Shown here: in pieces, positions 1 through 64,000 of the stretch | Layout of the letters: the number at the start of each line of letters is the position of its first letter | Numbering within the stretch: position 1 is the stretch's first letter | The notes under the pieces: generated by a model | Databases searched by the model: none | Seen by the model: the letters and a program-made list of their open reading frames with translations, nothing else | Told to the model about the DNA's origin: nothing | Position numbers and translations under genes: made by a program | NCBI GenBank assembly: GCA_002839375.1 | Contig: PGXY01000002.1 | Location: forward strand, 106,764-170,763 | Length of the DNA: 64,000 bases | Origin: Spirochaetae bacterium HGW-Spirochaetae-1 | GTDB taxonomy: Bacteria; Spirochaetota; UBA4802; UBA5550 | Reading direction: 5' to 3'

Positions 1-455
1 GCCCACCGGGCGATTTCATCCGTGGTGCGCCGGGTGTCAACGGCATTTCCCGAAGCCAGTGTGTAGGCGAATTTCTCGATATCGCCCGTGATGGCCAGGG
101 AGTTGTTCCCGGGATGCTGGAAAACGGAACTGATGAGCCCGCCCACGGCAAAGTTCAGGCGGCTGTTAGTTTCAATTATTTTTTTCAGTTCCGCCATCGT
201 CCCGATGTGGGAACCCAGGTATCTGCCAGGAACAACGGCACCACCCACGAGAAATACATGTTCATACGCGGCCGCTATCCTGAAACCTTCAGCTCTGAGC
301 CGGTCAATAGTTGCATAATCAATTCGCCCGGGCGGAATTCCGGCATCCATGAGAGCGCCGTAAATATAACGCGGGTAGGGTGAAATAAAGGGAGGGACCC
401 CGAAACAGGCAGGTTCATCGACATAGCAGTCAAGTATGAGAAACCGGCCCGTCAT
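1..455 (-). CDS. Radical SAM protein of the archaeal-type COG1031-like family, N-terminal part only (runs off the window edge; absent from the ORF track)
   Basis: Manual translation from ATG at 455 gives MTGRFLILDCYVDEPACFGVPPFISPYPRYIYGALMDAG..., open to base 1. The D-x-Y-x-DEP-x-x-x-GVPP-x-I-x-x-YPRY N-terminus is characteristic of this family. The start overlaps the HD gene stop (ATGA). The CxxxCxxC motif would lie outside the window. Confidence 0.75.
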   Translation of the reverse strand, partial: MTGRFLILDCYVDEPACFGVPPFISPYPRYIYGALMDAGIPPGRIDYATIDRLRAEGFRIAAAYEHVFLVGGAVVPGRYLGSHIGTMAELKKIIETNSRLNFAVGGLISSVFQHPGNNSLAITGDIEKFAYTLASGNAVDTRRTTDEIARW

Positions 456-1012
456 AGCTTCGTGAGCACAGTATCAAGATCGACTGTCATGCAGTCCCGA
501 ATTTTTGTTTCAATCTGGAGGACGAAATGTTTATTTTCCCTGATGAGAGACTTGACCTTGTCGTTTACCCCGTAACGGTGAACCAGATCTTCGACACGAT
601 CGTCGAGAGTGACCACCGTGTCATGCATCACGCGTTTATCGGCATAAAACACAATTTCCCTCTCCTCCAGGGGGCCCCGGGCATTGAAGTCCTGGAATAC
701 GACGTGGGACTCGCATATCTCTGCCAGGGAGTCAAGATTCATTTTCCGGAGCATCTCGCCGCCGATAAGATCATGGCGCAGTTCCCTGGTTTTGATAGTT
801 CGTGTTTTCGCGATATCGTGGAGAAGTGATCCGCTGATGACCATGCTCCTGTTTATTTTGACATCATCCTTCAGATGATCCATTATGGCGCAGGCGACAT
901 TTTTTACCTGGATGGAATGTTCGACTATATTGGGGAGCATTTCATACTCCTCCATTATTCTCATGCATTCACTTTCGCTGGGCAGTGATAGTTCTTTATT
1001 CATTATATTCAT
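452..1012 (-). CDS. HD (HDIG) domain phosphohydrolase
   Basis: Motifs VEHSIQV, LLHDIAK, HDLIGGEML, CESH and YADKRV are the typical HD-domain metal-ligand pattern. Confidence 0.85.
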   Translation of the reverse strand: MNIMNKELSLPSESECMRIMEEYEMLPNIVEHSIQVKNVACAIMDHLKDDVKINRSMVISGSLLHDIAKTRTIKTRELRHDLIGGEMLRKMNLDSLAEICESHVVFQDFNARGPLEEREIVFYADKRVMHDTVVTLDDRVEDLVHRYGVNDKVKSLIRENKHFVLQIETKIRDCMTVDLDTVLTKL

Positions 1013-1268
1013 CGATCACATTGGTTTTCTTTTTTTATCAGGGATTCAGTATCCTGTCGTCCATGCCCTGCAAACAATTCTCAATGATACAGTTTTATTA
1101 TCATCCTAAATCTTCAAGTAAAAAATGGTCTGAATATGGTCCGGAAATCAATGAATAAGCATATTGATGGACAAATAAGAATTATATGTTGACTTTTAAA
1201 GCCTCATTTTTTGACACTAGATAACAATAAATACTTTATAGAGAATATAACTATTAAATACTGTCAGG

Positions 1269-3071
1269 GTGGTGTTTATGGATAACCAACATTTAGCTTC
1301 AATGATTCGGAAAAGTATTGAAATGCACAGTGAAAGGACTGCCTTGCGGGCCAAGGTGGACGGAGTCTGGCAATCGACTTCCTACAGGGAACTGGGGCAG
1401 AAAATTGATGCCATGGCAGGCGCTCTTCTCGGCCTGAATGTGAAGGAAGGAGAGATGGTGGGGATATTTTCCGGGAATAAACCCCAGTGGCCTGTATGTG
1501 ATTTCGCTATTTTAAGCATCCGCGGCGTCACGGTTCCCATATATGGAACCAACACGGCAAAACAGGCCGAGTATATAATCGATGACGCGTCTATCAGGAT
1601 ATGTTTTGCCGGTGACCAGGTGCAGTACGATAAACTGAAGTTCGTCATAAAGAAATCGAAAACCTTGAATAAAATCATCGCCATGGATGATAAAATAAAT
1701 ATAAGCGATGATGATTCCCTGTATTTCAGCGATCTCCTTAAAAAGGGAATGGAAAATCCCCGGACCGGCGATATCAGGGCCCTTCTGGAAGCGGCAACCT
1801 CCGATGACCTGGCAACACTGATCTATACATCGGGAACCACGGGTGATCCCAAGGGGGTCATGCTGGCGCACTCCAATTTTGCTCACCAGCTCAGGGCCGT
1901 AGATGCCGGTTTCAATATCACCGAGAAAGAACGGTCACTCTGTTTTCTCCCCCTGAGTCATGTCTATGAAAGAAGCTGGTCCTATGTGGTGTTTTCCCAC
2001 GGCGGCGAGAACAATTACCTGGAGGATACGAAGAAGATACTGGAATATCTCAGCGAGGTCAGGCCCACTGCCATGGTAAGTGTTCCCAGGCTGTATGAAA
2101 AAATTTATTCCACAGTCCATGACCGTCTCGAGAAGGGATCGGCGTTTAAACGGGCCCTTTTTCACTGGTCCTTCAACGCGGGGCAGAAATATGCCAACAG
2201 GAAGAAGGATAAAAAATTTGTGGGACCCATACTGGGCATCAAGCATGCTATCGCTGATAAACTGGTTTTAAGTAAAATGAGAGATGTGGTGGGCGGACCC
2301 AAGAACTTTTTTTCAGCCGGAGGGGCACCACTGGCAAAAGAGATCGAAGAGTTCTTTTTTGCCGCCGGCCTGCTGGTGGTCCAGGGATATGGTCTCTCCG
2401 AGACATCGCCTCTTATATCATTCAATGCACCGGCCCATTTCAAGTTCGGTACCGTGGGACGTATCGTGAGCGAGGTGCAGGTCCGCATAGACGACGAAAC
2501 CGGAGAGATCCAGGTGAAGGGACCCAATGTGATGAAAGGGTATTACAACAAACCCGAAGATACAAAAGAAGCCTTTACGGCCGATGGATATATGAAAACC
2601 GGCGATGTGGGAATCATTGACCGGGATGGATATCTCCGGATAACCGACAGGATCAAGGATCTCATCATAACATCGGGAGGCAAGAACATCGCTCCCCTTC
2701 ACATTGAGACACTGGTGGGCATGGACCATTACATCGAGCAGATCTGCACCATTGGGGATAAAAGAAAATATGTAAGCGCTCTCATCATTCCCAACTTCCC
2801 GGCCCTTGAGGATTATGCGAAGGAAAAGGGCATAACCTATACGTCGCGGGAGGACCTGGTGAAGAACGATCAGGTCATACTTTTTTACAAGGATAGAATT
2901 GACGCCAATTCCCGGGAGCTGGCGCAGTATGAAAAGATAAAGGCCTTTACCATCCTGGCGAAGGAATTTACCCAGGATGGCGGGGAACTCACACCGACAC
3001 AGAAAATCAAACGCAAGGTCGTTATGGAGAAATACCGCGATCTCGTCGAGAAAATGTATCCTGCAGAATAG
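1269..3071 (+). CDS. fadD: Long-chain fatty acid-CoA ligase (AMP-dependent synthetase, FadD15-like)
   Basis: AMP-binding motif IYTSGTTGDPKGVML, plus QGYGLSET, TGDVG, RIKDLIITSGGKNIAP and ELTPTQKIKR. The start may be ATG 1278. Confidence 0.92.
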   Translation: MVFMDNQHLASMIRKSIEMHSERTALRAKVDGVWQSTSYRELGQKIDAMAGALLGLNVKEGEMVGIFSGNKPQWPVCDFAILSIRGVTVPIYGTNTAKQAEYIIDDASIRICFAGDQVQYDKLKFVIKKSKTLNKIIAMDDKINISDDDSLYFSDLLKKGMENPRTGDIRALLEAATSDDLATLIYTSGTTGDPKGVMLAHSNFAHQLRAVDAGFNITEKERSLCFLPLSHVYERSWSYVVFSHGGENNYLEDTKKILEYLSEVRPTAMVSVPRLYEKIYSTVHDRLEKGSAFKRALFHWSFNAGQKYANRKKDKKFVGPILGIKHAIADKLVLSKMRDVVGGPKNFFSAGGAPLAKEIEEFFFAAGLLVVQGYGLSETSPLISFNAPAHFKFGTVGRIVSEVQVRIDDETGEIQVKGPNVMKGYYNKPEDTKEAFTADGYMKTGDVGIIDRDGYLRITDRIKDLIITSGGKNIAPLHIETLVGMDHYIEQICTIGDKRKYVSALIIPNFPALEDYAKEKGITYTSREDLVKNDQVILFYKDRIDANSRELAQYEKIKAFTILAKEFTQDGGELTPTQKIKRKVVMEKYRDLVEKMYPAE

Positions 3072-3077
3072 GCTGGT

Positions 3078-3113
3078 GATGCCGTGAAGGCCCGCCCGGG
3101 TCTTTACGGCATC
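3078..3113 (+). terminator. Long stem-loop immediately after the fadD stop (terminator or 3' stabiliser)
   Basis: gatgccgtgaag (3078-3089) pairs with ctttacggcatc (3102-3113) with one G-U, plus an inner gccc/gggt stem. No clear U-tract follows. Confidence 0.5.
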
Positions 3114-3205
3114 CATTCATATATGGCTATAGATTTTCTGGACATACACACCTTTGAAATCTGCTCTATTCGCCCTGCAATGGAAAATTCGAACAAGACA
3201 AACAT

Positions 3206-3224
3206 CCCGCCGCGGCGGGTTTTA
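3206..3224 (+). terminator. Possible Rho-independent terminator
   Basis: cccgc-cgcg-gcggg followed by tttt. The stem is short. Confidence 0.35.
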
Positions 3225-3395
3225 TTATGTGTTTCTTCCAAAAAAAATTAAAAATAAAAAACTTTTTACCACAATTTTTTGACGATGCATGAATCTTTTA
3301 TTATATTCATCAGATTTATTTTTTGCATACGACATCAGTTTATCCGTGACTGGCTGCCAATGTGGTCACGATCCTGAGAGTAAAAGGAAAATATA

Positions 3396-4355
3396 ATGAA
3401 AGCGCAAGGCATCAAAATCATAATACTCATATGCGTCATGCTGGTTACACGGGAACAGCTTTATGCCGTTTCGGTTTTTCTGAATAACGGCAGCATCATT
3501 GAGGGGGCCATAGTGAAACGCACAGCCAGGGAAGTAGTTATCAAAAATGATACTATCGACCGGCTGACAATTGGCTCAGAAAAAATAAAACGAATAGTCA
3601 AATCCAATGGCTATAAGAAGAAGTACAGAATGTACAAAGTGAATGGCTCCTTCGTGGATGTCTATATCGTGGGCCAGACAAAAAGAAACTATGTCGTCAG
3701 GGATGACCTTGGTGATGCACGGGAATTTACCATAGCAAAAAAGTCCGTGCTCAGAAAGGTTCCCGCTCCGGAGAGGGAAAAACCGTCAGGGGCCACGGAT
3801 GTGAATGAACTTATACTGGTTGGCCAGGGCCAGACATGGGATTCGCTATATGTCGGTCTCGGAGGTGCTTATGCAGTTTCTCCTGGCCTTCTGGGGAAGA
3901 ATTTCAGGGATGGTTTTGGTCCCTCGGTAAAATTCTATAATTCCCCGGCCCGGGCCCTCCACTGGGGACTGGGATTCAGCGGCATATATTTCCGTACCGT
4001 GGATAAAACACAGCTGATCGAGGTGGGGAATATGCTTTTTAACTTCGATGCTACACTGGGTTATTCCATGGAGCTGGTAAAACGCCGTGTTGCCCTGACC
4101 TTTTACGGCGGAGCCGGTTATTCGCTTTTTATGCTGGGCTCTTACGGTGATCAGAAGTTCGATAGCGGCGGAGCATCAGTCGGCGGACTGTATGAATCAA
4201 GTTTTTACCACAGTCCTGCCGTGATTACGGGAATCCAGGTGCCCGTGCGGATTTTTCGCAGGACCAATGCCATGCCCTTTGTGGAGCATCGATGGTTTCC
4301 TGTATCAAAAACGTATCTCGGCCTTATCAATATCGGAATGACATTTAACTGGTAG
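3396..4355 (+). CDS. Exported protein with small N-terminal beta domains and a probable C-terminal outer-membrane beta-barrel
   Basis: Signal peptide; N-terminus VFLNNGSIIEGAIV resembles Leptospira-type small N-terminal domains; the C-terminal half has alternating aromatic beta-strands and ends GMTFNW. Confidence 0.6.
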   Translation: MKAQGIKIIILICVMLVTREQLYAVSVFLNNGSIIEGAIVKRTAREVVIKNDTIDRLTIGSEKIKRIVKSNGYKKKYRMYKVNGSFVDVYIVGQTKRNYVVRDDLGDAREFTIAKKSVLRKVPAPEREKPSGATDVNELILVGQGQTWDSLYVGLGGAYAVSPGLLGKNFRDGFGPSVKFYNSPARALHWGLGFSGIYFRTVDKTQLIEVGNMLFNFDATLGYSMELVKRRVALTFYGGAGYSLFMLGSYGDQKFDSGGASVGGLYESSFYHSPAVITGIQVPVRIFRRTNAMPFVEHRWFPVSKTYLGLINIGMTFNW

Positions 4356-4363
4356 GTAGAAAA

Positions 4364-4954
4364 ATGAAAACTAAAAAAATTATAAAATATTTTGTGATCA
4401 TCGCCATTACACTAACGGCTTTTTCCTGCTTCGACCTGGCTGATGACCTTGAGGATGCCGCTTCACGAGGGAAAATTACCAGTATAAACGGCCTGACATT
4501 GGAGGGAAACAGGGACGCATTGTATGATGATGTTAACAGCTACTACAGTGATGCTGCCAATGATTCCCGGTCGGCAACGGGGGGGATGGATATTGCAAAA
4601 TACTACCTCGCCCAGGATAATACCTATCTCTGGATATACGTTTCATTCAATGACGGGAATCCCGTGGCTCCCGGCAGCGGGATAAGCTGTTACTATATCG
4701 GATATATCAGTGCGGACGGTTACGGCGAGTATCAGCTCTGCGTCGATTATGACATTGATAGCGGTAGCTGGTCGGCCCGGCTTGACAATGTACTGGATCA
4801 AAGTAATATCAGCATTCCCGTATCGATTGGTGTAGGCGCTGGATTAGAACTAAGGATAAATAAGGCTGCGCTGCCTTTTAATATTTTTGAGTTCGATTTT
4901 TCCACGAATAACTATGATGATAACACGGCCATCAGGAAATACTGGTTTGACTGA
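4364..4954 (+). CDS. Hypothetical lipoprotein
   Basis: Basic N-terminus, hydrophobic stretch and lipobox TAFSC; acidic beta-rich mature part; 8 bp downstream of the preceding gene. Confidence 0.7.
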   Translation: MKTKKIIKYFVIIAITLTAFSCFDLADDLEDAASRGKITSINGLTLEGNRDALYDDVNSYYSDAANDSRSATGGMDIAKYYLAQDNTYLWIYVSFNDGNPVAPGSGISCYYIGYISADGYGEYQLCVDYDIDSGSWSARLDNVLDQSNISIPVSIGVGAGLELRINKAALPFNIFEFDFSTNNYDDNTAIRKYWFD

Positions 4955-4974
4955 CGAATCCCCGTCAAACCGGG

Positions 4975-5568
4975 TCATTTCATGAACCCCTTGATACCGG
5001 TCATGACCATTTCCGCGGCCAGCGCGGCAAGGACAAGGCCGGTAATTTTGCTCAGTATCACGAGCCCTCTTCTTTTCAGTATCTTTTCAATGTAGCCGCT
5101 TATATACAGGAGCAGTCCCACGCAGAAAATGGCCGTGAGAACGGCCGAGATGCCCGTTACGCGGTGAATGAAATCGGGCAGATCGCCGCCCATGACCAGA
5201 AGTGCCCCCGTGGTTGCCGGGCCGATGGCCACGGGTATGGCCAGGGGCACAACTGCAATGTCCTGATCGGGATCTTCCGCCTCGGGGATATCACTGCCCT
5301 GTACCAGGTCCTTTGCCGAGAGGAAAAGCAGAATGCCCGTGCCTATCCTGAAGGAATTGAGTGTTATGCCGAAGACCATGAATATCTGGTTTCCCAGGAG
5401 AAGAAGTATGATGCTGATGATGATAAGTGAAAAGGCCACCTTGAAGGCGATTTTCTTCCTCATGTGATAGTTCATGTCCCTTGTCATGGACAGAAACGTG
5501 GACAGCAGGAAAAATGGTGTCAGGAGAAAAAAGAATTTTATGAATGTATGTATAAAGAGAGTTATCAT
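4975..5568 (-). CDS. marC: MarC family integral membrane protein
   Basis: FRIGTGILLF, AVVPLAIPVAIGPA and SKITGLVLAALAAEMVMTGI with about six TM helices. Confidence 0.88.
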   Translation of the reverse strand: MITLFIHTFIKFFFLLTPFFLLSTFLSMTRDMNYHMRKKIAFKVAFSLIIISIILLLLGNQIFMVFGITLNSFRIGTGILLFLSAKDLVQGSDIPEAEDPDQDIAVVPLAIPVAIGPATTGALLVMGGDLPDFIHRVTGISAVLTAIFCVGLLLYISGYIEKILKRRGLVILSKITGLVLAALAAEMVMTGIKGFMK

Positions 5569-5577
5569 GTACAGGTC

Positions 5578-6387
5578 CTATTTTTTAATCGGCATGTTGC
5601 TTACTTCGGATATGCAGGTGTCATTATATTTTGTCCCCCGGTATACGGAAAGAATCTCCAGGGCGATGAGTGTGCTGTCCTCTTGTTTTATTACAGGCTC
5701 CCCATGTTCGCTGACGCTGCTGAAGGACATCCGTTTATGAGCCGGCAGAGGCAGGGGCTGCCAGCCGTTAATATCCTTCAGTTCTACCTCATGCGAGGCG
5801 AGGACGGTAATATTTTTATACTCGATGGCTTCAGCATACTGGCCGATGATCATTTTTGCCTCACGGGCCTGCATCACCGTCACCCTGATTTTCTGCGGGC
5901 GGTTGTTTGCCATGTACAGTTTGTCATTGGCTCCCAGTCCGCTCCAGATACGTACGGGTCGCGAAATATCAGCCTTGATAATGAGGATTTCTCCGACCCC
6001 TTCGTCTTTTTTCCCCTCGCACCAGGCTGTTGCAGTGTTGCCGTCCATAGCGCTCCATACGCTGTACATGCATGACCACTTCTCATGGGCCATCTCATAA
6101 TCGTTCAGCCGATCAGGGGCATCTTCGCCGGTGTCGGGAGGAACATCAGGACCCTTGCCCGTAGCCTTGAGGTATGACGTGCTCCAGTCGCAGACATAGG
6201 TTCCCAGGTGCCAGCTTCCCCACCACGTTAGTTCCGGAATAATGCCTTTTTTAATCAGGGACGGCAGTGCTGTATTGCCTTCCTTTGTGCAGAGTGAAGC
6301 CTCGTAGACCTGGGAATGGATGTCGCCGGTAAATAGAATAATAAGCGCCAGTATGAATAGAGATGGCAGAGACAGGTGTTTTCTCAT
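5578..6387 (-). CDS. Secreted protein with a NADase-type glycan-binding (discoidin-like) domain
   Basis: Signal peptide; AMDGNTATAWCEGKKDEGVGE, NNRPQKI and ILSVYRGTKYNDTCISEV match this beta-sandwich family. Confidence 0.7.
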   Translation of the reverse strand: MRKHLSLPSLFILALIILFTGDIHSQVYEASLCTKEGNTALPSLIKKGIIPELTWWGSWHLGTYVCDWSTSYLKATGKGPDVPPDTGEDAPDRLNDYEMAHEKWSCMYSVWSAMDGNTATAWCEGKKDEGVGEILIIKADISRPVRIWSGLGANDKLYMANNRPQKIRVTVMQAREAKMIIGQYAEAIEYKNITVLASHEVELKDINGWQPLPLPAHKRMSFSSVSEHGEPVIKQEDSTLIALEILSVYRGTKYNDTCISEVSNMPIKK

Positions 6388-6504
6388 ATTTGATACCTCC
6401 AGGTTCCGGGGCTGCTATGATTTAGGGGAATGATGAATAGCGTATCTTTGGACGGGGGATTTGTCAAACGATAAAATGGGATTGGTCAGGAATGAAGAGG
6501 AGGA

Positions 6505-7077
6505 TTATTTCAGGAGTGCATTTCTTATTTCCTGTATTGAATAGCCATTGATTGAGCCTTCCCAGCAATCAAGATAAAGGAGGCAGGAAGAATCAACTTC
6601 GTAATGAAGATCCAGGGAAAGCGTGCCTTCTATATCCCCCTCAATCTGCAGGGTGCCGGTAAAATCAAAGCTTGATACGGAACCCTGGAGACCAGATAAC
6701 CGGGCATGAATGGTTCCATCGAAGACCGTACCGTCATCCGAAGCGGAACAATTATCCAGGGTGAGTGTGATGGATGCGTCCCAGGTCGTGCCGGTGTAGG
6801 GGACGAAGGAATCACCGGTCATGGTCAGGCATGTTGAGGAGGAGTCTGCTTCGATGGACATTCCTGAAACTGTGTCGATTGTTTCAGGTGCGATGGTAAG
6901 GGCCCCGTTATCGGAATTGAAATTCATGAGAACGAATTCGGTGAAAACATCGGCCGTATCTTCAACGCTCAGCCTCGCATGGGAATCCATGCCGTTGATC
7001 AGGTCCTCGCACCCTGTGATGGCAAGGGCTGATATGATGAGTACTGTAAAAAAACATATCCTTTTCATATTTTGCAT
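6505..7077 (-). CDS. Hypothetical lipoprotein (paralog of 7186-7887)
   Basis: Lipobox AITGC; C-terminus CLLYLDCWEGSINGYSIQEI. The likely start is ATG 7068, which has an AAGGA RBS. Confidence 0.7.
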   Translation of the reverse strand: MQNMKRICFFTVLIISALAITGCEDLINGMDSHARLSVEDTADVFTEFVLMNFNSDNGALTIAPETIDTVSGMSIEADSSSTCLTMTGDSFVPYTGTTWDASITLTLDNCSASDDGTVFDGTIHARLSGLQGSVSSFDFTGTLQIEGDIEGTLSLDLHYEVDSSCLLYLDCWEGSINGYSIQEIRNALLK

Positions 7078-7093
7078 CCTTAATTCTGAGAAT

Positions 7094-7147
7094 AAAAAAA
7101 AGTGCTGTCATGCCATTACTTGGGGGGTAATGTACGCATGACAGCAC
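7094..7147 (-). terminator. Rho-independent terminator between the tandem lipoprotein genes
   Basis: Perfect 12-bp inverted repeat gtgctgtcatgc (7102-7113) / gcatgacagcac (7136-7147) plus inner cattac/gtaatg, followed on the minus strand by 8 T (7094-7101). Confidence 0.75.
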
Positions 7148-7185
7148 GTTTATGCAAGAATAAATTGCAATAATAGCCTCGTATT

Positions 7186-7887
7186 TTAATAAAGATCCTG
7201 AATTGTAATGCCGTTGATTGTGCCTTCCCAGTCGACACAGTCCCAGGTCTTGAGACATTCTTCCAGGTTGTAGACGATGTCGATATCGAATTCCTCGCCG
7301 GGAACCGCCGTTACATTAAATGTGCCTGTTACATGGACCTGGTAAACGATGCCGATGCGCGAGCCCGATATTTCCGTAAGGAAATTTCCGTCGATAGAAG
7401 GACAGTTGGTGAAGGAACTCTGTACGGTAAGGGTCCACCAGTCGGAATTGAAGAGATCATATGCGGACTGAATGACCTGCAGGTCGAAATTTACGCCCGT
7501 GGACCAGGTCACACAGCCGAATGTTCCGTTCAGTGATGTATTGTCCAGCAGGGTCCAGGGATTAAGAACGGCATTGCGAATGAGCTGCATAAGGGCATCC
7601 ACTGATCCCTGGGTAGCGCCGCTGAGACCCAGGTCTACGATATCCTTTATGGGGTTCTCTACCCAGAAAGCGCTGCCCTGTTCATTGAGCGTATCGACGA
7701 TGCACCGGTTGGTATTGTAGTAATAGGTCTGGGCGAATTCCTGCCCTGAGGTCCTGAAGGCATCATCGAATATGAGAAGAGCCGTGCGGGCCTGTCCCTC
7801 ATCGCTGCTGACGGCGTCGCTGAAGCAGCCCGTTGAAGAAAGAAGAGGGAGAAAGCTGAGTATCAGAAGAAAATTTTTAAATCTCAT
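7186..7887 (-). CDS. Hypothetical lipoprotein (paralog of 6505-7077)
   Basis: Lipobox SSTGC; C-terminus CLKTWDCVDWEGTINGITIQDL. Confidence 0.7.
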   Translation of the reverse strand: MRFKNFLLILSFLPLLSSTGCFSDAVSSDEGQARTALLIFDDAFRTSGQEFAQTYYYNTNRCIVDTLNEQGSAFWVENPIKDIVDLGLSGATQGSVDALMQLIRNAVLNPWTLLDNTSLNGTFGCVTWSTGVNFDLQVIQSAYDLFNSDWWTLTVQSSFTNCPSIDGNFLTEISGSRIGIVYQVHVTGTFNVTAVPGEEFDIDIVYNLEECLKTWDCVDWEGTINGITIQDLY

Positions 7888-8069
7888 GGTATTTCTCCAT
7901 TGATATATGGTTTTGTATGTAGTATCGATTCGCAGGTTATATGGTTTACTATATTCCCTGCTTTCACAAACTAAGAATGGGGAAAGTGCAAAAACGAGGA
8001 AAAAAAATGAGGGGTTTATATTTTTTTTCTGAGCAGGGGGGCTGCACCCCCTGTCATCGATTATTCAGG

Positions 8070-9167
8070 TTACTGGCGGGGACCGGACCAGTCCAGGCGG
8101 TATCTGATGCCAGCCTGGAAAAGCAGGGTATGTACAGGCCCGGAAGATTCAAGCAGCATGCCATAGGTTATGGCCGTTTCAGCGTAAAGTCCTTCATAGA
8201 CATGGTAGCCTAAAACCAGTTCTGAGCCCAGGGCCGGGTCCAGGGCATGCCTGACGGAATTATCATCCATGTCGAATCCGTGACCATAGGCATGGTAGAA
8301 ACGCAGATAGGCGGCTCCCAGGGAAATCCGGGGAATCACATAAAAATGCCGGTAAAAAGGGATATGATATCCGGCAGAGAACAGGAAGGGGAACATATAG
8401 AACCTGTCCGAATCATTGTCTCTTCCATGGGAAATAAAGAAACCCGTGTCAAATCCCAGTATCAGTTCCGGGGGAAGATTTACCACGGCCAGTTGTATGT
8501 CCGAGAGGGTTATTCCGGCTTGCAGGCCGACGCCGGTCCTTACCAGATCATGGAGTTTTCCCAGGGGCTGGAATATGCTGAAGTATGCGTGTGTATCAAT
8601 GGCACATGAGTGTTTTTTTACAGTTTTCGTCTTTCTGCCGTTGCCGGCTGTTTTTTTGCTGTGCTTCCGAATGTCCGCAATAATTTTTTCCGTCAGTGTA
8701 TTAACGGTTTTTCTTGTTTTTTTGATATTTGCGTATGATTCATTATATTCCGATATTATTTTTTCATCGGTAACGCTCAGTACCCGCATGGTAATGGTAT
8801 AAGGGCGGTTTCCCGATACGGTGCCGTAAACAACATACCGGGCCGACAGGGAACGCCCGGCCAGTACCGCACAGGAACTGTCATTACACCCGTATTCCCG
8901 CAGTTCCTTCAGGTCTTCCTTGGCATTGATCTGTTCACGTTCCAGAACGAACATGTCTTTTTCGCCGTGCAGCTTCATTTCCACATAATTTCTCACCATG
9001 TTGCTGTAGGACTGCGGGGCTTTTACGGGATTGAACTGGAGGACTGCAACGCGTTTTTTTTCTGCTGCATGGGCATGCATGGATATGAGACATGTGAGGC
9101 AAAGGATGGAAACTGCCGTGCAGGAAATAAGCAGGTTCATTATGCGGTGATATGATAATCTTTTCAC
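8070..9167 (-). CDS. Outer-membrane protein: N-terminal CsgG/TolB_N/FlgO-like domain plus C-terminal beta-barrel
   Basis: Signal peptide, then RVAVLQF...VLEREQI...ARYVVYGTV...ITMRVLSV (CsgG-like alpha/beta pattern). The C-terminal strands end FQAGIRYRLDW. Confidence 0.62.
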   Translation of the reverse strand: MKRLSYHRIMNLLISCTAVSILCLTCLISMHAHAAEKKRVAVLQFNPVKAPQSYSNMVRNYVEMKLHGEKDMFVLEREQINAKEDLKELREYGCNDSSCAVLAGRSLSARYVVYGTVSGNRPYTITMRVLSVTDEKIISEYNESYANIKKTRKTVNTLTEKIIADIRKHSKKTAGNGRKTKTVKKHSCAIDTHAYFSIFQPLGKLHDLVRTGVGLQAGITLSDIQLAVVNLPPELILGFDTGFFISHGRDNDSDRFYMFPFLFSAGYHIPFYRHFYVIPRISLGAAYLRFYHAYGHGFDMDDNSVRHALDPALGSELVLGYHVYEGLYAETAITYGMLLESSGPVHTLLFQAGIRYRLDWSGPRQ

Positions 9168-9261
9168 TGGCAGGCTTTTATCATTAAATAATCTTCCAGC
9201 GGCAGATTACTCCTATATCAGTGTTTATGTCAAGATAAAGTGGAATTTTAAGGCGTTCCTG

Positions 9262-9906
9262 TTATTTGCCCTTTAATGGCGGAAGGCGCCGGCAGATGCG
9301 GTCTACGGCCCGGTCCAGGTCACTCAGAGAAGATATCTGTTCTTCCGTGATGAAGATCATCTGTGATGTCCTGGCGTTGATAATTTTGATAAAGATATGA
9401 ATCGATTCGTCGGGCTTTTCGATGCTGCCAAAGAGGGCCCAGGGTGTACCTTTGATTATGGTATTTTCGGCGATGCGGGAATAGGACGCGTTATGAAGCC
9501 TGTTCAGTTTTTCGTGAATTCTGGTCGCCACAAGCCTGCCTGTTTCCCTGCCAAGGCTGGAACTGGTGAAGGGTTTTATGGTAACTGTATATGACAGGGG
9601 GACCGCGGGAGTTTTGCTTCCGGAAGCACCGATGTATATGACTGTGACCACGGGTATACTTATCGCGAGAGCGGCAGTAATTTTAACAAAGGTCAGGGGG
9701 ATGCCGGTTTTTTTTACGAGGAAGTACAGGCCTGTAATGATGGCCGAGATGAGGGTGTACCGTGATGTTTTTTCCACCACCGATGAGTAGATAGGGCCCA
9801 TCCGGCGGGCCATACGCTCCTGTATTTCGCCGGTTACCGGCATGGCAAGGTTGTAATGACCCAGCAGTTGCTGCAATTTCTGTTTTTTAGGTTTTTTATT
9901 TCTCAT
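9262..9906 (-). CDS. Putative anti-sigma factor (membrane-anchored, periplasmic TolB_N/FlgO-like domain)
   Basis: Overlaps the ECF sigma stop by 4 bp; short N-terminal soluble part, hydrophobic segments, then TVTIKPF...ALFGSIEK...IFIKIINARTSQMIF. Confidence 0.55.
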   Translation of the reverse strand: MRNKKPKKQKLQQLLGHYNLAMPVTGEIQERMARRMGPIYSSVVEKTSRYTLISAIITGLYFLVKKTGIPLTFVKITAALAISIPVVTVIYIGASGSKTPAVPLSYTVTIKPFTSSSLGRETGRLVATRIHEKLNRLHNASYSRIAENTIIKGTPWALFGSIEKPDESIHIFIKIINARTSQMIFITEEQISSLSDLDRAVDRICRRLPPLKGK

Positions 9907-10436
9907 AGGAGATCACCTATTTCCCTGATTCCCTTTTCCTTCAGACTGGATATGACACGGTTCTCCACCTGCTTATACCTGTATTCAGCCTGCCATCGCG
10001 TCATATCGAGATATCTGCCGGCCTCTTTAAAAGAAAAGTTATGGATAGCCACCAGCTCGAATAAATTTTTTTCCTTTTCACTGTTGTAGATGGTCCTGTC
10101 TTCCAGTACTTCTTTTATGATTATACGGCTGTCCTGAAACGTATCCTCATCTGAAATAGAAACTGTATCGGACAACCCGTCAATATCATCGGCATTGCTC
10201 CTGGCCGTGGCTTTTTTGTTGTAATAGTTGGTTATCTCGAACCGGACTGCCGTCATGAGCCATTTTTTCTTATCCCTGATATCCTGGAAGTGATTGAAGA
10301 AGCGGATGAATACCTCCTGGCAGATATCCTCGGCATCATCAATGCTTCCCACCCTTGATACAAGAACGCTGCATACGAGGGGATAATACTGGCTATAGCA
10401 TTTTCTGAACTCACGATTTTTTTTTGCTTCCAGCAT
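9903..10436 (-). CDS. ECF-type RNA polymerase sigma-70 factor
   Basis: Region 2 DAEDICQEVF...WLMTAVR and region 4 helix-turn-helix FELVAIHNFSFKEAGRYLDM. The track starts at 10529; ATG 10436 (MLEAKK) gives a typical ECF length. Confidence 0.82.
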   Translation of the reverse strand: MLEAKKNREFRKCYSQYYPLVCSVLVSRVGSIDDAEDICQEVFIRFFNHFQDIRDKKKWLMTAVRFEITNYYNKKATARSNADDIDGLSDTVSISDEDTFQDSRIIIKEVLEDRTIYNSEKEKNLFELVAIHNFSFKEAGRYLDMTRWQAEYRYKQVENRVISSLKEKGIREIGDLL

Positions 10437-10756
10437 GGTATTGAGCTGTGTTCCCCCAATTGTATAGAATGAATAAACCGCTGAAAAGAGGAAAAAATTT
10501 TTATTATTACGGTAAATCGGCATATTCATTTTTTTTCCATTGACAGGGACCGGGCCGATCGGATTATTAAAACGGTCCCTGTATTCATTATTATCAGCAT
10601 TCGCCCTGTCATATTTAAGGAAAATAAAATTAAATAGCAGAAAATATTTGCATATTTGCCGCGCCTCTTTTAGGGTGACTTATATTATCGGCACATATTT
10701 GCCATCTGATTTTTTGAATAGATCGACCGGCATAAAGAATCGAGTGGAAGGATAAA

Positions 10757-11512
10757 ATGGCTTCAATTGATAAACATCTTGAAACGAAGGAAAGAATACT
10801 TCAGGCTGCGAAGGAAGAGTTTTCCGATAAGGGTTTCGACGGCGCCAGAATGGGCGCCATTGCCAAACGTGCCAGCGCCAACCAGGCACTGCTTCATTAT
10901 TATTTTGATACGAAAGAAAAGCTTTATGAAGAGGTGCTGCATCATTATTATTTCCTCGAGGACGAACAGCTCATACGGAAAGAGATGGAAGGATGGTCTC
11001 TTTCCCCCGAGGAAACGCTGTATATGGGTATTTATCTCCTCGTCAACCTTCCCCTGGGAGCCTTTGATCCCGATTTTATCAGAATAATATCCCGCGAGGT
11101 TGCCGAGGGACGGAATAACCTGAAAAACCTCATGAGCAAATATTTTTATCCGAGAATTTCCAGTTTTGTGGAAGTCATTCAGTACGGTGTTGACCAGGGT
11201 GTCTTTGAAACCGAAAATACCTACATGGTAATAATGCAGATGGTTTCATTTATCATTGTTTATGAGAACCAGAGGGAAATCGCTAAAAATCTTGATTTCC
11301 CCTGGGTGGAATTTCTTTTCAGCGAGCACTCCAAGGAGCAGATGTTTCAATTTCTTTTAAAGCACACCTTTAAGGGTCTGACCCCGGTAGGGAAGGTGGT
11401 GAAGATACCGGAAATATCCGATGAGAAGATGCAACAGCTCGATAAAATTATAGCCCAAATAGGCTTCCTTCATTCGAAAAGAGTGAAATCCGGACCTGAC
11501 AACGCCGAGTAA
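10757..11512 (+). CDS. TetR/AcrR family transcriptional regulator
   Basis: RILQAAKEEFSDKGFDGARMGAIAKRASANQALLHYYFDTKEKLY. Confidence 0.92.
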   Translation: MASIDKHLETKERILQAAKEEFSDKGFDGARMGAIAKRASANQALLHYYFDTKEKLYEEVLHHYYFLEDEQLIRKEMEGWSLSPEETLYMGIYLLVNLPLGAFDPDFIRIISREVAEGRNNLKNLMSKYFYPRISSFVEVIQYGVDQGVFETENTYMVIMQMVSFIIVYENQREIAKNLDFPWVEFLFSEHSKEQMFQFLLKHTFKGLTPVGKVVKIPEISDEKMQQLDKIIAQIGFLHSKRVKSGPDNAE

Positions 11513-11535
11513 TATAAAACGGAAATCCCGACAGC

Positions 11536-11565
11536 AAAATGCCCCTGGAAGAAGGGGCATCTTTT
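11536..11565. terminator. Bidirectional terminator between the convergent TetR and cdaA-ybbR genes
   Basis: aaaatgcccct-ggaaga-aggggcatctttt: 8-bp stem flanked by A and T runs. Confidence 0.7.
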
Positions 11566-11590
11566 ATAAATTCAAATATTTATAGTGTTT

Positions 11591-13066
11591 TTATTTTACT
11601 CCGCGTTTCTTGATGATTATGGTGACAGAAACATCGGGCAGAGGTTTTGCTTCGAGACTGATAATTTCAGGAGGAGCTATGACCTTGCATCGAATTGTAG
11701 TGTTCTGGCTGATATTCTGCAGGAAGATGGGGGTCGTGGTGAGGTATATTTCCTCGTTGGAGTTTTTTTCCGTGGCGAGCATTACCTGCAGCTTTTCAGG
11801 CGTAACCTCCACCGATAGAATATCGAGCCCCGCCGGGAGAGCGCCGACCAATTGAGGTTTGATTATGACATCCTGCTGCACAAAGGAATAGAGGTCCACG
11901 TCAAAATTTGACGGTTGGGCATCGATGAGGTTGATATTGTGGTGCAGGTTGATGATGTTCCTGGCCACGGAAATCGTCACTTTTCCCGGTTTTGACTGCT
12001 TCAGGTCCACGGTGGCCTTCAGTTCCTCGGGCCTCACCAGGTTTATCTCCGAGGCCGGTCCTGAGATTTTTATACGTGCAATAATGGGTTTATCGCCGGA
12101 AATGATCATTTTATCGGCAAGCCGGTACTCTATGGGAATGGTAGTGACCAGTTCCTTGGTCTGGCTCACCGTGGCCATAATGGACAGCCATAAAATAAAG
12201 GCCAGCAGAAGGGACAGAGCCCCTTCCAGTACGAGAGACATCTTTTTGCCCTGGGTCTGCTGAAGGGGGGTGAATCCGCCGGCTGTTTTCCAGTGTTCTT
12301 CGATGCGGTCCTGCAGTTCTTTTTCATTTTCCACCAGTTCCACCTGGCCTTCATGAAAAAGGGAGATGACACCCCGTTCCTCGGACACGGTGATTATGAG
12401 TGCATCGGTAGCCTCCGAGAGTCCCAGGGATGCGTGGTGCCGCGTGCCGAATTCATTGTTGTAGCGCGTCGATGTGGAGAGAGGAAGGCGCAGGCCGAAT
12501 GTGGTTATTTCACCGTTTTCAATTACCATGGCGCCGTCATGGCCCGGCGAGTGGTTGTCAAAGATGCTTAGTATGAGGGGAACGCTGGGCCTGCCATTCA
12601 TGTGAATCCCGCCCGAAACCTTCGAATTGATGGAATCCCTGCCGGGAAGAATGATGATGGCTCCCAGCTTGCCGGCCGCCATCTGGAATACCGATTCACA
12701 GATTAGCAGCGATAGATGGTTCCCCTCGGAGAGAGTTTTTCGGATTTTCAGGGTCGATGCTGTTCTTTCGAATATTTTCCTTATCTCGGGCTGAAAGATG
12801 ATGATAAGGGCGATGAGCGCAATATTGCTCACATTGTTGAACAGCCAGGAAAGACCGCTGAAACTGAAAAGGCGCGCCATGGAGTAGATGAAGAGGATTA
12901 CCCCGATCCCCATGCCGATTCTCCATGATCCCGAGCTCTTCAGCGTCCTGTACAGGATGAGAACCATGAGCGCCATGATGGGGACGTCAAAGAAGGTCCT
13001 CCAGTCAATGAAACTGATTATGATATTAATGTACTGTGATAGTATATGCATGGCGTTTATCAACAA
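11591..13066 (-). CDS. cdaA: Diadenylate cyclase CdaA (DisA_N) fused to a C-terminal YbbR/CdaR-like domain
   Basis: Three N-terminal TM helices, IIIFQPEIRK, HDGAM (DGA motif), GTRHHA (RHR position), VSEERG; then another TM helix and a YbbR-like segment (VRPEELKATVDL...PGKVTI). Confidence 0.85.
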   Translation of the reverse strand: MLINAMHILSQYINIIISFIDWRTFFDVPIMALMVLILYRTLKSSGSWRIGMGIGVILFIYSMARLFSFSGLSWLFNNVSNIALIALIIIFQPEIRKIFERTASTLKIRKTLSEGNHLSLLICESVFQMAAGKLGAIIILPGRDSINSKVSGGIHMNGRPSVPLILSIFDNHSPGHDGAMVIENGEITTFGLRLPLSTSTRYNNEFGTRHHASLGLSEATDALIITVSEERGVISLFHEGQVELVENEKELQDRIEEHWKTAGGFTPLQQTQGKKMSLVLEGALSLLLAFILWLSIMATVSQTKELVTTIPIEYRLADKMIISGDKPIIARIKISGPASEINLVRPEELKATVDLKQSKPGKVTISVARNIINLHHNINLIDAQPSNFDVDLYSFVQQDVIIKPQLVGALPAGLDILSVEVTPEKLQVMLATEKNSNEEIYLTTTPIFLQNISQNTTIRCKVIAPPEIISLEAKPLPDVSVTIIIKKRGVK

Positions 13067-13225
13067 GGTACAACATCAGTGTGGTCAAGAAATTTTTCAA
13101 CAGTATTTTTATTCCAGGGATGTTTTAAGGTGTTTATTTTTCGCGATTGACATGGTGATCTATAGGGATATACATATTGCAATTAATAATGGCGGTATTG
13201 TTTGTTGCATCGGGAGGTTTCTGAC

Positions 13226-14239
13226 ATGAAAATAAAGAATATTCTCACGGTACTGGGCAACGGGGATCTGATGCGCATGATCCCCTTCCTTGGAGACTGG
13301 AAAGCCTTCGTCCGGTGGCAGTTTTTATACGCAGTCATAGAAAGCGGGCTCCTGGATATTCTGGACAGGGGGCTTACACGAGATGAGATCATGGAGGAAT
13401 CGGGTGTTCGGCGTGCCGATATCCTTGACGCGCTTCTTGATCTGGGATGCGCGCTGCGTGAACTTTCTCTAAAAAAAGGTCGTTATTACGTAAAGGGAAA
13501 ACGTCTCAAGAATCTTCTGGGAGGGAAAGGTGACTGCAACCGGGCCCTCATCGAAGCGGGCTCCACCTATTACAGTGACATTTACCGGAAGGCGGGAAAT
13601 CGGCTTCGCGGTGAGGGGAACGGTCCCTACCTGGAAGAGGCCGGGCCCATAATCGCTCGATGGGGAAAGCTGCTGGAACCGATGATAAAGACTTTTGTCG
13701 TGCAAACCTTTACCGGGAGAGGGGAACTTAAAACACTTGATGTGGGCTGCGGCTCGGGGAATAACCTGAAACTGGCTCATTCGGTCAATGAGGGTGTTTA
13801 CGGCATGGGCATCGATTATGATGAAAACGTAGTAAGTCAGGCCGCGGCAAATATGAGAGACTGGCGGATGGACAATCAATTTGCTGTCACGGGGGGTGAT
13901 ATCCGCACGCCGTCCACAGAGCTTGGCCATGAATACGATATAATAACAATGTATAATGTTGTTTATTATTTCACTGTTGAAGAACGAAAACAGGTGTTCA
14001 GTAACATCCGGGCCATGCTCCGGGAGAACGGTGAGCTGGCTATTGTAAATTCATTCAATACCAGAAAAAACGGCTGGGGAACTTCCAATCTTAATATGGC
14101 CGTTACATCCATACAGGGATGCTATCCGCTTCCCCGTCTGGACGAGACGCATCGGTTTCTTGAGGAAGCGGGCTTTAATAGGATAACGGTTGAGCAGCTT
14201 GTTCCAGGCGACGCCTTCTATGGCATAACAGCAAAATAG
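13226..14239 (+). CDS. Class I SAM-dependent methyltransferase with N-terminal winged-helix domain
   Basis: LDVGCGSG, GIDYD, YDIITMYNVVYY and LRENGELAI. ATG 13226 follows a GGGAGG RBS (track start 13202). Confidence 0.85.
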   Translation: MKIKNILTVLGNGDLMRMIPFLGDWKAFVRWQFLYAVIESGLLDILDRGLTRDEIMEESGVRRADILDALLDLGCALRELSLKKGRYYVKGKRLKNLLGGKGDCNRALIEAGSTYYSDIYRKAGNRLRGEGNGPYLEEAGPIIARWGKLLEPMIKTFVVQTFTGRGELKTLDVGCGSGNNLKLAHSVNEGVYGMGIDYDENVVSQAAANMRDWRMDNQFAVTGGDIRTPSTELGHEYDIITMYNVVYYFTVEERKQVFSNIRAMLRENGELAIVNSFNTRKNGWGTSNLNMAVTSIQGCYPLPRLDETHRFLEEAGFNRITVEQLVPGDAFYGITAK

Positions 14240-14280
14240 ATGATGGTCAGGTTGTATCAAAGGGGGTTAGAGCCTCATAA

Positions 14281-14979
14281 TCAGATAAACAGGATTGAAC
14301 CCAAATCTATAGCGGTTTCACCGGAAAGGTATATGATTTTTTTCCCCGTGTTCTCAATAAATGATACAATCTGGTCCTCGTCGGGGTGACTGCGCAGTGT
14401 TCCCGTCAGATATACCGTATTTCCCGCGGTGCCCGAGGCCCCTCCAAGAAAACCATAACGGTAACCGGGGAGGGTGACATGGCCCGGGTTTATGAGAAGC
14501 GAAGTGATACCCGCCTTTTCAGCCTCGGCATGAATGGAACGGTCAGCCGTAATAATATGATCCTCATCGACAATGAGCGTGGAACATCGTGAGTAGCCCT
14601 GTTTAACATTATGGAGTGTGATTTTCTGGTCTGCCAGGTATTCTTTGATGCGAGGCTCTGTCCCCTCAATGCGGTGGAATGCCGCTTTTCCCGTACAGGC
14701 AATATTATAAGGTATATCTTCCGGATATGCCGGTCCCGGGACGGTTTCACACAGGGTGATGCGGCCATATTTGCCCAGTTCATGCAGAAACGACGGGGTC
14801 AGAGCCCTGTGGCAGAAGATATTCCCATTGTGTGTAAATATCTGAATGTCGGGATGCCCTGAGATGGGGCGGGAAACGCCGTCAAAATGCGGAACAGTCA
14901 GGGCTCTGACCCCCAGTTTTTTCAAATTATGAACTATTACTGCCGGTGTATCAGGATTTATTAATGCTGTTTTCATCAA
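14281..14979 (-). CDS. DUF6873 / GME-fold (amidinotransferase-like) protein
   Basis: HPDIQI, YPEDIPYN, VKQGYSRCST, ITAD, GFLGGASG and DLGSI. Confidence 0.7.
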   Translation of the reverse strand: MMKTALINPDTPAVIVHNLKKLGVRALTVPHFDGVSRPISGHPDIQIFTHNGNIFCHRALTPSFLHELGKYGRITLCETVPGPAYPEDIPYNIACTGKAAFHRIEGTEPRIKEYLADQKITLHNVKQGYSRCSTLIVDEDHIITADRSIHAEAEKAGITSLLINPGHVTLPGYRYGFLGGASGTAGNTVYLTGTLRSHPDEDQIVSFIENTGKKIIYLSGETAIDLGSILFI

Positions 14980-15126
14980 GAGAGCCTTGTATATTAAATT
15001 ACATATTAAAATACAATCTTTTTAAAAACCTATAAATAAAAAAACCTTGTCATTATATGGAAGGTTCATTGTATATTATAGTACATATATTTGTCGTCAA
15101 TTCTTTCAATAAAAGAGATTCTATGC

Positions 15127-16896
15127 ATGAAAAATCGTATATATACAGAATATAAACATATACTGACATTTATACTTTTGCTTTCGTTTTTGATTGCTGG
15201 GCCGGGCTGTGGTGGCGGAGAGAAAATCACCTATACCGATGTGTCGATTGAACACGATTATCTCGGGGGTGACTACGAAATATTTTTCCCCGATACGAGC
15301 ACCGATGTCAACCTTACCTATACGCTTAATCTGGGGTTAGACCCCAAGGATGTATTTTTTATTTTCACCAATACATCGGAGAGCAATTACGCCCTGCCGC
15401 AGCTTCTTGAAAACACCGTTTCCGGAAGGAGCGCCGACGAGGATGAACCGGCACTTTTAACGGTTCCCGAAAGTGCGGATCAAACCGTGCCCGTACTGCA
15501 GCGGGGCAAGCCGCAAATATCGGACTTTAACCGGAATGCGCTTTTAAACACCGATTCACTGTCCAGAAATATCTACGAACCGCTGGAAGATCCCATGCCT
15601 TCTAATGACACGCTAGGTGGGACCGGCACCTTTTATCTTGGTCTTTCCAGTTCCGGTTCATCCGTAAGCGCCAGCTGCCGCTACGTATCAGGTCTAATCG
15701 CCGGGAAAACGCTTAACATATGGGTTGCCAACGACTGTCTGTCCCCTTCAGGGACTAAATCCAGACTGGTGACCGATGCCATGGTTGCTGAACTGGCCAA
15801 GGTTTTTCTAAAGGACGGTGTCGATGATATCTATACCTGGGTCACGGATATTTTCGGCGATGAATGGGGCACGCCTCCCTTTACTAACCTCATCGATGAT
15901 AACAATGAAATCACTATTCTGCTCTATGATATTGACAATGATAATACTACGCCCCTGACTGAGGGGGGAGTGGCGGGATATTTTTATGCCAAGGATAATT
16001 TTAAGAGCAGCTACTATTCGGGTTCCAACCAGAGAATCATGTTCTATCTCGATGCCGTTATGTTCGCTAATGGTGACGGAACAGATGGAACTGATTGGGA
16101 CGTTTCCGACCCGTCACCGGGCGATATTGTGTCTACTTTAGCCCATGAATTTCAGCATATGATCCACTTCTACCAGAAGCAGATAAAGTATGAACTCACC
16201 ACGGGCACTGAAACCTGGCTTGATGAGATGTGTTCCCTTGTAGCCGAAGATTTTATTACCATGAAACTGGGCGCGTTGAGCGGCGCGGAACAGGTGATCA
16301 TCAAGGGGCCGCGCGGTGTTGATGGTGATACCACGGGACCAGGGCTGCCGTTTAATTATGATGGAAGGCTTCCCGCATATAATTACTATAATTATATCTC
16401 CCTGACGGACTGGCCCGATGATGATGCTTCCAATGAATTTTTTTTAATGAGCTATGCCATGAGCTATGCCTTCGGTGCCTACCTGGCCCGTAATTACGGC
16501 GGGGCGGAGTTCTTTCGGAATATTGTGCAATGTGCTTATACGGATTATCGTGCCGTGGAGTATGCCGCGGGTGTAATGGGGCATGATGATAATTTTACCA
16601 CCATCCTCCGAAACTGGGGTGTAGCCAACCTGCTTTCGGATAAAACAACGGTTCCACAGTATGAGTATAACAGCGGCACTGACGGTTTCATTGCTGATTC
16701 CCTGGGATATGTCCTGGGTTCAATCAATCTGAGAAATTATTATCCTACTCCCTTCATTTGGCCCTATCTGCCTTCCTCTTCTTCCATGTATCCCGTATCC
16801 AATTTCCTTTATATTGCCGGTGATAATATACAGGGAGCCAACACCTGGACCCTCCAGATGCGGAAGCCGGTTCGGCTTACGGTGCTGGTGAGATAA
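15127..16896 (+). CDS. M30 (hyicolysin-like) zinc metallopeptidase lipoprotein
   Basis: Lipobox GPGC; GYFYAKD, STLAHEFQHMIHF (HExxH) and WLDEMCSLVAE. The likely start is ATG 15127 (track uses 15091). Confidence 0.78.
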   Translation: MKNRIYTEYKHILTFILLLSFLIAGPGCGGGEKITYTDVSIEHDYLGGDYEIFFPDTSTDVNLTYTLNLGLDPKDVFFIFTNTSESNYALPQLLENTVSGRSADEDEPALLTVPESADQTVPVLQRGKPQISDFNRNALLNTDSLSRNIYEPLEDPMPSNDTLGGTGTFYLGLSSSGSSVSASCRYVSGLIAGKTLNIWVANDCLSPSGTKSRLVTDAMVAELAKVFLKDGVDDIYTWVTDIFGDEWGTPPFTNLIDDNNEITILLYDIDNDNTTPLTEGGVAGYFYAKDNFKSSYYSGSNQRIMFYLDAVMFANGDGTDGTDWDVSDPSPGDIVSTLAHEFQHMIHFYQKQIKYELTTGTETWLDEMCSLVAEDFITMKLGALSGAEQVIIKGPRGVDGDTTGPGLPFNYDGRLPAYNYYNYISLTDWPDDDASNEFFLMSYAMSYAFGAYLARNYGGAEFFRNIVQCAYTDYRAVEYAAGVMGHDDNFTTILRNWGVANLLSDKTTVPQYEYNSGTDGFIADSLGYVLGSINLRNYYPTPFIWPYLPSSSSMYPVSNFLYIAGDNIQGANTWTLQMRKPVRLTVLVR

Positions 16897-16912
16897 CAGG
16901 ATAATACAGAAC

Positions 16913-18169
16913 GTGTTATATCGGGATATTCATGACAGGGTATTACGCTTTCTCGAAGAAAGCAAGCCTCGCTATCTTCACATACTGGAGGAGATGGTAT
17001 CCATCAATTCCTGGACTGAAAACCGTGAAGGGGTCAGAGCCCTGGGTGAATACACGGCTGATCTCTTTGCCGGTCTGGGATTTACCCCGGAGTTTGTTCC
17101 TTCCCGGAATCCCCTTTACGGCAGTCACGTGATACTCACCAGGAAAGGTTCGGGCAGGGCATCCATATCGTGCGTGTCTCACCTTGATACGGTTTTTCCC
17201 CCCGGGGAAGAGCAGAGTCATGATTTTCATTTTCGCCTCGAAGGCGACAGTGCCTCGGGACCGGGGACCAGCGATATCAAGGGCGGGACCCTGGTAATGT
17301 TCATGATGCTCGAATCCCTCAGTCATGAAGTTCCTTCACTGTTTGAGTCCGTGAACTGGAAGCTGTTTTTCGACGCCTCGGAAGAGACCACATCCGATGA
17401 TTTCGGCACGTTCTGTCTCGACAATATGGATGCCGGTACCCTGGCATGTCTCATCTTTGAGGCCGATGGCGGCCGCATCGATGAATTCTCCCTGGTTACC
17501 TCGCGCAAGGGCAGGGCCGTTTTCACCATTGAATCTTTTGGCAGGGCGGCCCATGCCGGTTCGGCGCATAAAAGCGGCGCCAATGCCATCGTGCATCTCT
17601 GCGGAATTATAGAAAGGGCCGCGGCCCTGACGGATTATGAAAGAGGAATCACCGTGAATGTGGGCATGATCTCGGGAGGTATGGCCCTCAACCGTGTCCC
17701 CGATTATGCAGCAGCGCAGGTTGAGATGCGGGCCCATGACGAATCTGTGTTCAGGGAGTCCGTGGACGCCATGATGTCCCTGGCGGGCTCTGACCCTTCC
17801 GGGGGAAAAAGCCTTTCATGCACGGCAAAGATCAGCCTGGATCGCCGGGTTCCGTCATGGCCGGGAAATGAAAGAACGGATCATCTCTTTTCGGTCTGGG
17901 AGGAGGCTGCTTCTGTCGCGGGGATGCGGATCGTTCCTGAACAGCGAGGGGGCCTCAGTGACGGGAACTGGCTCTGGCATCGCGTGCCTGCAATCGACGG
18001 CCTGGGACCCCTGGGCGGCAATGAGCACTGTTCAGGAGGCCCCGGTAAAGACCGTATCGGGCAGGAATTTGTCATCACCGGTTCCCTGGCGCCCAAGGCG
18101 GCCTTAAATGCCCTGGCCCTGGTTATTTTGCTGCAGTCATCATCTGCGGGGTCAGAGCCCCCGGCATAG
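16913..18169 (+). CDS. M20 family metallopeptidase (carboxypeptidase G2-like)
   Basis: SHLDTVF, GPGTSDIKGG, DASEE, GRAAHAG, VNVGMISGG, GGLSDGN, IDGLGPLGG and EH. Confidence 0.88.
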   Translation: MLYRDIHDRVLRFLEESKPRYLHILEEMVSINSWTENREGVRALGEYTADLFAGLGFTPEFVPSRNPLYGSHVILTRKGSGRASISCVSHLDTVFPPGEEQSHDFHFRLEGDSASGPGTSDIKGGTLVMFMMLESLSHEVPSLFESVNWKLFFDASEETTSDDFGTFCLDNMDAGTLACLIFEADGGRIDEFSLVTSRKGRAVFTIESFGRAAHAGSAHKSGANAIVHLCGIIERAAALTDYERGITVNVGMISGGMALNRVPDYAAAQVEMRAHDESVFRESVDAMMSLAGSDPSGGKSLSCTAKISLDRRVPSWPGNERTDHLFSVWEEAASVAGMRIVPEQRGGLSDGNWLWHRVPAIDGLGPLGGNEHCSGGPGKDRIGQEFVITGSLAPKAALNALALVILLQSSSAGSEPPA

Positions 18170-18222
18170 TAAATATCGGGGCGCCGGAAATATCATGCTC
18201 TGATTTGCCCGGCCTTTTTTGC

Positions 18223-19260
18223 TCACCACCGGTTTCTGACTTCCTCGGCAAATCCGGGAAAGCGTTCCAGGGCTATCACCGTCCCGTTATCGAGCGTCAC
18301 AGTGCCGGTGTACCAGCCGAATACCTGGTGCTGTATCGATGAAATAAGGCCCAGGTTGAAATAGCTTTCCCTGTCCAGGGCCGGCTCAAAATCAAGTTCA
18401 AAGCGGCCGTCATTACTGGTGAATTTCCAGGGCTTCATGAAATCATTAGCGTCGAAGTGGAAGGTGACCTGGTTCAGCTTGTGACCTTTTCCCTCATAAA
18501 AGAGGATGTTTTCCGAAGCGGGGCTTCTGTCGCTGAAACCGTACCCGATGTTCCATCCCAGGGACTTGCCGTTGACAGTGCCCGAGGCCGAGCCCCAGTA
18601 CCAGGTGTTTTTGTATGTCCAGTTGCCGCGGCCCCAGTCGAGGCAGCCGAAGGAGTTGGTCGGCGAGAAGGTGAATATCCTGGTGCCCATGGTGACCGTT
18701 CCTTCGGCGGGCATGCAGTTGATTTTCTGGTTATAATAGAAGGCCTTTCGATTTTCGGCCCATGACGTGGCGATGACCATGCTGTCCATGTCCGGGTCCT
18801 GTTGAAGGACCAGGCGGGCCTTTAGTCCCCGGTCGCCGTAGGGCGATTCAAAGGACGGCACATCAACGGATATGATTCTTTTATTGTCCCTGATCCCGAA
18901 TTCCACGGTCATTTTTTTATCACTGAAATAGAGGTCGCCGCTTTTCGACGACGGAGGGAATCCCATGCGGCCCCGTGTCATGAGCCGGATGGTGTCGAGC
19001 TGTTTATAGGTACCGGCTTTGAAATCAACCCAGCATACGGCGACCAGCGCGGCAAAGCTCAGGTCAGACATGGTAACGGTGAGACCGTATCCGCCATCCT
19101 GGGAAATCACGGCATAATAGTCCCATTCCTTGATGCGGTGCCACGGTGCCCTGACTTTACGGCGGTCATAGTTCCACCAGGGTTTGCGTGCCCAGCCTTC
19201 GCCGGTCAGTGTGCCGTCATCTTTCAGCAGTTCCAGTGGGCCCGTTATTTCTTTCTGCAT
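18223..19260 (-). CDS. DUF2804 family protein
   Basis: RIKEWDYY, FYYNQKINCMPA, DWGRGNW, GWNIGYGF and QHQVFG. Confidence 0.88.
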   Translation of the reverse strand: MQKEITGPLELLKDDGTLTGEGWARKPWWNYDRRKVRAPWHRIKEWDYYAVISQDGGYGLTVTMSDLSFAALVAVCWVDFKAGTYKQLDTIRLMTRGRMGFPPSSKSGDLYFSDKKMTVEFGIRDNKRIISVDVPSFESPYGDRGLKARLVLQQDPDMDSMVIATSWAENRKAFYYNQKINCMPAEGTVTMGTRIFTFSPTNSFGCLDWGRGNWTYKNTWYWGSASGTVNGKSLGWNIGYGFSDRSPASENILFYEGKGHKLNQVTFHFDANDFMKPWKFTSNDGRFELDFEPALDRESYFNLGLISSIQHQVFGWYTGTVTLDNGTVIALERFPGFAEEVRNRW

Positions 19261-19288
19261 GAATATCTCCTTAATAATTTAATGAATG

Positions 19289-21058
19289 TCAGGGAACAAC
19301 CTCAAGTCCTATCAGGAGCACATCATCCTCGAAGGGATTGTCTCCCCGGTGCTGCTGCAGTTCACTGTATATGCCGTCGACAAATTCCTTTACGGGTTTT
19401 TTCCCGTATACCGGGAGGATGTCCGGCATGGTATCTTCAAACTGCCGGAAGTTCCTGTCTACGGCCTCGGTAAGACCGTCGGTATACAGGAGTATCTTGT
19501 CGCCTTCCATGAGATTGATGGTAATTTCTTCGCAGTTGATTTCTCTTTCATATCCCAGGAGAGTCCCTTTCGAGATCAGACGGGATATTTCACCATGGCG
19601 TATAAGAAAAGGGTATGTATGCCCGGCCCTGGCATACCGGAGTGTCCTGTCATTGTTATTGTAGATGCAGTAGAAGGCCGTGAGGAAATTGTCGCCCATG
19701 TATCCCGTTATGTTGTTATTGATATACCTGAGAAGGTCGGCTGGATCGAGCCTGATAACGCCGGCCGTGTCGAGCAGCGTCTTCAGCATCCCCGTTATGA
19801 GAGCGGCGGGCACACCGTGGCCTGAAACATCACTGATGAAGATGCCCAGCATGTCACGGTCCCGGAGTTTTATGAAATCAAAAAAATCACCGCCCAGCTC
19901 TGCCATGGACCGGTAAACGGCATGAATTTTAACGCCGTCAACAACGGGCATGGTTCGCGGAATTATACTGCTCTGAATCTTCTGGGCCAGGATCAGCTCC
20001 TTTTCCATGATATCGTTTTTCTGGGCCAGCTCCTGCTTCTCCCTGATGTCGTGTCCCACGATGACAGTTCCCACATGCTCGTCGAATTCATCGGTTATTA
20101 ACGAGGAAGAAATATTGACGGGGATATCTCCGTGGGACCTTCTTTTTATTTTCAGTTCGATATTTGTCATGGCGCCGGTCCTGTTGTCGACGGGGAAGAT
20201 GTCCCTGCCGGTGATGGAGTGGAAGGGCTTTCCTGTCAGTTCTCGGGAGGTGTAGCCCAGGGTGTTTAATACCTGTTCATTGAAAAGCACAATATTGCCG
20301 TATTTGTCCAGAAGAAAGACCAGGTCCATCATCTGGGATATTATTTTTTCCGAGGCGATTTTGGAGCTGAGCATGAGGAGGCGGTATTTACCGATGGCAT
20401 ACCAGATGCCGGCAAGGCCGCCCACGAAGGAGAGGTGCCCTACAACGGGGAGTTTTAGGCCCATCAAAACCGAAATGATATTGAACGTGTAGACTATCAC
20501 CATGGTGCTCATGAGGGAGACTATGACTATCTTCGCCTGTTTTTTCTTTCGTATCGATTTGACTTCCAGCAGGTATTTAAGGCTTATACCGGCGGCGGCG
20601 GTCATACACAGGCCGTTGTAGATCATGTAAGCGCGGTACCACGGTGAGGTGCTGTCCTGCACTTCCAGGATCATGTCCTGCTCCCATATGAAATCCCCGG
20701 TGAACAGCACGCCCGTCATAGAGCGGATGAGAAAGAGGACCACGGGAGTGTAGAGGAGGATAAAGAACCATTTTTTCTTCGTCAGGGTTTGCTGTTTTGT
20801 AAATATAAGGATGAAATGAAGGAAAACTCCCGGGATGGCGGTCCACCCGATGGATGAGATCCTGTACCAGAACATGGCCGTTTCGCGGTCGCGGGCCATG
20901 TAGATAAATGTGTAGCCGAAGGACCAGATGGCGAAGCAGATGATGATGACAAAGAAGAGGCGGTTGAGCATAAGTCGGGGGTTGAGCCTCAGGACGTATA
21001 TCCCGAAGTAGAGACCCGCTATGCAGGAGAAAAAAGCGAATAGTGACAGGTAAAACAT
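19289..21058 (-). CDS. PP2C/SpoIIE protein phosphatase with N-terminal 7TM sensor region and PAS domain
   Basis: Seven hydrophobic segments; PAS (DLVFLLDKYGNIVLFN); GGDFFD, ISDVSGHGVPAAL, LYTDGLTE and DDVLLI. Confidence 0.9.
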   Translation of the reverse strand: MFYLSLFAFFSCIAGLYFGIYVLRLNPRLMLNRLFFVIIICFAIWSFGYTFIYMARDRETAMFWYRISSIGWTAIPGVFLHFILIFTKQQTLTKKKWFFILLYTPVVLFLIRSMTGVLFTGDFIWEQDMILEVQDSTSPWYRAYMIYNGLCMTAAAGISLKYLLEVKSIRKKKQAKIVIVSLMSTMVIVYTFNIISVLMGLKLPVVGHLSFVGGLAGIWYAIGKYRLLMLSSKIASEKIISQMMDLVFLLDKYGNIVLFNEQVLNTLGYTSRELTGKPFHSITGRDIFPVDNRTGAMTNIELKIKRRSHGDIPVNISSSLITDEFDEHVGTVIVGHDIREKQELAQKNDIMEKELILAQKIQSSIIPRTMPVVDGVKIHAVYRSMAELGGDFFDFIKLRDRDMLGIFISDVSGHGVPAALITGMLKTLLDTAGVIRLDPADLLRYINNNITGYMGDNFLTAFYCIYNNNDRTLRYARAGHTYPFLIRHGEISRLISKGTLLGYEREINCEEITINLMEGDKILLYTDGLTEAVDRNFRQFEDTMPDILPVYGKKPVKEFVDGIYSELQQHRGDNPFEDDVLLIGLEVVP

Positions 21059-21081
21059 ATCCGACTGTTTGCCCTGTTCCT

Positions 21082-21690
21082 TTACCGGTTTATCTGGTTT
21101 TTATTGTCCTGTATGTCCACGGCGTACTGCTGCGGCGCTTTTTTGCCGGCCACCTCATAGGCCGAAATGGCGTAGTTCTTTGCCTGCCGGCAACCATCTA
21201 TGACCTGGCGATAATGCTGTGATGAATTCAATTTTTTCGCGTCGTTAAGGTTCTGGCTCGCCATAATAAAATATTTCTCGATCTTTTTGTTGTCCACGAA
21301 ATCTACCAGTTCCACGCCTATATCATCGATGATTTTCGCCGTTCTGTCGATATAGATCCCTGCCAGGTCCCGGTAAATGGCATACTGCAGTTTCAGGTAG
21401 CCGTTATAAAGCTCGATAGCTTCGGTGTACCTGGTTTGTATGTATTTTACCTTGGCGAGTTTTATTTTTTTTTCACCTTCCTGGAAGTCCTGTTTTATTT
21501 TTTCCGTGCCGAAATTCAGGACCGCTATTTCAAGGGTTTTGATCTCCTTTTCACACCGCTCTCGGAGGGTCCGGGCGTCGCTGAGGTCGCTGGCCTTCAG
21601 ATCAAAACTGATGAGCAGGAGTATCGTAAAAATAGATAAAAGAAAAACCGCTGATTTTATGAGAGTTACATAAAAACCTGTCTTTTTCAT
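21082..21690 (-). CDS. Secreted helical hypothetical protein
   Basis: Signal-like N-terminus followed by an all-alpha pattern; RBS GGGGAG upstream; no family motif recognised with certainty. Confidence 0.65.
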   Translation of the reverse strand: MKKTGFYVTLIKSAVFLLSIFTILLLISFDLKASDLSDARTLRERCEKEIKTLEIAVLNFGTEKIKQDFQEGEKKIKLAKVKYIQTRYTEAIELYNGYLKLQYAIYRDLAGIYIDRTAKIIDDIGVELVDFVDNKKIEKYFIMASQNLNDAKKLNSSQHYRQVIDGCRQAKNYAISAYEVAGKKAPQQYAVDIQDNKNQINR

Positions 21691-21811
21691 TGTGGTGTTC
21701 TCCCCGGTGATATTTGCAATTATTATGATGATATTTCCGGCGAACTGTCAATTCTATTATTACAGAATTCACCGCTTTCATGGAATATGACGGACTTTGC
21801 CTGCCCGTGTT

Positions 21812-22363
21812 CTATTTATTATTGTCCTTCACTATATACCTGAAAAGGCAATGATCTTTGCCTGTTTTAAAGCGCTGCTCCAACTCCAGTTTTACATGGG
21901 GATTATACCCGTCCAGGATAGCAAAATCTGCATATTTACAGTAGATGTTCGCGTATTCCTCAAGGCCCCATTCCCGGGCAGCGGCATGGAAGGAGCAGGT
22001 GGTAACGGGGGCCAGGAGGTCGGCATTATCCAGGTAAGGCTTCACGGGGAAATTTGCTCCGTCAATATCGGTGTAGATAAGCCAGTTCTTGAAGGAGAGC
22101 GGTTTGCCCAGGGCCGTGACACGCTGTGCTATCCGACGGCCCCTTTCCCTGCCGAAATTTTCAACGGCTTCGCGGATCAGTTTCTCCCCTTCATCGGGAC
22201 CAAGTCTTTCGATTATCACTTTACTCATGGAGGCAAAGAGCTGGGCCGTCAGTCCAAATCCCGGTGTCTGATATTTTTTTCCAATGAGCTTTCTCCTGAA
22301 AAGGACATCCTTCAGATATCCCATGCTCAGACCCTTTTTCTTTTCTCTTTGAAGATCATCCAC
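21812..22363 (-). CDS. L-2-amino-thiazoline-4-carboxylic acid hydrolase family protein
   Basis: REAVENFGRERG and the Cys pattern TCSFH...EWG...YCKYAD...GY...L...G...CLF. Confidence 0.8.
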   Translation of the reverse strand: MDDLQREKKKGLSMGYLKDVLFRRKLIGKKYQTPGFGLTAQLFASMSKVIIERLGPDEGEKLIREAVENFGRERGRRIAQRVTALGKPLSFKNWLIYTDIDGANFPVKPYLDNADLLAPVTTCSFHAAAREWGLEEYANIYCKYADFAILDGYNPHVKLELEQRFKTGKDHCLFRYIVKDNNK

Positions 22364-22394
22364 GATATTTCCTCCACTGGGATTGATTTTTTAT

Positions 22395-23024
22395 TCAGGC
22401 AATATATTTAAATATGGATTGCGCCAGTTCATTGATGAGCCTGTCTTCATCACTCCGGTAATTGAAAAATTTGATTGAGTGTACCAGGTAGGCGATTGAG
22501 CCATGGATTATTTTTGCAGCCATATCGATATCCTCAATACCCAGGGGACGGCTTTTGCGAAATTGAATAAGAATATTTTTAATATACTGGAGTTCGCGTT
22601 TTTCGGCTGCGTCATAGATTTTGGCGATGTCCGCATCGGTAAAGCGCAGGGCGATGGTCTGGGCATGGAACCGCAGGTCGATGTCAAAGCTGCGGAAAAC
22701 ATTTTTAAGGTACTGATAGAGGGTTTCTTTAATATCGTGCTCCTCGCCGGTATACCGGAATTCAATGGCATCCGATAAAATATGGGCTGAAACGGTATTG
22801 ATAAAGCTCTCCAACACCTCCAGGTACAGGGTGCGTTTGTCCGGGAAATAGCTATAGAAACTGCCAATGGACACACCGGCCTTTTCCACGATTTCATTGG
22901 AGCTTGTCCCATGAAGACCCTTTTCGGAAAAGAGGAGCCTGGCAGCCTCCATTATTCTTTGTTTCATCTCTATACTTCTTTTTTGCCTTGGTTCTCTTGT
23001 ATTCTTATTATGAATGCGGGGCAT
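22395..23024 (-). CDS. TetR/AcrR family transcriptional regulator
   Basis: RIMEAARLLFSEKGLHGTSSNEIVEKAGVSIGSFYSYFPDK. Confidence 0.92.
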   Translation of the reverse strand: MPRIHNKNTREPRQKRSIEMKQRIMEAARLLFSEKGLHGTSSNEIVEKAGVSIGSFYSYFPDKRTLYLEVLESFINTVSAHILSDAIEFRYTGEEHDIKETLYQYLKNVFRSFDIDLRFHAQTIALRFTDADIAKIYDAAEKRELQYIKNILIQFRKSRPLGIEDIDMAAKIIHGSIAYLVHSIKFFNYRSDEDRLINELAQSIFKYIA

Positions 23025-23046
23025 AAACGAGTCTCCCTGAAAATAA

Positions 23047-23101
23047 ATAATATGAGTATTAGCTCATATTATGCTTGACAATATGAGTTAATATTCGTAT
23101 T
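23047..23101. promoter_or_regulatory. Tandem palindromic TetR-type operators
   Basis: Perfect ataatatgag-N6-ctcatattat (23047-23072) and degenerate aatatgag-N6-ttcgtatt (23080-23101) in the divergent intergenic region. Confidence 0.72.
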
Positions 23102-23103
23102 TT
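23075..23103 (+). promoter_or_regulatory. Sigma70-type promoter for the amidohydrolase gene
   Basis: TTGACA (23075-23080), 17 bp, TATTTT (23098-23103); overlapped by operator 2. Confidence 0.55.
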
Positions 23104-23205
23104 AATGTATATCGGTCAGTTGTCAAGCTGAGTATATAATTAATATCACCTTTACTAAACCGGGGCTCTGACCCCGGATTTCAAATCAGCAGGGGAGGCA
23201 GGGCT

Positions 23206-25017
23206 ATGGCGGATAATAAGAACGGGTCATTTTTAAGCAGAAAGTCCTTTATTAAAAAATCGGCACTCATCGCAGCTTCAGCGGCCCTGCCGGGTCTTTT
23301 GGCCTGCGGCAGGAATGGAACATCATATTCAACAAAAACGCCGGACTTTTCAGGCTTCGACCGTCTCATGGCGGGGAAAAGGGAGCGTCTTGCCGTAGCT
23401 GACCGGGGTTCCATGCTGCTTCTGAAAAACGGTATTATCGTGGACGGTTCCGGTGCCGGGGCCTACAGGGGGGATCTCCTTATTTCGGGAAATAGAATTG
23501 AAATGGTGACGGCCAAAGACCTGGATTTCCGGGGTCAGAGCCTTGACTGTACCGGCATGGTTATAGCACCGGGATTTATCGATATGCATGCCCACCAGGA
23601 CTTTGTGTTTCCGGTAAAAAATGCCGATCGTCATTTCATTCCTTATATCAGGCAGGGAGTGACCACCTTTTTTTGCGGCAACTGCGGTTTCAGCGCGGCA
23701 GGATTTAAAAAGAAGAGCCCCTTCAAATCGAAGATCGAAGGATTCACGAAGCTTTTTTCCGGCAGCGAATATACCTTTGCGTGGGAATCCATGGATGAGT
23801 ATCAAAGATATCTGCGGGGGAAGGGGACTCTGCAGAATATGCTGATGCTGGCCGGTGATGGTACGACCAGGATATCCCTCCAGGGCTACAGTCCCCGGGC
23901 CATGACGAGCGCCATGAAGAAGGAATATCTCTATCTCATGGAAGAGGCCATGGAGCAGGGGGCCAGGGGAGCATCCCTGGGGCTCCAGTATGAGCCGGGC
24001 ATCTTTGCCACTGATGAAGATCTCTATGACCTGGCCAGGCTTGTTAAAAAGCATGACAAGGTGCTCACGGTTCATATGAAGGCCTATTCGGCCCTGTCGC
24101 CCACCTATCCCCTCAATCCCTTTGGCGAGTCACATAACCTCATAGCCCTGAAGGAGATGCTGAAAATAGCCGGGGACACGGGAGTGCGCCTCCAGGCCTC
24201 GCATCTCATATTCGTGGGAGAAAAATCCTTTGATACCTGCTCTCGGGCCCTGGAACTCATTGATGAGGCCCGGTCAAAAGGCACGGACGTGATGTTCGAT
24301 ACCTATGCCTACAATTGCGGAATATCCAAGATTAATGTTTTTATGCCCAAGTGGTTTCTCGAAAAAACACCTGCCGCATTCACTGACAGGGGAGACCTGC
24401 TGCGGCTCAGGGCGGAACTGGAGCTCATAACCTTTCTTCTCGGTTTCGGTATGGAGGATATAAGAATTACCAACGCGCTTGTTCCGGAATACAATGACTG
24501 CAACGGCATGTTCATTCACGAGATCGCTGAAAAAAAGAATATGAGCAGCTTTGAAGTATTTGTCGATCTGGCCAGGAAATCAGGGGGCGAGGCTCATGTG
24601 CTGAACAGCCGGTACAGCTCGCAGGAAAATGTCATGGATATGATGCGACATCCCCAGTCAATTTTTATGACCGATGCCACGGTGATGGGGGAAGGGGTGC
24701 AGAACCCCGCGGCTTTCGGCAATTTCCCCCGGTTCCTTCAGCTGGCCCGGGACTATGGCCATGTGTCACTGGAACAGGTTGTTCGCAAAATGACCGGGGC
24801 CTCGGCACAACAGTTTGGCCTTAAGGACAGGGGGCTGCTGAAAAAGGGATATGCCGCCGATATCACCGTGTTTGACTGGAAGAATATCGCCGATAACAAT
24901 GTGGCAGGAAAAACCGATCAGTCCCCGCGGGGGATAGGCACGGTAATTGTAAACGGCACACCGGTTCTGAAAAACGGCATACCCGTGGTGAACCGTAAAC
25001 CGGGGATGGTCCTGTAG
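23206..25017 (+). CDS. N-acyl-D-amino acid deacylase family amidohydrolase, probably a Tat-exported lipoprotein
   Basis: SRKSFIK Tat-like motif and LLAC lipobox; PGFIDMHAHQD, GNCG, TVHMK, SHL and MTD match the D-aminoacylase metal ligands. Confidence 0.85.
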   Translation: MADNKNGSFLSRKSFIKKSALIAASAALPGLLACGRNGTSYSTKTPDFSGFDRLMAGKRERLAVADRGSMLLLKNGIIVDGSGAGAYRGDLLISGNRIEMVTAKDLDFRGQSLDCTGMVIAPGFIDMHAHQDFVFPVKNADRHFIPYIRQGVTTFFCGNCGFSAAGFKKKSPFKSKIEGFTKLFSGSEYTFAWESMDEYQRYLRGKGTLQNMLMLAGDGTTRISLQGYSPRAMTSAMKKEYLYLMEEAMEQGARGASLGLQYEPGIFATDEDLYDLARLVKKHDKVLTVHMKAYSALSPTYPLNPFGESHNLIALKEMLKIAGDTGVRLQASHLIFVGEKSFDTCSRALELIDEARSKGTDVMFDTYAYNCGISKINVFMPKWFLEKTPAAFTDRGDLLRLRAELELITFLLGFGMEDIRITNALVPEYNDCNGMFIHEIAEKKNMSSFEVFVDLARKSGGEAHVLNSRYSSQENVMDMMRHPQSIFMTDATVMGEGVQNPAAFGNFPRFLQLARDYGHVSLEQVVRKMTGASAQQFGLKDRGLLKKGYAADITVFDWKNIADNNVAGKTDQSPRGIGTVIVNGTPVLKNGIPVVNRKPGMVL

Positions 25018-25091
25018 ACATTACGCTCCCGGCGGCCCGTATTGCAAATTATAATTCAGTATGCAGAGCCCATATTAAGATAATCCACCCA

Positions 25092-25538
25092 TTACAGGGC
25101 CAGATGAAAGCCTTGTTTGGCATGACGGTCAAATCCCAGCTTATCATAAAAGGCATGGGCTTCGATTCTGTTTACGCTGCTGAGCAGTATTATTTTATAG
25201 CAATTTCGCATCCTGGCATGTTCGATCACGGCCTGCATGACTTCAAAGCCATGGCCCTGCCTGCGGAAACCGGGATGGGTAATAACATTTTCCACAACGG
25301 CATAGGGGCGGCCCTGGCGTGTGAGATTGGGTACAATTGCCAGCGAAGCCGATGCGATGACCATGCCGTCTTTTTCGATGATGTAACAGGTGAAGAAGTC
25401 ACGGTTATTGATAATTCCGCCCCATGCCTTTTTCAAGACAGCCGGTTCGGGCTGTTTCTCTTTTGGATGCAGACAGGCATACAAGGCCATAAGTCCTGGA
25501 AGATCTTCTTCGGATATTTGTCTTGGCAGTAATTTCAT
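25092..25538 (-). CDS. GNAT family N-acetyltransferase
   Basis: VENVITHPGFRRQGHG, CYKIILLS and AHAFYDKLGF. Confidence 0.9.
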   Translation of the reverse strand: MKLLPRQISEEDLPGLMALYACLHPKEKQPEPAVLKKAWGGIINNRDFFTCYIIEKDGMVIASASLAIVPNLTRQGRPYAVVENVITHPGFRRQGHGFEVMQAVIEHARMRNCYKIILLSSVNRIEAHAFYDKLGFDRHAKQGFHLAL

Positions 25539-25752
25539 CGTTTCCTGTTATAAGGCGCTCTGTCCCCACTGTCAAGCCATTGATTTTTGTCAAGATAAAT
25601 AAAAAAAATTGAGTTTTTTTAGATTTAATTAATTGGTTAAAAAGTTAACTAAACATAGTAATTATTATTGACAACTTTTTGATTTTATTGTTTATTATAA
25701 TTGATCGATTAGTTAATGTACATATCGATATTTATAATGTCGGGGATAAATT

Positions 25753-27483
25753 ATGAGACGGATAATTTCCATTTCAGGAAAGTTCTTTGCATACATGGGA
25801 ATCATGAGCGCCTGCATTTCAAGCGGTTGTATGCCTCCCGCTGCACAAATAAATTCTGCCGATAATCTTTCCCTGAAGGCCTACGCAACAGGAGATTTTG
25901 TCGACAGGATAACCGTCAGCTGGTCTGAAATGTCCGATGCTTCTCTGTACCGGATGTATCGCGCTGAAACTCCCGAAGGGCCCTATGAAAGTATCAAGGA
26001 ATTTACTCCTTCCGATGATAGCGCCCGCATCGTAAACGCTGATCCCTATGTACCTATCCCCGTCGTGGAGGAACCCGAGGAAGAAGATAATGATGAAATC
26101 GATCCTGTGTACCTCAATTTTTCCTACACATCGGAAGAGGATCTGAGCAGCGGTAAATACATCGCGGCATTGCAGATTCCACAACTGCGTATCCTCATGG
26201 GTTCAGCCGATGAATCCACCGCTGACATCGATATAGTCGTATCCTTTCCCACACTGGTTACATGGGTTCCCACGACCTGGTCAGCCAGCTATACGCCGGG
26301 ACTCATAGCCAGCGCCATCAACGACGCGGCGGGCCGGCAGATTTGCGACATCAGCGAGGACGGGAATCACCTGGAGTTCGTCAGCACCTGGGGACCCATC
26401 GTATTTAAAAATGAAAACAATACCCTTTCCTATACACCCATCGATTATTTCATAAAGGACGGTGTGGGCAGGAGTCAGGTTCTGGTTGTAAACAAGGACG
26501 GTTCCCAGGTTCTTGATGAAGATGATTTTACCGGCAGCTTTCCCGATTATTTTGGTGAAGAACCTGTTGAAGACCCCGCAGAAACCCACAAGATAAGGGA
26601 GTTCAACGAAGATTGCGTGTATTACTTTGATGACATGGACTCAGCACTTGAGTTGAATAAGCGATATTATTACAGGATGCAGGCTCTTCGCAGCAACAAT
26701 ACACTTGTTTCCATGAGCAATTACACCATTGGACGCAGCGTGTCTGCAACAGCGCCGTCCCCGGTTAAGAATATCACGGTCAGCACCGGCAATTACGCGG
26801 ACAGAATTACCCTGGCATGGGAACCCCTGTCACTGGAAGGTGTAACATACACTATTTACAGAAAGCAGGCCGGCACGTTAAATTTCGATTACAATAATCC
26901 CCTCATCGTGGGATTGCTCGAACCGGCTTATGAAGACACCAGTGTTCCTGCCGGGCTGTTCAATTACGAGATACTTGCCGTAAATGCTGCCGGTGAAGAA
27001 GGTACATCCAGTACGGTTCCCAGCGGCTGGAGGACGGCGACAGACCTGGAATTTCTCCGTGTTGCCTATTGGGAAACAATTGAGGGTGAGAAGCGAACTG
27101 CCCAGGCCCTGGGAGTTCCCAGGGTCGCCGATTATGACAGCGGCGCCAATGTCAGTGTAAACATATACGGTCTCGATGGTAAGGTCAACTATAGTCTGAA
27201 CGTCAATGTAGCCACCATGTCAGGGACCGGCACCTGGACGTTTTACAATTACAGGAACTTCAGCGTTTTTATGAACGGTTCCAATTCCATGGACAGCGGG
27301 AGCAGCAAGGACGGAACCGTAAGGGGGCCGGTTGCCGTGTCGGGTATCTACAACGGAACCGTTACCTGGAATATTGTTGTGGATAATGGAGACGCCTCAG
27401 GGGGGTATTTTATTGTGAGCCAGGACGGCGGTGCTCCGGTACAGATTAACTTCACACAGGAACTAAGGACATGTCCTTATTAA
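25753..27483 (+). CDS. Fibronectin type III repeat lipoprotein
   Basis: Lipobox SSGC; FN3 patterns DRITVSW...YRMYRA...YYYRMQA and DRITLAW...YTIYR...YEDT...YEILAVN. Confidence 0.78.
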   Translation: MRRIISISGKFFAYMGIMSACISSGCMPPAAQINSADNLSLKAYATGDFVDRITVSWSEMSDASLYRMYRAETPEGPYESIKEFTPSDDSARIVNADPYVPIPVVEEPEEEDNDEIDPVYLNFSYTSEEDLSSGKYIAALQIPQLRILMGSADESTADIDIVVSFPTLVTWVPTTWSASYTPGLIASAINDAAGRQICDISEDGNHLEFVSTWGPIVFKNENNTLSYTPIDYFIKDGVGRSQVLVVNKDGSQVLDEDDFTGSFPDYFGEEPVEDPAETHKIREFNEDCVYYFDDMDSALELNKRYYYRMQALRSNNTLVSMSNYTIGRSVSATAPSPVKNITVSTGNYADRITLAWEPLSLEGVTYTIYRKQAGTLNFDYNNPLIVGLLEPAYEDTSVPAGLFNYEILAVNAAGEEGTSSTVPSGWRTATDLEFLRVAYWETIEGEKRTAQALGVPRVADYDSGANVSVNIYGLDGKVNYSLNVNVATMSGTGTWTFYNYRNFSVFMNGSNSMDSGSSKDGTVRGPVAVSGIYNGTVTWNIVVDNGDASGGYFIVSQDGGAPVQINFTQELRTCPY

Positions 27484-27504
27484 GGACGATGCGTGTATTG
27501 AATA

Positions 27505-28743
27505 ATGAAAAACAGAATTAGCGTTATCATTTCATTTATTGTATTTGGTCTGTCACCCCTGCCATCCATGGCGGGAGAAAAGCTTATGCAGCTGAAAGGA
27601 TCGTCGGTTTCACCCGACAGGCTTCAGGAGCAGGTTGACCAGTTTGTCCGGGCCATTATTCAGGATATTCCCTCGGAAAATGGAAAAAAATCCACGGTTG
27701 TCCTTGCCGGTTTTGAACTGAAAGATAGTGACCGGTGCCAGAAAAATATCCATTATACGATGACACGGATGCTGTCGTCGTACCTTGGTGGTTCCGACAG
27801 GTTTACCATCATGGATCAGGATGAAGTAGAGGATATCCTGGATGATCTGGATATAGACGAAGATAATCTCTATAGTTCCCGGCGCGAGGCTGAACTTGCA
27901 CAGAAGCTGAAAACTGGGTATGTCATCATGGGCAGGCTGGAGGCGAGTGAAGACGGAACGCGTGAAGTGATTAAAATCAAGGTAGTTGATGCAGCAAAAG
28001 GGACTGTTCTTTACGAAAGGGAATCCCAACTGGACCGGAAGTCTCTGGGGACCGTCTCGGAAAATTATCTCCAGGGTAATGACGCCTATAATTATCTTCC
28101 GCCGTACCTGCGGCTCACGGCCGGTATGGAGTATTACAAGCCTCTGACCACGAGCCACTTCAAGGAAGAATCGGGTGATATCGGCTTCAGCGCCGGTGTA
28201 GTCTATGATATAAACAAGACGCACAGTTTCCAGGGACTGATCAATCTGAGTCTTAGTACGTCGGGCAAGTATGTCTATGATGAGCGTATTATCGAGAATG
28301 ATATTTCGCAGGGGGGTACCGATTCCACGGTACGATCAGCTATTGATTTCAAAAGGGCTTTTGAGTATCTTCTCGGGTATGGATATATTTTCAAAACCTT
28401 CAACAAGCTGTATATCCGCTCCAGTATTTTTCTCGGCCTCGCCTATATCAGGTATGATTATCAGCACCTCTACATGTCCGAGGATATTGGATCAGGTTCA
28501 TTACTCATTTATCCTGTCGATGGCAAGATGCAGAAGTCGGGCAGTTTTTCATCATATATGCTGAATCCCACGGTGGATTTACTCTATGACTACAATAGCC
28601 CTATATCTTTCTATATTTCAGTAGGATATAAATACTTTCTTGATGTTTTCCAGGATACGTGGAGTTATTCAGGCCAGGGCGGGACTTACAGCGCCATAAT
28701 GTCGGGTTATCTTATGCGGTGCGGCGTGGGATATTATTTCTGA
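27505..28743 (+). CDS. Outer-membrane protein: CsgG/FlgO-like domain plus C-terminal beta-barrel
   Basis: Signal peptide; VVLAGF...FTIMDQDEV...YVIMGRLE...IKVVDAAKGTVL; C-terminal strands end CGVGYYF. Confidence 0.62.
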   Translation: MKNRISVIISFIVFGLSPLPSMAGEKLMQLKGSSVSPDRLQEQVDQFVRAIIQDIPSENGKKSTVVLAGFELKDSDRCQKNIHYTMTRMLSSYLGGSDRFTIMDQDEVEDILDDLDIDEDNLYSSRREAELAQKLKTGYVIMGRLEASEDGTREVIKIKVVDAAKGTVLYERESQLDRKSLGTVSENYLQGNDAYNYLPPYLRLTAGMEYYKPLTTSHFKEESGDIGFSAGVVYDINKTHSFQGLINLSLSTSGKYVYDERIIENDISQGGTDSTVRSAIDFKRAFEYLLGYGYIFKTFNKLYIRSSIFLGLAYIRYDYQHLYMSEDIGSGSLLIYPVDGKMQKSGSFSSYMLNPTVDLLYDYNSPISFYISVGYKYFLDVFQDTWSYSGQGGTYSAIMSGYLMRCGVGYYF

Positions 28744-28811
28744 TTTTTTTGTTCTTCCCATCATTAATATCCATCATAGCATTACGTCTCTGTAATAATC
28801 CGGCTATTTAA

Positions 28812-29174
28812 TTATTTCCACAGGTGGTCAAGCAGTATATCTGCCGTTCTTTTAAGGATATGTTCTTCCCGGCTTTTAAAGGCGTCATCTGCAGGGGGGG
28901 ATATTGATGCCCTCCTCGATGACAAAGCTTCCAGGTCGGCAAGAAGTTCTTCAAACCTTCCCGTGATACGCTCCCGATCCCTGGCTTCCAGTTCCTGCCG
29001 GGCCTTCTGCCGCATTTCAAAAATTCGATGGGCTTCCCGGGATATTTCCAGGTGGTCGGAACCGTCATAGGATTTTCTTATAAATGATCTGCTGCGGGTC
29101 GATTCCTGTTCTCTGTCCTGGTGTCTGCTGCTTTTGATATATTCGCGGTACTGGTTCGATCTTTCTACTTTCAT
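28812..29174 (-). CDS. Small helical hypothetical protein, possibly FlgM-like
   Basis: Strong RBS AAGGAGG; low-complexity N-terminus, DHLEISREA and C-terminal TADILL. Confidence 0.55.
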   Translation of the reverse strand: MKVERSNQYREYIKSSRHQDREQESTRSRSFIRKSYDGSDHLEISREAHRIFEMRQKARQELEARDRERITGRFEELLADLEALSSRRASISPPADDAFKSREEHILKRTADILLDHLWK

Positions 29175-29370
29175 TGGTTTCCTCCTTGACGAGGCCGAGG
29201 ATTTTATGTCTCATGGTCTCCTTTTTTAAAATATCGGTATTATACTATAAGTAATAAGCAAAATAATTAATATTGCTAATAAAGTTATGGGTGACTAATA
29301 AATTTTTTTCTGGTTTTTTATTTTTTAATTATACAGTATAGCCTGCGTTGGTTATAATTGCGCTTCTTAT

Positions 29371-31647
29371 ATGCGTGGTCAAGTGATGATTAAAGCAATT
29401 GCAACATATATTGGAAACAGAGCTGTCGGTAATGCGAGGCGATCATTTGCTCCTGTCCTGATCATGCTGGTAATGTTCCTTTCTTCCTGCGGTCACGGAG
29501 GGAATGTCCCGGAAGTTCGTAAGGGTGTGATTGATCTGCGGAACATCGATTTCAGGGAAAACAAGGATATTAAGCTCTCGGGGAGCTGGGAGTTTTTCTG
29601 GCAGAAGTTTCTCGTGACCGACGGTATGGATCCCGTAAATTCCTCACCTGACGGGCTAATTGACATCCCGGGAACCTGGAACGGATACAGGCTTCATGGA
29701 AAACGCCTCCCCGACCAGGGATTCGCATCATACAGGGCGACCCTGCTTTTACCGCCGGCAGGGGAGGAGTTTGCCATAAACCTCCTTTTTGCCATCTCTT
29801 CCAGCCGGGTATATGCTGCATATCCCGACGGATCGGTTGAGTTACTGGGAAAGGCCGGAAAGCCGGGTAAAACTGAGGAGGATACCCGTCCTCTCATGGG
29901 TTCGATCCTGGCTAAATTCAGGGGCGCCAATCGGGTAACGCTCATTTTTGAGGTGGCTGATTTCGGCACCAATATCGGCGGCTTGTGGACGGCGCCCTCG
30001 GTGGGACGTGCCGGGGACCTTACGCGGAATATCATGAATATCAGGTTCCGGGAGTTTTTTATTATAGGAGCCCTTACCATTTTCGGCTTTTTCCACATAT
30101 TATTTTTTCTTCTCCGCAGGGAAGAGAAGGCACCGCTCTGGCTCGGTATTTACTGCCTGCTCGTCGCCCTGTTATCGACATCCTACGGGAATCTCAGGCT
30201 GTTCGAGGAATTGTACCCTGATGCAAACTGTTTTGAGGCCCTTAACCGTGTAACGTTTCTGTGTATCTATCTCGGTTTCCCCATATTTCTGACTTTTTAT
30301 TACAAGGCTTTTCCCCGTTATTTCCCTGCCAGGATGATTTATGCTGTCTGGGGAATCTCTGTGCTGCTGACCCTGCCGGTGCTTTTTCTTAAGTCCTATT
30401 ATTTTTATAAAACGCTTATTGTGTATGACGCCCACATTATCATATTCGGTCTTTGGTTTGTTGTATTGATGATACGGGGTTTTTACCAGGACCGCAGCAG
30501 GCTGGCCTTCATCTCCTTCACAGGCCTGGCTGTAATTTTTGCCGTCTCGATTAATGATATTCTCATGGTTCACCGGGTTGTGAATACCGGGCTTTATTCT
30601 GGGTACGGTCTTTTCTTCCTGGTACTGACACAGGCATATATCGTATCATCACAGAATGCCTCGGCGCGAAGACGGGCGGAGAAGCTCTGGAAACAGCTCA
30701 TGCTTAAATCGGGTGAGCTGGAATCGGCCAACACCATGCTTACCGATCTCAATCTGAATCTTGAGCATAAGGTCGAGGGAAGAACCAGGGAGCTTCAGCA
30801 TGCCAAGGAGAAAATTGAAGCGGCCATGGAAGAGTTGGAATCGGTGAATGAACACCTCCTTTCAACCAACAGCCGTCTCGAACAGACCCAGAGAATTATA
30901 AAGGTTGACCTTTCCATGGCGGCAAACGTGCAGAAGAGTTTTTTTGTAAAGGACCCGCCCGCGATCCGCGATTGGGACATCGCTTTTGTTAATCAGCCCA
31001 TGGCCGATGTCTCAGGTGACTTCTATGATTTTTATACCGAGGAAGGCCGTCTTATGGGTATCTCGCTTTTTGACGTATCGGGCCATGGTGTTGCCTCGGG
31101 CCTCATCACCATGATAGGCAAGTCCCTGGCTTTCCGCCTTTTTATGGAAAACAGGGATAAACCTGCCGCTGATATTATGGGAATTTTTAATAAAAATCTC
31201 ATAAAGGAAATGGGGGCCATGGACAACTACCTCACGGGAGTGATGCTGAAGATCGACGGTGACTGCCTGGAGTATGTCAATGCAGCCCATCCAGACCTGC
31301 TTGTTCGAAAAGGGGGAAAGGATACAGTAGATATAATAAGAAAGTCCGATCATCCCGGGACAGGCGGATTCCTGGGCATCCCCATAATGAACAATGAGTT
31401 CGATATGCAGCGCGTTCCGGTTCAGAGCGGCGATTCTTTTCTTGTTTACAGCGATTGCCTGGTCGAAAATCAGAACCTGGGAGGGGAGCCATACGGTCTG
31501 GACAAGCTGGTAAGCGCTTTCGGGGCTGCTTCTCATGGTACGCCGGCCAGGGAGCAGCTTCAGTCAATCCTTGACGATTTTTATTTATACCTGCAAGGCA
31601 ACAAGCGTGCCGATGATCTTACAGCCGTGCTCCTCCGCAAGCTCTGA
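29371..31647 (+). CDS. 7TM-DISM sensor with coiled coil and PP2C/SpoIIE phosphatase
   Basis: GVIDLR...LSGSWEFFW extracellular domain, seven TM helices, SGDFYD, DVSGHGVASGL, YSDCLVE and DDLT. Confidence 0.9.
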   Translation: MRGQVMIKAIATYIGNRAVGNARRSFAPVLIMLVMFLSSCGHGGNVPEVRKGVIDLRNIDFRENKDIKLSGSWEFFWQKFLVTDGMDPVNSSPDGLIDIPGTWNGYRLHGKRLPDQGFASYRATLLLPPAGEEFAINLLFAISSSRVYAAYPDGSVELLGKAGKPGKTEEDTRPLMGSILAKFRGANRVTLIFEVADFGTNIGGLWTAPSVGRAGDLTRNIMNIRFREFFIIGALTIFGFFHILFFLLRREEKAPLWLGIYCLLVALLSTSYGNLRLFEELYPDANCFEALNRVTFLCIYLGFPIFLTFYYKAFPRYFPARMIYAVWGISVLLTLPVLFLKSYYFYKTLIVYDAHIIIFGLWFVVLMIRGFYQDRSRLAFISFTGLAVIFAVSINDILMVHRVVNTGLYSGYGLFFLVLTQAYIVSSQNASARRRAEKLWKQLMLKSGELESANTMLTDLNLNLEHKVEGRTRELQHAKEKIEAAMEELESVNEHLLSTNSRLEQTQRIIKVDLSMAANVQKSFFVKDPPAIRDWDIAFVNQPMADVSGDFYDFYTEEGRLMGISLFDVSGHGVASGLITMIGKSLAFRLFMENRDKPAADIMGIFNKNLIKEMGAMDNYLTGVMLKIDGDCLEYVNAAHPDLLVRKGGKDTVDIIRKSDHPGTGGFLGIPIMNNEFDMQRVPVQSGDSFLVYSDCLVENQNLGGEPYGLDKLVSAFGAASHGTPAREQLQSILDDFYLYLQGNKRADDLTAVLLRKL

Positions 31648-31649
31648 AA

Positions 31650-32843
31650 TTAATCCAGAGCCCTGAACAGTATTTTCTCCAGTACATCATCATCCAACTC
31701 AACGGGATTACCCTTCATGCTGCTGGATTTTTTTGACTGTGCCGTTATGGACGGAATATGAGCTTCTGTAACTCCCATGCTTCGCAACGACGGGATTTTC
31801 ATGGTTTCGCATATTGTATCAATCCATTCCACGAGGTCATGGGGGCCGGCTTCGGGTTCACCAATGAGTATGCAGGCAATTTCACGGAATTTTCCCATGG
31901 TGCGGGAATTTTCATGTTGAAGCTCCAGCGTCTCTATATTGGCTTTCATGACATGGGGGAGCAGGCAGGCACAGATGACGCCATGGGCTGCGGGAAACAT
32001 GCCTCCCAGCGGACCGGCAAAGCCATGTACGGCACCCAGTTTGGCGTTGGCGAGAGCCATGCCGCTGAAAAGACTTGCCAGGGCCATGCCTTCGCGGGCC
32101 TGCAGGTTGTCGCCGTCGGTATAGGCACAGAGCAGGGAAGCTGCGGCATGGTGCAGTCCTTCACGGCAGATGGCGTCGGTGATGGGACTGGCAGCAATGG
32201 AAACAAAGGCCTCGATTAGTTGTGTCAGTGCGTCCAGTCCAGTTGAGGCCGTGACTGAAGGCGGCATGGAAAGAGTAAGTTCAGGATCGACCACGGCGAA
32301 ACGGGGAAGCAGGTACGGACCTCGCATGCTTACCTTTACCTTATGGCGGATGGATGTTATTACGGCATTTCGTGTCACCTCGGTTCCTGTCCCTGCTGTC
32401 GTGGGAACGGCAATGAAAGGAGCCGGGGGGATGGCGGGCACCATTCCTTTCCCCACCACTTCGAGGTAGTCCGTTACTTCGCCCTTGTTGGTCATCATGG
32501 CTGCCACGGCCTTGCCTGTGTCAAGTACGCTGCCGCCGCCCATGGATATAACTATGGAACATCCCGCTCGGCTGGCCAGATCGTATCCCTGCATGATCGT
32601 TTCCGTTGATGGTTCAGCGCTTACGCTGAAGTTCGTAGTGATAATGCTGCGTTTTTTCAGCGATGACCGCAGTTGATCCGCCCGTTCCGGCCTGCTTCCC
32701 GTTATAAGCAGAACCGAATTTCCCATTTCTGCCGTAAGAGCGGGAATGCGGGAGGCGGTTCCCGTACCGAAGATTACAGTTCCCGCCGTACTGAAATCAA
32801 ATAGAATAGGACTGGCATGTATTTCCATGGGGTCCTTTACCAT
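31650..32843 (-). CDS. Iron-containing alcohol dehydrogenase
   Basis: [34 protein letters not shown] and HGVIC. The start may be ATG 32828. Confidence 0.9.
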
Positions 32844-33142
32844 TTTTTGTCGTCGGGAAAGATGTTGATGTATTTTATTCCCGTTCTTGGTTCAGCCATC
32901 ATTCCATCTACCGCATCACGCCATATATTATAATGTGACGTTTCCTTGTGACGTGCCGGGGCGTCGTCATCCCTGTAAGCTTCAATGAGAATAAAGGATG
33001 ATGGATCATCGGCTTGCTGAATGACATCGAAGCGGGCAATTCCCTTTTCCAGCAGGCTGTTTTTGGCATTTTCACGGGTCGCCTCTATGAAGGCCCCGAT
33101 GCTGTCCGGCCTGACCTTTACATGAACCTGTACAATTAACAT
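32837..33142 (-). CDS. Antibiotic biosynthesis monooxygenase (LsrG-like) small protein
   Basis: [25 protein letters not shown] and HKETSHY. Confidence 0.85.
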
Positions 33143-33266
33143 GGCATTTTCCTCAATTTATAATGTTCTTCATTTTACTGAATCATTACATTCATTCTGT
33201 CAATACTTTACCGGTTATACGCAATAAAGGCAATATTCTTTCGCAAAAAAAATCCTTAAAATTAAC

Positions 33267-33295
33267 TTGAATTTTATCAAAGGGAGGGGTAGAAT
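33267..33295 (+). promoter_or_regulatory. Sigma70-type promoter for the hybrid kinase gene
   Basis: TTGAAT (33267-33272), 17 bp, TAGAAT (33290-33295). Confidence 0.55.
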
Positions 33296-33335
33296 TTATT
33301 AAACATTCTTTTGGGCAAATGTGGAGGGGCTTTGA

Positions 33336-35549
33336 GTGTATAATAGATTCATGCGTTTTTTCCTGAAAAGTTTTGAGGATTCGGACTTCATGCTTCAGCA
33401 GAGGGCCCGGGTTTTGTTTGTGATTGTAATCTCATCCACAATCGCCCTGGTGGCCTTTTCGATATTCTTCATTGTCAGAGATCAGAGAGATCCCGGAATC
33501 ATACTGCCCTTCGTCGCTGCCATTGTCCTGATACTTGGGGCCCTGTTTTTTTTGAAAAAGGGTCATTTCAGCTTCTATGCCCATTTTTTACTCGTTGTCG
33601 CCCTTGTAGCAATATGGATGGTTAATTTTTTTGAATCGGGACCCCTGGTGCAAAGGATTGATTCCATCATCCTTGTTCTTGCCGTTCTGACCATGACACC
33701 GCTGGTTTTTATCAGGAAGGGCGGGGGCATTATTCTGTACTTTGCCCTGAATATGGTTCTGCTGCTGGTTTACTCCATCTATATTCAGATTACCTTCAAT
33801 CTCGAGAACAGCATCACCAGGGAGTTTATGCTGGATAACATCCTGGCCTTTTCACTGACCGGTGTGTTCTGCTACAGTATTTTTTCCATTTACAAGAGAT
33901 CTCTTGAAAAGGCCCAGAAGGCGGAGGAAGAGATCCAGGCCCAGTACGAGGAACTGGCCGCTACCAGCGAGGAACTGGAGGCCATGAACGATGAACTGAT
34001 CAAAGCCCACAACGACATCATGATATCCAACCAGAAGATCAACGAGGAAAGGGACCGCCTTGCTACAACACTGCGGTCCATCGGTGATGGTGTTATCACC
34101 CTTACATCGGAAGGGAATATTGAAACGATGAACAGGGCCGCAGAGGATATTCTGTGCCGAAGTTCAGGCGATTGCCGGGAGAAACATATCAACGAGGTTT
34201 TCAAGATTGTCAGTACAAGGGCTGAGCAGGCGCTGGACGATCCCATCGAGAAGGTTTTATGTGAGGGTGAACAGGTGGAGATGGAGGGCGATGTAATACT
34301 CATGTGCTGTGACGGTACCCGGAAAATGATTTCGGCCATAGCCACACCCCTGTATGATTCACTGAACAGGATTAATGGAGCCGTTATAGCCTTTCGTGAT
34401 ATAACCGAGAGAAAGAAAATGGAAGATGAGGTGCTCAAGGCATCGAAAATAGAATCGCTGGGCGTTTTTGCCGGGGGTATTGCCCATGATTTCAATAATC
34501 TTTTAACGGCAATTCTCGGCAGTGTTTCCATCGTGCGTCTGGATATGGAGGAGAAAAACCGGAACCGGGAATTTCTCCTCGATGCCGAAAGGGCATGCCT
34601 CAGGGCCAAGGATCTGACCCAGCAGCTCCTCACTTTTTCCAAGGGAGGAGCCCCTATTAAAACCATGGCATCGCTGAAAAATCTTATCAAGGATACTACG
34701 GCCTTCGTTCTTAGCGGATCAAGCGTGCAATGCGTCTATGATATCGATGAGCATTTATGGAATGCCGAGGTTGACCGGGGACAGATAAGCCAGGTAGTAC
34801 ATAACATGATTTTAAATGCCCGCCAGTCCATGATCGGTGGTGGAACTATCCGGGTGGTTGCCGTGAATGCAGTGATCGATGAAGAGAGTTCAATCCCCCT
34901 GCTACCCGGACATTACATCAGGGTGAGTATCAGTGATAGTGGTGACGGTATCAGGTCTGATATCATGAATAAAATATTTGAGCCTTTCTTTACGACAAAA
35001 ATGGAAGGTAACGGCCTGGGCCTTGCCGTAACTGCCAGTATCATCAAGAACCATAACGGTCATATAGCAGTACTCTCGGCACCGGGGGAGGGAGCCACTT
35101 TCGAGTTTTATCTTCCCGCTTCAATGGAAAAAGTCATGGAGGAAAAGGAAATCCTGACAACGAGTTCCTTCGATGGAGTAAGGATCCTTCTCATGGATGA
35201 TGATGAGATCGTGCTGCGGGTCGCCGAGCACATGCTCCAACGGCTGGGCTGTGAGGTGCAAACTTCGCGTGATGGTTCAAAGGCCATTGAATTATACCGT
35301 GGAAGCATCGAGTCTGGTCCCCGCTTCAAGGTTGTGATTATGGATCTTACCGTTCCCGGGGCCATGGGCGGCAAGGACGCCATGGTGGAACTTAAAAAGC
35401 TTGATCCGGATATTAGGGCTATTGTATCGAGCGGGTATGCCAATGATCCTGTCATGGCCAGGTTTCATGAGTATGGATTTTGCGGATATGTTATCAAGCC
35501 CTATAAAATTGAAGAACTGGGCAGGGCTATATTAAAAGCCTTGACGTAA
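33336..35549 (+). CDS. Hybrid sensor histidine kinase (6TM, PAS, HisKA, HATPase, receiver; CckA-like)
   Basis: GGIAHDFNNLLT, NMILNARQSM, DSGDGI, FEPFFTTK, GLGLA; receiver ILLMDDDE, IMDLTVPG and KPY. Confidence 0.92.
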   Translation: MYNRFMRFFLKSFEDSDFMLQQRARVLFVIVISSTIALVAFSIFFIVRDQRDPGIILPFVAAIVLILGALFFLKKGHFSFYAHFLLVVALVAIWMVNFFESGPLVQRIDSIILVLAVLTMTPLVFIRKGGGIILYFALNMVLLLVYSIYIQITFNLENSITREFMLDNILAFSLTGVFCYSIFSIYKRSLEKAQKAEEEIQAQYEELAATSEELEAMNDELIKAHNDIMISNQKINEERDRLATTLRSIGDGVITLTSEGNIETMNRAAEDILCRSSGDCREKHINEVFKIVSTRAEQALDDPIEKVLCEGEQVEMEGDVILMCCDGTRKMISAIATPLYDSLNRINGAVIAFRDITERKKMEDEVLKASKIESLGVFAGGIAHDFNNLLTAILGSVSIVRLDMEEKNRNREFLLDAERACLRAKDLTQQLLTFSKGGAPIKTMASLKNLIKDTTAFVLSGSSVQCVYDIDEHLWNAEVDRGQISQVVHNMILNARQSMIGGGTIRVVAVNAVIDEESSIPLLPGHYIRVSISDSGDGIRSDIMNKIFEPFFTTKMEGNGLGLAVTASIIKNHNGHIAVLSAPGEGATFEFYLPASMEKVMEEKEILTTSSFDGVRILLMDDDEIVLRVAEHMLQRLGCEVQTSRDGSKAIELYRGSIESGPRFKVVIMDLTVPGAMGGKDAMVELKKLDPDIRAIVSSGYANDPVMARFHEYGFCGYVIKPYKIEELGRAILKALT

Positions 35550-35568
35550 TCCCCGCGGCGTTCTAAAA

Positions 35569-36294
35569 ATGAACGGTTCGTGGGGTACAATGAAAAGAAT
35601 ATCTACCTTTATTACCGTATCCATCCTGTGTCTTGTTTCCCCGGGTGCCTTCCCCAGCAATGAAACGGCACTGGCTTCCTATACCACCTCCGTGGTGGAT
35701 CAATCAGAAGGTGTGAGACAGAATATCGCCATTGCCTGTGAAAGTCTGAACGGTCATGTGATCGTGGCAGACCAGGTTTTTTCCTTCAATGAACGCGTTG
35801 GTGAAGGATCGTCACAAAACGGGTACAGGGAAGGCTCCGTACTCTACCAGGACACCCTGGTCATGGAATCGGGCGGCGGGATATGCCAGGTCTCTTCAAC
35901 GCTCTTCAATGCCCTGCTCCTGGCGGGCTTCCAGATCGTGGAGAGACATCGTCATTATCAGCCCGTCACCTATGTTCCCCTCGGTCTTGACGCCACCATC
36001 AAGTACGGGAAAAAGGATCTGCGTATGAAAAATACCCTTACGGGGAACGTTACCCTGCGGGTCATCCTCAACGACAGGAGCCTTTCCATAATCGTCATGG
36101 GCGCGGGAAAACCGGCCTGCACCTATCTCGTCGAGACCGAAGAAGAGGAAAACGAGCTGCCTTTTTCCAGAGGGGATGTGAAAATAAGGCCTGGGATGTC
36201 AGTATACGTTTACCGGAAAAAAGTCGTGAATGAAAAAACCGTGGAGAGGCTTCTTCTCTATAAAGATTTTTATCCGCCGGTACGGACCCGATGA
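35569..36294 (+). CDS. VanW family protein, exported
   Basis: Signal peptide; FSFNERVG, GGGICQVSSTLFNA, ERHRHY, YVPLGLDATI and DLRMKN. Confidence 0.88.
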   Translation: MNGSWGTMKRISTFITVSILCLVSPGAFPSNETALASYTTSVVDQSEGVRQNIAIACESLNGHVIVADQVFSFNERVGEGSSQNGYREGSVLYQDTLVMESGGGICQVSSTLFNALLLAGFQIVERHRHYQPVTYVPLGLDATIKYGKKDLRMKNTLTGNVTLRVILNDRSLSIIVMGAGKPACTYLVETEEEENELPFSRGDVKIRPGMSVYVYRKKVVNEKTVERLLLYKDFYPPVRTR

Positions 36295-36905
36295 AACGAT
36301 TGGTCCGATTCGCGGTAATACTGTTTTTCATGTCGGCCTGCATCGGCGGCGGAAGGAATCTTCAGGCAGGCGATGATGATCCTCTTGTTCCATGGTCGGC
36401 CCTGGCCGGGACTGACACCGGGAGCCTTCTCATTACCTGGCTCGGCGATGAAGCGCGCCGGTACCTGACGGGCTCGCGGGAGCGAACGGCATTACCCGCT
36501 TCTCTTCCCGGTTTTTACGGCAGGCTCGGTCTTTTTATCACCATGATGAAGGACGGCAGGGTGCGGGGATGCTACGGTTCGTTTTTTCACGATTCTGACG
36601 ACGCAGCTGCAGTGCTCCGGACGTATCTTCACGGTGCGCTCCGGCATGATATGAGAAATGATCCTCTGGGAATTGAAGAACTCGGGGAAACCCGTATCAT
36701 CCTCACCGTGACGACACAACCCTTCCATGCCGATGACATTGAAACCGTCGATATCGCGCATTACGGGGTAATCGTTCTCACCGCGGGCGGAGAACAGCAT
36801 GTTTTCGTTCCCGCCGAGATGAAAACGCATGAATATCTCAGAAAAAGACTCAAGGACGTGCCTATTCAGTCGGTCCAGGCTTTCCGGGCCGTGACAATAA
36901 AGTGA
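36291..36905 (+). CDS. AMMECR1-domain protein with a lipoprotein signal
   Basis: GLFITMMKDGRVRGCYG (LRGCIG-like), ALRHDMRNDPL...EL, HYGVIV and VFVP; N-terminal FFMSAC lipobox. Confidence 0.78.
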   Translation: MKRLVRFAVILFFMSACIGGGRNLQAGDDDPLVPWSALAGTDTGSLLITWLGDEARRYLTGSRERTALPASLPGFYGRLGLFITMMKDGRVRGCYGSFFHDSDDAAAVLRTYLHGALRHDMRNDPLGIEELGETRIILTVTTQPFHADDIETVDIAHYGVIVLTAGGEQHVFVPAEMKTHEYLRKRLKDVPIQSVQAFRAVTIK

Positions 36906-36906
36906 A

Positions 36907-39900
36907 ATGAACGTGGGGAGGTTTACCATGAAACATATGGGTATCAAATCGTTTGTCCTGTTGATGGTCTCATTTATGCTGGCCTGCTCTTCTGCGGGAG
37001 TAAAAAAGCTTGATGACGGCAGGAGCGTCTACAGCGGCGGGTCCTTAAAGGAGGTGTCGCGCGATGCGGTTATTGAGGGACATGTGTACGACCGGAAAAC
37101 GGAAAAGGCCGTACCAGGGGCCCGCGTGGAGATCAAGAACGCCAATATGGGCATCGGTTATTATCTGGTTGAAACCTCAGGGCGGGGATATTATTCCATC
37201 AAGGACTTCATTCCCCATGTTCAGTACATCATGGAAATCTCGGCCGAGGGATATGTCACCTATACATCGACGGGACATATCAATCCCGGCGAACAGGATA
37301 TTTACCTCGATCCCGAAGCGGTTCTGGCGGGCACTATCACCGACTCAACGGGCAGGCCTATTTCCGGCGTGGAGGTCAAACTGCAGAACAGCGATTACAG
37401 CGATGACGGCCGCGAGAACAGGCCGCAGTTCAGTACGACGGGCAGCGATGGAAAATACCGCTTTATCAAACTTGTCCAGGGAAGCTACAGCCTGGCCTTC
37501 TCCGGCAGCGGGTACATCACTGAAACTGCCAGGCTGCAACGTCTTAAGCAGGGGGAAACCTTCAAGCTCGATATGAAGATGTTCCGGCCCGCATCGATCG
37601 CCGGGACCGTGATGATAAAGGATCTGGACGTACCGGCTCAGAATATTTCCGTGATAGCCACGGGGAGAAACAATCATTCCGCCGTCACCTACCAGGACGG
37701 CACGTGGCGACTCGATGAAATGAAACCGGGAACCTATGAACTCAATGTGTCTCACAAGGGATTTTATGATCTGACGAAAAGAAAGATTGTTCTCAATGAG
37801 GGTGAGGAAAAGAAGGATGTGGGTTTTGTCGTGGAGGCCAAAAGACCGGAAGCGCAGGTGTATGCATACCGGTATACTTTCGCGCCGGGAAACAAACTGG
37901 AATTCAACCTGAGGACATTCCGCCTTGAATCGGTGACGGCAACGGTATATCGTGTGCCCATGGCCGTTTTCCTGAAAGGAAAGGGAGAACCGGACCTCAT
38001 GAATCCCCCGGCGGAAGGTTTTGCCGTCGTGACGAAATGGGAGGAACCCATACTTAATTTTGAACCATTCCAGTGGCGTTACCAGAATCTTTCCATAAAA
38101 GATCCCCTGGCATCGGGAGGCTACTGCATCGAGGTAAAGGGCGCCGGGAAAGTGATAAGCCGCAAATTTTTTACCGTTACCTCCGTGGGGACCGTGGTCA
38201 AGAGGTCGCAGAATACGGTTTTTGTCTATGCCACGAATCTTGTCGATAACGGGCCTGAGAAAGACGCTTCCGTGGTCATCTTTGACGCCACGGAGGAAAT
38301 CAAGGCCAAAAAAAGGGCGGGGCAGTCTTTTACGGCGCCGCAGCGGATTGAAGATCTTCCCGTGAGCATTGTGCACCAGGGTAAAACCAATAAAGACGGC
38401 ATATACCGGTACGGAGTTAAATCGGGCAGGTATCTCAGCGTCCTGGTTATCTCCCGTGACGGAAGTTATGCCATCTGTAATACGGGATCGCCATCGACTT
38501 TTCAGCGGGAGAAATATAAGTATTTTATCTACACGGACCGTCCCGTATACCGCTCCGGTGATACGGTTTATTACAAGATAATTGGCAAGGAGCGCAAAGA
38601 ACTTTTCATTCCCATTGAGGGAAAAAATCTTTTCTATAAAATCATAAACACCGACACGGACCAGGCAGTCCGGCAGGGAACCATCAAGCTTGATGAATGG
38701 GGTACGGCACAGGGAAAAATTACTATAGAGGAAACATTCGGGCTGGGCACCTACGAAGTACGTGCGGGACCGACGGAAAAAGATCTCTATGCCAGCGGTA
38801 TTTTTTATGTGGAGCAGTACCGGAAACCGGAATATGCCGTTGAAGTGACGCCGTCGCAGGAGTATTTCATCAACGGTGATGAACTGGAATTTAAAGTTGA
38901 GGCCAAGTATTTTTTCGGCGCACCTGTCAGGGGTGGGCTGGTGCGGTATCGTTTTTACGAGAACAAGCTGAACGATGCGGACAACCAGTATTGGTTTGAC
39001 GGTGAATCGGGGGATTCCGGTTCATACAACCGGCTCAGGCTCGACGGCGAAAAATATCTCGATGAAAACGGTATTGCATCCCTGAAGCTTTTTTCGGGAA
39101 ATTTTCCCTATGACCGGGAAGTCACTCTCGAAGCAACGGTCATCGATGAATCAAATGTGAGCATTACATCACAGAAAACCATACGCGTAGGCCGAGGGGA
39201 GTTTTACATAAAAATTAATCCCAGGCAGAATTTCTTCGCTTCGGGTGATAAAAAGGAAGTTGCCATTAAAACAATGACACAAACCGGGAAGCCCATCAGC
39301 GCCAACGTGAAGGTGGAGCTCTACCGGTATATCTGGAAACCCTATCAGCGTGTCTATGTCCATGAATCGCGTCCCCGTTTTTCCGAAAGGGTCACCACGA
39401 ACAGCAAGGGCGAGGCATCGATCGAGCTTCCGGCCCGCTTTGCCGAGTCGGGAGAGTATGATATAATAACCTCCAGCTTTGACCGGAGGAGCAACAAAAT
39501 CGAGGCTTCGCGCATCATCCTGGTTTATAATCCCTCGGGAGGGGAGGTTTCATCGCGTTTCAGAAATCTGGAACTTTCCGTGAGCGATACGGTTTTTGAA
39601 AAACCGGGAGAGGTTACCTGTCTCATAAAAAGCCGATTCAGCGATGCCTATGTCTGTGTCACCCTGGAGGGGAGGGATATCTACTATTCCCGTGTCGTTA
39701 AGATGACGGGCAATATCACGCCCGTTACCATTCCCGTCAGGGAGGAATACGCGCCAAACTTTTATATAAATGCCGTTATGCAGCGCAAGCGGGCGCTGTA
39801 TACGGTTTCCGAGAATATTTCCATTCCGGTGAAGGAAACCACGCTGAAGGTTTCAATCACACCGAAAAAGGAGGTCTACCTCCCGGGAGATACGGCCGAG

Positions 39901-42318
39901 GTAACCGTTAAAACCACTGATGAAAAAGGGAATCCTATTCGGGCCGACCTGTCCCTGGCAGCCGTTGATGAGGCTATTTACAGCATACGCTATGACCACA
40001 CGCCGAAGATGAAGGATTTCTTTTACACGAAAATATCCAACTGGGTTCTCACCAGCTATTCCTATCCCATCACCCTGCTCGCCGGTGCCGGCAAGGACGG
40101 CAAGGTAAAGGTACGCCAGAAATTCGACGATACGGCCTTCTGGAACGGAATAATACGGACCGACGAAAAGGGCATGGCCCTGGTGAGCTTCAAACTGCCC
40201 GATAATCTCACCACCTGGCGTCTCACGGCCCGGGGGCATGACAGAAAGGGGCGTGTCGGAGAAGAACTCAAGAAATTTCTCGTGACCCAGGACCTGATCG
40301 CGCGCCTGGGTAAACCCCGGTTCTTCATAGAAGGTGATGCCATATCGCTCCTGGGCATCGTCAACAGCAATACGCAGCGCGGTCTGGAACACATCAAAAC
40401 CGAAATGAAGGTCAATGACGCCACTGTGCGCCCTGATCAGGATATAAAAATGAGTCTTCCCGCCTTCGGCTCGGCCCGGAATATCTATTCCATTACCGTT
40501 CCGGAAAATAAAAAGGAACTCACGGTTCGCTTCGATGCCCTGGCCGATAAAGGAGCCGTAGATGCCCTGCAGATAGCCATCCCCGTGGAACGGCGCGGGG
40601 CCTCGTACAAGCTTTTCGGTTACGGCGATATGGCGGAAAACCGTAAAGTCGTACTGGTACCGGTTCAGAAGAGCGATGATTTTTATTTTGTTCCGGAAAA
40701 AATAATTCTCACGGTGAATCCCACGCCGCTGATCCAGATGATCAAGTCATCGGAATACCTGGTTAAATATCCCTATGGGTGTGTTGAACAGACCATCAAC
40801 AGCTTTATGCCCGTCATGGCCCTGCACCGGTTTCTGGAGAAACAGAGTGCCGCTCACCTTGTCGCTCAGAAGGATGTGGATACGGTCAATGCCAAAACTC
40901 ATGCCGGCGTCAAAAAACTGGGACAGTCGCAGAATGACGACGGCACATGGGGATGGTGGGCGGGAGACAGGGGCAATGCCTTCCTTACGGGGTATGCTCT
41001 CCAGTCTCTGTTTGCAGCCGGTAAATACGGCTATGCCGTGGACAATTCCGTGACGGTACGGGGCCTCCAGTCGGTGAAACGCATACTGCAGGATGATGAG
41101 ATCGAAGATGATGATGCACGGGCCTATCTGCTCTATACCTATGCCCTGTATGGCCTGTGGGACGCCCGGGCCTACGAAAAACTTTCCCGGCTGAGAAATC
41201 AAAACCCCTATCGCCTTGCCTTCATGGTCAGGGCCCTGGCGTCGAGAAAAGGAGGTCTTATTCTCGATGACAGTGATAAGAAGAAAAATGAAGATGTCTG
41301 GAATACGGATATGGCAAAATTCACGGGACTCCTGAAATCCATGGCCATGAGGGATGGAAAGGGAATATACTGGGAGAGCGCCGATGCCCAGCGTTGGGGG
41401 TGGCAGGGTGGACGTGTTGAAATAACCGCCCATGTTCTGTCTGCATTGGTAGCCGCCGGCGATTCCTCGCCGCTGCCGGGCCAGATGGTTCAATCAATCG
41501 CCAAGCGGAGCAGGGGCGAAGCCTGGAGCTCCACCAAGGAAACAGCCACGGTCATTTACAGTTTTGTGGATTTCCTTGAACAAAGCGGATCTACGGCCGG
41601 CGAACCACTGAATGTATCTTTTGCCATGAATGGAAACAGGATAGCCGATTTCAGGTACGACCCCTCGGAGAAAAAACCGGCCGATAGCCTGGTGAAAATC
41701 ATTCCCGTCAATTTGCCCGGTGATGGCGGTGATATCGCTATTGAGGTTGCGGGAACGGCAGGGAAGGATGCGGGATACGAGGTTACGGCCGCCGGTACCC
41801 TGTACTTTAAGCCGAAGGGCTTACTGTCGGCCTTCAGGTCTGAAGAGAGAAGCCTCGGCGCCCTCTCCAATGGTTTGGTCCTGCACCGGAGCTTTTCGTC
41901 GCTGACGCGCGTCAAGGACCTGCATTATCGGGAGTACCTGGTTCCCGGCAATCTCTCGGACAAAAAGGAAATACAGGTGGGCGACGAGATCCTGGTGAAA
42001 CTGCGGTTCCAGGCCCAGGACAATTTCGAGTATCTTGTTCTGGAGGACTATTTGCCATCAGGATTCGAGGTAGTGAAGGAATACGCCTACGATGAATACC
42101 GCCCCTTTGTCCGTGTTGAGCGCTGGGACAACCGCATGGTTTATTTCTTCAACAATGTTCAGAAGGGGGCGGTGTACGAAGTGGCCTTCATCGTTAGGGC
42201 CGAACTTCCCGGCAGTTTCATGGTGCGGCCCACGCGGATGGAGTGCATGTATGAGCCCTCGATCCAGGGATGGTCGGCTCCCATGGTAATAGAAGTGAAG
42301 GGCAAAAATTCCAAGTAA
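36907..42318 (+). CDS. Bacterial alpha-2-macroglobulin lipoprotein with N-terminal carboxypeptidase-regulatory-like repeats
   Basis: Lipobox LAC; IYTDRPVYRSGDTV, EQYRKPEY, VRQKFDDTAFW, PDNLTTW, thioester YPYGCVEQT, QNDDGTWGWW, EDYLPSGFE and MYEP. Confidence 0.93.
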   Translation: MNVGRFTMKHMGIKSFVLLMVSFMLACSSAGVKKLDDGRSVYSGGSLKEVSRDAVIEGHVYDRKTEKAVPGARVEIKNANMGIGYYLVETSGRGYYSIKDFIPHVQYIMEISAEGYVTYTSTGHINPGEQDIYLDPEAVLAGTITDSTGRPISGVEVKLQNSDYSDDGRENRPQFSTTGSDGKYRFIKLVQGSYSLAFSGSGYITETARLQRLKQGETFKLDMKMFRPASIAGTVMIKDLDVPAQNISVIATGRNNHSAVTYQDGTWRLDEMKPGTYELNVSHKGFYDLTKRKIVLNEGEEKKDVGFVVEAKRPEAQVYAYRYTFAPGNKLEFNLRTFRLESVTATVYRVPMAVFLKGKGEPDLMNPPAEGFAVVTKWEEPILNFEPFQWRYQNLSIKDPLASGGYCIEVKGAGKVISRKFFTVTSVGTVVKRSQNTVFVYATNLVDNGPEKDASVVIFDATEEIKAKKRAGQSFTAPQRIEDLPVSIVHQGKTNKDGIYRYGVKSGRYLSVLVISRDGSYAICNTGSPSTFQREKYKYFIYTDRPVYRSGDTVYYKIIGKERKELFIPIEGKNLFYKIINTDTDQAVRQGTIKLDEWGTAQGKITIEETFGLGTYEVRAGPTEKDLYASGIFYVEQYRKPEYAVEVTPSQEYFINGDELEFKVEAKYFFGAPVRGGLVRYRFYENKLNDADNQYWFDGESGDSGSYNRLRLDGEKYLDENGIASLKLFSGNFPYDREVTLEATVIDESNVSITSQKTIRVGRGEFYIKINPRQNFFASGDKKEVAIKTMTQTGKPISANVKVELYRYIWKPYQRVYVHESRPRFSERVTTNSKGEASIELPARFAESGEYDIITSSFDRRSNKIEASRIILVYNPSGGEVSSRFRNLELSVSDTVFEKPGEVTCLIKSRFSDAYVCVTLEGRDIYYSRVVKMTGNITPVTIPVREEYAPNFYINAVMQRKRALYTVSENISIPVKETTLKVSITPKKEVYLPGDTAEVTVKTTDEKGNPIRADLSLAAVDEAIYSIRYDHTPKMKDFFYTKISNWVLTSYSYPITLLAGAGKDGKVKVRQKFDDTAFWNGIIRTDEKGMALVSFKLPDNLTTWRLTARGHDRKGRVGEELKKFLVTQDLIARLGKPRFFIEGDAISLLGIVNSNTQRGLEHIKTEMKVNDATVRPDQDIKMSLPAFGSARNIYSITVPENKKELTVRFDALADKGAVDALQIAIPVERRGASYKLFGYGDMAENRKVVLVPVQKSDDFYFVPEKIILTVNPTPLIQMIKSSEYLVKYPYGCVEQTINSFMPVMALHRFLEKQSAAHLVAQKDVDTVNAKTHAGVKKLGQSQNDDGTWGWWAGDRGNAFLTGYALQSLFAAGKYGYAVDNSVTVRGLQSVKRILQDDEIEDDDARAYLLYTYALYGLWDARAYEKLSRLRNQNPYRLAFMVRALASRKGGLILDDSDKKKNEDVWNTDMAKFTGLLKSMAMRDGKGIYWESADAQRWGWQGGRVEITAHVLSALVAAGDSSPLPGQMVQSIAKRSRGEAWSSTKETATVIYSFVDFLEQSGSTAGEPLNVSFAMNGNRIADFRYDPSEKKPADSLVKIIPVNLPGDGGDIAIEVAGTAGKDAGYEVTAAGTLYFKPKGLLSAFRSEERSLGALSNGLVLHRSFSSLTRVKDLHYREYLVPGNLSDKKEIQVGDEILVKLRFQAQDNFEYLVLEDYLPSGFEVVKEYAYDEYRPFVRVERWDNRMVYFFNNVQKGAVYEVAFIVRAELPGSFMVRPTRMECMYEPSIQGWSAPMVIEVKGKNSK

Positions 42319-42472
42319 CCCAGGGCATTGCATGATATTTGAAAAAATCAAATATAACAGTTGACCGGCAATTGCGTAAGATGTTTCTTTGATTGTATGC
42401 AATTGCTCGGGACTGGGAGCCCGAAAAGTGTACGTATTTTTATACAGTTAATTAAATCCCGGAGACGGTTCA

Positions 42473-44038
42473 ATGAATACAACAAAAAGACTTAATACAT
42501 CACTGAATGAAGAGAAGGACGTAGACCTGTTTTCCAATGTCATGACTCAAAATAATATCAGGATGCTGAAGGCCTTCTCAAGTATCGTACTGCTGTCAAA
42601 TATTGCCACACTGGCGATAAAAATGACGGGGGCCTCTTCGAAATATCTCACCTATACAGGTATATTTGTCGAACTTTTTCTGATTACCTTCATCGTGTCC
42701 GTCTCGTTTCTGATCACCAAGAAATTGAAAAATGTCGTTCTTTCCAGCTATATATTCATGACCGGCATCATGTTGTCGATCTGGGTGTTTCAGTTCATTA
42801 TTTACGGAGCAACGGAACTTTTCGCCATCCATTACATTGCTATTGCCCTCAGTGTATTCTATTTTGATAAAAAAATCGTCATTTATACCCTGCTGCTGGT
42901 AATAATATCGCAGACCACCCTGCTTGTGATGAGACCGGAACTGAGGCCGGGCGGGCCTGCCAGCAACTTGCTTATCAGGTATCTTATTTATATATGGACC
43001 GGTATCGGTGCATCGGTGGGTGCCGGGGCCACGAAGGAACTTCTCAAGCTGGCCATAAACAAGCAAAATGAGGCGAAACAAAGCCTGGGTGATCTCAGGA
43101 AAATTGCGGCCGCCATGGTCGATTCCGTTGATGTGCTGCAATCACATACAAAAAGCCAGGAGTCCGTTACGGGTGAAATGGATTCAATTTCCCAGGATCA
43201 GGCAGCTTCCCTGGAGGAGATATCAGCCTTTCTGGAAGAGCTGGCTGCCAATTCCGAGTCGATTAACGATGTGGCCAAATCGTTATACCGTGACATAAGT
43301 CTCACCGTTGATTCGGTCCATGAATTCAAAGAAATAAATGATTCGGTTCTCGAGAATTCCAATGAAATCATTGAAACCCTGAAGGAAATATCCCTCTACT
43401 CAAAAAATAACGCCGATCATATCAAGCTGACAAAGGAAAAATCAGAGATATTAAAGAATAAAAGTACTGAGATGTCGAATTTTGTACAGGTCATCAATGA
43501 CATTGCCGATCAGGTGAATCTGCTTTCACTGAACGCGGCCATCGAAGCGGCCCGGGCCGGGGATTCAGGCCGGGGATTTGCCGTTGTGGCCGATGAGATT
43601 TCCAAACTCGCCGATGCCACGACCAACAACGCGAAAGAAATTAACAGGATAATAGTGGAAAACCAGAAGCAAATAGATGAAAGCACAAGGCTTATTGATG
43701 AATCGTCGATCATGACCGTCAAGCTCAATGAGGCTATTTTAAGGATACAGGACAAGGTAAAGGACGCCGGTAACAGGATGCGGATCATTGGAGATAAAAT
43801 TAAAGCCATACGGGAAATAAATTCCAATATCCATGAGGCGAGCTCATCCATTGAAAATTCAATTCAGCAGCAGGAAGCGGGCATAAGTGAATCGAGTGAT
43901 ACCATCTCCAGTATTGCAAAAGATGCTCAGAAAATTGTTAAAATATCCGGTTCAATCCTGATTGCCAATAACACGTTAAATGACATGTCAGCGCAAATGC
44001 AGATTCTTGCCAGGAGCATGGTACATGCACAGGAATAA
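42473..44038 (+). CDS. Methyl-accepting chemotaxis protein with multi-TM N-terminus
   Basis: [40 protein letters not shown]. Confidence 0.93.
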
Positions 44039-44096
44039 TTCTTCGTTCTCGTAAGCATAGTACAGGCTGGAATAACAATATGCCGCAGAATTAATG

Positions 44097-44125
44097 AAAA
44101 AGGCCGTCGCAGGGACGGCCTTTTC
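44097..44125. terminator. Bidirectional Rho-independent terminator
   Basis: aaaaggccgtc-gcagg-gacggcctttt, an 11-bp inverted repeat between convergent genes. Confidence 0.8.
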
Positions 44126-44174
44126 GGCTTGTATGTAGTTACATGTGTAAATTTCTCAACAGAAGCATTTTCAG

Positions 44175-44381
44175 TTACAACAGCTTTTCCTTTATAGCCA
44201 GTTCTCTTAATTCAACAGCCTGTCTCAGGTCCTTTCTCACAAGATCAGCGAAAGTGTGAGTCCGGGTACTCCTGAAAGCTTCAGTAACACTTTTAAAGAA
44301 AGCAACACTGTAAATGGCTGACTTCCTTTTCATGTTTCTTTCGGCAATTGCAAGCTCAGTAAGCAGTTGTTGTTCTGTCAT
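44175..44381 (-). CDS. Small orphan hypothetical protein
   Basis: 68 aa ORF with RBS AAGGAG upstream in an AT-rich stretch; no recognisable family. Confidence 0.5.
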   Translation of the reverse strand: MTEQQLLTELAIAERNMKRKSAIYSVAFFKSVTEAFRSTRTHTFADLVRKDLRQAVELRELAIKEKLL

Positions 44382-44649
44382 ATATTACTCCTTGATTAAG
44401 TTTGAGAAAATAGACATATTGTGTGCTTATTTAGAGAAAACAGTATGGTAGAACAGGTCTTGCGTGAGACACCTCCTTATCAAATTAATATGTATGTTAA
44501 TGATTTGGTGAAGGCAGGAAATTGCTGGAATCAAAATTGATTTAATCACCATGAACGTATTATAAAAATTATAATATAAAATAGCAAGCACAATTTTAGT
44601 TTTCTGGAAAAAAAATTAAACATAGTTTAATTAACGTCAACAATTACTT

Positions 44650-45162
44650 TTATTTGCTTCGTAAAGTTCTTATTTTTTTTCTCACTTCGTCGGGGAATGT
44701 GCTGGAAAATTTCATTTCCTGCGGCAATTCATCGTAAAATTCCACAGCCATTTTATTTACCGCCGGATAGGGGCTTGTCACTGCTGCCCTGATAGGACCA
44801 CCCATATAAGCTTTTGGGAGGTACTGTATTTTCTCCGCGGCGCGAATGGGCTCCCTGGGATCCGAATAGTTGAAAGAGTGGGACGGATCATGGGCGCCAA
44901 GAAAGAAATTTGAATTGAGAACCTCCATTATAGACCGGGCTGCGATGGTGTACAGACGCTTATAAATATCCCTCGTTTCCTTGTACTCCCTCAGTTCACA
45001 CGATACTGAATCGGTGGGAAGTTCAGGCAGCCTGTTCAGCCTGTCCAGGGTGTCCAGCTTGTCGTAAAGGTCTTCGCTTTCCAGCGCCTTGATTATAAGA
45101 AGCGCCATCCTTTTCATTTTAGCCAGTTCGGTGATAGTGTTTTGCAGTCTATTTGCGTTCAT
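44650..45162 (-). CDS. Orphan hypothetical protein
   Basis: 170 aa ORF filling an otherwise empty gap; no recognisable family. Confidence 0.55.
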   Translation of the reverse strand: MNANRLQNTITELAKMKRMALLIIKALESEDLYDKLDTLDRLNRLPELPTDSVSCELREYKETRDIYKRLYTIAARSIMEVLNSNFFLGAHDPSHSFNYSDPREPIRAAEKIQYLPKAYMGGPIRAAVTSPYPAVNKMAVEFYDELPQEMKFSSTFPDEVRKKIRTLRSK

Positions 45163-45439
45163 TGTTTATACCGTTGATATTATGATAGTATGTACGGATT
45201 ATCCTCTTTCTATTTTAAATAACCCAAATTTAAATCATAATAATATAATGCATGACGGCCATAAAGGCAAATAAAAAACAGGGAGAAATATGAAATTTTT
45301 ATCTCATCCCTGTTGCTATGAATAGTAAGTTTTTGAGTTCGGGATACTGCAGGGCTTTCAGTTAAATACTTGACTGCGGATTTTTACCGATTAATACTAA
45401 GGAAAGACTCACTGCAGTGAAAAAAATCTTCAAGATGAT

Positions 45440-48400
45440 ATGGTCTCCATGGATAAAAATGAAGATGTGTTTGCGGCTTTTCATCCCCTTGTGAAGGGCT
45501 GGTTCCTGTCACGGTATGGCAGTCCCACCGATGTTCAGAGCAGGGCCTGGCCCTTTATAGCCGCAGGAAATCACTGCCTCATCACGGCACCCACGGGAAG
45601 CGGAAAGACTCTTACGGCCTTTCTCTATGCCGTCAACCAGGTCATAACCGGTGTCTGGCCCCGGGGGAATGTGCGTGTTCTCTATGTGTCTCCGCTCAAG
45701 GCTCTCAATAATGATATCGGCCGGAATCTCATGGATCCCCTTGATGAAATATCCCGGGAATTCCGCAGCGCCGGATGTGCCTTCCCGGAAATCGGTGTTA
45801 TGACGCGAAGCGGTGACACTGCCCAGGATGAGCGAAGGCGCATGATGAGAAAACCGCCGGAGATTCTCATCACCACACCCGAAAGTCTTAATATCCTGCT
45901 CACTTCAAAAAAGGGAAGAGGCCTGTTTACGGGCATAGCCACGGTCATTCTCGATGAAATACATGCCCTGGCAGGAACAAAAAGGGGCACGCATCTCATG
46001 ACGGCCGTTGACCGCCTGGTCCCCTTGACCGGGGAGTTCCAACGAATTGCTCTATCGGCCACGGTAAAACCCCTGGGGCGGATCGCCGAATTTATCGGCG
46101 GGTACCGTGCCGTGGGGGATAGCCATTATGAAAAAAGGCCCGTGACCATAATCGAAGCGGCCAATGAGAAGAAATACCAGGTGCGTGTCTCTTTTCCCGG
46201 AGAGGCCCGGGGCTATATGAACGGCGATGCCTGGTGGCCCGCCCTGACCCGGGCCATCCGCGGTATTATCATGAGCAATGAATCGACACTGGTATTCTGC
46301 AATACCCGGCGGATGGTTGAGAAGGTGACGCGCTTCATTAATGAAAATGAAAAGAGTGAACTTGCCTATTCCCATCACGGCGCCCTGTCCAGGGAGATCC
46401 GGCTGGTTGTGGAGCAGCGGATGAAAAGGGGGGAACTGAAAGCAATTGCCGCGACCGGGACCCTTGAACTGGGTATCGATATTGGCAAATGCGATCAGGT
46501 GGTCCTGGTGCAGACACCAAACACCGTATCTTCGGCCCTTCAGAAGGTGGGACGGTCGGGCCATGGGATCGGGCGTGCAAGCCGCGGCACCTTCCTGCCC
46601 ATACACGGCAGGGATTTTATCAGCGCTGCCGTCATGGCCCGCGCAGTCATGGACGGTGATATAGAAAATGTGCGCCCCGTCGAAAATCCCCTCGACGTCC
46701 TTGCCCAGGTGCTGCTTTCCATGATTTCGGCTGAACAATGGGACGTGGATGATCTCTACGCCTTTTTTCTCACTACCTGGCCCTATCATAATCTTCAGCG
46801 GCGGCACTTTGACCTTGTCATGGCCATGCTGGAAGGCCGCTATGCCGGGGCCCGCGTGAAAGAATTGAAGCCCAGGATATCCCTGGACCGCATCGATAAT
46901 ACCGTATCGGCCGGGGAGGGGCTCCGCTATCATCTCTACCTTTCGGGAGGCACTATTCCCGACAGGGGCTATTTCAATCTCAGGGTAAAGGATACAAAGG
47001 CGAAGATCGGCGAGCTCGACGAAGAATTTGTCTGGGAACGTTCCGTCGGCGAGACATTCACCATGGGGACCCAGGCCTGGCGGATCGATGCCATAACGCA
47101 CAACGATGTGGAGGTAATCCCGGCCCGGTCGAAGCCGGGTATTATTCCCTTCTGGAAGGCCGATGAGGTCAACCATGATTTCCACTTCTCCGAAAAGACG
47201 GCCCTTTTCCTGGAGGAAGCCGAATCCAGGGTAGGGGAGGAATCCTGGATAGACCATCTCTCGGAGCATTATCATATGGATCAAAACGCCGCTCTTGAAC
47301 TGGCGGAATTCCTTCAGCTGCAGAAAAAAGTTACCGGCGCATCCCTGCCGCACCGGCACCACCTTGTTGTGGAATACTGCGAAGATCCCATGCACACATC
47401 GAAGGAGAGGCAGGTTGTTCTTCACACGCTCTGGGGCGGCGCTGTCAATACACCCTTCGCCATGGCCCTGGCTCAGGCCTGGGAGGAAGCGCACAATTAC
47501 CGCCTGGAGATTTTCAATGACAATAATGCCGTAATGCTGATCCTTCCCCACGAATTCAGCGCTGCACAATTATTTGAACTCGTTACGGCCGATACCCTGG
47601 AAAAGCTCCTGCACCGAAGGCTGGGAAAGAGCGGCCTGTTTGGCGCACGGTTCCGGGAAAACGCAGCCCGGGCCCTTCTGCTTCCCCGGAGCGGCTTTCA
47701 CCGGAGAATGCCCCTGTGGCTGAACCGGCTTAAATCTAAGCAGCTCCTCGATGCCGTGAGTAAATTCGAGGATTTTCCCATTCTCCTGGAAACCTGGCGT
47801 TCATGCCTGGATGATGAATTCGACATTGATAATCTGAAAATGCTCCTCGATGAAATCGGGCGTGGGGAAATACGCATAAGTGAGTCGCATACGATACAGG
47901 CCTCGCCTTTTGCATCGGGACTGGTGTGGCGTCAGACGAACAAATACATGTATGACGATGATACGCCCCTGACATCGGGCGGGTCCCGTTTCAGGGAGAG
48001 CCTGATCAGGGAAATATCCGCGGCCTCGCACCTGAGGCCCCTGGTACCGCAGAACATAGTCGATGAACTGACGGATAAACTGCAGCGTACGGCGCCGGGA
48101 TATTCCCCGGGAAATGCCAGGGAACTGGTGGACTGGGTAAAGGAACGGCTCCTTATTCCCCTGCATGAATGGGATAGACTGGTCCAGGCCATGACAAGGG
48201 ACCACGACATTGAAGGCGGGACCCTTTTGGAAGATATTGCATCAAGGATAATACGCGTAACACTGCCGGGCGGGGGGGAGATATCCGTCTGTGCCGTCGA
48301 ATCGGTGCCGGTTCTGGCAGAGGCCTTCAATTTTTCTCTTGATAACACGATTTTTAATGATGTTTTTACCGGGAAAGAATGTCGTGACGCAGTCACTGCT

Positions 48401-49918
48401 GCGCTGAGGCGAATGGAAACCCATGGCCAGGATCATTCATTCCCCGATGAGAATACTCCTGACACCGATGATCTGCTGCGCCAATGGATTTCATTTTACG
48501 GGCCCCTGGACAGGGATTATATCATTCGTTGTACCGGTATTGATGAATCAATACTGAACCTCTCTCTGTCAAGGCTTCTGGACGACGAGGAGATCGTAAT
48601 AGATTTTTTGCGGGAAGGAACCGTTCCCGAGGAAGTCTGTTACCGCGACAACCTGGAGATGCTCCTCCGGATAATCCGGCGCTCAAGGAAAGTTGAATTT
48701 CAGGTACGTGATGTGGAAGATCTGCAGGAATTTCTGTTCCGGTTTCAGCGTTTCGGTGCGGGCAGCGGGTCCCTTGACGGTCTGACCCTGGTACTTGACA
48801 GGCTGCTGGGCTTTCCCGCCCCTGCAGCGGCCTGGGAGGAGTATATTCTTACGGCCCGTCTCGATCCCTATTTCTGTTCCTGGCTGGACAGCCTGATGCA
48901 GACCAGCGATTTGTGCTGGTACGGGTGCGGCAGGGAGAAGCTGGCCTTTACTTTTCGCGAGGATCTCGAATTGCTGCGGGGAGAGGGCTCCCCGGCAGCC
49001 GGCATGGATGATGCAGGGGCCCTGATGCCGGACCGGCGCGCCAGGTACGCCTTTTTTGACATTGTGAAGCATGCGGGCTGCGCATCGCAGGATGTGGCCC
49101 GGCGTCTGTGGGATCTGGCGTGGCAGGGGGCCGCGGCCAATGACACATTCGAAACCGTGAGAAAGGGGCTGCTAAACGGATTTGAAGCGGTCAACCATTC
49201 ACATGAAGCATCAAGGCCGCGCCGTGGCGATTTTAACCGATGGAAATCATCGCGTCCCCTGCCGGGAAGCTGGTATGCTTTTGAAACGCCACATGGCGAC
49301 TATGATGCCATGGAGCGAGCCGAGCTGGATAAGGAACGGGTTCGTCTTCTTCTGCGGAGATACGGTATCCTCTTCAGGGAGCTCCTTGAGCGGGAGATGC
49401 CGGCCCTGCGGTGGGGACCCGTCTTCAGGACGCTGCGCATCATGGAGCTTTCGGGAGAAATCGTTCCCGGTTATTTTTTTGCCGGGATAACGGGGCCGCA
49501 ATTCATGTCCCACGAGGGATTCCGGCTCCTCACCGGAGATGATTACGGAGAGTCAATATTCTGGTTCAACGCCGCTGATCCGGCATCGCTCTGCGGGATT
49601 AAGCTTGAAGGACTAAAAGAACCGTTTCCGCCACGGATGCGGTCCTCGTTCCTGGTCTTCCGCGGGAAGAAGATGATCATGATACTGAAAAGAAACGGCA
49701 GGGAAGTTGAAATAAAATGTCCCGACGATGATCCGCTGCTGCAGCAATATCTTGCCATATTTCGCATGCTCATGGAGCGCGATTTTAACCCGGTTAAAAA
49801 GATCAGCGTTGAACTGATCAACGGGATGAAAGCCGTTGAGAGCGTTTACAGAGAATCGTTCCGGCGGTTCGGATTTATGGATGACGGGATAACCCTGACC
49901 CTCAGAAGAAAATACTGA
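45440..49918 (+). CDS. lhr: Lhr-family ATP-dependent helicase, full length with C-terminal winged-helix/glycosylase-like region
   Basis: APTGSGKT, SPLKALNND, ITTPESL, ILDEIH, ALSAT, HHGALS, LELGIDIG, LQKVGRSGH; C-terminal LLRRYGI...MELSGEI..GYF..GITGPQF. Confidence 0.92.
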   Translation: MVSMDKNEDVFAAFHPLVKGWFLSRYGSPTDVQSRAWPFIAAGNHCLITAPTGSGKTLTAFLYAVNQVITGVWPRGNVRVLYVSPLKALNNDIGRNLMDPLDEISREFRSAGCAFPEIGVMTRSGDTAQDERRRMMRKPPEILITTPESLNILLTSKKGRGLFTGIATVILDEIHALAGTKRGTHLMTAVDRLVPLTGEFQRIALSATVKPLGRIAEFIGGYRAVGDSHYEKRPVTIIEAANEKKYQVRVSFPGEARGYMNGDAWWPALTRAIRGIIMSNESTLVFCNTRRMVEKVTRFINENEKSELAYSHHGALSREIRLVVEQRMKRGELKAIAATGTLELGIDIGKCDQVVLVQTPNTVSSALQKVGRSGHGIGRASRGTFLPIHGRDFISAAVMARAVMDGDIENVRPVENPLDVLAQVLLSMISAEQWDVDDLYAFFLTTWPYHNLQRRHFDLVMAMLEGRYAGARVKELKPRISLDRIDNTVSAGEGLRYHLYLSGGTIPDRGYFNLRVKDTKAKIGELDEEFVWERSVGETFTMGTQAWRIDAITHNDVEVIPARSKPGIIPFWKADEVNHDFHFSEKTALFLEEAESRVGEESWIDHLSEHYHMDQNAALELAEFLQLQKKVTGASLPHRHHLVVEYCEDPMHTSKERQVVLHTLWGGAVNTPFAMALAQAWEEAHNYRLEIFNDNNAVMLILPHEFSAAQLFELVTADTLEKLLHRRLGKSGLFGARFRENAARALLLPRSGFHRRMPLWLNRLKSKQLLDAVSKFEDFPILLETWRSCLDDEFDIDNLKMLLDEIGRGEIRISESHTIQASPFASGLVWRQTNKYMYDDDTPLTSGGSRFRESLIREISAASHLRPLVPQNIVDELTDKLQRTAPGYSPGNARELVDWVKERLLIPLHEWDRLVQAMTRDHDIEGGTLLEDIASRIIRVTLPGGGEISVCAVESVPVLAEAFNFSLDNTIFNDVFTGKECRDAVTAALRRMETHGQDHSFPDENTPDTDDLLRQWISFYGPLDRDYIIRCTGIDESILNLSLSRLLDDEEIVIDFLREGTVPEEVCYRDNLEMLLRIIRRSRKVEFQVRDVEDLQEFLFRFQRFGAGSGSLDGLTLVLDRLLGFPAPAAAWEEYILTARLDPYFCSWLDSLMQTSDLCWYGCGREKLAFTFREDLELLRGEGSPAAGMDDAGALMPDRRARYAFFDIVKHAGCASQDVARRLWDLAWQGAAANDTFETVRKGLLNGFEAVNHSHEASRPRRGDFNRWKSSRPLPGSWYAFETPHGDYDAMERAELDKERVRLLLRRYGILFRELLEREMPALRWGPVFRTLRIMELSGEIVPGYFFAGITGPQFMSHEGFRLLTGDDYGESIFWFNAADPASLCGIKLEGLKEPFPPRMRSSFLVFRGKKMIMILKRNGREVEIKCPDDDPLLQQYLAIFRMLMERDFNPVKKISVELINGMKAVESVYRESFRRFGFMDDGITLTLRRKY

Positions 49919-49927
49919 CAACTATCG

Positions 49928-51199
49928 TCAGGACTGTGATAGAATTCCCCGCGCTGCACGTATGCCCGAGGCCCAGGCCGCGGTGATGCCGCGGCTTGTG
50001 CCGGCGCCATCCCCAATCATGTATATGTGTTTTTTTGCCTGGAAATAGCGGTCAAGGAATTCCGGTTTGTTGCCGTACGTCTTGATTTCGGGATAATAAA
50101 TGATCGTTGAGGGGTGAAGTATCCCCGGTACGATGGTATCGAGCATTTTCATGGATTTCCAGAGACTTCGAAGTATTTTGGCCGGGACCGCCAGACTTAT
50201 GTCGCCGGGTGTGGCGCCTTTCAGTGTGGGCGCGAAATTATAAAGGTCGTCATTAAACGTTCCTGACTTGGAGCGCTTGCCAAGGCGAAAATCACCGATG
50301 CGCTGCATCATGGGCTGGCCGCCGCTGAGCTGCATGGCCATCTGGCCCAGGATATCGGCGAACTGGTGGCCGCTCACCACGGGGTCCGTGAGATTGATGG
50401 TCTTGAGCATGGCAAAGTTTATAAGACCGTTGGGTTTACGGTCCGTGGAAAAGGAATGTCCGTTTACCGAGTAGTAATGGTCATATTTTTCTTTTACGAT
50501 ATAGGCGGCGCCGGAATTGGTGCAGAAGGTGCGGACGTTTTCAGGGAACAGGAATTTCGGATCGTAATAGTCCTTTACAATAGGATAGTTATCCTCGCGG
50601 GCCTCTATCCTGACACCCACATCAACGATATTGTCGCGGTATGAAATTCCCAGTTTCTGCATGATGTACTGCAGCCACATGGCGCCGTTTCTTCCCGGGG
50701 CCAGAACCAGGTCTCCGTAGGAAAGGCTGCCGGGGGCCCGGGAAATGGAAATGGAGGCATTTCCGAAGTCAACGTCGGCAACCTCGGTTTCCAGGGAGAT
50801 ATCCACTCCCATGTCCCGCAATTTCCCCGTGAGGGAGGAGATGAGCTGTACGGATTTATCAGTACCCACATGGCACTGCTTTATGCGGACCAGTTCCACG
50901 CCCAGCTTTTCGGCCCGCCTGATATACACGTCGAGGTTCCTGCTTTCCTGGATATCGGGCTCCAGGTGGTGAGCCGTCTCCTCAAGCAGGGATTCCGCAT
51001 CATCGTGCTCCCAGAGTTCCTCGGGGAAACCTACGGGATAGGTGTAGTTCTGTTTGCAGTCATTGCGGAGGCCCCCGGTGCTGACACGAGCCTTGTCCAG
51101 CAGGAGTATGGACTTCCGTGAGTTTTCCGCCAGGTGAAAAGCCGTTCCCAGGCCCGAGGGACCGGACCCTGTTATAATTACATCGTAGGATTTTTTCAT
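49928..51199 (-). CDS. FAD/NAD(P)-dependent oxidoreductase (uncharacterised COG2509-like)
   Basis: GSGPSG dinucleotide-binding motif, LAPGRNG, DVGVRIE, RTFCTN, YPEIK and IGDGAGTSRGI. Confidence 0.85.
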   Translation of the reverse strand: MKKSYDVIITGSGPSGLGTAFHLAENSRKSILLLDKARVSTGGLRNDCKQNYTYPVGFPEELWEHDDAESLLEETAHHLEPDIQESRNLDVYIRRAEKLGVELVRIKQCHVGTDKSVQLISSLTGKLRDMGVDISLETEVADVDFGNASISISRAPGSLSYGDLVLAPGRNGAMWLQYIMQKLGISYRDNIVDVGVRIEAREDNYPIVKDYYDPKFLFPENVRTFCTNSGAAYIVKEKYDHYYSVNGHSFSTDRKPNGLINFAMLKTINLTDPVVSGHQFADILGQMAMQLSGGQPMMQRIGDFRLGKRSKSGTFNDDLYNFAPTLKGATPGDISLAVPAKILRSLWKSMKMLDTIVPGILHPSTIIYYPEIKTYGNKPEFLDRYFQAKKHIYMIGDGAGTSRGITAAWASGIRAARGILSQS

Positions 51200-51488
51200 G
51201 GATTTTTTCGCTCAAAGTCCTTAAATTTTTCTAGTATTTTATACTATAAACCGGGTGGCCGAATAATTCCAGCATTTAATATTGACGATGAAAAAACATG
51301 TTATTTCCGGGTAATGAAGGTATTCCGGATTTTATCCAGGCCATTATACTATTATCCTACACGCTGAAAAGTTGCTGGACATATGTTGCGCCCCCGGGCA
51401 TACAGCATTAATAGCGGGATGATATTCTTGAAATATCATCCGCCCATACTATGATTATGGCATATGTTTGATATTTAAGAAGGAAGAT

Positions 51489-54110
51489 ATGAAACAAACC
51501 GGTGAAAAGAGGATACTCAGAAGTGACTATAAGGAACCGAATTTTCTCATACCCCAAATCGATCTGACATTCAACCTCCATGACTCCAGTACCATGGTAA
51601 CCAATATGATGGAGATCATACGGAATGGTCATGGAAGCGATCCCCTGGTACTCAATGGGGAAAAACTGAAACTGCTCTCCGTGGAGATTGACGGCCGCAC
51701 CATGGATGCTTCAGAGTATGATGCCACGGAGGCTTCTCTGGTTATTACGGATGTCCCGGACCGGTTTACCCTGAAGCTGGCTACGGAAATAAATCCTCGT
51801 GATAACCAGGCTCTGGAGGGACTGTATAAATCGGGAAAGGTTTTCTGCACCCAGAACGAGCCCGAGGGATTCCGTAAAATCACCTTTTTCATCGATCGGC
51901 CCGATGTTATGAGCCGGTTTACTACTAAAATTATTGGCGACTCGAAAAGTTGTCCCGTCCTTCTGGCCAACGGCAACCTCGTTGAGGAGGTAAGCCTGGG
52001 CGACGGCAGACACTGGGTCAAATGGGAGGACCCCTTTCCCAAGCCGGCCTATCTCTTTGCCCTGGTGGCGGGGGACCTGGGACTGGTACGCGATAGCTTT
52101 ACCACCATGTCGGGGCGCACTGTCGATCTTCGCATCTACTGCGATCCCGGCAATGAATCCCGCTGTTATCACGCCATGGAGTCCCTGAAAAAGGCCATGA
52201 AGTGGGACGAGGAGCGTTTTGGTCTGGAATACGACCTGGATATCTACATGATCGTGGCTGTGGATACCTTTAACATGGGAGCCATGGAAAACAAGGGTCT
52301 CAATGTATTCAATTCACACTATGTTCTGGCCAACCCGGAAACGGCCACGGATACCAATTATCTCGGCATCGAGAGTGTCATCGCCCATGAGTATTTTCAC
52401 AACTGGACCGGGAACCGAGTTACTCTCAGGGACTGGTTTCAACTGACCCTGAAGGAGGGACTCACGGTATTCCGCGACCAGGAATTCTCCTCGGATATCC
52501 AGTCCAGGCCCGTGCAGAGAATCCTCGATGTCAACGGTCTGAGAACCGTTCAGTTCACCGAGGATGCCGGTCCCAACGCCCATCCCATCCGGCCCGACAG
52601 CTATCTGGAGATAAATAATTTTTATACGGCCACGGTCTATGAAAAGGGAGCCGAGGTCATCAGGATGATACATACCATCCTGGGAGAGGAGGGCTTTCAA
52701 AAGGGGATGTGGCGATATTTTGAGCTCCATGACGGTCATGCCGTGACCTGCGATGATTTTGTACATGCCATGGAATCAGCGACCGATACGGACCTGGCAC
52801 AGTTCAGGCTCTGGTACAGCCGGGCCGGGACGCCTGTCCTGGCCATTGAGACCGGATATGATCAGGAAAAAAGGCAGTATGCCATTACCGTGCGTCAGGA
52901 TATTCCCCGGGAGCAGAACCGGGAAGACACGGGCCCCATGCACATGCCCCTGGCCGTGGGACTTCTGGATGCCCGTGGCCGGGATATGCTGGGCGAAGAC
53001 GGTACGGTCGTGCTGCAGATAAGGGAGCGTGAGGAACGCTTTGTTTTCGAGGGAATAAATGAGAAGCCCGTGCCCTCGCTTAACAGGAACTTTTCCGCTC
53101 CGGTAAGAATCGATTATGCCTGGTCTCATGAAGAACTCAAACTTTTATTCATGCGCGACAGCGATGCCTTCAACCGGTGGGACGCGGGACAGGTAGTAAC
53201 CAGGGGAATCCTGAAGGACTATGTGACGGCCATTCAACGGGGAGTATCATGCTCCATGAACGAGGACATAGCCCCAGTCTTCGGGGCTATTATCGATGAT
53301 GAGGCTATGGATAAAAATTTCAAGGCCCTTATGCTGGAGCTCCCTTATGAATCAATCCTGGTGCAGGAGTACAGTCCCGTTGACTTTAATGCCATACATG
53401 AAGCACGGAATTGTCTCAGGCGGGAAATGGGATGTTCATTCAGAGACGGGTTTCACCGCATGTTCATGTCACTGGAAGGAAAAGGGGAATTTTCCCTGAG
53501 CATGGAGGCCATGGGGAAACGGGCTTTGCGCCTGCGCGCCCTGGACTATCTCGTTGAGACCGGTGAGGATGAATTTCTCGCGCTCTGTCACGATCTCTAT
53601 GAAAAAGCGGGAAACATGACCGATGCCCTGGGTGCACTCTCCCTGTTGGCCGGAACGGACAACTCCTACAGGGACAGAGCCCTGACGCATTTTTATGAAA
53701 AATGGAAACATGACCAGGTGGTTATTACCAAGTGGTTTTCCGTACAGTCCCTTTCGGGGCTTCCCGGGACGCTTGAGCGGGTGAAAGAGCTCGAGGCTGA
53801 TCCCGCCTATGACATTAAAGTCCCCAACCTGGTGCGTTCCGTTGTGGGAGCCTTTACCCAGAATCTGGTGAATTTTCATCATGAGTCGGGCAGCGGGTAT
53901 GTATATGCAGCGGACCGCATCATGGAGATCGATGCCTTCAATCCATCCATCTCATCAATGCTGGCCAAGGCCTTCAAGCTCTATCCCCGCGTGGATGCGG
54001 GAAGGAAAGAACACATGAAGCGGCAGCTGGAGCGCATAGCCGATCTCGGGGATCTTTCAAAAAACACCCGTGAGATCGTGGAGAAGACCCTGGAGAATTC
54101 CAGTTCCTGA
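51489..54110 (+). CDS. pepN: Aminopeptidase N (M1 family)
   Basis: TQNEPEGFRKIT, GAMENKGLN, HEYFHNWTGNRVT, LKEGLT, YEKGAE and PNLVRS. The likely start is ATG 51489 (track uses 51468). Confidence 0.96.
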   Translation: MKQTGEKRILRSDYKEPNFLIPQIDLTFNLHDSSTMVTNMMEIIRNGHGSDPLVLNGEKLKLLSVEIDGRTMDASEYDATEASLVITDVPDRFTLKLATEINPRDNQALEGLYKSGKVFCTQNEPEGFRKITFFIDRPDVMSRFTTKIIGDSKSCPVLLANGNLVEEVSLGDGRHWVKWEDPFPKPAYLFALVAGDLGLVRDSFTTMSGRTVDLRIYCDPGNESRCYHAMESLKKAMKWDEERFGLEYDLDIYMIVAVDTFNMGAMENKGLNVFNSHYVLANPETATDTNYLGIESVIAHEYFHNWTGNRVTLRDWFQLTLKEGLTVFRDQEFSSDIQSRPVQRILDVNGLRTVQFTEDAGPNAHPIRPDSYLEINNFYTATVYEKGAEVIRMIHTILGEEGFQKGMWRYFELHDGHAVTCDDFVHAMESATDTDLAQFRLWYSRAGTPVLAIETGYDQEKRQYAITVRQDIPREQNREDTGPMHMPLAVGLLDARGRDMLGEDGTVVLQIREREERFVFEGINEKPVPSLNRNFSAPVRIDYAWSHEELKLLFMRDSDAFNRWDAGQVVTRGILKDYVTAIQRGVSCSMNEDIAPVFGAIIDDEAMDKNFKALMLELPYESILVQEYSPVDFNAIHEARNCLRREMGCSFRDGFHRMFMSLEGKGEFSLSMEAMGKRALRLRALDYLVETGEDEFLALCHDLYEKAGNMTDALGALSLLAGTDNSYRDRALTHFYEKWKHDQVVITKWFSVQSLSGLPGTLERVKELEADPAYDIKVPNLVRSVVGAFTQNLVNFHHESGSGYVYAADRIMEIDAFNPSISSMLAKAFKLYPRVDAGRKEHMKRQLERIADLGDLSKNTREIVEKTLENSSS

Positions 54111-54147
54111 CGTAAGGGGAACAGGACGATTTGATACCGCGGTACGC

Positions 54148-55542
54148 TCACGCCTTTAGCATGGGAAGGGCCGCGGCCTGATCGTTCGTCTCCAGAATTG
54201 CCTTCAGCTCGTCGGACTGCTTTTTTAATAAATCCGATGAAGCAGCCAGCTGCTCGGAAAGCGATGCATTGGACTGTGACAGACTGTTGAGCTGTTCCAT
54301 GCCCACGGTGATCTGTTCAACGCCGTTATTCTGTTCCTCCGATGAATGGGTGATGGACTGGACCAGGTCGGCCGTTTCCTGGATATCCTTGACAATAGTC
54401 TTGATGAGATTTCCTGTTTTTTCCGCCAGGCTGACGCCGTTTCCCGCCAGTGAGCTTATTTCCTGCGATGCCGTCTGGCTTTTTTCCGCCAGTTTCCGGA
54501 CCTCGCCGGCCACAACGGAAAATCCCCGGCCGGCATCACCGGCCCTGGCCGCCTCAATGGCTGCATTGAGTGCCAGCAGATTGGTCTGGTAGGCAATATC
54601 CTCGATGAGCGTTATCCTCTGGTGGATTTTCCTGATGGCGTCATGCGTTTCGTCTACGGCCTTTCCGCCTTCCGCGGCCATTCGGGCAGTCCGGCCGGCG
54701 ATCTCGTTGGTTTTCTTCGAATTCTCCGTGTTCTGCTGGATGCTGGCACCGATCTCCTCCAGGGACGAGGTGATTTCTTCCAGGTTGGATGCCTGTTCGC
54801 TGGCTCCGGAGCTCAGGTCATCGGCTGACGCCGACACATCATCGGATGATGAGGATAAGAGTTCAGAAGTGCCGGCCACTCGCTTCAGTATTCCCGTGAT
54901 GATATTGTTCTGCTGCCGGTTTGTCTCCGATTCCTGTTCGGCCGAGGTTACGGCCGAACTGCTGATATACTGCATGGCCCGAAGTAAAATTAAAATGGCA
55001 ATCATGGAAAAGGCGCTTTCAATGGCTGCCATGCGGATGGGATCCTGAAGTTCTGGAGCTATTTTTGATTTTGCCAGTATAAAATAAACGATATCACTGA
55101 TAAAAAATGTTCCCACAACACCGGTCAGGATCGATGGGCTGGTGAGAAGAGCTGCCATGGCTATGACCATGTACATGAAATAGACCAAAGTAATGTATCC
55201 TTCGGCAGGAGCATAAGAGAGTTTGGAAAAGAATCCCCCTGTAATGATCAGTGTATTGAATATGGTCATGATGTTTGCCGCCAGAGTATAGCGGCCCCGT
55301 ATCAGGATGAAGAGGGATAGAACCGTTGCAATAACATCGAGAAACAGCGTGATGAACTGAGGGGCCTTGAGAGTGCCGCTGGTAACAAGGGTTAGCATCA
55401 ATAACGCCTGCACCACTATCATAAAAAGACATACATAAAAAAGGGCTACGGCTCTTTTTTTAACGAACACGCCCTTATCTTCATATGCTGATAACAGGCT
55501 TTTACGTATGCTTGTATTGATTCCCATGTTTTTCTCCTTCAC
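54148..55542 (-). CDS. Methyl-accepting chemotaxis protein with 6TM N-terminus
   Basis: [15 protein letters not shown] and [41 protein letters not shown]. Confidence 0.93.
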
Positions 55543-55714
55543 TCAATCGATGCAAAAGGTGTGTTTTTAGTTGCCGCAGAAACTTTACCGGATATTTTAA
55601 ATTTTGTAAAACAGAAAATTTATTTTTGCGGAAAATATACGGATAATAGTGCAGGAATGATAATAGATAAAAATCATGCCGCACTCCAAAAAAGTGCGGC
55701 ATGATAGGCAGGGA

Positions 55715-56167
55715 TCAATTACAATTGAAATGATTTCCCAACTTTTTCATTTTTTCCACGACCTGTTTCTGCTGCTTCGTATCGAGCATGTTATAGAACT
55801 GCAGGAAGCGGTCGGCATACTTGTCGAAAAGAGCCGGCATATTTTCATGTTTTTTCTTTGCCGCGGCTACCAGGTATGCCATGTCGGGCTTCTCCTTGTT
55901 CAGCTCCTCCATGGCTTCATCAAGCGATTTTATCCTGTCGTCGCGTATTTTTATAATATCCTGGCGTACCTCTTCGCGCAGGCCGTTGTAGAATTGCTGC
56001 TGTGACGCGTTCAGTTCCAGTTTTGCCACATGGTTGTCCATGCGTTTCAGGACCTTGTCGGGGAAATTGTCGCCGCAGTGCCGTCCGTTATGATGGCATG
56101 AAGAGAAAAGAAGCCCCGCAGAAACAAGGGCGATGACGGTGAGGAAAAGTGTTTTTGGTTTTGACAT
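55715..56167 (-). CDS. Spy/CpxP family periplasmic chaperone-like lipoprotein
   Basis: Lipobox FSSC; LELNASQQQF and C-terminal FYNMLDTKQQKQV (LTxxQ-type motifs). The likely start is ATG 56167 (track uses 56245). Confidence 0.75.
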   Translation of the reverse strand: MSKPKTLFLTVIALVSAGLLFSSCHHNGRHCGDNFPDKVLKRMDNHVAKLELNASQQQFYNGLREEVRQDIIKIRDDRIKSLDEAMEELNKEKPDMAYLVAAAKKKHENMPALFDKYADRFLQFYNMLDTKQQKQVVEKMKKLGNHFNCN

Positions 56168-56289
56168 GGCTGTCTCCTTTTTTAACTTGATATCTTTAAT
56201 GAACTGCCTACAATGTTGTTTCATTGCGTCAGTCATTTCAGTCAATATAGGGTACAGATGTTAAATAAGTTATTCGCCGTCGGCTTGAA

Positions 56290-56308
56290 TGTAAAAAGAT
56301 TGTAAAAA
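56290..56308. promoter_or_regulatory. OmpR/CpxR-type tandem direct-repeat binding site
   Basis: tgtaaaaa at 56290 and 56301 (11-bp period; GTAAA-N6-GTAAA) between the divergent cpxP-like and regulator genes. Confidence 0.5.
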
Positions 56309-56329
56309 AGAACACGGCGAACGAATTTT

Positions 56330-57070
56330 TTGAGTACATTCTTTATGATTATGAATAGTGGAACAGAACAGGATAAAAGGGTCCTCATTGTTGATGACGA
56401 TGTGAAGCTTCAGAAACTTCTCCGGCAATACCTGGAGGACTTCGGCTTTTCCGTGATGTCCCTCAAGACAGCCTCGGGGGTTTTGCAGGCCATTGAGGAG
56501 AACAGTCCCCATATCCTCATTCTCGATATTATGCTGCCGGACCGGGATGGCTTCGATGTACTGCGCGATGTACGGCAGAGGTACGGTCTTCCCGTCATCA
56601 TGCTCACGGCGCGCGGCGAGGACACGGACCGAATCATTGGCCTGGAACTGGGCGCAGATGATTATCTCCCCAAGCCATTCAATCCCCGGGAACTTCTGGC
56701 CCGCATGAAGGCCGTCATGCGGAGGGCTCAGCCCGGAGGGAACCCCGAAAAGGGAAGGGAGGCGGATAACATAACAGCCGGGGAACTCACACTGGACAGG
56801 GCCTCCCATATGCTGCGCGGCAGTGACGGGGAACTGGAGCTTTCCATCACGGAATATCGTATTCTGGAACTGCTGATGCTGAAAAAAAATACGGTTCTAT
56901 CGCGTGATGAAATCATGAACTATGCCCGGGGAAGGGATTTTATCGCCTTCGAACGGAGTATCGATGTACATATCAGCAAACTCCGGTCTAAAGTGGACTT
57001 ATTGAAAGGAAATAAAAATTGCATAAAGACCATGTGGGGATCTGGATACATGTTTGTCCATAAAGAGTAA
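56330..57070 (+). CDS. OmpR/CpxR family response regulator
   Basis: VLIVDDD, ILDIMLP, MLTARGEDTDRIIGLELGADDYLPKPFNPRELLAR and RSIDVHISKLR. Confidence 0.95.
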   Translation: MSTFFMIMNSGTEQDKRVLIVDDDVKLQKLLRQYLEDFGFSVMSLKTASGVLQAIEENSPHILILDIMLPDRDGFDVLRDVRQRYGLPVIMLTARGEDTDRIIGLELGADDYLPKPFNPRELLARMKAVMRRAQPGGNPEKGREADNITAGELTLDRASHMLRGSDGELELSITEYRILELLMLKKNTVLSRDEIMNYARGRDFIAFERSIDVHISKLRSKVDLLKGNKNCIKTMWGSGYMFVHKE

Positions 57071-57073
57071 ACC

Positions 57074-58495
57074 ATGAGAACGGGAAGGCTTTATATAAAG
57101 ATATTTGTTTCTTTCATGGTCCTTCTCCTGATCATGGAATTCTTAATATTTGCCGCCTTCAGGCTGATATTGGGGAATCCCTTTCACGAACGCTTTGAAC
57201 AGTACGTGAATGCCGGGAGTCTGATCATCGGAACCCTGACGGAAGAGGCTCTGACCCTTCCTGGACGTGATCCGGAGAATCCCTATCCAAAACTACGCGA
57301 TCTTTTTACTGAACTGGATAGCCGGTACGGCCTCATGGTTTGGATCGAATCGGGCGGTAAATATATTGTGAAATCCTTCCAGGGAGAGCCGTCTTTCATG
57401 ACACCGGCCCACAGGTCTATAGAAAGGGAGAATTACCGGGTTTCATGGGGAAAGAGAAACGAGAATATCCATATGATTCTTCCTCTTAAAACGGCAACAA
57501 TTGCCAATGCCTCTCTCCATTTATACTACGCACGCCGCGGGGTCAGAGCCTTCGAAAGGGATTTTGCCCTTGCCCTGGCCTTTCTGGGCCTTATAATGGC
57601 GCTTCTCATATTTCCCCTTTCCCGATACATCACGGAACCTCTGAAAAAATTGAAGGCATCGGCTCTCAGGATATCCTGGGGGCGCCTGCAGGAGAGGGTG
57701 CAGGTGCGGGGGAGGGATGAAATAGGTGAACTGGCCGACGCCTTTAATACCATGGCCGAAAAGCTGGAATATATGGTCACGGGGACGAAAATGCTCACGG
57801 CCCATATCTCCCACGAACTGCGTTCTCCCCTGGCCAGGATACGCATTGCCGGGGAACTGCTCGAAGATCGTCTGAAGGGAAACAATACAGGGGCATGTCT
57901 TCCGCTCCTGGAAACGATTAAAGAAGAGATTCAGGATATGGATACGCTCATCGGCCGGATATTGCAGCTGACGAAGATGGATATTCATGGCGCCGAATCA
58001 ATGGAACAATCCTTCGATGCGGCAGCCATGGCCAGGGATGCGGTGAAGCGTTTTGAACCGGTGTTGGAAAGTAGAAGCCTTCATTTCAGTCTTGATATTC
58101 CTGAAGTGCAATTTCTCATGACGGGTGATCCCGATGATATAAAGACTGCATTTAACAACATTATTGACAATGCCGTGAAGTATTCACCCCCCGGGAGCTC
58201 AATACAGATGGAAATGAAGAGAGCGGGAGATGGCATGACGCTCACCGTGAAAAATGACACCCTTTCTCCCGTGGGCACTGATCCGGAAAAACTCCTGCAA
58301 CCCTTCCAGAGAGGAAAGAATGCCGATATACCGGGATACGGGCTGGGACTGGCCATCGTTCAAAAAATTGTGGAAAACCATGGAGGGGCTCTGACCCTCT
58401 ACTGGCGGGAGAACCGTTTTGAGATTTATCTTTCCTTTCCTCTGGAAGCAGTGAACAATGGAAACTCATACAGATACAGAAATGCGGGGAAATAA
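57074..58495 (+). CDS. HAMP-domain sensor histidine kinase (CpxA-like)
   Basis: Two TM helices, HAMP DEIGELADAFN, ISHELRSPLARI, NIIDNAVKY, PFQRG and GLGLAIV. Confidence 0.94.
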   Translation: MRTGRLYIKIFVSFMVLLLIMEFLIFAAFRLILGNPFHERFEQYVNAGSLIIGTLTEEALTLPGRDPENPYPKLRDLFTELDSRYGLMVWIESGGKYIVKSFQGEPSFMTPAHRSIERENYRVSWGKRNENIHMILPLKTATIANASLHLYYARRGVRAFERDFALALAFLGLIMALLIFPLSRYITEPLKKLKASALRISWGRLQERVQVRGRDEIGELADAFNTMAEKLEYMVTGTKMLTAHISHELRSPLARIRIAGELLEDRLKGNNTGACLPLLETIKEEIQDMDTLIGRILQLTKMDIHGAESMEQSFDAAAMARDAVKRFEPVLESRSLHFSLDIPEVQFLMTGDPDDIKTAFNNIIDNAVKYSPPGSSIQMEMKRAGDGMTLTVKNDTLSPVGTDPEKLLQPFQRGKNADIPGYGLGLAIVQKIVENHGGALTLYWRENRFEIYLSFPLEAVNNGNSYRYRNAGK

Positions 58496-58616
58496 ACCCG
58501 GCCAAGAACGATTTTCTTACCGGGATTGCCAATTCCTGCTCATTTTTTGAAAAGGCGGAACAGGAACTGCCCCTGGGACTGGAAAGAAATTTTTTTTAAT
58601 ATTTTACAGTGTTTGG

Positions 58617-58645
58617 TTGCAGAAAACCGCCTTCTATCCTATACT
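58617..58645 (+). promoter_or_regulatory. Sigma70-type promoter for the phosphorylase gene
   Basis: TTGCAG (58617-58622), 17 bp, TATACT (58640-58645). Confidence 0.5.
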
Positions 58646-58707
58646 TACTTTTAGAAGAGAATATAATAAATCGGATTCTGAACGTTAACTGACGTGTAGA
58701 TTATGGT

Positions 58708-60585
58708 ATGGATTATTTTTATCAGGAGAAACAGATGAAAAGGAAGGATGCGCGTCCTTCAAATTTTCATAGTCTGGAGCCCGATTTCAGGCGTCCCCTG
58801 TATCGGCTTCGTGAAGATATTCGCAGCAGAATCTTTTCAATGCTGGTTCAACTCTATGGTGAAACCAAAGCCCGCAGGTATATAAAAGAACTGGAGCGAG
58901 TGATATCGGTCTATCATGCCCACAAGACCGATGAGATGATGGAATGGGAGAGCCATTTCAGACCCGAAGACCGGTTTACAAACGAGGATGCTATCCTGAT
59001 AACCTACGGCAACCTGGTGGTGGACAAACATAAAAAACCACTGAAGACCCTGGACGAGATGTCCCATAAATACCTGAGGGGTGTTTTCAATACTATTCAT
59101 ATCCTGCCCTTTTTCCCGTCTTCGTCGGACCGCGGTTTTGCCATCAGCGACTACCGCCAGGTGGACCCGGATCTGGGTACCTGGGAGGATATCATAGACT
59201 TGAAGAATGATTTTCGCCTCATGTTTGACGGTGTTATCAACCACGTATCTTCCAAGAGCTTCTGGTTCCAGGAATTTCTCAATGGCAACCCGGCCTACCA
59301 GGGATACTTCACTCATTTTCCCGAGCGAAGAAATGTTCCACGGAAAAAGCTGAACAAACTCATGAGGCCCCGTACCAGTGAAGTCCTGACACCATTCCAT
59401 TCGTATAACGGCAGGCGCCTCGTGTGGACAACCTTCAGTCCTGATCAGATCGACCTGAAGTTTCAGAACCCCATGGTGCTCATCAAGATAATAGAAATTC
59501 TCCTGTTTTATATTCGCAGGGGGGCTGATATTATCCGCCTCGACGCCGTCACCTATCTTTGGGACGAATTGGGCACCACGGGCGCAAACCTTTCCCAGAC
59601 CCACACTATCATAAAACTGTTCAGGCTTATCCTCGATGCCGTGGTTCCTCATGTGGCCATTGTCACCGAGACCAATGTGCCTCACAGCGATAACATCACC
59701 TACTTTGGAAGCGGTTATGACGAGGCACAACTGGTGTATAATTTCGCCCTGCCGCCGCTTATCCTTCACACGTTTCATAACAGCACGGCCGCGAAGCTGA
59801 CACAATGGGCTCGTGAATTAAAGAATCCCTCGCTGTATGCCACTTATCTCAATTTTCTCGACAGTCATGACGGGATAGGAGTACTGGGTGCCCGGGAGTT
59901 TCTCACCGATGAGGATATAGAACTCATGGCGGAGCGTGTAACACAGCGCGGGGGGCTGATATCCTATCGGACCGATAAAGATGGAAAAGAATCTATCTAC
60001 GAGCTGAATATCACCTTTTATAGCGCCCTGAACTGTGAGGAGTCCGGAGAGGAAGTGGATTTCCAGGTGAATCGTTATATTGCCGCCCGTTCCATTCCGT
60101 TGGTGATAATCGGTGTTCCGGGGGTGTATCTGCACGGTCTTCTGGGTTCAAAAAACGATATTGAAGCGGTTAAGCATGAAAAGGACAAACGCAGCATCAA
60201 CCGCGATGTTCTCAGCAGAAAAGAACTGGAAAAGGCCATGGAAGATTTTTCAACCACAACGGCCCGGGTAGCCCATCGCCTGTCATTTCTCATACAGAAA
60301 AGGACCAGGGAAAAGGCCTTTCATCCCCAAGGGGGTCAGAGCATACTTACAGTTTCCGATGCAGTTTTTGCCGTCCTCAGAACATCTCCGGACGGCAATG
60401 AAAATATACTGGCAATCACCAGTGTTATACCGGAAAAACAGCAGGTGAAGATTTCCCTGGCTGAATTCATACGTCATCGGAAGTGGGTTGACATCCTCAC
60501 CGGTGACGAATATTTCGTTGCTAATAGTGTATTTACATTGAATCTGGAACCATATGAAGTACTCTGGCTTAAAATGCAGGTTTAA
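58708..60585 (+). CDS. GH13_18 sugar phosphorylase, probably glucosylglycerate phosphorylase
   Basis: HILPFFP, DRGFA, WTTFSPDQIDL, RLDAV, TETNV, DSHDGIG and YELN. Confidence 0.85.
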   Translation: MDYFYQEKQMKRKDARPSNFHSLEPDFRRPLYRLREDIRSRIFSMLVQLYGETKARRYIKELERVISVYHAHKTDEMMEWESHFRPEDRFTNEDAILITYGNLVVDKHKKPLKTLDEMSHKYLRGVFNTIHILPFFPSSSDRGFAISDYRQVDPDLGTWEDIIDLKNDFRLMFDGVINHVSSKSFWFQEFLNGNPAYQGYFTHFPERRNVPRKKLNKLMRPRTSEVLTPFHSYNGRRLVWTTFSPDQIDLKFQNPMVLIKIIEILLFYIRRGADIIRLDAVTYLWDELGTTGANLSQTHTIIKLFRLILDAVVPHVAIVTETNVPHSDNITYFGSGYDEAQLVYNFALPPLILHTFHNSTAAKLTQWARELKNPSLYATYLNFLDSHDGIGVLGAREFLTDEDIELMAERVTQRGGLISYRTDKDGKESIYELNITFYSALNCEESGEEVDFQVNRYIAARSIPLVIIGVPGVYLHGLLGSKNDIEAVKHEKDKRSINRDVLSRKELEKAMEDFSTTTARVAHRLSFLIQKRTREKAFHPQGGQSILTVSDAVFAVLRTSPDGNENILAITSVIPEKQQVKISLAEFIRHRKWVDILTGDEYFVANSVFTLNLEPYEVLWLKMQV

Positions 60586-60696
60586 ATCAGATTTATTATG
60601 CTGGCTCTGACCCCTTGGATCGTTTGGAACTCTGACGGAGGCTCTGACCCCTTGAATTGACGGGAATCCTGTTCTGTAATTATTATAAAGGAGATT

Positions 60697-61656
60697 ATGA
60701 TGATTAGTATTGTGCTTCTTCTCATTGGTTTCGTAATTCTTGTCTACGGGGCTTCCATGATGGTCGATGGCGCTTCTTCACTGGCAAAACGGCTGGATAT
60801 ACCGGTTATCGTTATAGGTCTCACTATTGTGGCATTCGGCACCTCGGCACCGGAGTTGTTTGTCAATGTTTTCGCATCCATGCAGGGCAGAACGGAAATT
60901 ACACTGGGCAATGTCATCGGCAGTAATTTGTTCAATGTTCTCGTTATCGTGGGTATATCCTCTATTATTACGCCCCTGGCTGTGAAAAGAAATACGACAT
61001 GGATTGAGATACCGCTCAGCCTTGCAGCTGCCTTGCTCGTATGGATATGTGTCAATGATGCTGTCCTGGATAATCGTAATTTTTCCGAGATTTCCAGAAT
61101 AGATGGCATTGTCTTTCTTTTCTTTTTCACCATTTTTATGGTCTATAATTATTATTTATCTAAAAAGGGTGATGAGCAGAGTGACTTTGAAATAGGCGAA
61201 TATACATTGCTCCGATCCATTGTGATGATAATTGCAGGATTTGCCGGTCTAGCCGGGGGTGGTCATCTTATTGTGGAATCATCCGTAGAGCTGGCAAGGC
61301 TGGCAGGATTAACTGAACGTGTCATCGGTCTTACTATCGTTTCAGTCGGAACATCGCTCCCGGAACTGGCCACCTCGGTGGTGGCCGCCCGCAAGGGAAA
61401 CGTAGATCTTGCCATTGGTAATGTGGTAGGATCAAATATATTTAATATTTTCTTTATTCTCGGCATATCTGCGGTTATTCATCCCGTACCCCTAAACAGC
61501 GGGGCGAGCGGTGATATCCTGATTAATATCCTGGCCGGGATTTTTCTATTTCTTTTCATTTTTACCGGAAAGGGACGGCACATTGAGCGCTTCGAAGGGA
61601 TATTCTTGCTTTGTATCTATGTCTCTTATATGGGATACGTACTTTATGCTATGTGA
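60697..61656 (+). CDS. yrbG: Calcium/sodium antiporter (CaCA, YrbG-like)
   Basis: Alpha repeats GLTIVAFGTSAPE...GNVIGSN and GLTIVSVGTSLPE...GNVVGSN. Confidence 0.92.
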   Translation: MMISIVLLLIGFVILVYGASMMVDGASSLAKRLDIPVIVIGLTIVAFGTSAPELFVNVFASMQGRTEITLGNVIGSNLFNVLVIVGISSIITPLAVKRNTTWIEIPLSLAAALLVWICVNDAVLDNRNFSEISRIDGIVFLFFFTIFMVYNYYLSKKGDEQSDFEIGEYTLLRSIVMIIAGFAGLAGGGHLIVESSVELARLAGLTERVIGLTIVSVGTSLPELATSVVAARKGNVDLAIGNVVGSNIFNIFFILGISAVIHPVPLNSGASGDILINILAGIFLFLFIFTGKGRHIERFEGIFLLCIYVSYMGYVLYAM

Positions 61657-61754
61657 TTTCCCAGGGGTCAGAGCCTTGATAGGCTCCAGGACGTGATTCT
61701 AAGTAACAAGGGGCTCTGTCCCTTCTCTCGTGATTTTTTAAAGGATCCCCGTCC

Positions 61755-62639
61755 TTAATGGGAGGACGTCATGGATGCATGGACCACGATAATGATATCG
61801 GCAGTTCCACGGTATTGTTCTTCAAGCATATCAAGAGAGCCCTGTGTGACGGTATTTATCGTGGTGATACTCAAATCACCATGATTTTTTTTCAGATACC
61901 AGATGATTCCTTCATTGTAATTGGAGTGATATGACCCGTTAAAATGGATAAAGGTCTGACCCTTCCGTAGATTTTTCCCTATGAACCAGGCCATGGTAGC
62001 ATCCTTCAGCGCCTGGGCTTCGGCCAGATATCCTTTCGTGTGCACAGCAATATGGGTGGGGTCAGAGCCTCCCAGTTTTTCCGTAATTTCCCTATATGAT
62101 TTAAGATTACTATCGAAAGGGATAGGCAGGGGCGCTATGTACTGTCTGGCCTGAACCGGGAGTTCCTGCAGGGCCTCGAAGCCATTTTTGAATACCATGG
62201 ATGCATAGCGGCGCGGAACGTTGGTGGCAATGAAGGGATATTTATTGTCCCGGGCGAATTGCAGGAGAGGCCTGTAATCTGTCTTATAATTAGGCCATAA
62301 TCGAGCTTCCTCTTCGAATCTGGAGTCGGTGATAAGTCCTGCCAGATATTCGTCAATGCTGAGCTGGTTGTCGCTTTCCATCATTTCAGCGCCAAGAATC
62401 ATCTTATGGCCTGCAATATATAGATCTTTAATAAGCTCCAGTTCCAGCCAATGCGCAATAGGATTGTTGTGCAGTTCACCGAAGAATACTATATCGGCAT
62501 TCTGTGCGCGGACCAGCAAATCGGTATAAAGGGCTCTGTCCCCGTTTCCTGAAAAAAGGCGATATGCCGGTTTATCTTGGGGAAGTAGAGGGGTCAGAGC
62601 CGTTACGCATAGCAGTGTTATTAATACTGTTTTCTTCAT
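61755..62639 (-). CDS. chaN: ChaN family (haem-uptake/Tiki-like) exported protein
   Basis: DIVFFGELHN, LGAEMME, WPNYKTDYRPL, ATNVPRR, AQALKDATMA and HFNGSYHS. Confidence 0.82.
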   Translation of the reverse strand: MKKTVLITLLCVTALTPLLPQDKPAYRLFSGNGDRALYTDLLVRAQNADIVFFGELHNNPIAHWLELELIKDLYIAGHKMILGAEMMESDNQLSIDEYLAGLITDSRFEEEARLWPNYKTDYRPLLQFARDNKYPFIATNVPRRYASMVFKNGFEALQELPVQARQYIAPLPIPFDSNLKSYREITEKLGGSDPTHIAVHTKGYLAEAQALKDATMAWFIGKNLRKGQTFIHFNGSYHSNYNEGIIWYLKKNHGDLSITTINTVTQGSLDMLEEQYRGTADIIIVVHASMTSSH

Positions 62640-62762
62640 ATCATCAACCTGGCATTCATTAACCTTTATCCGGGAAATTCAAGTATAGTAATTACTATGG
62701 ATAACTGATGAATATATCAGTTACAAAATAAAGAAGAGAGACAGTTGCGGTGATAATAGATG

Positions 62763-63962
62763 TTATTTGACGTCGGGTTCATTCTCCGGCGGTTCATGCC
62801 CGGTAATGGCCTCAAATATCCTCGTAGCAACAGGAGGACATCCTTTAACAAAGGTATATTTATCCGAATGCAATCGTGCACAGTTGCCTATAAGGACAGT
62901 CCCTTCACGGATATCTTTTTCAGTCACCCCCTTGCCAATTGCCAGTGCAAGGGTTTTATCATCGGGAATATATTGCTCCATATCCTTTTTGAATCTCTTC
63001 AGGAAAAGCATGACTGTGGACAGGCAGGCGCTGCATGAATCGATATCAACAAGCTCCACGTCGGGATATTCAATTGATATATCCTTCGGCGGGTCGCGGT
63101 ATTCAGTGATATATTCCTGGTAATTTTCCGGTATAACATGATAACCCCCTGCCTCAGGGGACAGACCCAGACGTTCAGCAATCAGACGCAGGTGCGGGAT
63201 ATCGCCAGGTTTTTTTCCCATGAGGGTGGCGCCGATGATATCTGCACCCAGGGGATGGGCAGACGCCAGGGCGAAATTTGAGTGTACCGGATCGCCTCCC
63301 GAAGGCCCTAGGCCATCCATGCCAATGTATCCGTCAATAACCGTAATGTCGGGCAGCAGTATTGTGGCCATGTCTGATATAGCCAGATCCAGGGTTTTTT
63401 CCTGATGCTCTGACCCCGGACGCCATTCAAGTTGATGATACCGGATCTTTTCCCGGCGGTACAGACAGCCCTTCATATTTTTTATTCCCAGGGTGACGCC
63501 GGTGTGCATGTGACATTTTGCTACGGGCAGTGAAAGGAGGATATCAAACTTGTAGATTGTACTGCATATTTTGGTGTTGTCCAGAACCAGTCCATGAGGA
63601 ATCTCTTTCGTGATAAAATCACGTGCATCCATATCGATAAGTTCACAGTCATACTTCTCTGCTACATCTGAAATGCCTGAAAGAGAAAAAGCCTTCGTCA
63701 CATCGACGCCTACAATGGGGCTTTCACCAATGGCGATTTTTCCGGCACCACCGAGTCTGAGGGCCTCGATAACGCCAGCAACGGCATCGGGATGTGTGTT
63801 GATTCCCTTGCCTGGACCCACCATGCGGCCTATGTTTGGTTTGATGAGAACTGATTTACCCCGAAATATGGAAGTATCAATTTTCATCATTGCCTGCCGG
63901 GCGTTCTCCAAAGGGCCATGGCCTGCGATAACAAATACATCTTTATCAGTAAATGCTTTCAT
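62763..63962 (-). CDS. DUF362 domain protein with Cys-rich (probable Fe-S) C-terminus
   Basis: VLIKPN, THPD, IAIGES, KCHMHTGVTLGIKNMKG, GPSGG; CSAC, GNC and KGCPP. Confidence 0.85.
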   Translation of the reverse strand: MKAFTDKDVFVIAGHGPLENARQAMMKIDTSIFRGKSVLIKPNIGRMVGPGKGINTHPDAVAGVIEALRLGGAGKIAIGESPIVGVDVTKAFSLSGISDVAEKYDCELIDMDARDFITKEIPHGLVLDNTKICSTIYKFDILLSLPVAKCHMHTGVTLGIKNMKGCLYRREKIRYHQLEWRPGSEHQEKTLDLAISDMATILLPDITVIDGYIGMDGLGPSGGDPVHSNFALASAHPLGADIIGATLMGKKPGDIPHLRLIAERLGLSPEAGGYHVIPENYQEYITEYRDPPKDISIEYPDVELVDIDSCSACLSTVMLFLKRFKKDMEQYIPDDKTLALAIGKGVTEKDIREGTVLIGNCARLHSDKYTFVKGCPPVATRIFEAITGHEPPENEPDVK

Positions 63963-64000
63963 GAGATCAGTTATGATACTAAGTTCTTTGCTGTCAAGAT

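Follow-up and report, generated by a model that had tools for sequence, protein, structure and literature searches.

The stretch of DNA analysed here (the window, 64,000 nucleotides of a spirochaete genome) carries scattered copies of a short word, GGGWCAGAGC, lying within and between ordinary protein-coding genes, and ends just short of a gene for a REP-associated tyrosine (Y1/HUH) transposase, or RAYT. A pattern search of both strands recovered 23 exact copies against 0.2 expected, 17 with T and six with A at the ambiguous position, 11 on the plus strand and 12 on the minus. They are placed at 12.2–18.2 kb (seven copies), 23.1–25.6 kb (three) and 53.7–63.4 kb (13), the same search finding none in 1–12 kb or 25.6–53.6 kb; the count, forms, strands and positions listed in an earlier note on this DNA were thus all reproduced. 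Long open reading frames contain 17 of the 23 (74%), ten in sense and seven in antisense orientation, with all three phases represented. The features are as follows (copies are T-form unless stated).

11374–11385, minus strand: one-mismatch copy GGGGTCAGACCC.
12211–12220, plus strand: A-form copy, antisense within the CdaA-YbbR gene; present in L004.
14263–14274, plus strand: degenerate copy GGGGTTAGAGCC, between convergent genes.
14655–14664, minus strand: A-form copy, sense, in the DUF6873 gene; gapless against homologues, conserved in L004 and L005.
14796–14805, plus strand: copy, antisense, in the DUF6873 gene.
14903–14912, minus strand: copy, sense, in the DUF6873 gene; codes for GVRAL.
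17031–17040, plus strand: copy, sense, in the M20 peptidase gene; GVRAL against GVNxL in homologues.
17787–17796, minus strand: copy, antisense, in the M20 peptidase gene.
18149–18158, plus strand: copy at the 3′ end of the M20 peptidase gene.
23165–23174, minus strand: intergenic copy in the divergent TetR/amidohydrolase promoter region; complementary flanks, fold z −3.6.
23532–23541, plus strand: copy, sense, in the amidohydrolase gene.
25557–25566, minus strand: A-form copy, intergenic.
53671–53680, plus strand: A-form copy, sense, in the aminopeptidase N gene.
57248–57257, minus strand: copy, antisense, in the histidine kinase gene; conserved in L141.
57540–57549, plus strand: copy, sense, in the histidine kinase gene.
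58388–58397, minus strand: copy, antisense, in the histidine kinase gene.
60333–60342, plus strand: copy, sense, in the alpha-amylase-family gene.
60604–60650, minus strand: two direct intergenic copies 37 bp apart, the window's only same-strand neighbours.
61665–61722, both strands: inverted pair (T-form plus, A-form minus) between convergent genes; hairpin not significant, z −0.4.
62059–62068, plus strand: copy, antisense, in a variable-length loop of the ChaN gene.
62533–62542, minus strand: A-form copy, sense, in the ChaN gene; gapless against homologues.
62591–62600, plus strand: copy, antisense, in the ChaN signal-peptide region.
63407–63416, minus strand: copy, sense, in the DUF362 gene.
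63963–64000, minus strand: first 38 bases of the spacer towards the RAYT gene, which lies just past the window's end.

Dinucleotide-shuffled versions of the window hold 0.20 copies of the 10-mer on average and two at most, whilst a third-order Markov model predicts 0.06 copies of its T-form (17 observed) and about 0.004 of the 12-mer GGGGTCAGAGCC (12 observed). A position matrix built from 34 copies gives the consensus R-GGG-W-CAGAGC-C-Y-Y; outside the R at −1 and the C-Y-Y 3′ of the core the flanks of the copies have no common sequence, and nothing beyond 13 nt is shared. One-mismatch copies are in modest excess only (18 against 7.6 expected in 83.5 kb), so exact copies dominate. A variant of the word, GGGGACAGGGCT, is reported for another spirochaete.

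The earlier note had also named an assembly or adapter artefact as a way in which the signal might dissolve, which was not borne out. Sequence identical to the window, with 0 differences, occurs in JGI and ENA metagenome assemblies and in Logan contigs of three runs, and since these assemblies agree and two related species retain the sites, the over-representation is not an assembly artefact. (Loci L001–L003, being 100% identical to the window, are uninformative as a strain comparison; an apparently split M20 gene in L001 was rejected as a gene-calling difference only.) In an inversion/excision test on assembled Logan contigs of four groundwater runs, no joints were found at word copies. Searches of Rfam gave no family match in the window or in 10 loci, a tRNA scan found none, viral contigs held no inverted word pair, and literature searches with the word in either orientation returned eukaryotic primers only.

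Neighbouring copies alternate in strand almost perfectly within the window (21 of 22), a pattern not reproduced at other loci or in an extended map; the alternation is real, but local. A polar motif of the Chi or KOPS type, already judged a poor fit in the earlier note, was rejected on the near-equal use of the strands despite a uniformly positive GC skew, and a Tn3-type inverted repeat (GGGGTC...) on the conservation of only 12 nt and the lack of a Tn3 transposase.

The window itself contains no RAYT gene, as had been noted together with a possible link between such motifs and RAYTs; the gene lies on the same contig, its CDS (window-equivalent 64049–64636, minus strand) starting 49 bp past base 64000 and flanked by the word, and both remarks hold. 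The locus L136 overlaps the window by 11,238 bp with 0 mismatches. The ORF (P0266) is intact, encoding 196 aa with an HUH motif, ‘HIHLLI’, and a tyrosine motif, ‘YIGYNPVRKGL’ (YxxxNPV). It scores 40.6 bits against Pfam Y1_Tnp (cut-off 23) and 61.5 bits, under the cut-off of 80, against NCBIfam REP_Tyr_transpos (E 8e-17); the best solved relative of the family profile is E. coli TnpA-REP (4ER8, E 4.5e-5). Two other proteins considered as the RAYT of this genome, P0122 and P0153, were rejected, both coming from other organisms. Upstream of the gene sits an inverted word pair (window-equivalent 64723 and 64751) with a predicted hairpin of −12.1 kcal/mol (z −5.7), and on its 3′ side one word copy 10 nt past the stop, the degenerate GGGGTCAGAAC at window-equivalent 64025–64035. 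This word-flanked layout recurs in L056, L127, L130, L138–L142 and L071; among loci retrieved with the pattern only, the word-flanked ORFs are Y1_Tnp in L056 (Spirochaetota), L071 (Lysobacterales) and L069 (Betaproteobacteria).

RAYTs are typically single-copy per genome in REP/REPIN-RAYT systems. One copy is verified in the window's genome, one MAG carries four family members, and the metagenome Ga0209164 holds four RAYT loci on four contigs (92–94% amino acid identity), with two more in Ga0068714. Homologues of the RAYT number more than 500. The sequence shared by paralogues extends over only ~735 bp and ends exactly at words; their dN/dS is 0.03–0.06 and their dS 0.2–1.0, marking them as old, and several diverged paralogues in the sister species have one word in common. 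The word forms the inverted ends of a ~735-bp RAYT cassette, with several old, selectively maintained paralogues in the sister species. At the orthologous locus the sister species' RAYT has diverged much further (dS 0.85) than the sequence flanking it, suggesting that the cassette was replaced while its site stayed fixed. A Y1 HUH transposase of ~150–200 aa in a multi-copy unit with defined ends recalls IS200/IS605 elements (IS608 TnpA, ISDra2), but here a plain 12-nt inverted word makes up the ends in place of distinct subterminal hairpins, the copies are old, conserved paralogues and not recent and identical, and by sequence the best structural relative is TnpA-REP.

Word density falls away steeply from the RAYT gene. 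In this spirochaete and its relatives (seven RAYT loci) it is 2.5 per kb within 1 kb, ~1 per kb out to 4 kb and 0.08–0.23 per kb at 5–10 kb. The extended map (83.5 kb) places 24 copies in 53.7–69.0 kb, around the RAYT, and no word in 55 kb (−9.5 to 12 kb, 25.6–53.6 kb and 69–74 kb); in L127 no copy is farther than ~2 kb from the gene. This decay accounts for the patchy distribution, except for the cluster at 12.2–25.6 kb, whose 10 copies are 38–52 kb from the RAYT and in which tblastn detected no RAYT remnant. The proposal of a locally acting trans factor, with a density peak near its gene, made in the earlier note is hence supported at these seven loci, the 12–26 kb cluster having no RAYT nearby. 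Such a gradient also suggests that the enzyme acts in a cis-limited way.

The same distribution bears on the idea that the word is a DNA uptake sequence, accruing through mutation and biased uptake or recombination. Like the DUS of Neisseria and the USS of Pasteurellaceae, it is a conserved word of 10–12 nt that originates by point mutation in place, irrespective of strand and in every open frame, and that occasionally forms inverted pairs, some of them between convergent genes. DUS and USS are, however, genome-wide and lineage-specific, whereas this word makes islands that track transposase genes, leaves 55 of 83.5 kb without a copy, delimits a transposase cassette and has an identical core in many phyla. 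We dropped the uptake reading, which the earlier note had also found ill-fitting, on the cross-phylum matches and the RAYT link; the distribution contradicts it, and we can give it hardly any credence.

As to how copies arise, alignments with homologues (41–59% identity) are gapless at seven of nine intragenic sites and reveal a clean insertion at 0 of nine, which shows the intragenic copies to have been born by base substitution in place, with length unchanged. Between species 3–12% diverged, lineage-specific gains at orthologous sites are clustered substitutions. At the site of 12211–12220, L005 differs by four core and four flank bases with no indel, and at that of 17031–17040 by one mismatch; L004 and L005 have an intact GGGGTCAGAGCC at the site orthologous to 14263–14274, so the copy there was lost in the window via a single C>T. 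Once present, the word is kept: divergence amounts to 5/330 in the core and 119/842 in the flanks, a roughly ten-fold stronger conservation, and within genes the word takes precedence over the residue that the protein family favours (GVRAL against GVNxL in homologues, for example). Intragenic REPs and Rickettsia palindromic elements are likewise tolerated in functional coding genes, but as in-frame insertions that add residues (PMC3733652), whereas here codons are rewritten and protein length is unchanged.

Unit-length indels of 29–58 bp, bounded by direct copies, are confined to intergenic arrays; one such is an extra direct copy in L005, 58 bp off that at 25557–25566. Arrays of this sort are located at 60.6 kb and at window-equivalent 68.5 kb. 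These indels, and the existence of inverted doublets, would suit a view of each copy as the remnant of a MITE, or the footprint of repeated cassette insertion and excision. That view strikes us as very improbable, given flanks that share nothing past 13 nt and the want of a single clean insertion among the nine intragenic copies.

REPs are defined by a hairpin and a GTAG/CGTC tag (PMC3733652). Spirochaete copies have neither: flank complementarity is 3.46 against 3.39 in a permuted control (98 units), with no hairpin beyond GGG/CCY, and the tag is absent from the 34-copy matrix, which yields R GGG W CAGAGC C Y Y alone. In non-spirochaete units flank complementarity is 4.96 against 4.13 (+10 sd) and the hairpin is present; covarying hairpins whose loop contains the same core are seen in Proteobacteria, Acidobacteriota, Gemmatimonadota, Planctomycetota and Rhodothermales. 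Doublets of such hairpins, in Proteobacteria and further phyla, sometimes flank RAYT genes, whose products are only 31% identical. These observations point to the core as the mark of an old, pan-bacterial RAYT specificity class, of which we found no description in the literature.

The closest comparison is with REP/REPIN-RAYT systems (E. coli REP/BIME and TnpA-REP 4ER8, Pseudomonas REPINs; PMC3116915, PMC5581495, PMC3479197), which share a short over-represented word in inverted orientation flanking a Y1/HUH transposase gene, hairpin doublets beside that gene, and strong purifying selection on the transposase; the Proteobacterial versions of the same core sit in true hairpin doublets. The spirochaete word departs from these systems in that 12–13 nt only are conserved, without the 20–40 nt palindrome or the tag; that its copies are mostly (74%) in ORFs and not predominantly extragenic, are born by substitution and not as inserted units, and are concentrated within ~5 kb of the gene and not dispersed; and that several diverged RAYT paralogues in the sister species share one word. 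The statement in the earlier note that classical REPs do not fit is upheld.

Synthesising these findings, we consider it probable (at roughly 0.8) that GGGGTCAGAGCC is the word recognised by this family of transposases, which would make it a REP-like repeat. Against this explanation stand the RAYT-less cluster at 12.2–25.6 kb and the fact that the spirochaete copies are hairpin-less, tag-less and mostly intragenic. Causation might also run the other way, with a RAYT cassette bearing word ends inserting beside word clusters that some other cause had already produced; IS608, for instance, inserts beside a sequence that also flanks its own left end. The cassette ends are indeed word copies, the 12–26 kb cluster is dense and conserved with neither RAYT nor remnant, and the dS of 0.85 in the sister species suggests cassette replacement. 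We nonetheless regard this order of events as quite unlikely, for it leaves the over-representation of the word unexplained, and in all six independent RAYT contexts the cluster has the gene at its centre and rises most steeply within the first kb, the confinement of copies to ~2 kb in L127 telling the same way.

Returning to recognition by the RAYT, we lean, with less assurance, towards a local, RAYT-dependent generation of word copies. E. coli TnpA-REP and IS608 TnpA bind and cut single-stranded DNA at their own sites. We suggest that the RAYT would likewise bind and cut single-stranded DNA at the asymmetric word, working chiefly near its place of synthesis, and that near-cognate sites, where the genes close by tolerate it, might thereby be brought to consensus and then kept so, either through RAYT-triggered short-patch copying from another word copy or through selection for local RAYT-binding sites. 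‘Spacer + word’ units in the intergenic arrays would be gained and lost between direct copies, and solo words would come to pepper the few kb around each RAYT, producing the patchiness.

A bolder form of this proposal, which we hold to be doubtful, is that a domesticated RAYT ‘writes’ its 12-nt recognition word into nearby genes wherever a site already resembles it, a nick setting off short-patch copying that leaves the length unaltered, and thereafter maintains these copies at consensus. We know of no HUH enzyme that writes its own site into DNA without a change of length. Were this so, repeats would multiply in a new mode, by in-place seeding and not transposition, each RAYT would have its island of conserved sites, and excision by the RAYT between neighbours on one strand would leave the strand alternation, and the indels between direct copies, as side effects.

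Words of this kind are a practical concern for annotation, since methods that infer uptake sequences, Chi sites or methylation motifs from k-mers can be misled by them. More broadly, their origin in place contradicts the usual view of REPs as inserted miniature transposons, and mobilisation of a REP by a RAYT in vivo has, to our knowledge, yet to be demonstrated. With a minimal, hairpin-less word of 12 nt, a gradient centred on the RAYT, gains by clustered substitution and a roughly ten-fold constraint, this spirochaete lineage offers an unusually clean handle on the role of RAYTs and on how REP-type repeats multiply.

All 23 exact copies of the GGGWCAGAGC word that the earlier note had counted by eye were recovered by pattern search, with identical strands, T and A forms and distribution. 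Dinucleotide-preserving shuffles returned a mean of 0.20 and a maximum of 2 copies, as against these 23; a third-order Markov model puts over-representation in the window at ~280-fold for the T-form 10-mer and at ~3000-fold for the 12-mer GGGGTCAGAGCC (12 copies). The copies are no artefact: one JGI metagenome assembly and one ENA assembly, as well as Logan contigs from three runs, all contain the identical sequence of this uncultured groundwater spirochaete. On alignment, the bases in common are limited to R at -1, the core, and C-Y-Y after it; with nothing shared beyond these, we are dealing with a bare 12-13-nt word and not with a piece of some longer element. Seventeen of the 23 sit within long ORFs, 10 of them sense and 7 antisense, and all three phases are used. 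The strands stand at 11:12 despite a GC skew that is positive over the whole window, which excludes a replication-polar motif such as Chi or KOPS. Neither tRNA nor Rfam matches were found within the 64-kb window, and no mention of the word was found in the searchable literature, where any sequence given only in a figure would be missed.

The window was extended along the JGI contig through two segments, L136 and L137, whose overlaps with it (11,238 and 11,012 bp) contain 0 mismatches, and which bring in a gene for a RAYT (REP-associated tyrosine transposase):

Window-equivalent 64049-64636, minus strand: RAYT ORF, 196 aa, 49 bp past base 64000

The protein carries both an HUH motif (HIHLLI) and a tyrosine motif (YIGYNPVRKGL), and matches Pfam Y1_Tnp at 40.6 bits and NCBIfam REP_Tyr_transpos with an E of 8e-17, under that model's cut-off. 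The best match of the family profile is E. coli TnpA-REP (4ER8), over residues 1-139 and including both motifs, which outranks the IS200/IS608/ISDra2 transposases. An inverted word pair lies 5' of the gene (-12.1 kcal/mol as DNA, z -5.7) and a one-mismatch copy ten nucleotides past its stop, a layout repeated in eight further RAYT loci (L056, L127, L130 and L138-L142). Several RAYT paralogues in metagenome contigs of a sister species have in common only ~735 bp, from upstream word(s) to downstream word; this unit is a cassette with the word as its ends. With dS values of 0.2-1.0 these paralogues are old, and their dN/dS of 0.03-0.06 marks strong purifying selection.

Between our cassette (L136 9203-9936) and that at the orthologous sister-species locus dS is 0.85, in flanks of 91% nucleotide identity, and the sister-species cassette is nearest to a paralogue elsewhere (L142, dS 0.21); such sequence relationships suggest replacement or conversion among paralogues. 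Two further RAYT loci, L139 and L140, share their upstream flank and differ downstream, indicating a rearrangement with its breakpoint at the RAYT copy.

The patchiness of the word is mostly explained by proximity to RAYT. Seven RAYT loci (six independent contexts), found via the protein and not via the word, carry it at 2.5/kb within 1 kb of the gene; density is then ~1/kb as far as 4 kb, 0.6/kb between 4 and 5 kb, and 0.08-0.23/kb between 5 and 10 kb. When the map is extended to span -9.5 to 74 kb, 24 copies fall in 53.7-69.0 kb around RAYT and 10 in 12.2-25.6 kb, with none in the other 55 kb. Proximity to RAYT does not account for the 12-26 kb cluster, which contains no RAYT or RAYT remnant in this genome or in its relatives L004 and L005; it could be the trace of a lost cassette, or a cluster older than any cassette. 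The reverse reading, in which cassettes home into word clusters that were already in place, we regard as unlikely.

Copies keep their orthologous positions while the flanks diverge in L004 (96.6% nucleotide identity) and L005/L006 (88%), both obtained via the M20 peptidase, and in L141, which is orthologous to window 53-74 kb (91.4%). The core differs at 5/330 sites, against 119/842 in adjacent flanks and a background of 8.5-12%; constraint is still 3- to 15-fold once ascertainment, which halves the expectation, is allowed for. One-mismatch copies number 18 (7.6 expected) beside 34 exact ones in 83.5 kb, a paucity which argues that copies are actively held at consensus.

Copies within genes are not insertions; they arise in place and are conserved. 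Three genes with three copies each, encoding the M20 peptidase, ChaN and DUF6873, were aligned to homologues of 41-59% identity. Window genes mentioned here are:

16913-18169: M20 peptidase
61755-62639: ChaN
11591-13066, minus strand: single 491-aa ORF with CdaA N-terminal TM, DAC di-adenylate cyclase and YbbR domains

No gap occurs at seven of the nine sites, the other two lying in a C-terminal tail and a variable-length loop, and at none of the nine was a clean insertion of at least 12 nt found. The word prevails over family residue preference, giving GVRAL in place of consensus GVNxL and RALTP in place of PDIDS. Lineage-specific differences (window versus L004, L005 and L141) are substitutions: a copy in L004 arose from GGCGACAGTGCC via two changes, L005 differs at 8/18 bases at site 12211 without an indel, four adjacent bases differ at L141 position 6330, and the 14264 copy was lost in the window through a single C>T change. 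Lineage-specific gains are few, about five.

In the 491-aa ORF the cyclase seems to be fused to CdaR, its usual partner. For the M20 peptidase and ChaN there are two or no close relatives (>85%) and the best remaining matches, at ~50-55% identity, are in Chloroflexota and Bacteroidota, respectively, so both genes may have been horizontally acquired.

Indel change is confined to intergenic arrays, where 'spacer + word' units come and go entire, each bounded by direct copies:

Window 25557: same-strand intergenic array
Window 60604-60650: same-strand intergenic array
L141 5951-6120 versus L136 5381-5446: same-strand intergenic array

L005 has a 58-bp unit indel at 25557, two units stand against five at window-equivalent 68.5 kb, and 60604/60641 is a 37-bp tandem of the word. 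Spacers are unrelated and of 17-45 nt, and the units differing between relatives measure 29-58 bp.

Along window 12211-63416, orientation switches from one copy to the next in 21 of 22 steps (P ~5.5e-6), the 60604/60641 tandem being the sole exception. This alternation is real but local: it falls to 6/11 steps in the next 5 kb (window-equivalent 64723-68948) and to ~45% in other RAYT loci, where single-orientation runs are common. The 12-26 kb cluster was perfectly alternating in its ancestral state, which later gains and losses disturb or restore. One conjecture is that alternation is favoured because RAYT would excise the DNA between neighbours on the same strand, although the long same-strand runs in L139 weaken this idea.

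The word thus both marks the ends of RAYT cassettes and clusters around RAYT genes. By analogy with TnpA-REP and IS608 TnpA, RAYT would recognise the asymmetric word on single-stranded DNA, cut and rejoin beside it, and act chiefly close to its own gene. This proposal draws in part on published biochemistry (PMC3479197). Two routes to new copies fit the data about equally well. RAYT might trigger short-patch copying by which an existing copy overwrites near-cognate sites; this would account for multi-base changes that are clustered and free of indels, as well as for upkeep at consensus. No orthologous site switches between the T and A forms, however, which is evidence against frequent homogenisation. 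Alternatively, ordinary mutation might be followed by selection for local RAYT-binding sites, for example as a sponge taming the nuclease; multi-base gains speak against purely stepwise selection.

Our first reading of the word, as an uptake sequence, was abandoned on the strength of its cross-phylum matches and the RAYT link. Scanning one genome per species for inverted word pairs gave at least 120 loci (~8 expected by chance), the matches listed including Massilia, Duganella, Halieaceae, Woeseiaceae, Lysobacterales, Marinomonas, Acidobacteriota, Gemmatimonas, Phycisphaerales, Rhodothermales and a Spirochaetota MAG. Among these, the identical core GGGGTCAGAGCC(C) forms inverted hairpin doublets in Beta- and Gammaproteobacteria, Acidobacteriota, Gemmatimonadota, Planctomycetota and Rhodothermales (L007-L126). 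Each copy in the listed non-spirochaete genomes makes up a hairpin's loop together with the GGG/CCC that closes it; across the doublets the 7-nt loop sequence, GTCAGAG, is conserved, the outer stem is lineage-specific and covarying, and flank pairing is 4.96 versus 4.13 in permuted controls (+10 sd). This is the anatomy of a REPIN, with its two inverted hairpin units. Clustering the ORFs of the 120 listed loci gave one recurrent word-flanked ORF, a Y1_Tnp transposase, in L056 (spirochaete), L071 (Lysobacterales) and L069 (Betaproteobacteria); the RAYT genes flanked by doublets in the latter two are only ~31% identical to the spirochaete RAYT. The doublets may constitute an undescribed pan-bacterial REP class.

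Homologues of the L056 protein make up a family of >560 proteins of 196 aa, mostly spirochaetal, some of them named RayT by JGI; in a single Spirochaetota MAG (protein accessions HPJ3..., also HOP6...) there are at least four different family members (P0133, P0139, P0143, P0153), 76-81% identical to the L056 protein.

The spirochaete system works like a REP/REPIN-RAYT pair and resembles one at the level of the gene, whereas its copies show none of the four features that define REPs, namely the hairpin, the GTAG/CGTC tag, extragenic location and spread by insertion. The published picture of REPs and RAYTs is one without a local density gradient (PMC3116915, PMC5581495, PMC3733652), and the surprising parts of the word-RAYT system are the origin of copies in place and their gradient in cis.

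Follow-up and report, generated by a model that had tools for sequence, protein, structure and literature searches.

A 12-nt word repeated in working genes of Spirochaetota is probably the end sequence of a Y1 transposase unit

According to the prevailing view, RAYT and TIRYT transposases, together with their repeats, belong to the DNA between genes. In IS200/IS605 elements, the left and right subterminal hairpins differ, and we know of no report of such elements leaving solo end-words behind in genes by the hundreds. Coding regions are known to contain DNA uptake sequences. For the TIRtrons, Y1 transposase genes (TIRYT) have been described that are flanked by inverted repeats sharing the sequence GGGGWSAS (Di Nocera, De Gregorio and Rocco 2013, BMC Genomics 14:522, PMC3733652), and intragenic REPs are described as insertions in the same work (PMC3733652). 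The REP/REPIN-RAYT systems are covered by Nunvar 2010 (PMC2817692) and by Bertels and Rainey 2011 (PMC3116915), and the structure of E. coli TnpA-REP is available as 4er8 (PMC3479197).

Here we analysed a stretch of 64,000 nt, referred to as the window, and compared it with further loci, which carry L-numbers where they have to be told apart (L001 is a strain). We conclude, with a probability of about 0.75, that a RAYT/TIRYT-type Y1 (HUH) single-strand DNA transposase unit, of which an intact copy lies 49 nt past the window, has the word (G)GGGWCAGAGC(C) as its recognition or end sequence. The core GGG(T/A)CAGAGC and the conserved block G-GGGWCAGAGC-C were recovered from the coordinates cited in an earlier, sequence-only reading of this DNA. 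An exact search of the window for GGGWCAGAGC yields 23 matches, 12 of them on the + strand and 11 on the - strand, compared to 0.20 expected from 100 dinucleotide shuffles, in which the maximum was 2. When one mismatch is permitted, 37 matches are found versus 5.8 expected; word copies are therefore nearly always perfect. The window and its extension together hold 35 copies in 72.6 kb. Neighbouring copies in the window alternate in orientation at 21 of 22 pairs.

Most copies (17 of 23) are located in coding sequence, namely in ORFs with Pfam domains. Since 92% of the window is coding, the six intergenic copies represent a 3.4-fold intergenic excess (P = 0.006). For the gene copies, nine sense and eight antisense, no departure from uniform use of the five open frames is seen (chi-square P = 0.61), and the claim of the sequence-only reading that the word lies inside intact genes in all five stop-free frames is borne out. 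Its remark that the sixth frame is never used is correct yet trivial, because this frame contains TGA. The peptides it had listed for the T-form were all recovered: GVRA at 14903, 17031 and 57540, GQS at 23532 and 60333, GSE at 18149 and 63407, ALT at 14796, 57248, 58388 and 62591, and GSDP at 17787 and 62059. A-form gene copies encode ALS, GTE, RDRA and GDRA. Orthologue alignments also confirm its suggestion that the M20 C-terminal tail, the ChaN signal peptide and a ChaN loop are tolerant sites. Positions, contexts and orthologue comparisons are collected in the table.

Table. Word copies in the window and the transposase unit beyond its end, with the corresponding residues in orthologues or the state of the copy at compared loci
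Feature	Position	Strand	Context and encoded peptide	Comparison
A-form copy	12211..12220	+	antisense in CdaA-like gene 11591-13066(-); ALS	present in window and L001; L002 differs at 3/10 core positions (4 of the 11-mer)
Decayed copy (GGGTTAGAGC)	14264..14273	+	between two convergent genes	exact in L001 and L002, therefore lost in the window via a C>T change
A-form copy	14655..14664	-	sense in DUF6873 gene; GTEP	xxT[DE]xx, no indel
T-form copy	14796..14805	+	antisense in DUF6873 gene; RALTP	PDI[DS]x, no indel
T-form copy	14903..14912	-	sense in DUF6873 gene; GVRA	G[LFI]EP, no indel
T-form copy	17031..17040	+	sense in M20 peptidase gene; GVRA	GVN[AR] or GVDR, no indel
T-form copy	17787..17796	-	antisense in M20 gene; GSDP	loop of variable length; orthologues have 2 aa more
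T-form copy	18149..18158	+	M20 C-terminal tail; GSEP	tail clade-specific in orthologue alignment
Intergenic T-form copy	23165..23174	-	32 nt upstream of amidohydrolase start codon	extended by its flanks into a hairpin with a 7-bp stem
T-form copy	23532..23541	+	sense in amidohydrolase gene; RGQSL	
Intergenic A-form copy	25557..25566	-	exact match	L002 has a second same-orientation copy 58 nt from the equivalent copy
A-form copy	53671..53680	+	sense in PepN (M1 aminopeptidase) gene; RDRA	
T-form copy	57248..57257	-	antisense in histidine kinase gene; EALTL	
T-form copy	57540..57549	+	sense in histidine kinase gene; GVRA	
T-form copy	58388..58397	-	antisense in histidine kinase gene; GALTL	
T-form copy ending ...GCA	60333..60342	+	sense in alpha-amylase-family gene; GGQS	A[RP]QR, no indel
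Two same-orientation intergenic copies (60604, 60641; 37 nt apart)	60604..60650	-	between amylase and Na/Ca-exchanger genes	both kept in L089
Inverted intergenic pair (61665 +, T-form; 61713 -, A-form)	61665..61722	.	between convergent genes	
T-form copy	62059..62068	+	antisense in ChaN gene; GSDP	most orthologues have this loop shorter by 4 aa (12 nt)
A-form copy	62533..62542	-	sense in ChaN gene; GDRA	GKKA or GKxx, no indel
T-form copy	62591..62600	+	antisense in ChaN signal peptide; TALTP	region 2 aa longer than in orthologues
T-form copy ending ...GCA	63407..63416	-	sense in DUF362 gene; GSEH	
Spacer up to transposase unit, last window bases	63963..64000	-	inside window	
Decayed word copy after transposase stop	window-equivalent 64025		outside window	
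Intact 196-aa Y1 (RAYT/TIRYT-like) gene	window-equivalent 64049-64636	-	outside window, 49 nt past its end	
Hairpin pair of word copies upstream of transposase start	window-equivalent 64723+/64751-		outside window	

In the transposase unit, two inverted word copies form an upstream hairpin, the 196-aa gene follows, and a further copy lies just past the stop codon. The protein matches Pfam Y1_Tnp (PF01797) with E = 4e-10 and carries the HUH motif (NHIHIL) and a tyrosine motif of the YxxxNP type (WYIGYNPVRKGL). Its best NCBIfam model is the REP-associated tyrosine transposase NF047646, with 61 bits, which is below its curated cut-off of 80; it does not pass the IS200 model NF033573 (28 bits versus a cut-off of 55). 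The AF2 model finds 4er8, the E. coli RAYT-REP complex, as its top PDB match (E = 6e-7), above the IS608 and ISDra2 TnpA structures. The upstream elements are strong single-strand hairpins of -12 and -22 kcal/mol (z = -7 and -10); in the folding computation inverted dimers fold, and solo copies do not fold alone. Neither a GTAG nor a CGTC tag was found with the word. Several transposase paralogues were found, and two other assemblies break within the transposase gene. The sequence-only reading had recognized the motif as an anonymous one and had missed the unit just outside the window; with this find, the anonymous motif becomes a transposase-linked one.

The association is kept in seven homologue contexts, which cover 65-100% identity, several organisms and other Spirochaetota. 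All seven carry, at 66-88 nt upstream of the ATG, a - copy with a T-tract after it, and six of seven have a + copy 0-40 nt past the stop. At L104, where the word is otherwise rare, the three flank copies of the transposase gene are the only ones. At L108 the variant GGTGTCAGAGCTT is located at the flanks of the local transposase gene, and the commonest 10-mer there is GCTCTGACAC, with 15 copies in 15.8 kb. L112 and L113, two loci of one contig that may or may not belong to the genome of the window, carry an identical unit in which homology starts at the upstream hairpin and stops at the downstream word, and each holds 15 word copies. In the window sequence, density is 2.8 copies per kb at 0-2.5 kb from the gene and falls to 1.4 at 2.5-5 kb, 0.37 at 5-10 kb, 0.1 at 10-20 kb and 0 at 20-38 kb. 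Of the 14 non-flank copies counted at five other loci, 13 are found within 3.5 kb of the transposase gene (P = 7e-6). Between half and three quarters of solo copies sit inside host genes, in any frame without a stop. A second cluster (12.2-25.6 kb) speaks against the link, as it lies 38-52 kb from the transposase gene and a search for a transposase remnant in it found none. There are no word copies in 1-12 kb or 25.6-53.6 kb of the window; the latter 28 kb are ordinary core genes of normal composition.

The word is constrained as DNA, as the sequence-only reading had proposed. In strains that differ by about 10%, 21 of 23 cores show no change, and this includes third codon positions as well as the copies between genes. 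Compared with relatives at this divergence, 4 of 230 core positions of the window are changed at a background of 10.7% (P ~1e-7), with 2 of 53 third codon positions within cores changed versus 19.9% (P = 8e-4) and 0 of 60 intergenic-copy positions versus 17% (P = 1e-5). There is no support for the further proposal of a site-biased protein diversification, since the sites behave as cold spots and represent the most conserved DNA of their genes; the same few peptides are imposed, which amounts to convergence rather than diversity. Hypervariability is confined to the 4 nt immediately 5' of each site, with 32% divergence versus the 10.7% background (P = 1e-7). This hot zone replicates in L001 (15% versus 3.4%, P = 0.002) and L099 (18% versus 8.6%, P = 0.03). 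Part of it could stem from copies becoming established solely where proteins evolve fast, although it decays within about 5 nt.

How the gene copies arose can be judged from motif-free orthologues. At six of ten gene sites the alignment shows no indel, with 1-5 residues replaced, and the one word gain seen in strain L001 alone occurred by substitution. The idea of the earlier reading that copies are written over near-matching sequence by substitution is supported as a pattern; the remaining four of ten sites fall in length-variable segments. Given these four sites and a ChaN loop that is longer by exactly 12 nt, so that an insertion is possible at 62059, some copies may be insertions. That gene copies in general are in-frame 12-nt mini-elements (four codons) or remnants of larger REP-like units appears unlikely to us. 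The longer ChaN loop and signal peptide, the clade-specific M20 tail, the whole-unit indels that separate the intergenic arrays of the strains and the precedent of intragenic REPs as insertions (PMC3733652) would fit this origin, but known intragenic REPs add 20-30 residues, while the six sites match their orthologues column by column at the same length and the L001-specific gain is a substitution.

A binding site for a host regulator or nucleoid protein unrelated to the transposase, with the flank copies as a secondary capture, would explain strict conservation and the direct arrays, spaced at 28-29 nt, that precede an OmpR-type regulator gene (L089, 19832-19992) and a GH18 gene (L085). We consider it quite improbable, as regulators do not normally keep about one site per kb inside coding sequence, the flank geometry persists across homologues of 65-100% identity even where the word is rare (L104), the word is the boundary of the unit and it co-varies at L108. 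A DNA uptake sequence of the Neisseria DUS or Pasteurellaceae USS type, a self tag for transformation that accrues via uptake bias and recombination, is very improbable. The word does have the length (10-12 nt), the non-palindromic form, the use of both strands and all open frames in genes, the conservation between strains, an inverted pair between convergent genes and 'dialects' in related lineages, ending ...GCA and GTGTCAGAGC. Its spread, however, is strongly patchy and not the even one over core genes, with 28 kb of these free of copies and density peaking at the transposase gene and dropping with distance; the gene is bracketed in 7/7 lineages (downstream copy in 6/7) by a word that co-varies with it, the word delimits an identical mobile unit, and promoter regions carry direct arrays. 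Recombination sites, with inversions or cassette exchange between inverted copies, are barely plausible. The alternating orientation, a hyperdivergent M30 gene between copies 14903- and 17031+ and a Na/Ca-exchanger gene exactly bracketed by 60641- and 61665+ point in this direction, but all three strains are collinear, the divergent M30 block ends ~250 and ~80 nt inside the copies, contigs of four runs show no joints at copies, and orientation does not alternate at L112, L113 and L108. The reciprocal T/G difference at 66685/66741 has a collinear spacer and is therefore not an inversion.

Returning to the word as a transposase end sequence, we suggest that solo gene copies arose mostly by point substitution over part-matching sequence in tolerant parts of proteins, and that they would persist since the transposase, or a process depending on it, acts on them in single-stranded DNA. 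They might be kept by selection because sites bound by the transposase serve some function, or alternatively by a conversion-like drive, and the 4-nt hypervariable zone may mark the point at which the enzyme cuts and rejoins. A stronger version is doubtful: the Y1 transposase, or repair triggered by its nicking of single-stranded DNA, would turn near-matching host sequence into the 12-nt word and then keep the copies perfect. Such a length-neutral 'motif conversion' in working genes would leave the 4-nt 5' zone as a scar and recode 1-5 residues per site. We know of no Y1-transposase reaction that yields substitutions, and of no motif-conversion chemistry of the substitution type among HUH enzymes.

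The end-word is found here inside ordinary enzymes, sensors and transporters, where it overrides family-typical residues and is conserved above the host genes. It thus provides a concrete and testable example of how a mobile-element signal can mould protein sequence with no insertion involved. Solo half-sites, hairpin dimers and arrays form a natural substrate set for probing a poorly understood enzyme class, and the unit explains why assemblies of groundwater Spirochaetota genomes break and why 'mystery motifs' turn up in them.

Similar to the TIRtrons, a RAYT-like Y1 gene lies between inverted copies of a short sequence whose distances from the gene vary little, GGGG(T/A)CAG is an exact fit to GGGGWSAS (the L108 variant GGTGTCAG has the third G replaced), and the repeat family is moderately abundant with dimers and clusters. 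In contrast to them, conservation covers just 12 nt, solo half-sites in protein-coding genes make up most of the window copies, and the apparent gain by substitution and the strong DNA-level constraint are not described in PMC3733652. With the REP-RAYT systems the unit shares a predicted fold closest to 4er8, a gene flanked by its own repeats, single-strand hairpins from inverted dimers, a repeat that co-varies with the transposase lineage and alternating-orientation clusters that recall BIMEs. REPs, however, are extragenic palindromes of 20-40 nt tagged with GTAG, whereas this word lacks GTAG, is non-palindromic as a solo copy and has 17 of its 23 copies in coding sequence; typical RAYTs are single-copy and vertically inherited, and the present gene is multi-copy and identical between loci, as in an IS. 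The IS200/IS605 elements (IS608, ISDra2) have in common with it the Y1 HUH transposase, an identical unit at several loci, a subterminal hairpin at one end and an expected action on single-stranded DNA. They differ in lacking terminal inverted repeats, while here a single word, in opposite orientations, makes up both ends, and the unit here has no TnpB gene. Like DUS and the cyanobacterial HIP1, the word apparently accrues in genes by substitution, in frames and positions that the protein tolerates, and is conserved above its surroundings. Those words are spread genome-wide with no tie to a transposase gene, whereas this one is densest around the transposase locus, whose ends it makes up.

A Y1 transposase unit has the word GGG(T/A)CAGAGC at its ends. 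A 196-aa gene with the Pfam Y1_Tnp domain lies directly after the DUF362 gene in a relative, past the window end. The source genome itself carries an intact copy of this gene 49 nt past the window, as seen on a JGI contig matching 12.2 kb of the window at 100% identity. The top NCBIfam model for the protein is the REP-associated tyrosine transposase, whose 61 bits do not reach the cut-off of 80, and the IS200 model scores 28 bits. Both an HUH and a Y-x3-NPV motif occur in the protein. The fold nearest to its AlphaFold model (mean pLDDT 75) is 4er8 (E = 6e-7, TM 0.63), the complex of E. coli RAYT with a REP hairpin, followed by the IS608 and ISDra2 transposases; PDB sequence searches, run both with the protein alone and as a profile, yielded nothing beyond weak IS200 matches. 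The family is large in Spirochaetota. The seven homologue contexts, with identities of 65-100%, all have a '-' copy with a T-tract after it, 66-88 nt ahead of the start codon, and in six of them a '+' copy follows the stop at a distance of 0-40 nt. In the source genome, in the close strain L089 and at locus L101 the upstream element is an inverted pair, with single-stranded DNA folding energies of -12 to -22 kcal/mol (z = -7 and -10). An identical unit is present at two loci of one 1.5-Mb contig (L112 and L113), with homology from the upstream hairpin to the downstream word and unrelated flanks beyond. Two other assemblies break within the transposase gene, which is expected because the unit is multi-copy. 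At L104, the three transposase-flank copies are the only copies within 20 kb. The transposase flanks at L108 carry the variant word GGTGTCAGAGCTT, and the commonest 10-mer of this locus is GCTCTGACAC with 15 copies in 15.8 kb, or 18 with all variant forms, most of the variant copies being intergenic. A DprA (DNA_processg_A) gene, the sole competence-related gene seen, lies 5 kb from the paralogous transposase unit at L101, a proximity that is probably coincidental.

Within the window we count 23 exact copies, 12 on the plus and 11 on the minus strand, with 0.20 expected and a maximum of 2 in any of 100 dinucleotide-preserving shuffles. The motif is recovered at the coordinates given by the sequence-only reading, and its core is preceded by G and followed by C in most cases. 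Copies are nearly always perfect, since allowing one mismatch adds only 14 further sites, with about 5.6 expected. A full-text literature search for the word returned eukaryotic primers only, an Rfam scan of the window gave no match, and a search for paired copies in viral contigs found only unrelated tandem repeats.

Solo copies, which stand apart from the unit, concentrate near it. Copy density falls from 2.8 per kb within 2.5 kb of the transposase gene in the source genome to 1.4 at 2.5-5 kb, 0.37 at 5-10 kb, 0.1 at 10-20 kb and 0 at 20-38 kb. Of 14 copies outside the flanks at five further loci, 13 are no more than 3.5 kb from the gene (P = 7e-6). This concentration accounts for the cluster at 53-64 kb. 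Proximity to the transposase does not account for cluster 1, which holds 10 copies at 0.69 per kb and lies 38-52 kb from the gene; no transposase remnant was found near it at E <= 10. At the corresponding DUF2804 locus of other species (DUF2804 60-64% identical) there are no copies and no other over-represented word. The two clusters are separated by 28 kb of copy-free core genes, bounded by two inverted A-form copies. A foreign island was considered for this middle part and rejected, its genes being ordinary (A2M, Lhr helicase, PepN, MCP) and its GC content normal. More distant Spirochaetota have the word at their own transposase genes. At L085, from a more distant lineage, a GH18-family gene is preceded by four copies of GGGGTCAGAGCA in direct orientation and followed, past its stop, by two that are inverted; a further two, inside the gene, encode GVRA and GQS. 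No copy occurs in the initial 9 kb of this contig. Two MAGs labelled Leptospira biflexa (L022, L024) contain the 10-mer ATCCGGAAAA 10 and 7 times in 21 kb, which may be another lineage-specific over-represented word; GGGGACGGAGGT is a different word again, from another spirochaete.

From one copy to the next, orientation switches at 21 of the 22 steps in the window (P = 5e-6), the only exception being one tandem step, and each patch begins with a + copy and finishes with a - copy. Including the sequence past the window end, 29 of 34 steps alternate. Alternation is at chance at L112 (7/14), L113 (8/14) and L108 (10/17), together 25/45. Matching of A- and T-forms between neighbouring inverted copies (7/11 and 7/10) was not above expectation in a pairing test.

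It had been proposed from the sequence that the motif lies inside intact genes and that the constraint acts on DNA rather than protein, and both statements are borne out. Seventeen of the 23 copies are inside ORFs that are real genes, with encoded peptides exactly as listed before. These genes code for a DUF6873 protein, M20 peptidase, amidohydrolase, CdaA-like protein, PepN, histidine kinase, alpha-amylase-family enzyme, ChaN and DUF362 protein, and diverge by 6.3%, 4.6% and 19.9% at first, second and third codon positions. Usage of the five stop-free frames is even (P = 0.61), with 9 sense and 8 antisense copies; non-use of the sixth frame is uninformative because it contains TGA. Since 92% of the window is coding, the six intergenic copies amount to a 3.4-fold intergenic preference (P = 0.006).

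Solo copies are kept unchanged at the DNA level. The M20 protein led to two close relatives, which were retrieved with 10 kb of flanking sequence: L001 is 96.5% identical to the source genome at the nucleotide level, L002 is 88-91% identical, its JGI contig running on as L084, and L089 has a stretch identical to L002 from another sample. The genomes of the source, L001 and L002 are collinear, with copies at orthologous positions. Compared with the more distant relative, cores are identical at 21 of 23 sites. Changes affect 4 of 230 core positions against a background of 10.7% (P about 1e-7), 2 of 53 third codon positions within cores against 19.9% (P = 8e-4) and 0 of 60 intergenic core positions against 17% (P = 1e-5). 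Both the A-form and the ...GCA variant stay as they are from strain to strain. Two sites show single losses of a copy, and at one further site L002 is off at 3 of 10 core positions (4 of the 11-mer). Strain differences in intergenic arrays are whole-unit indels. L089 has an array of five same-orientation copies upstream of an OmpR-type response-regulator gene, the last four spaced 27-29 nt. In the source genome, deletions of unit size have removed two of these units, and two substitutions have degraded a third. Two inverted copies 56 nt apart in a histidine kinase gene past the window differ reciprocally, with G-form then T-form in the source genome and T-form then G-form in the close strain L099, so that word position 4 also tolerates G; an inversion was rejected because the spacer is collinear. 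The M30 peptidase gene is hyperdivergent, with 32-47% nucleotide difference to L002 (neighbour genes 6-10%); against L001, in which it is three ORFs, the most divergent bin reaches 9.6% and neighbouring bins 1-3%. Its right boundary is sharp. The motif was rejected as breakpoint, since the boundaries miss copies by about 80 and 250 nt.

The conserved block spans 12 nt, from position -1 to +10. Directly 5' of it, at positions -5 to -2, 32% of bases differ between the source genome and the distant relative, with a background of 10.7% (P = 1e-7), and background level is regained by position -6. This hot zone is replicated against L001 (15% vs 3.4%, P = 0.002) and, past the window, against L099 (18% vs 8.6%, P = 0.03). 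For the 3' flank (+11 to +13), an elevated value (27%) is seen only in the comparison with the distant relative. Flank substitutions are of mixed types, and no pattern of compensatory change between the two hypervariable flanks was found. A substitution hotspot had been suggested at and beside the motif: between strains the DNA just beside it is indeed hot, but the motif itself is cold, and the proposed protein diversification is not borne out. The 5' hot zone could be the zone of cleavage and rejoining. It could also stem partly from copies settling only in tolerant positions.

The proposed origin of gene copies by substitution holds up as the pattern at most sites compared. The comparison covered ten gene sites and orthologues of 45-62% identity that lack the motif (alignments A1, M20; A2, ChaN; A3, DUF6873; A4, amylase). 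Identical residues in identical codons among the orthologues would have spoken against the proposal, and this was not seen. Six of the ten align column for column without length change, with 1-5 family-typical residues replaced per site: GVRA in this clade for GVN[AR] in M20, GVRA for G[LFI]EP, RALTP for PDI[DS]x and GTEP for xxT[DE]xx in DUF6873, GDRA for GKKA in ChaN and GGQS for A[RP]QR in amylase. One copy present only in L001, and absent from L002 too, is a gain by substitution, with GGG GAC AGA GCC for GGC GAC AGT GCC and no indel. The other four sites lie in length-variable segments, namely, in M20, the C-terminal tail and a loop shorter by 2 aa and, in ChaN, the signal peptide, longer by 2 aa, and a loop longer by 4 aa (12 nt), and for such a minority of sites in-frame 12-nt insertions may be the source. 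The nearest homologues of ChaN beyond the clade (about 55% identity) are all from Bacteroidota, which suggests horizontal acquisition of this gene.

Table. Coordinates of the features discussed, in window or window-equivalent numbering and at other loci
Feature	Window numbering	Other locus	Strand
Transposase gene of the source genome	64049-64636		-
Cluster 1 (12.2-25.6 kb)	12211-25566		
Bounds of copy-free block	25557; 53671		-; +
Range of alternation steps in window	12211-63416		
Tandem step	60604/60641		
Multi-base difference in L002	12211		
Copy lost in source genome	14264		
Copy lost in L002	17031		
Copy gained in L001	17244		
5' hot-zone examples	14791-14794; 17026-17029		
Inverted pair in histidine kinase gene	66685, 66741	L099 7237, 7293	
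Array upstream of OmpR-type gene	68507-68582	L089 19832-19992	
M30 peptidase gene	15091-16896		
Most divergent bin against L001	14.8-15.8 kb		
Right boundary of M30 divergence	~16950		
ChaN gene	61755-62639		
GH18-family gene		L085 9056-10083	
DprA gene		L101 4292-5215	

How solo copies arise and persist can be framed around the transposase. The enzyme would recognise the word in single-stranded DNA, solo copies would persist owing to this interaction, and new copies would arise by point substitution over partial matches. We know of no HUH-enzyme reaction that writes substitutions, so the cautious view is that copies arise by point mutation and are favoured by selection or drive; the bolder view, that an enzyme-dependent conversion process creates them, appears unlikely to us. 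A DNA uptake sequence would have many surface features in common with the word. Such a role conflicts with the patchy placement of copies, with the decay of their density away from the transposase and with the word being the boundary of the unit. Binding by an unrelated host factor is likewise at odds with the data, as the geometry around the transposase gene is conserved and the word co-varies with it at L108. A role as recombination sites does not agree with the collinearity in every comparison or with the lack of junctions. Logan contigs from four groundwater runs, which are assembled sequence and not reads, contained no within-population variation and no joints at the copies.

We conclude that the word and its transposase are a variant within the TIRtron/RAYT repeat family. 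In the TIRtrons described by Di Nocera et al. (2013; PMC3733652), a RAYT-like gene (TIRYT) has inverted repeats on either side, and GGGGWSAS is common to several of these repeats. The GGGG(T/A)CAG of the word fits this consensus exactly. Alternating REPs are described as typical of BIMEs (PMC2817692). Similar to BIMEs, neighbouring copies in the window alternate in orientation; in contrast to them, the spacing here reaches kilobases and alternation is local.

Follow-up and report, generated by a model that had tools for sequence, protein, structure and literature searches.

Gene layout of the locus

The stretch of DNA analysed here, further referred to as the window, comprises 64,000 nt from the uncultured groundwater spirochaete Spirochaetae bacterium HGW-Spirochaetae-1 (GCA_002839375.1 PGXY01000002.1:106764-170763). 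Three open reading frames (ORFs) on the plus strand, 35569–36294, 36291–36905 and 36907–42318, encode a VanW-domain protein, an AMMECR1-fold protein and an alpha-2-macroglobulin (A2M), respectively. The features of the locus are the following.

33336..35549, + strand: hybrid sensor kinase, PAS-HisKA-HATPase-REC (Pfam); ends 20–40 nt 5' of the VanW gene
35590..36294, + strand: VanW-domain protein with a signal peptide, predicted periplasmic L,D-transpeptidase; 234 aa from ATG 35590; PF04294
36291..36905, + strand: exported AMMECR1-fold protein; 204 aa; PF01871; signal peptide and possible lipobox FMSAC
36929..42318, + strand: thioester A2M lipoprotein (Pfam domains); the longest ORF, from 36907, has 1803 aa
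40780..40791, + strand: CVEQ thioester motif of A2M; context YPYGCVEQTINSF (YPYGCVEQ)

The likelier start of the VanW gene is ATG 35590 (MKRISTF...) rather than 35569, and it matches the start in relatives. The VanW stop overlaps the AMMECR1 start in the ATGA at 36291–36294, exactly as had been read from the sequence alone. The same sequence-only reading let AMMECR1 end 1 bp before A2M. This is correct for the ORF from 36907; ATG 36929 is the likelier start, with GGGGAGG located 7 nt upstream and the N-terminus MKHMGIKSFVLLMVSFMLAC, and hence the gap is about 23 nt and not 1 nt. The thioester motif that it had described as intact was found at 40780–40791.

The upstream neighbor of the three genes is the hybrid kinase and the downstream neighbor of A2M encodes a methyl-accepting chemotaxis protein (Pfam). 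The kinase may be co-transcribed with the three genes in this genome. It was rejected as a member of the module, since it is kept only in a 93% relative (L079) and other loci differ upstream. Promoter and terminator scans of the locus yielded counts no different from those in shuffled sequence. The stretch was found in DNA runs (groundwater and sediment metagenomes), and no RNA run containing it was found.

Export signals

Export was judged by our own hydrophobicity scan rather than by SignalP. A basic and then hydrophobic N-terminus is present in all three proteins of the window and in nearly all members of their families (72 of 74 for AMMECR1, 57 of 57 for VanW, 64 of 65 for A2M), so the export signals noticed initially in this genome are a family-wide feature. 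The description of AMMECR1 as a lipoprotein held in part: the protein is exported, and the lipobox (FMSAC in the window, FLSAC in the 93% relative P0006) is lineage-specific, being found in only 4 of the 74 family members. Therefore export is conserved and lipoprotein status is not. In A2M, a lipobox-like motif followed by Cys occurs in about 40 of 65 relatives.

Features of the VanW, AMMECR1 and A2M proteins

The VanW protein matches PF04294 with E 3e-43 (146.8 bits, Pfam cut-off 27). The candidate catalytic Cys99 (35884–35886) lies inside GGGICQ, and His120/His122 and Asp134 are present as well. These residues are invariant in the 57 family members and retained in the A2M-VanW fusions described below; Cys99 is the sole invariant Cys of the family. 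The score against the glycopeptide-resistance VanW equivalog NF033128 of NCBIfam (85 bits, cut-off 365) rules out the identity with the vancomycin-resistance VanW. No solved relative of the protein was found in PDB by sequence.

Work published in 2024 identified VanW domains as L,D-transpeptidases of the Cys-His-Asp type whose Cys is essential (PMC11348318), and this makes the VanW protein a plausible cell-wall repair partner of A2M. The L,D-transpeptidase activity of the window protein is not guaranteed, given that only three of seven foreign VanW proteins were active and the other four had no such activity in the assay used (PMC11348318). The protein shares with Clostridioides difficile Ldt4 and Ldt5 (PMC11348318) the same Pfam domain, the invariant Cys/His/Asp and the extracytoplasmic location. 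Unlike them, it is a bare domain of about 210 residues following a signal peptide, without PG_binding_4 or G5, and its activity is predicted only; moreover, it comes from a diderm spirochaete, whereas few VanW proteins are said to occur outside Gram-positives.

The assignment of the second protein to the AMMECR1 family, for which a profile check had been proposed, was supported: PF01871 was matched with E 6.5e-15 (55.5 bits, Pfam cut-off 25). Profile search retrieved the crystal structures 1zq7, 1vaj and 1wsc, and the same three structures were the only Foldseek matches with E ≤ 0.001 (probability 1.00) of the AF2 model, which has pLDDT 89.9. The motif RGCYG is formed by R92-G93-C94-Y95-G96 (Cys94 at 36570–36572), and DxR, by D120-M-R122; both are invariant in the 74 relatives and throughout a second exported clade. 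The residue following R122 is N, where the motif definition DxR(aromatic) has an aromatic residue. E176 is peculiar to the exported clades, where P-x-E is invariant; cytoplasmic members mostly have P-Q-V. The protein scored 35.7 bits against TIGR04335 (AmmeMemoRadiSam system protein A), below the cut-off of 99, and no Memo or radical-SAM gene was found in the operon or its flanks. Thus, it has the fold and the RGChG and DxR motifs in common with the AMMECR1/TIGR04335 proteins (1VAJ, 1ZQ7, 1WSC), and differs from this type by the signal peptide, P-x-E and the absence of Memo and radical-SAM neighbors. The view that AMMECR1 proteins are normally cytoplasmic applies to the Memo/radical-SAM type; it does not extend to a sizeable exported group, the majority of which is linked to A2M, VanW or SpoIID.

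AMMECR1 is conserved from archaea to human and its function has been obscure since the family was named; to our knowledge, no reaction is known for any member. RGChG and DxR were proposed as the active site by Balaji and Aravind, and an activity on RNA or in concert with radical-SAM proteins has been predicted for the family (PMC2034487). This prediction cannot apply outside the cytoplasm, where the signal peptide places the protein studied here.

The A2M protein contains, according to Pfam, three N-terminal CarboxypepD_reg domains followed by MG2, the bait region (A2M_BRD), A2M, TED_complement and bMG10; MG2, MG3, A2M_BRD, A2M and bMG10 all exceed the Pfam cut-offs. All 55 full-length family members contain CxEQ. 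The closest solved relatives in PDB are YfhM/ECAM of Escherichia coli and Salmonella A2M, the match to YfhM being restricted to the A2M/TED region (E 3e-17). By sequence this is a type I (thioester) A2M, with CxEQ in the TED and the MG, bait, A2M and bMG10 regions, and with no adjacent pbpC. PADLOC yielded no match for VanW, AMMECR1 or A2M.

Conservation of the gene neighborhood

We surveyed 72 species-level loci found via the AMMECR1 protein. A2M is directly downstream of AMMECR1 in 61 of them (61 of the 68 assessable ones), lies within 4 kb in two more, and is absent in five. VanW is directly upstream in 48 of the 72 loci and at 426–614 nt in another five. Approached from the other side, four of four A2M relatives picked regardless of AMMECR1 had AMMECR1 upstream. 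The median spacing between VanW and AMMECR1 is 2.5 nt, with an overlap in 24 of 54 cases; the family median is 31 nt between AMMECR1 and A2M, and 1.5 nt between A2M and the fourth gene considered below. The earlier suggestion that the three genes form a coupled unit thus agrees with the neighborhood survey, which shows the unit to be conserved, and, as had been supposed, no description of the trio was found in the papers searched.

The carriers are free-living anaerobes of groundwater, sludge and sediment, represented by metagenome-assembled genomes (MAGs) labelled Spirochaetota, Thermodesulfobacteriota and Bacillota and by many unassigned metagenome contigs. In the AMMECR1, VanW and A2M trees the Thermodesulfobacteriota copies nest within the Spirochaetota diversity, and the module appears to have been transferred as a unit. 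The second exported AMMECR1 clade, about 25–33% identical and collected by a metagenome scan with an eight-sequence alignment (A3), is found beside A2M in 30, VanW in 27 and SpoIID in 14 of 52 loci, with the gene order shuffled. Further, 14 protein clusters consist of A2M-VanW fusions; wherever their origin is named, it is a MAG labelled Bacillota. The contig copies of the fusions that were translated retain both CxEQ and the VanW Cys motif, and the fusion gene is preceded by a gene for a membrane-anchored AMMECR1, forming two-gene operons. Chance adjacency of the three genes in this particular genome has practically no probability given the dozens of species, the deeply diverged second clade with its shuffled order, and the gene fusion.

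AMMECR1 accompanies peptidoglycan enzymes without A2M in about nine loci. Some contain VanW and AMMECR1 only (L070–L072, L075, L076), and in one A2M-less locus a convergent gene for an HtrA protease and a gene for an amidase lie beside the pair. In others (L110, L112, L130/131) AMMECR1 follows a transpeptidase (TP) gene and SpoIID. The 562–618-aa ORFs of L110, L112, L130 and L131 that resemble SpoIID-AMMECR1 fusions were rejected: their first 400 or so residues are an Arg/Gly/Pro-rich wrong-frame read-through of high-GC DNA, and the true order is a TP-only PBP, SpoIID and AMMECR1, all separate. AMMECR1 with A2M alone occurs in only about two loci (L020, L126). This difference indicates a role of AMMECR1 on the peptidoglycan side.

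The genes pbpC and yfaA/T/Q/P, the usual partners of bacterial A2M, are absent at the locus, and no PBP-like gene was found within the 64-kb window (tblastn, E 1e-5). In 36 of 48 assessable relatives, A2M is directly followed by a fourth gene encoding a fusion of SpoIID and a class-B transpeptidase of about 690 aa that keeps SxxK, SxN and KTxT. This gene is absent at the locus in the window and in eight or nine other species; the 93% relative L079 lacks it, too. The proposal that VanW takes a PbpC-like position has to be abandoned: since most relatives keep a penicillin-binding-type partner after A2M, VanW is no simple replacement of PbpC, and VanW and AMMECR1 are extra upstream genes.

Proposed function and alternatives

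We consider it probable, with considerable room for other readings, that VanW, AMMECR1 and A2M constitute a single operon whose products make up a periplasmic "trap-and-mend" module of the envelope. The A2M lipoprotein would reside in the periplasm with its Cys-Gln thioester buried, and cutting of the bait by a protease that has passed the outer membrane would lead to covalent capture. The VanW protein, as a putative L,D-transpeptidase, would form 3-3 cross-links from tetrapeptide stems by means of Cys99, and in this way peptidoglycan could be re-stitched or reinforced without ordinary PBPs. In most relatives, the SpoIID-type lytic transglycosylase with its penicillin-binding transpeptidase/carboxypeptidase-type domain would act at the same site and process both glycan strands and stem peptides. 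The exported AMMECR1 is presumably an obligate accessory, most likely a Cys-dependent enzyme or adaptor on the peptidoglycan side, e.g. one preparing or handing over stem-peptide substrates; action on the A2M thioester seems less likely. Of the original idea of an alternative module for protease defence and wall repair, VanW as a plausible repair partner survives, and its role as a PbpC substitute does not.

The combination of an A2M and a peptidoglycan enzyme is accepted as a defence in the case of yfhM-pbpC (PMC5764988). The host-protease rationale of the E. coli model is not directly applicable here because the carriers are free-living environmental anaerobes. The lack of a host is also compatible with a housekeeping machine for peptidoglycan remodelling, in which A2M would keep in check periplasmic proteases or endopeptidases of the cell itself rather than foreign ones; the three or four peptidoglycan-related functions against a single trap, and the HtrA protease and amidase beside the pair at one A2M-less locus, point the same way. 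We nevertheless regard it as unlikely: thioester trapping, being irreversible and stoichiometric, is better suited to defence than to regulation, the module has the patchy distribution and horizontal transfer of accessory defence genes, and it contains no conserved gene for an endogenous protease.

Protein anchoring is, in our estimate, just as unlikely. Here VanW would attach A2M, the A2M-protease adduct or AMMECR1 covalently to stem peptides with no wall repair, so that the trap, or the protease caught in it, is immobilised on the sacculus, as YkuD-type enzymes do with Braun lipoprotein or OutB. The fusion, in which transpeptidase and trap are parts of one polypeptide, and the persistence of VanW together with A2M despite changes in gene order are consistent with anchoring, and attachment of proteins to peptidoglycan is established for L,D-transpeptidases of the other, YkuD-type family (PMC12274547). 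However, the activities shown for VanW enzymes are 3-3 cross-linking and carboxypeptidase only (PMC11348318); the accompanying SpoIID and PBP-type genes better suit wall remodelling, and VanW-AMMECR1 pairs occur without A2M.

Finally, AMMECR1 might be a factor that matures or protects A2M, with its Cys forming, proofreading or shielding the Cys-Gln thioester. AMMECR1 is the most constant neighbor of A2M (61 of 68 loci, all four from the A2M side, and the operons with A2M-VanW), and its Cys motif is invariant and of an exposed type. This we consider very improbable, as AMMECR1 persists beside VanW or SpoIID with no A2M nearby, and recombinant A2Ms of E. coli and Salmonella, species not known to carry AMMECR1, form functional thioesters with no partner.

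Comparison with known systems

A close counterpart of the proposed trap-and-mend module is E. coli yfhM-pbpC (ECAM and PBP1c; type I; Budd 2004 via PMC5764988). In both, the gene for an exported lipoprotein A2M with CxEQ, bait, TED and MG10 adjoins one for a peptidoglycan-synthesis enzyme, and the accepted view is that the trap stops proteases and the partner mends the wall. In contrast to yfhM-pbpC, the window locus lacks pbpC (GT51 glycosyltransferase and transpeptidase) and has VanW and an exported AMMECR1 upstream instead, its relatives add the fusion of SpoIID and a class-B-like transpeptidase downstream, and its A2M bears three extra N-terminal CarboxypepD_reg domains.

The type II operons (magABCDEF of Pseudomonas aeruginosa, yfaA-yfaT-yfaS-yfaQ-yfaP of E. 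coli) resemble the locus in that exported accessory proteins accompany A2M in a multi-gene operon; in Pseudomonas these proteins bind and stabilise A2M (PMC5764988), so small obligate partners of an A2M have been seen before. Type II A2Ms, however, have no thioester, whereas the window A2M has one; the window locus lacks the Mag/Yfa accessory families, and the mag operon lacks VanW and AMMECR1.

A third parallel lies in wall rescue. Morè et al. are said to have described in 2019 that LdtD, PBP1B and PBP6a of E. coli rescue peptidoglycan under outer-membrane assembly stress. That system is reported to combine likewise an L,D-transpeptidase, a carboxypeptidase supplying the tetrapeptide donor and a glycan-strand enzyme to reinforce the wall of a damaged envelope. 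It differs in that the E. coli enzyme is of the YkuD and not the VanW type, the genes are scattered, and neither A2M nor AMMECR1 is known to take part.

Significance

The module is best read as a third and widespread operon type for bacterial A2M, to be placed beside the PBP1c-linked and the Mag/Yfa-linked ones that make up the current scheme. The old and hypothetical idea of "trap and mend" would gain independent strength, given that a cross-linking enzyme of a different, unrelated kind has become associated with A2M, in some cases as a gene fusion. The module also extends the predicted VanW-type L,D-transpeptidases into diderm bacteria. AMMECR1 is now placed in a specific extracellular setting, alongside three or four partners whose chemistry is known, which gives a handle on the function of the fold.

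Going further, the exported AMMECR1 proteins of the P-x-E type could be an unrecognised class of extracytoplasmic Cys-dependent enzymes acting on peptidoglycan stem peptides, a suggestion that we put forward as speculative and rather doubtful. Such enzymes might generate the acyl donor used by VanW or pass it on, or they might transfer the activated A2M-protease adduct to the wall. If this is true, A2M, VanW and AMMECR1, with or without SpoIID/PBP, would constitute a third class of A2M systems working as one machine, and the first biochemical activity would be assigned to the AMMECR1 fold.

The operon and its flanks in the window

The three genes of the operon and the genes on either side of it are as follows (domain assignments by Pfam).

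33336-35549, PAS hybrid histidine (sensor) kinase, upstream, ending 20-40 nt before VanW
35569-36294, + strand, VanW ORF (PF04294, E 3e-43)
36291-36905, + strand, AMMECR1 ORF (PF01871; 55.5 bits, cut-off 25)
36907-42318, + strand, alpha-2-macroglobulin (A2M) ORF (MG2, MG3, bait-region, A2M, TED and bMG10 domains)
40780-40791, + strand, thioester motif GCVEQ in A2M
42473-44038, methyl-accepting chemotaxis protein (chemotaxis receptor), 150 nt downstream of the operon

Three CarboxypepD_reg domains precede MG2 on the N-terminal side of A2M. The ATGA overlap of VanW and AMMECR1 and the intact CVEQ thioester (within GCVEQ), both reported in a sequence-only reading of this DNA, were found again in the sequence. 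The same reading placed A2M 1 bp after AMMECR1. The tight coupling holds, but the gap is probably about 23 nt, given that translation likely starts at ATG 36929 rather than at the longest-ORF start. The product would then begin with MKHMGIKSFVLLMVSFMLAC, and GGGGAGG lies 7 nt 5' of this ATG. The likely VanW start, ATG 35590, is also slightly downstream of the longest-ORF start. A search of sequencing runs traced the window sequence to DNA runs of groundwater and sediment metagenomes alone, and to no RNA run.

Signalling genes flank the operon on both sides in the window lineage only. The next gene downstream of the chemotaxis receptor encodes an Lhr helicase; between the two lies a 170-aa ORF (44650-45162, − strand) with no Pfam match, and an equally long gene is predicted at the matching place in the relative with 93% identity. 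A 7TMR-DISM/SpoIIE phosphatase is encoded at 29371-31647.

Conservation of the gene order

A word-indexed protein search returned only 19 relatives of the AMMECR1 protein (37-93% identity), all from spirochaete-type metagenome-assembled genomes (MAGs). A pattern scan for AMMECR1 with one genome per species yielded 72 loci, all of them in MAGs or metagenome assemblies. By record labels most belong to Spirochaetota/Leptospirales MAGs, and seven are Thermodesulfobacteriota (Syntrophales, Smithellaceae, Syntrophorhabdus). Neighbours were tallied by tblastn with the window proteins as queries.

Neighbours of AMMECR1 at the 72 loci
A2M directly downstream: 61/72
A2M within 4 kb: 2/72
A2M absent: 5/72
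A2M not assessable, contig end: 4/72
VanW directly upstream: 48/72
VanW 426-614 nt off, measured between aligned parts: 5/72
VanW 2-10 kb away: 5/72
VanW absent, up to 10 kb of upstream sequence examined: 11/72
VanW not assessable, contig end: 3/72

The spacing is operon-like across the whole family: the median distance is 2.5 nt from VanW to AMMECR1, with an overlap in 24/54, and 31 nt from AMMECR1 to A2M. The best 120 A2M relatives (43-61% identity) all have the same architecture. Four of the A2M relatives were chosen from contigs outside the loci already analysed, and AMMECR1 lies directly upstream of A2M in all four; therefore the association is reciprocal within this A2M clade. VanW is beside AMMECR1 in three of them, and in the fourth a STAS gene intervenes. 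The trio, proposed earlier from a single genome, is thus a conserved unit when approached from either side. In one relative (locus L082) a STAS-domain gene of the anti-sigma antagonist type (5051-5416) separates VanW from AMMECR1, and a PilJ/response-regulator gene is located just upstream.

In the AMMECR1, VanW and A2M trees alike, the copies from Thermodesulfobacteriota fall into one or two clades inside the spirochaete diversity, which fits the module having been transferred in one piece. A single long-branched clade unites the five VanW-AMMECR1 loci without A2M. An AMMECR1 copy from a 'Candidatus Cloacimonadota' bin (L071) is identical to that from a Spirochaetes bin (L072); hence its label probably reflects faulty binning and not a cross-phylum transfer. 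Spirochaete loci L075 (9252-10531), L070, L072 and L076 contain an overlapping VanW-AMMECR1 pair with no A2M within 10 kb; just downstream of the pair in L075 are a convergent HtrA-type protease (Trypsin_2 and PDZ) and an Amidase_3 gene.

Active sites and export signals

In the family alignments, Cys99 (in GGGICQ), His120/His122 and Asp134 of VanW are invariant, and CxEQ is retained in 55/55 full-length A2M relatives. Work from 2024 established VanW domains as L,D-transpeptidases that have a Cys-His-Asp triad, in which the Cys is essential, and that act as carboxypeptidases as well; meropenem inhibits them, and they were called scarce outside Gram-positive bacteria (PMC11348318). The invariant motifs of AMMECR1, R92-G93-C94-x-G96 and D120-x-R122, are the RGChG and DxR motifs for which Balaji and Aravind proposed an active site (PMC2034487); two further residues, H100 and E176, do not vary within the clade of the window protein. 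Its AF2 model (pLDDT 89.9) matched only three AMMECR1 crystal structures at E<=0.001 in a structure search.

Export was assessed by our own heuristic, not SignalP, in which candidate starts were scanned for a basic-then-hydrophobic N-terminus. Such a signal was found in 72/74 AMMECR1 (both exceptions are cut by contig ends), 57/57 VanW and 64/65 A2M proteins. A lipobox-like motif with Cys after it is common on A2M (about 40/65) and rare on AMMECR1 (4/74, the window protein among them). Of the earlier description of AMMECR1 as an exported lipoprotein, export therefore holds as a predicted general trait, whereas the lipoprotein character is perhaps restricted to the window lineage.

A fourth gene in most relatives

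A ~690-aa gene directly follows A2M in 36/48 assessable relatives (median gap 1.5 nt); sometimes a small LapA-domain gene intervenes. A profile of 19 members matches SpoIID structures at positions 170-399 (E 3e-12) and class-B PBP transpeptidases at positions 430-569 (E 4e-15), and NCBIfam is consistent with this assignment. SxxK, SCN and KTxT are invariant across the family, and the export signal was detected by the heuristic in 38/38 products. Therefore a penicillin-binding-type partner, though not PbpC, holds the position in most relatives that the sequence-only reading had given to VanW. The fourth gene was found neither in the window (tblastn, E 1e-5) nor at the locus of the 93% relative, and the three-gene form occurs in another 8-9 species.

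A second exported AMMECR1 clade

In a profile search over 1.84 billion representative proteins the spirochaete-type AMMECR1 subfamily formed a discrete block (70 clusters at E<=1e-30), followed by a second tier at E 1e-23 to 1e-13. All 15 aligned second-tier members, a sample, have an N-terminal hydrophobic leader, and most have the motif VLLPGEA[KR]T. Both exported tiers contain P-x-E, in contrast to P-Q-V in most cytoplasmic AMMECR1 proteins.

A metagenome scan for the second tier gave 52 loci, which include near-duplicates and carry no taxonomy. A2M adjoins AMMECR1 in 30/52, VanW is present in 27/52 and SpoIID in 14/52. Where the flanks were sufficient, 22/25 loci had at least one partner and 18/25 had A2M. 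Three long partnerless loci resemble ordinary AMMECR1 genes and are near TrkA and DUF6807 genes. The gene orders vary (VanW-AMMECR1-A2M; AMMECR1-A2M-VanW; transpeptidase-only PBP-SpoIID-AMMECR1), and identity to the window protein is only about 25-33%. An association kept through such divergence and rearrangement is strong evidence for a functional link.

A2M and VanW form a single ORF of 1675-1721 aa in eight second-tier loci, with the complete A2M domain set followed by VanW (E 7.5e-48, Pfam). Exported A2M-VanW fusions were recorded at loci L101, L102, L106 (8421-13448), L107, L111, L114-L116, L136 and L137. CxEQ, GG[IV]CQ, ERHxH and G.DAT are kept in the fusions on the contigs translated. 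A contact between VanW and MG10 would be expected from such a fusion. An AMMECR1 gene with a membrane-anchored product precedes the fusion in every contig checked; in both contexts looked up it is 280 aa long and directly adjacent (a 4-nt overlap in one, a 19-nt gap in the other), with the N-terminal anchor seen in translation. The architecture occurs in 14 protein clusters, called 'VanW family protein' where the source gives a name; the source MAGs are labelled Bacillota, Firmicutes or Clostridia, with one labelled Betaproteobacteria.

SpoIID and transpeptidase genes are separate at second-clade loci L110, L112, L122, L123, L130 and L132, in the order transpeptidase-only PBP (~300 aa), SpoIID (~370-500 aa), AMMECR1; the spirochaete fusion has the opposite order, SpoIID then transpeptidase. 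Apparent SpoIID-AMMECR1 fusions at four high-GC loci were rejected as wrong-frame artefacts. One protein from the profile search (P0234, 495 aa) is a Memo-AMMECR1 fusion with an apparent N-terminal hydrophobic leader, MENGIRFSVIKIIFTLYFCLLTTITFALQ; hence exported versions of the 'cytoplasmic' Memo/AMMECR1 pair may also exist.

Proposed function

In the accepted reading of yfhM-pbpC, A2M stops proteases entering through the damaged envelope and PBP1c repairs peptidoglycan (PMC5764988). The window module fits the same logic of a trap plus a wall enzyme, but would be built from other parts: VanW, a predicted PBP-independent L,D-transpeptidase, and AMMECR1, with no PBP1c gene at the locus. A2M would act as a thioester trap for proteases. 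In most relatives a putative SpoIID-type glycan-strand enzyme is fused to a serine transpeptidase/carboxypeptidase-type domain, and the latter could supply the tetrapeptide donors required by L,D-transpeptidases. The module can be likened to the E. coli LdtD/PBP1B/PBP6a rescue pathway.

Other divisions of labour are conceivable. VanW might instead attach A2M, or A2M adducts, to the wall, which we consider improbable; to a role of A2M in holding back endogenous proteases during remodelling we likewise give little credence. As for AMMECR1, its Cys, Asp, Arg and Glu residues are invariant in both exported clades, which argues for a chemical function and against a merely structural one. Maturation of the A2M thioester is an unlikely task for it, because enterobacterial A2Ms form thioesters in the absence of AMMECR1. 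Since AMMECR1 accompanies peptidoglycan enzymes without A2M at about nine loci and A2M alone at about two, a function on the peptidoglycan side of the trap-and-wall-enzyme module seems the more likely.

Two types of bacterial A2M operons have been described (PMC5764988). The literature searched contained nothing linking A2M to VanW, AMMECR1 or SpoIID, in line with the earlier statement that no description of the trio was known; NCBIfam has no model specific for the module proteins, and PADLOC gave no match for the trio. Measured against this literature, the trio looks like a so far undescribed form of the 'trap plus wall enzyme' theme around A2M.
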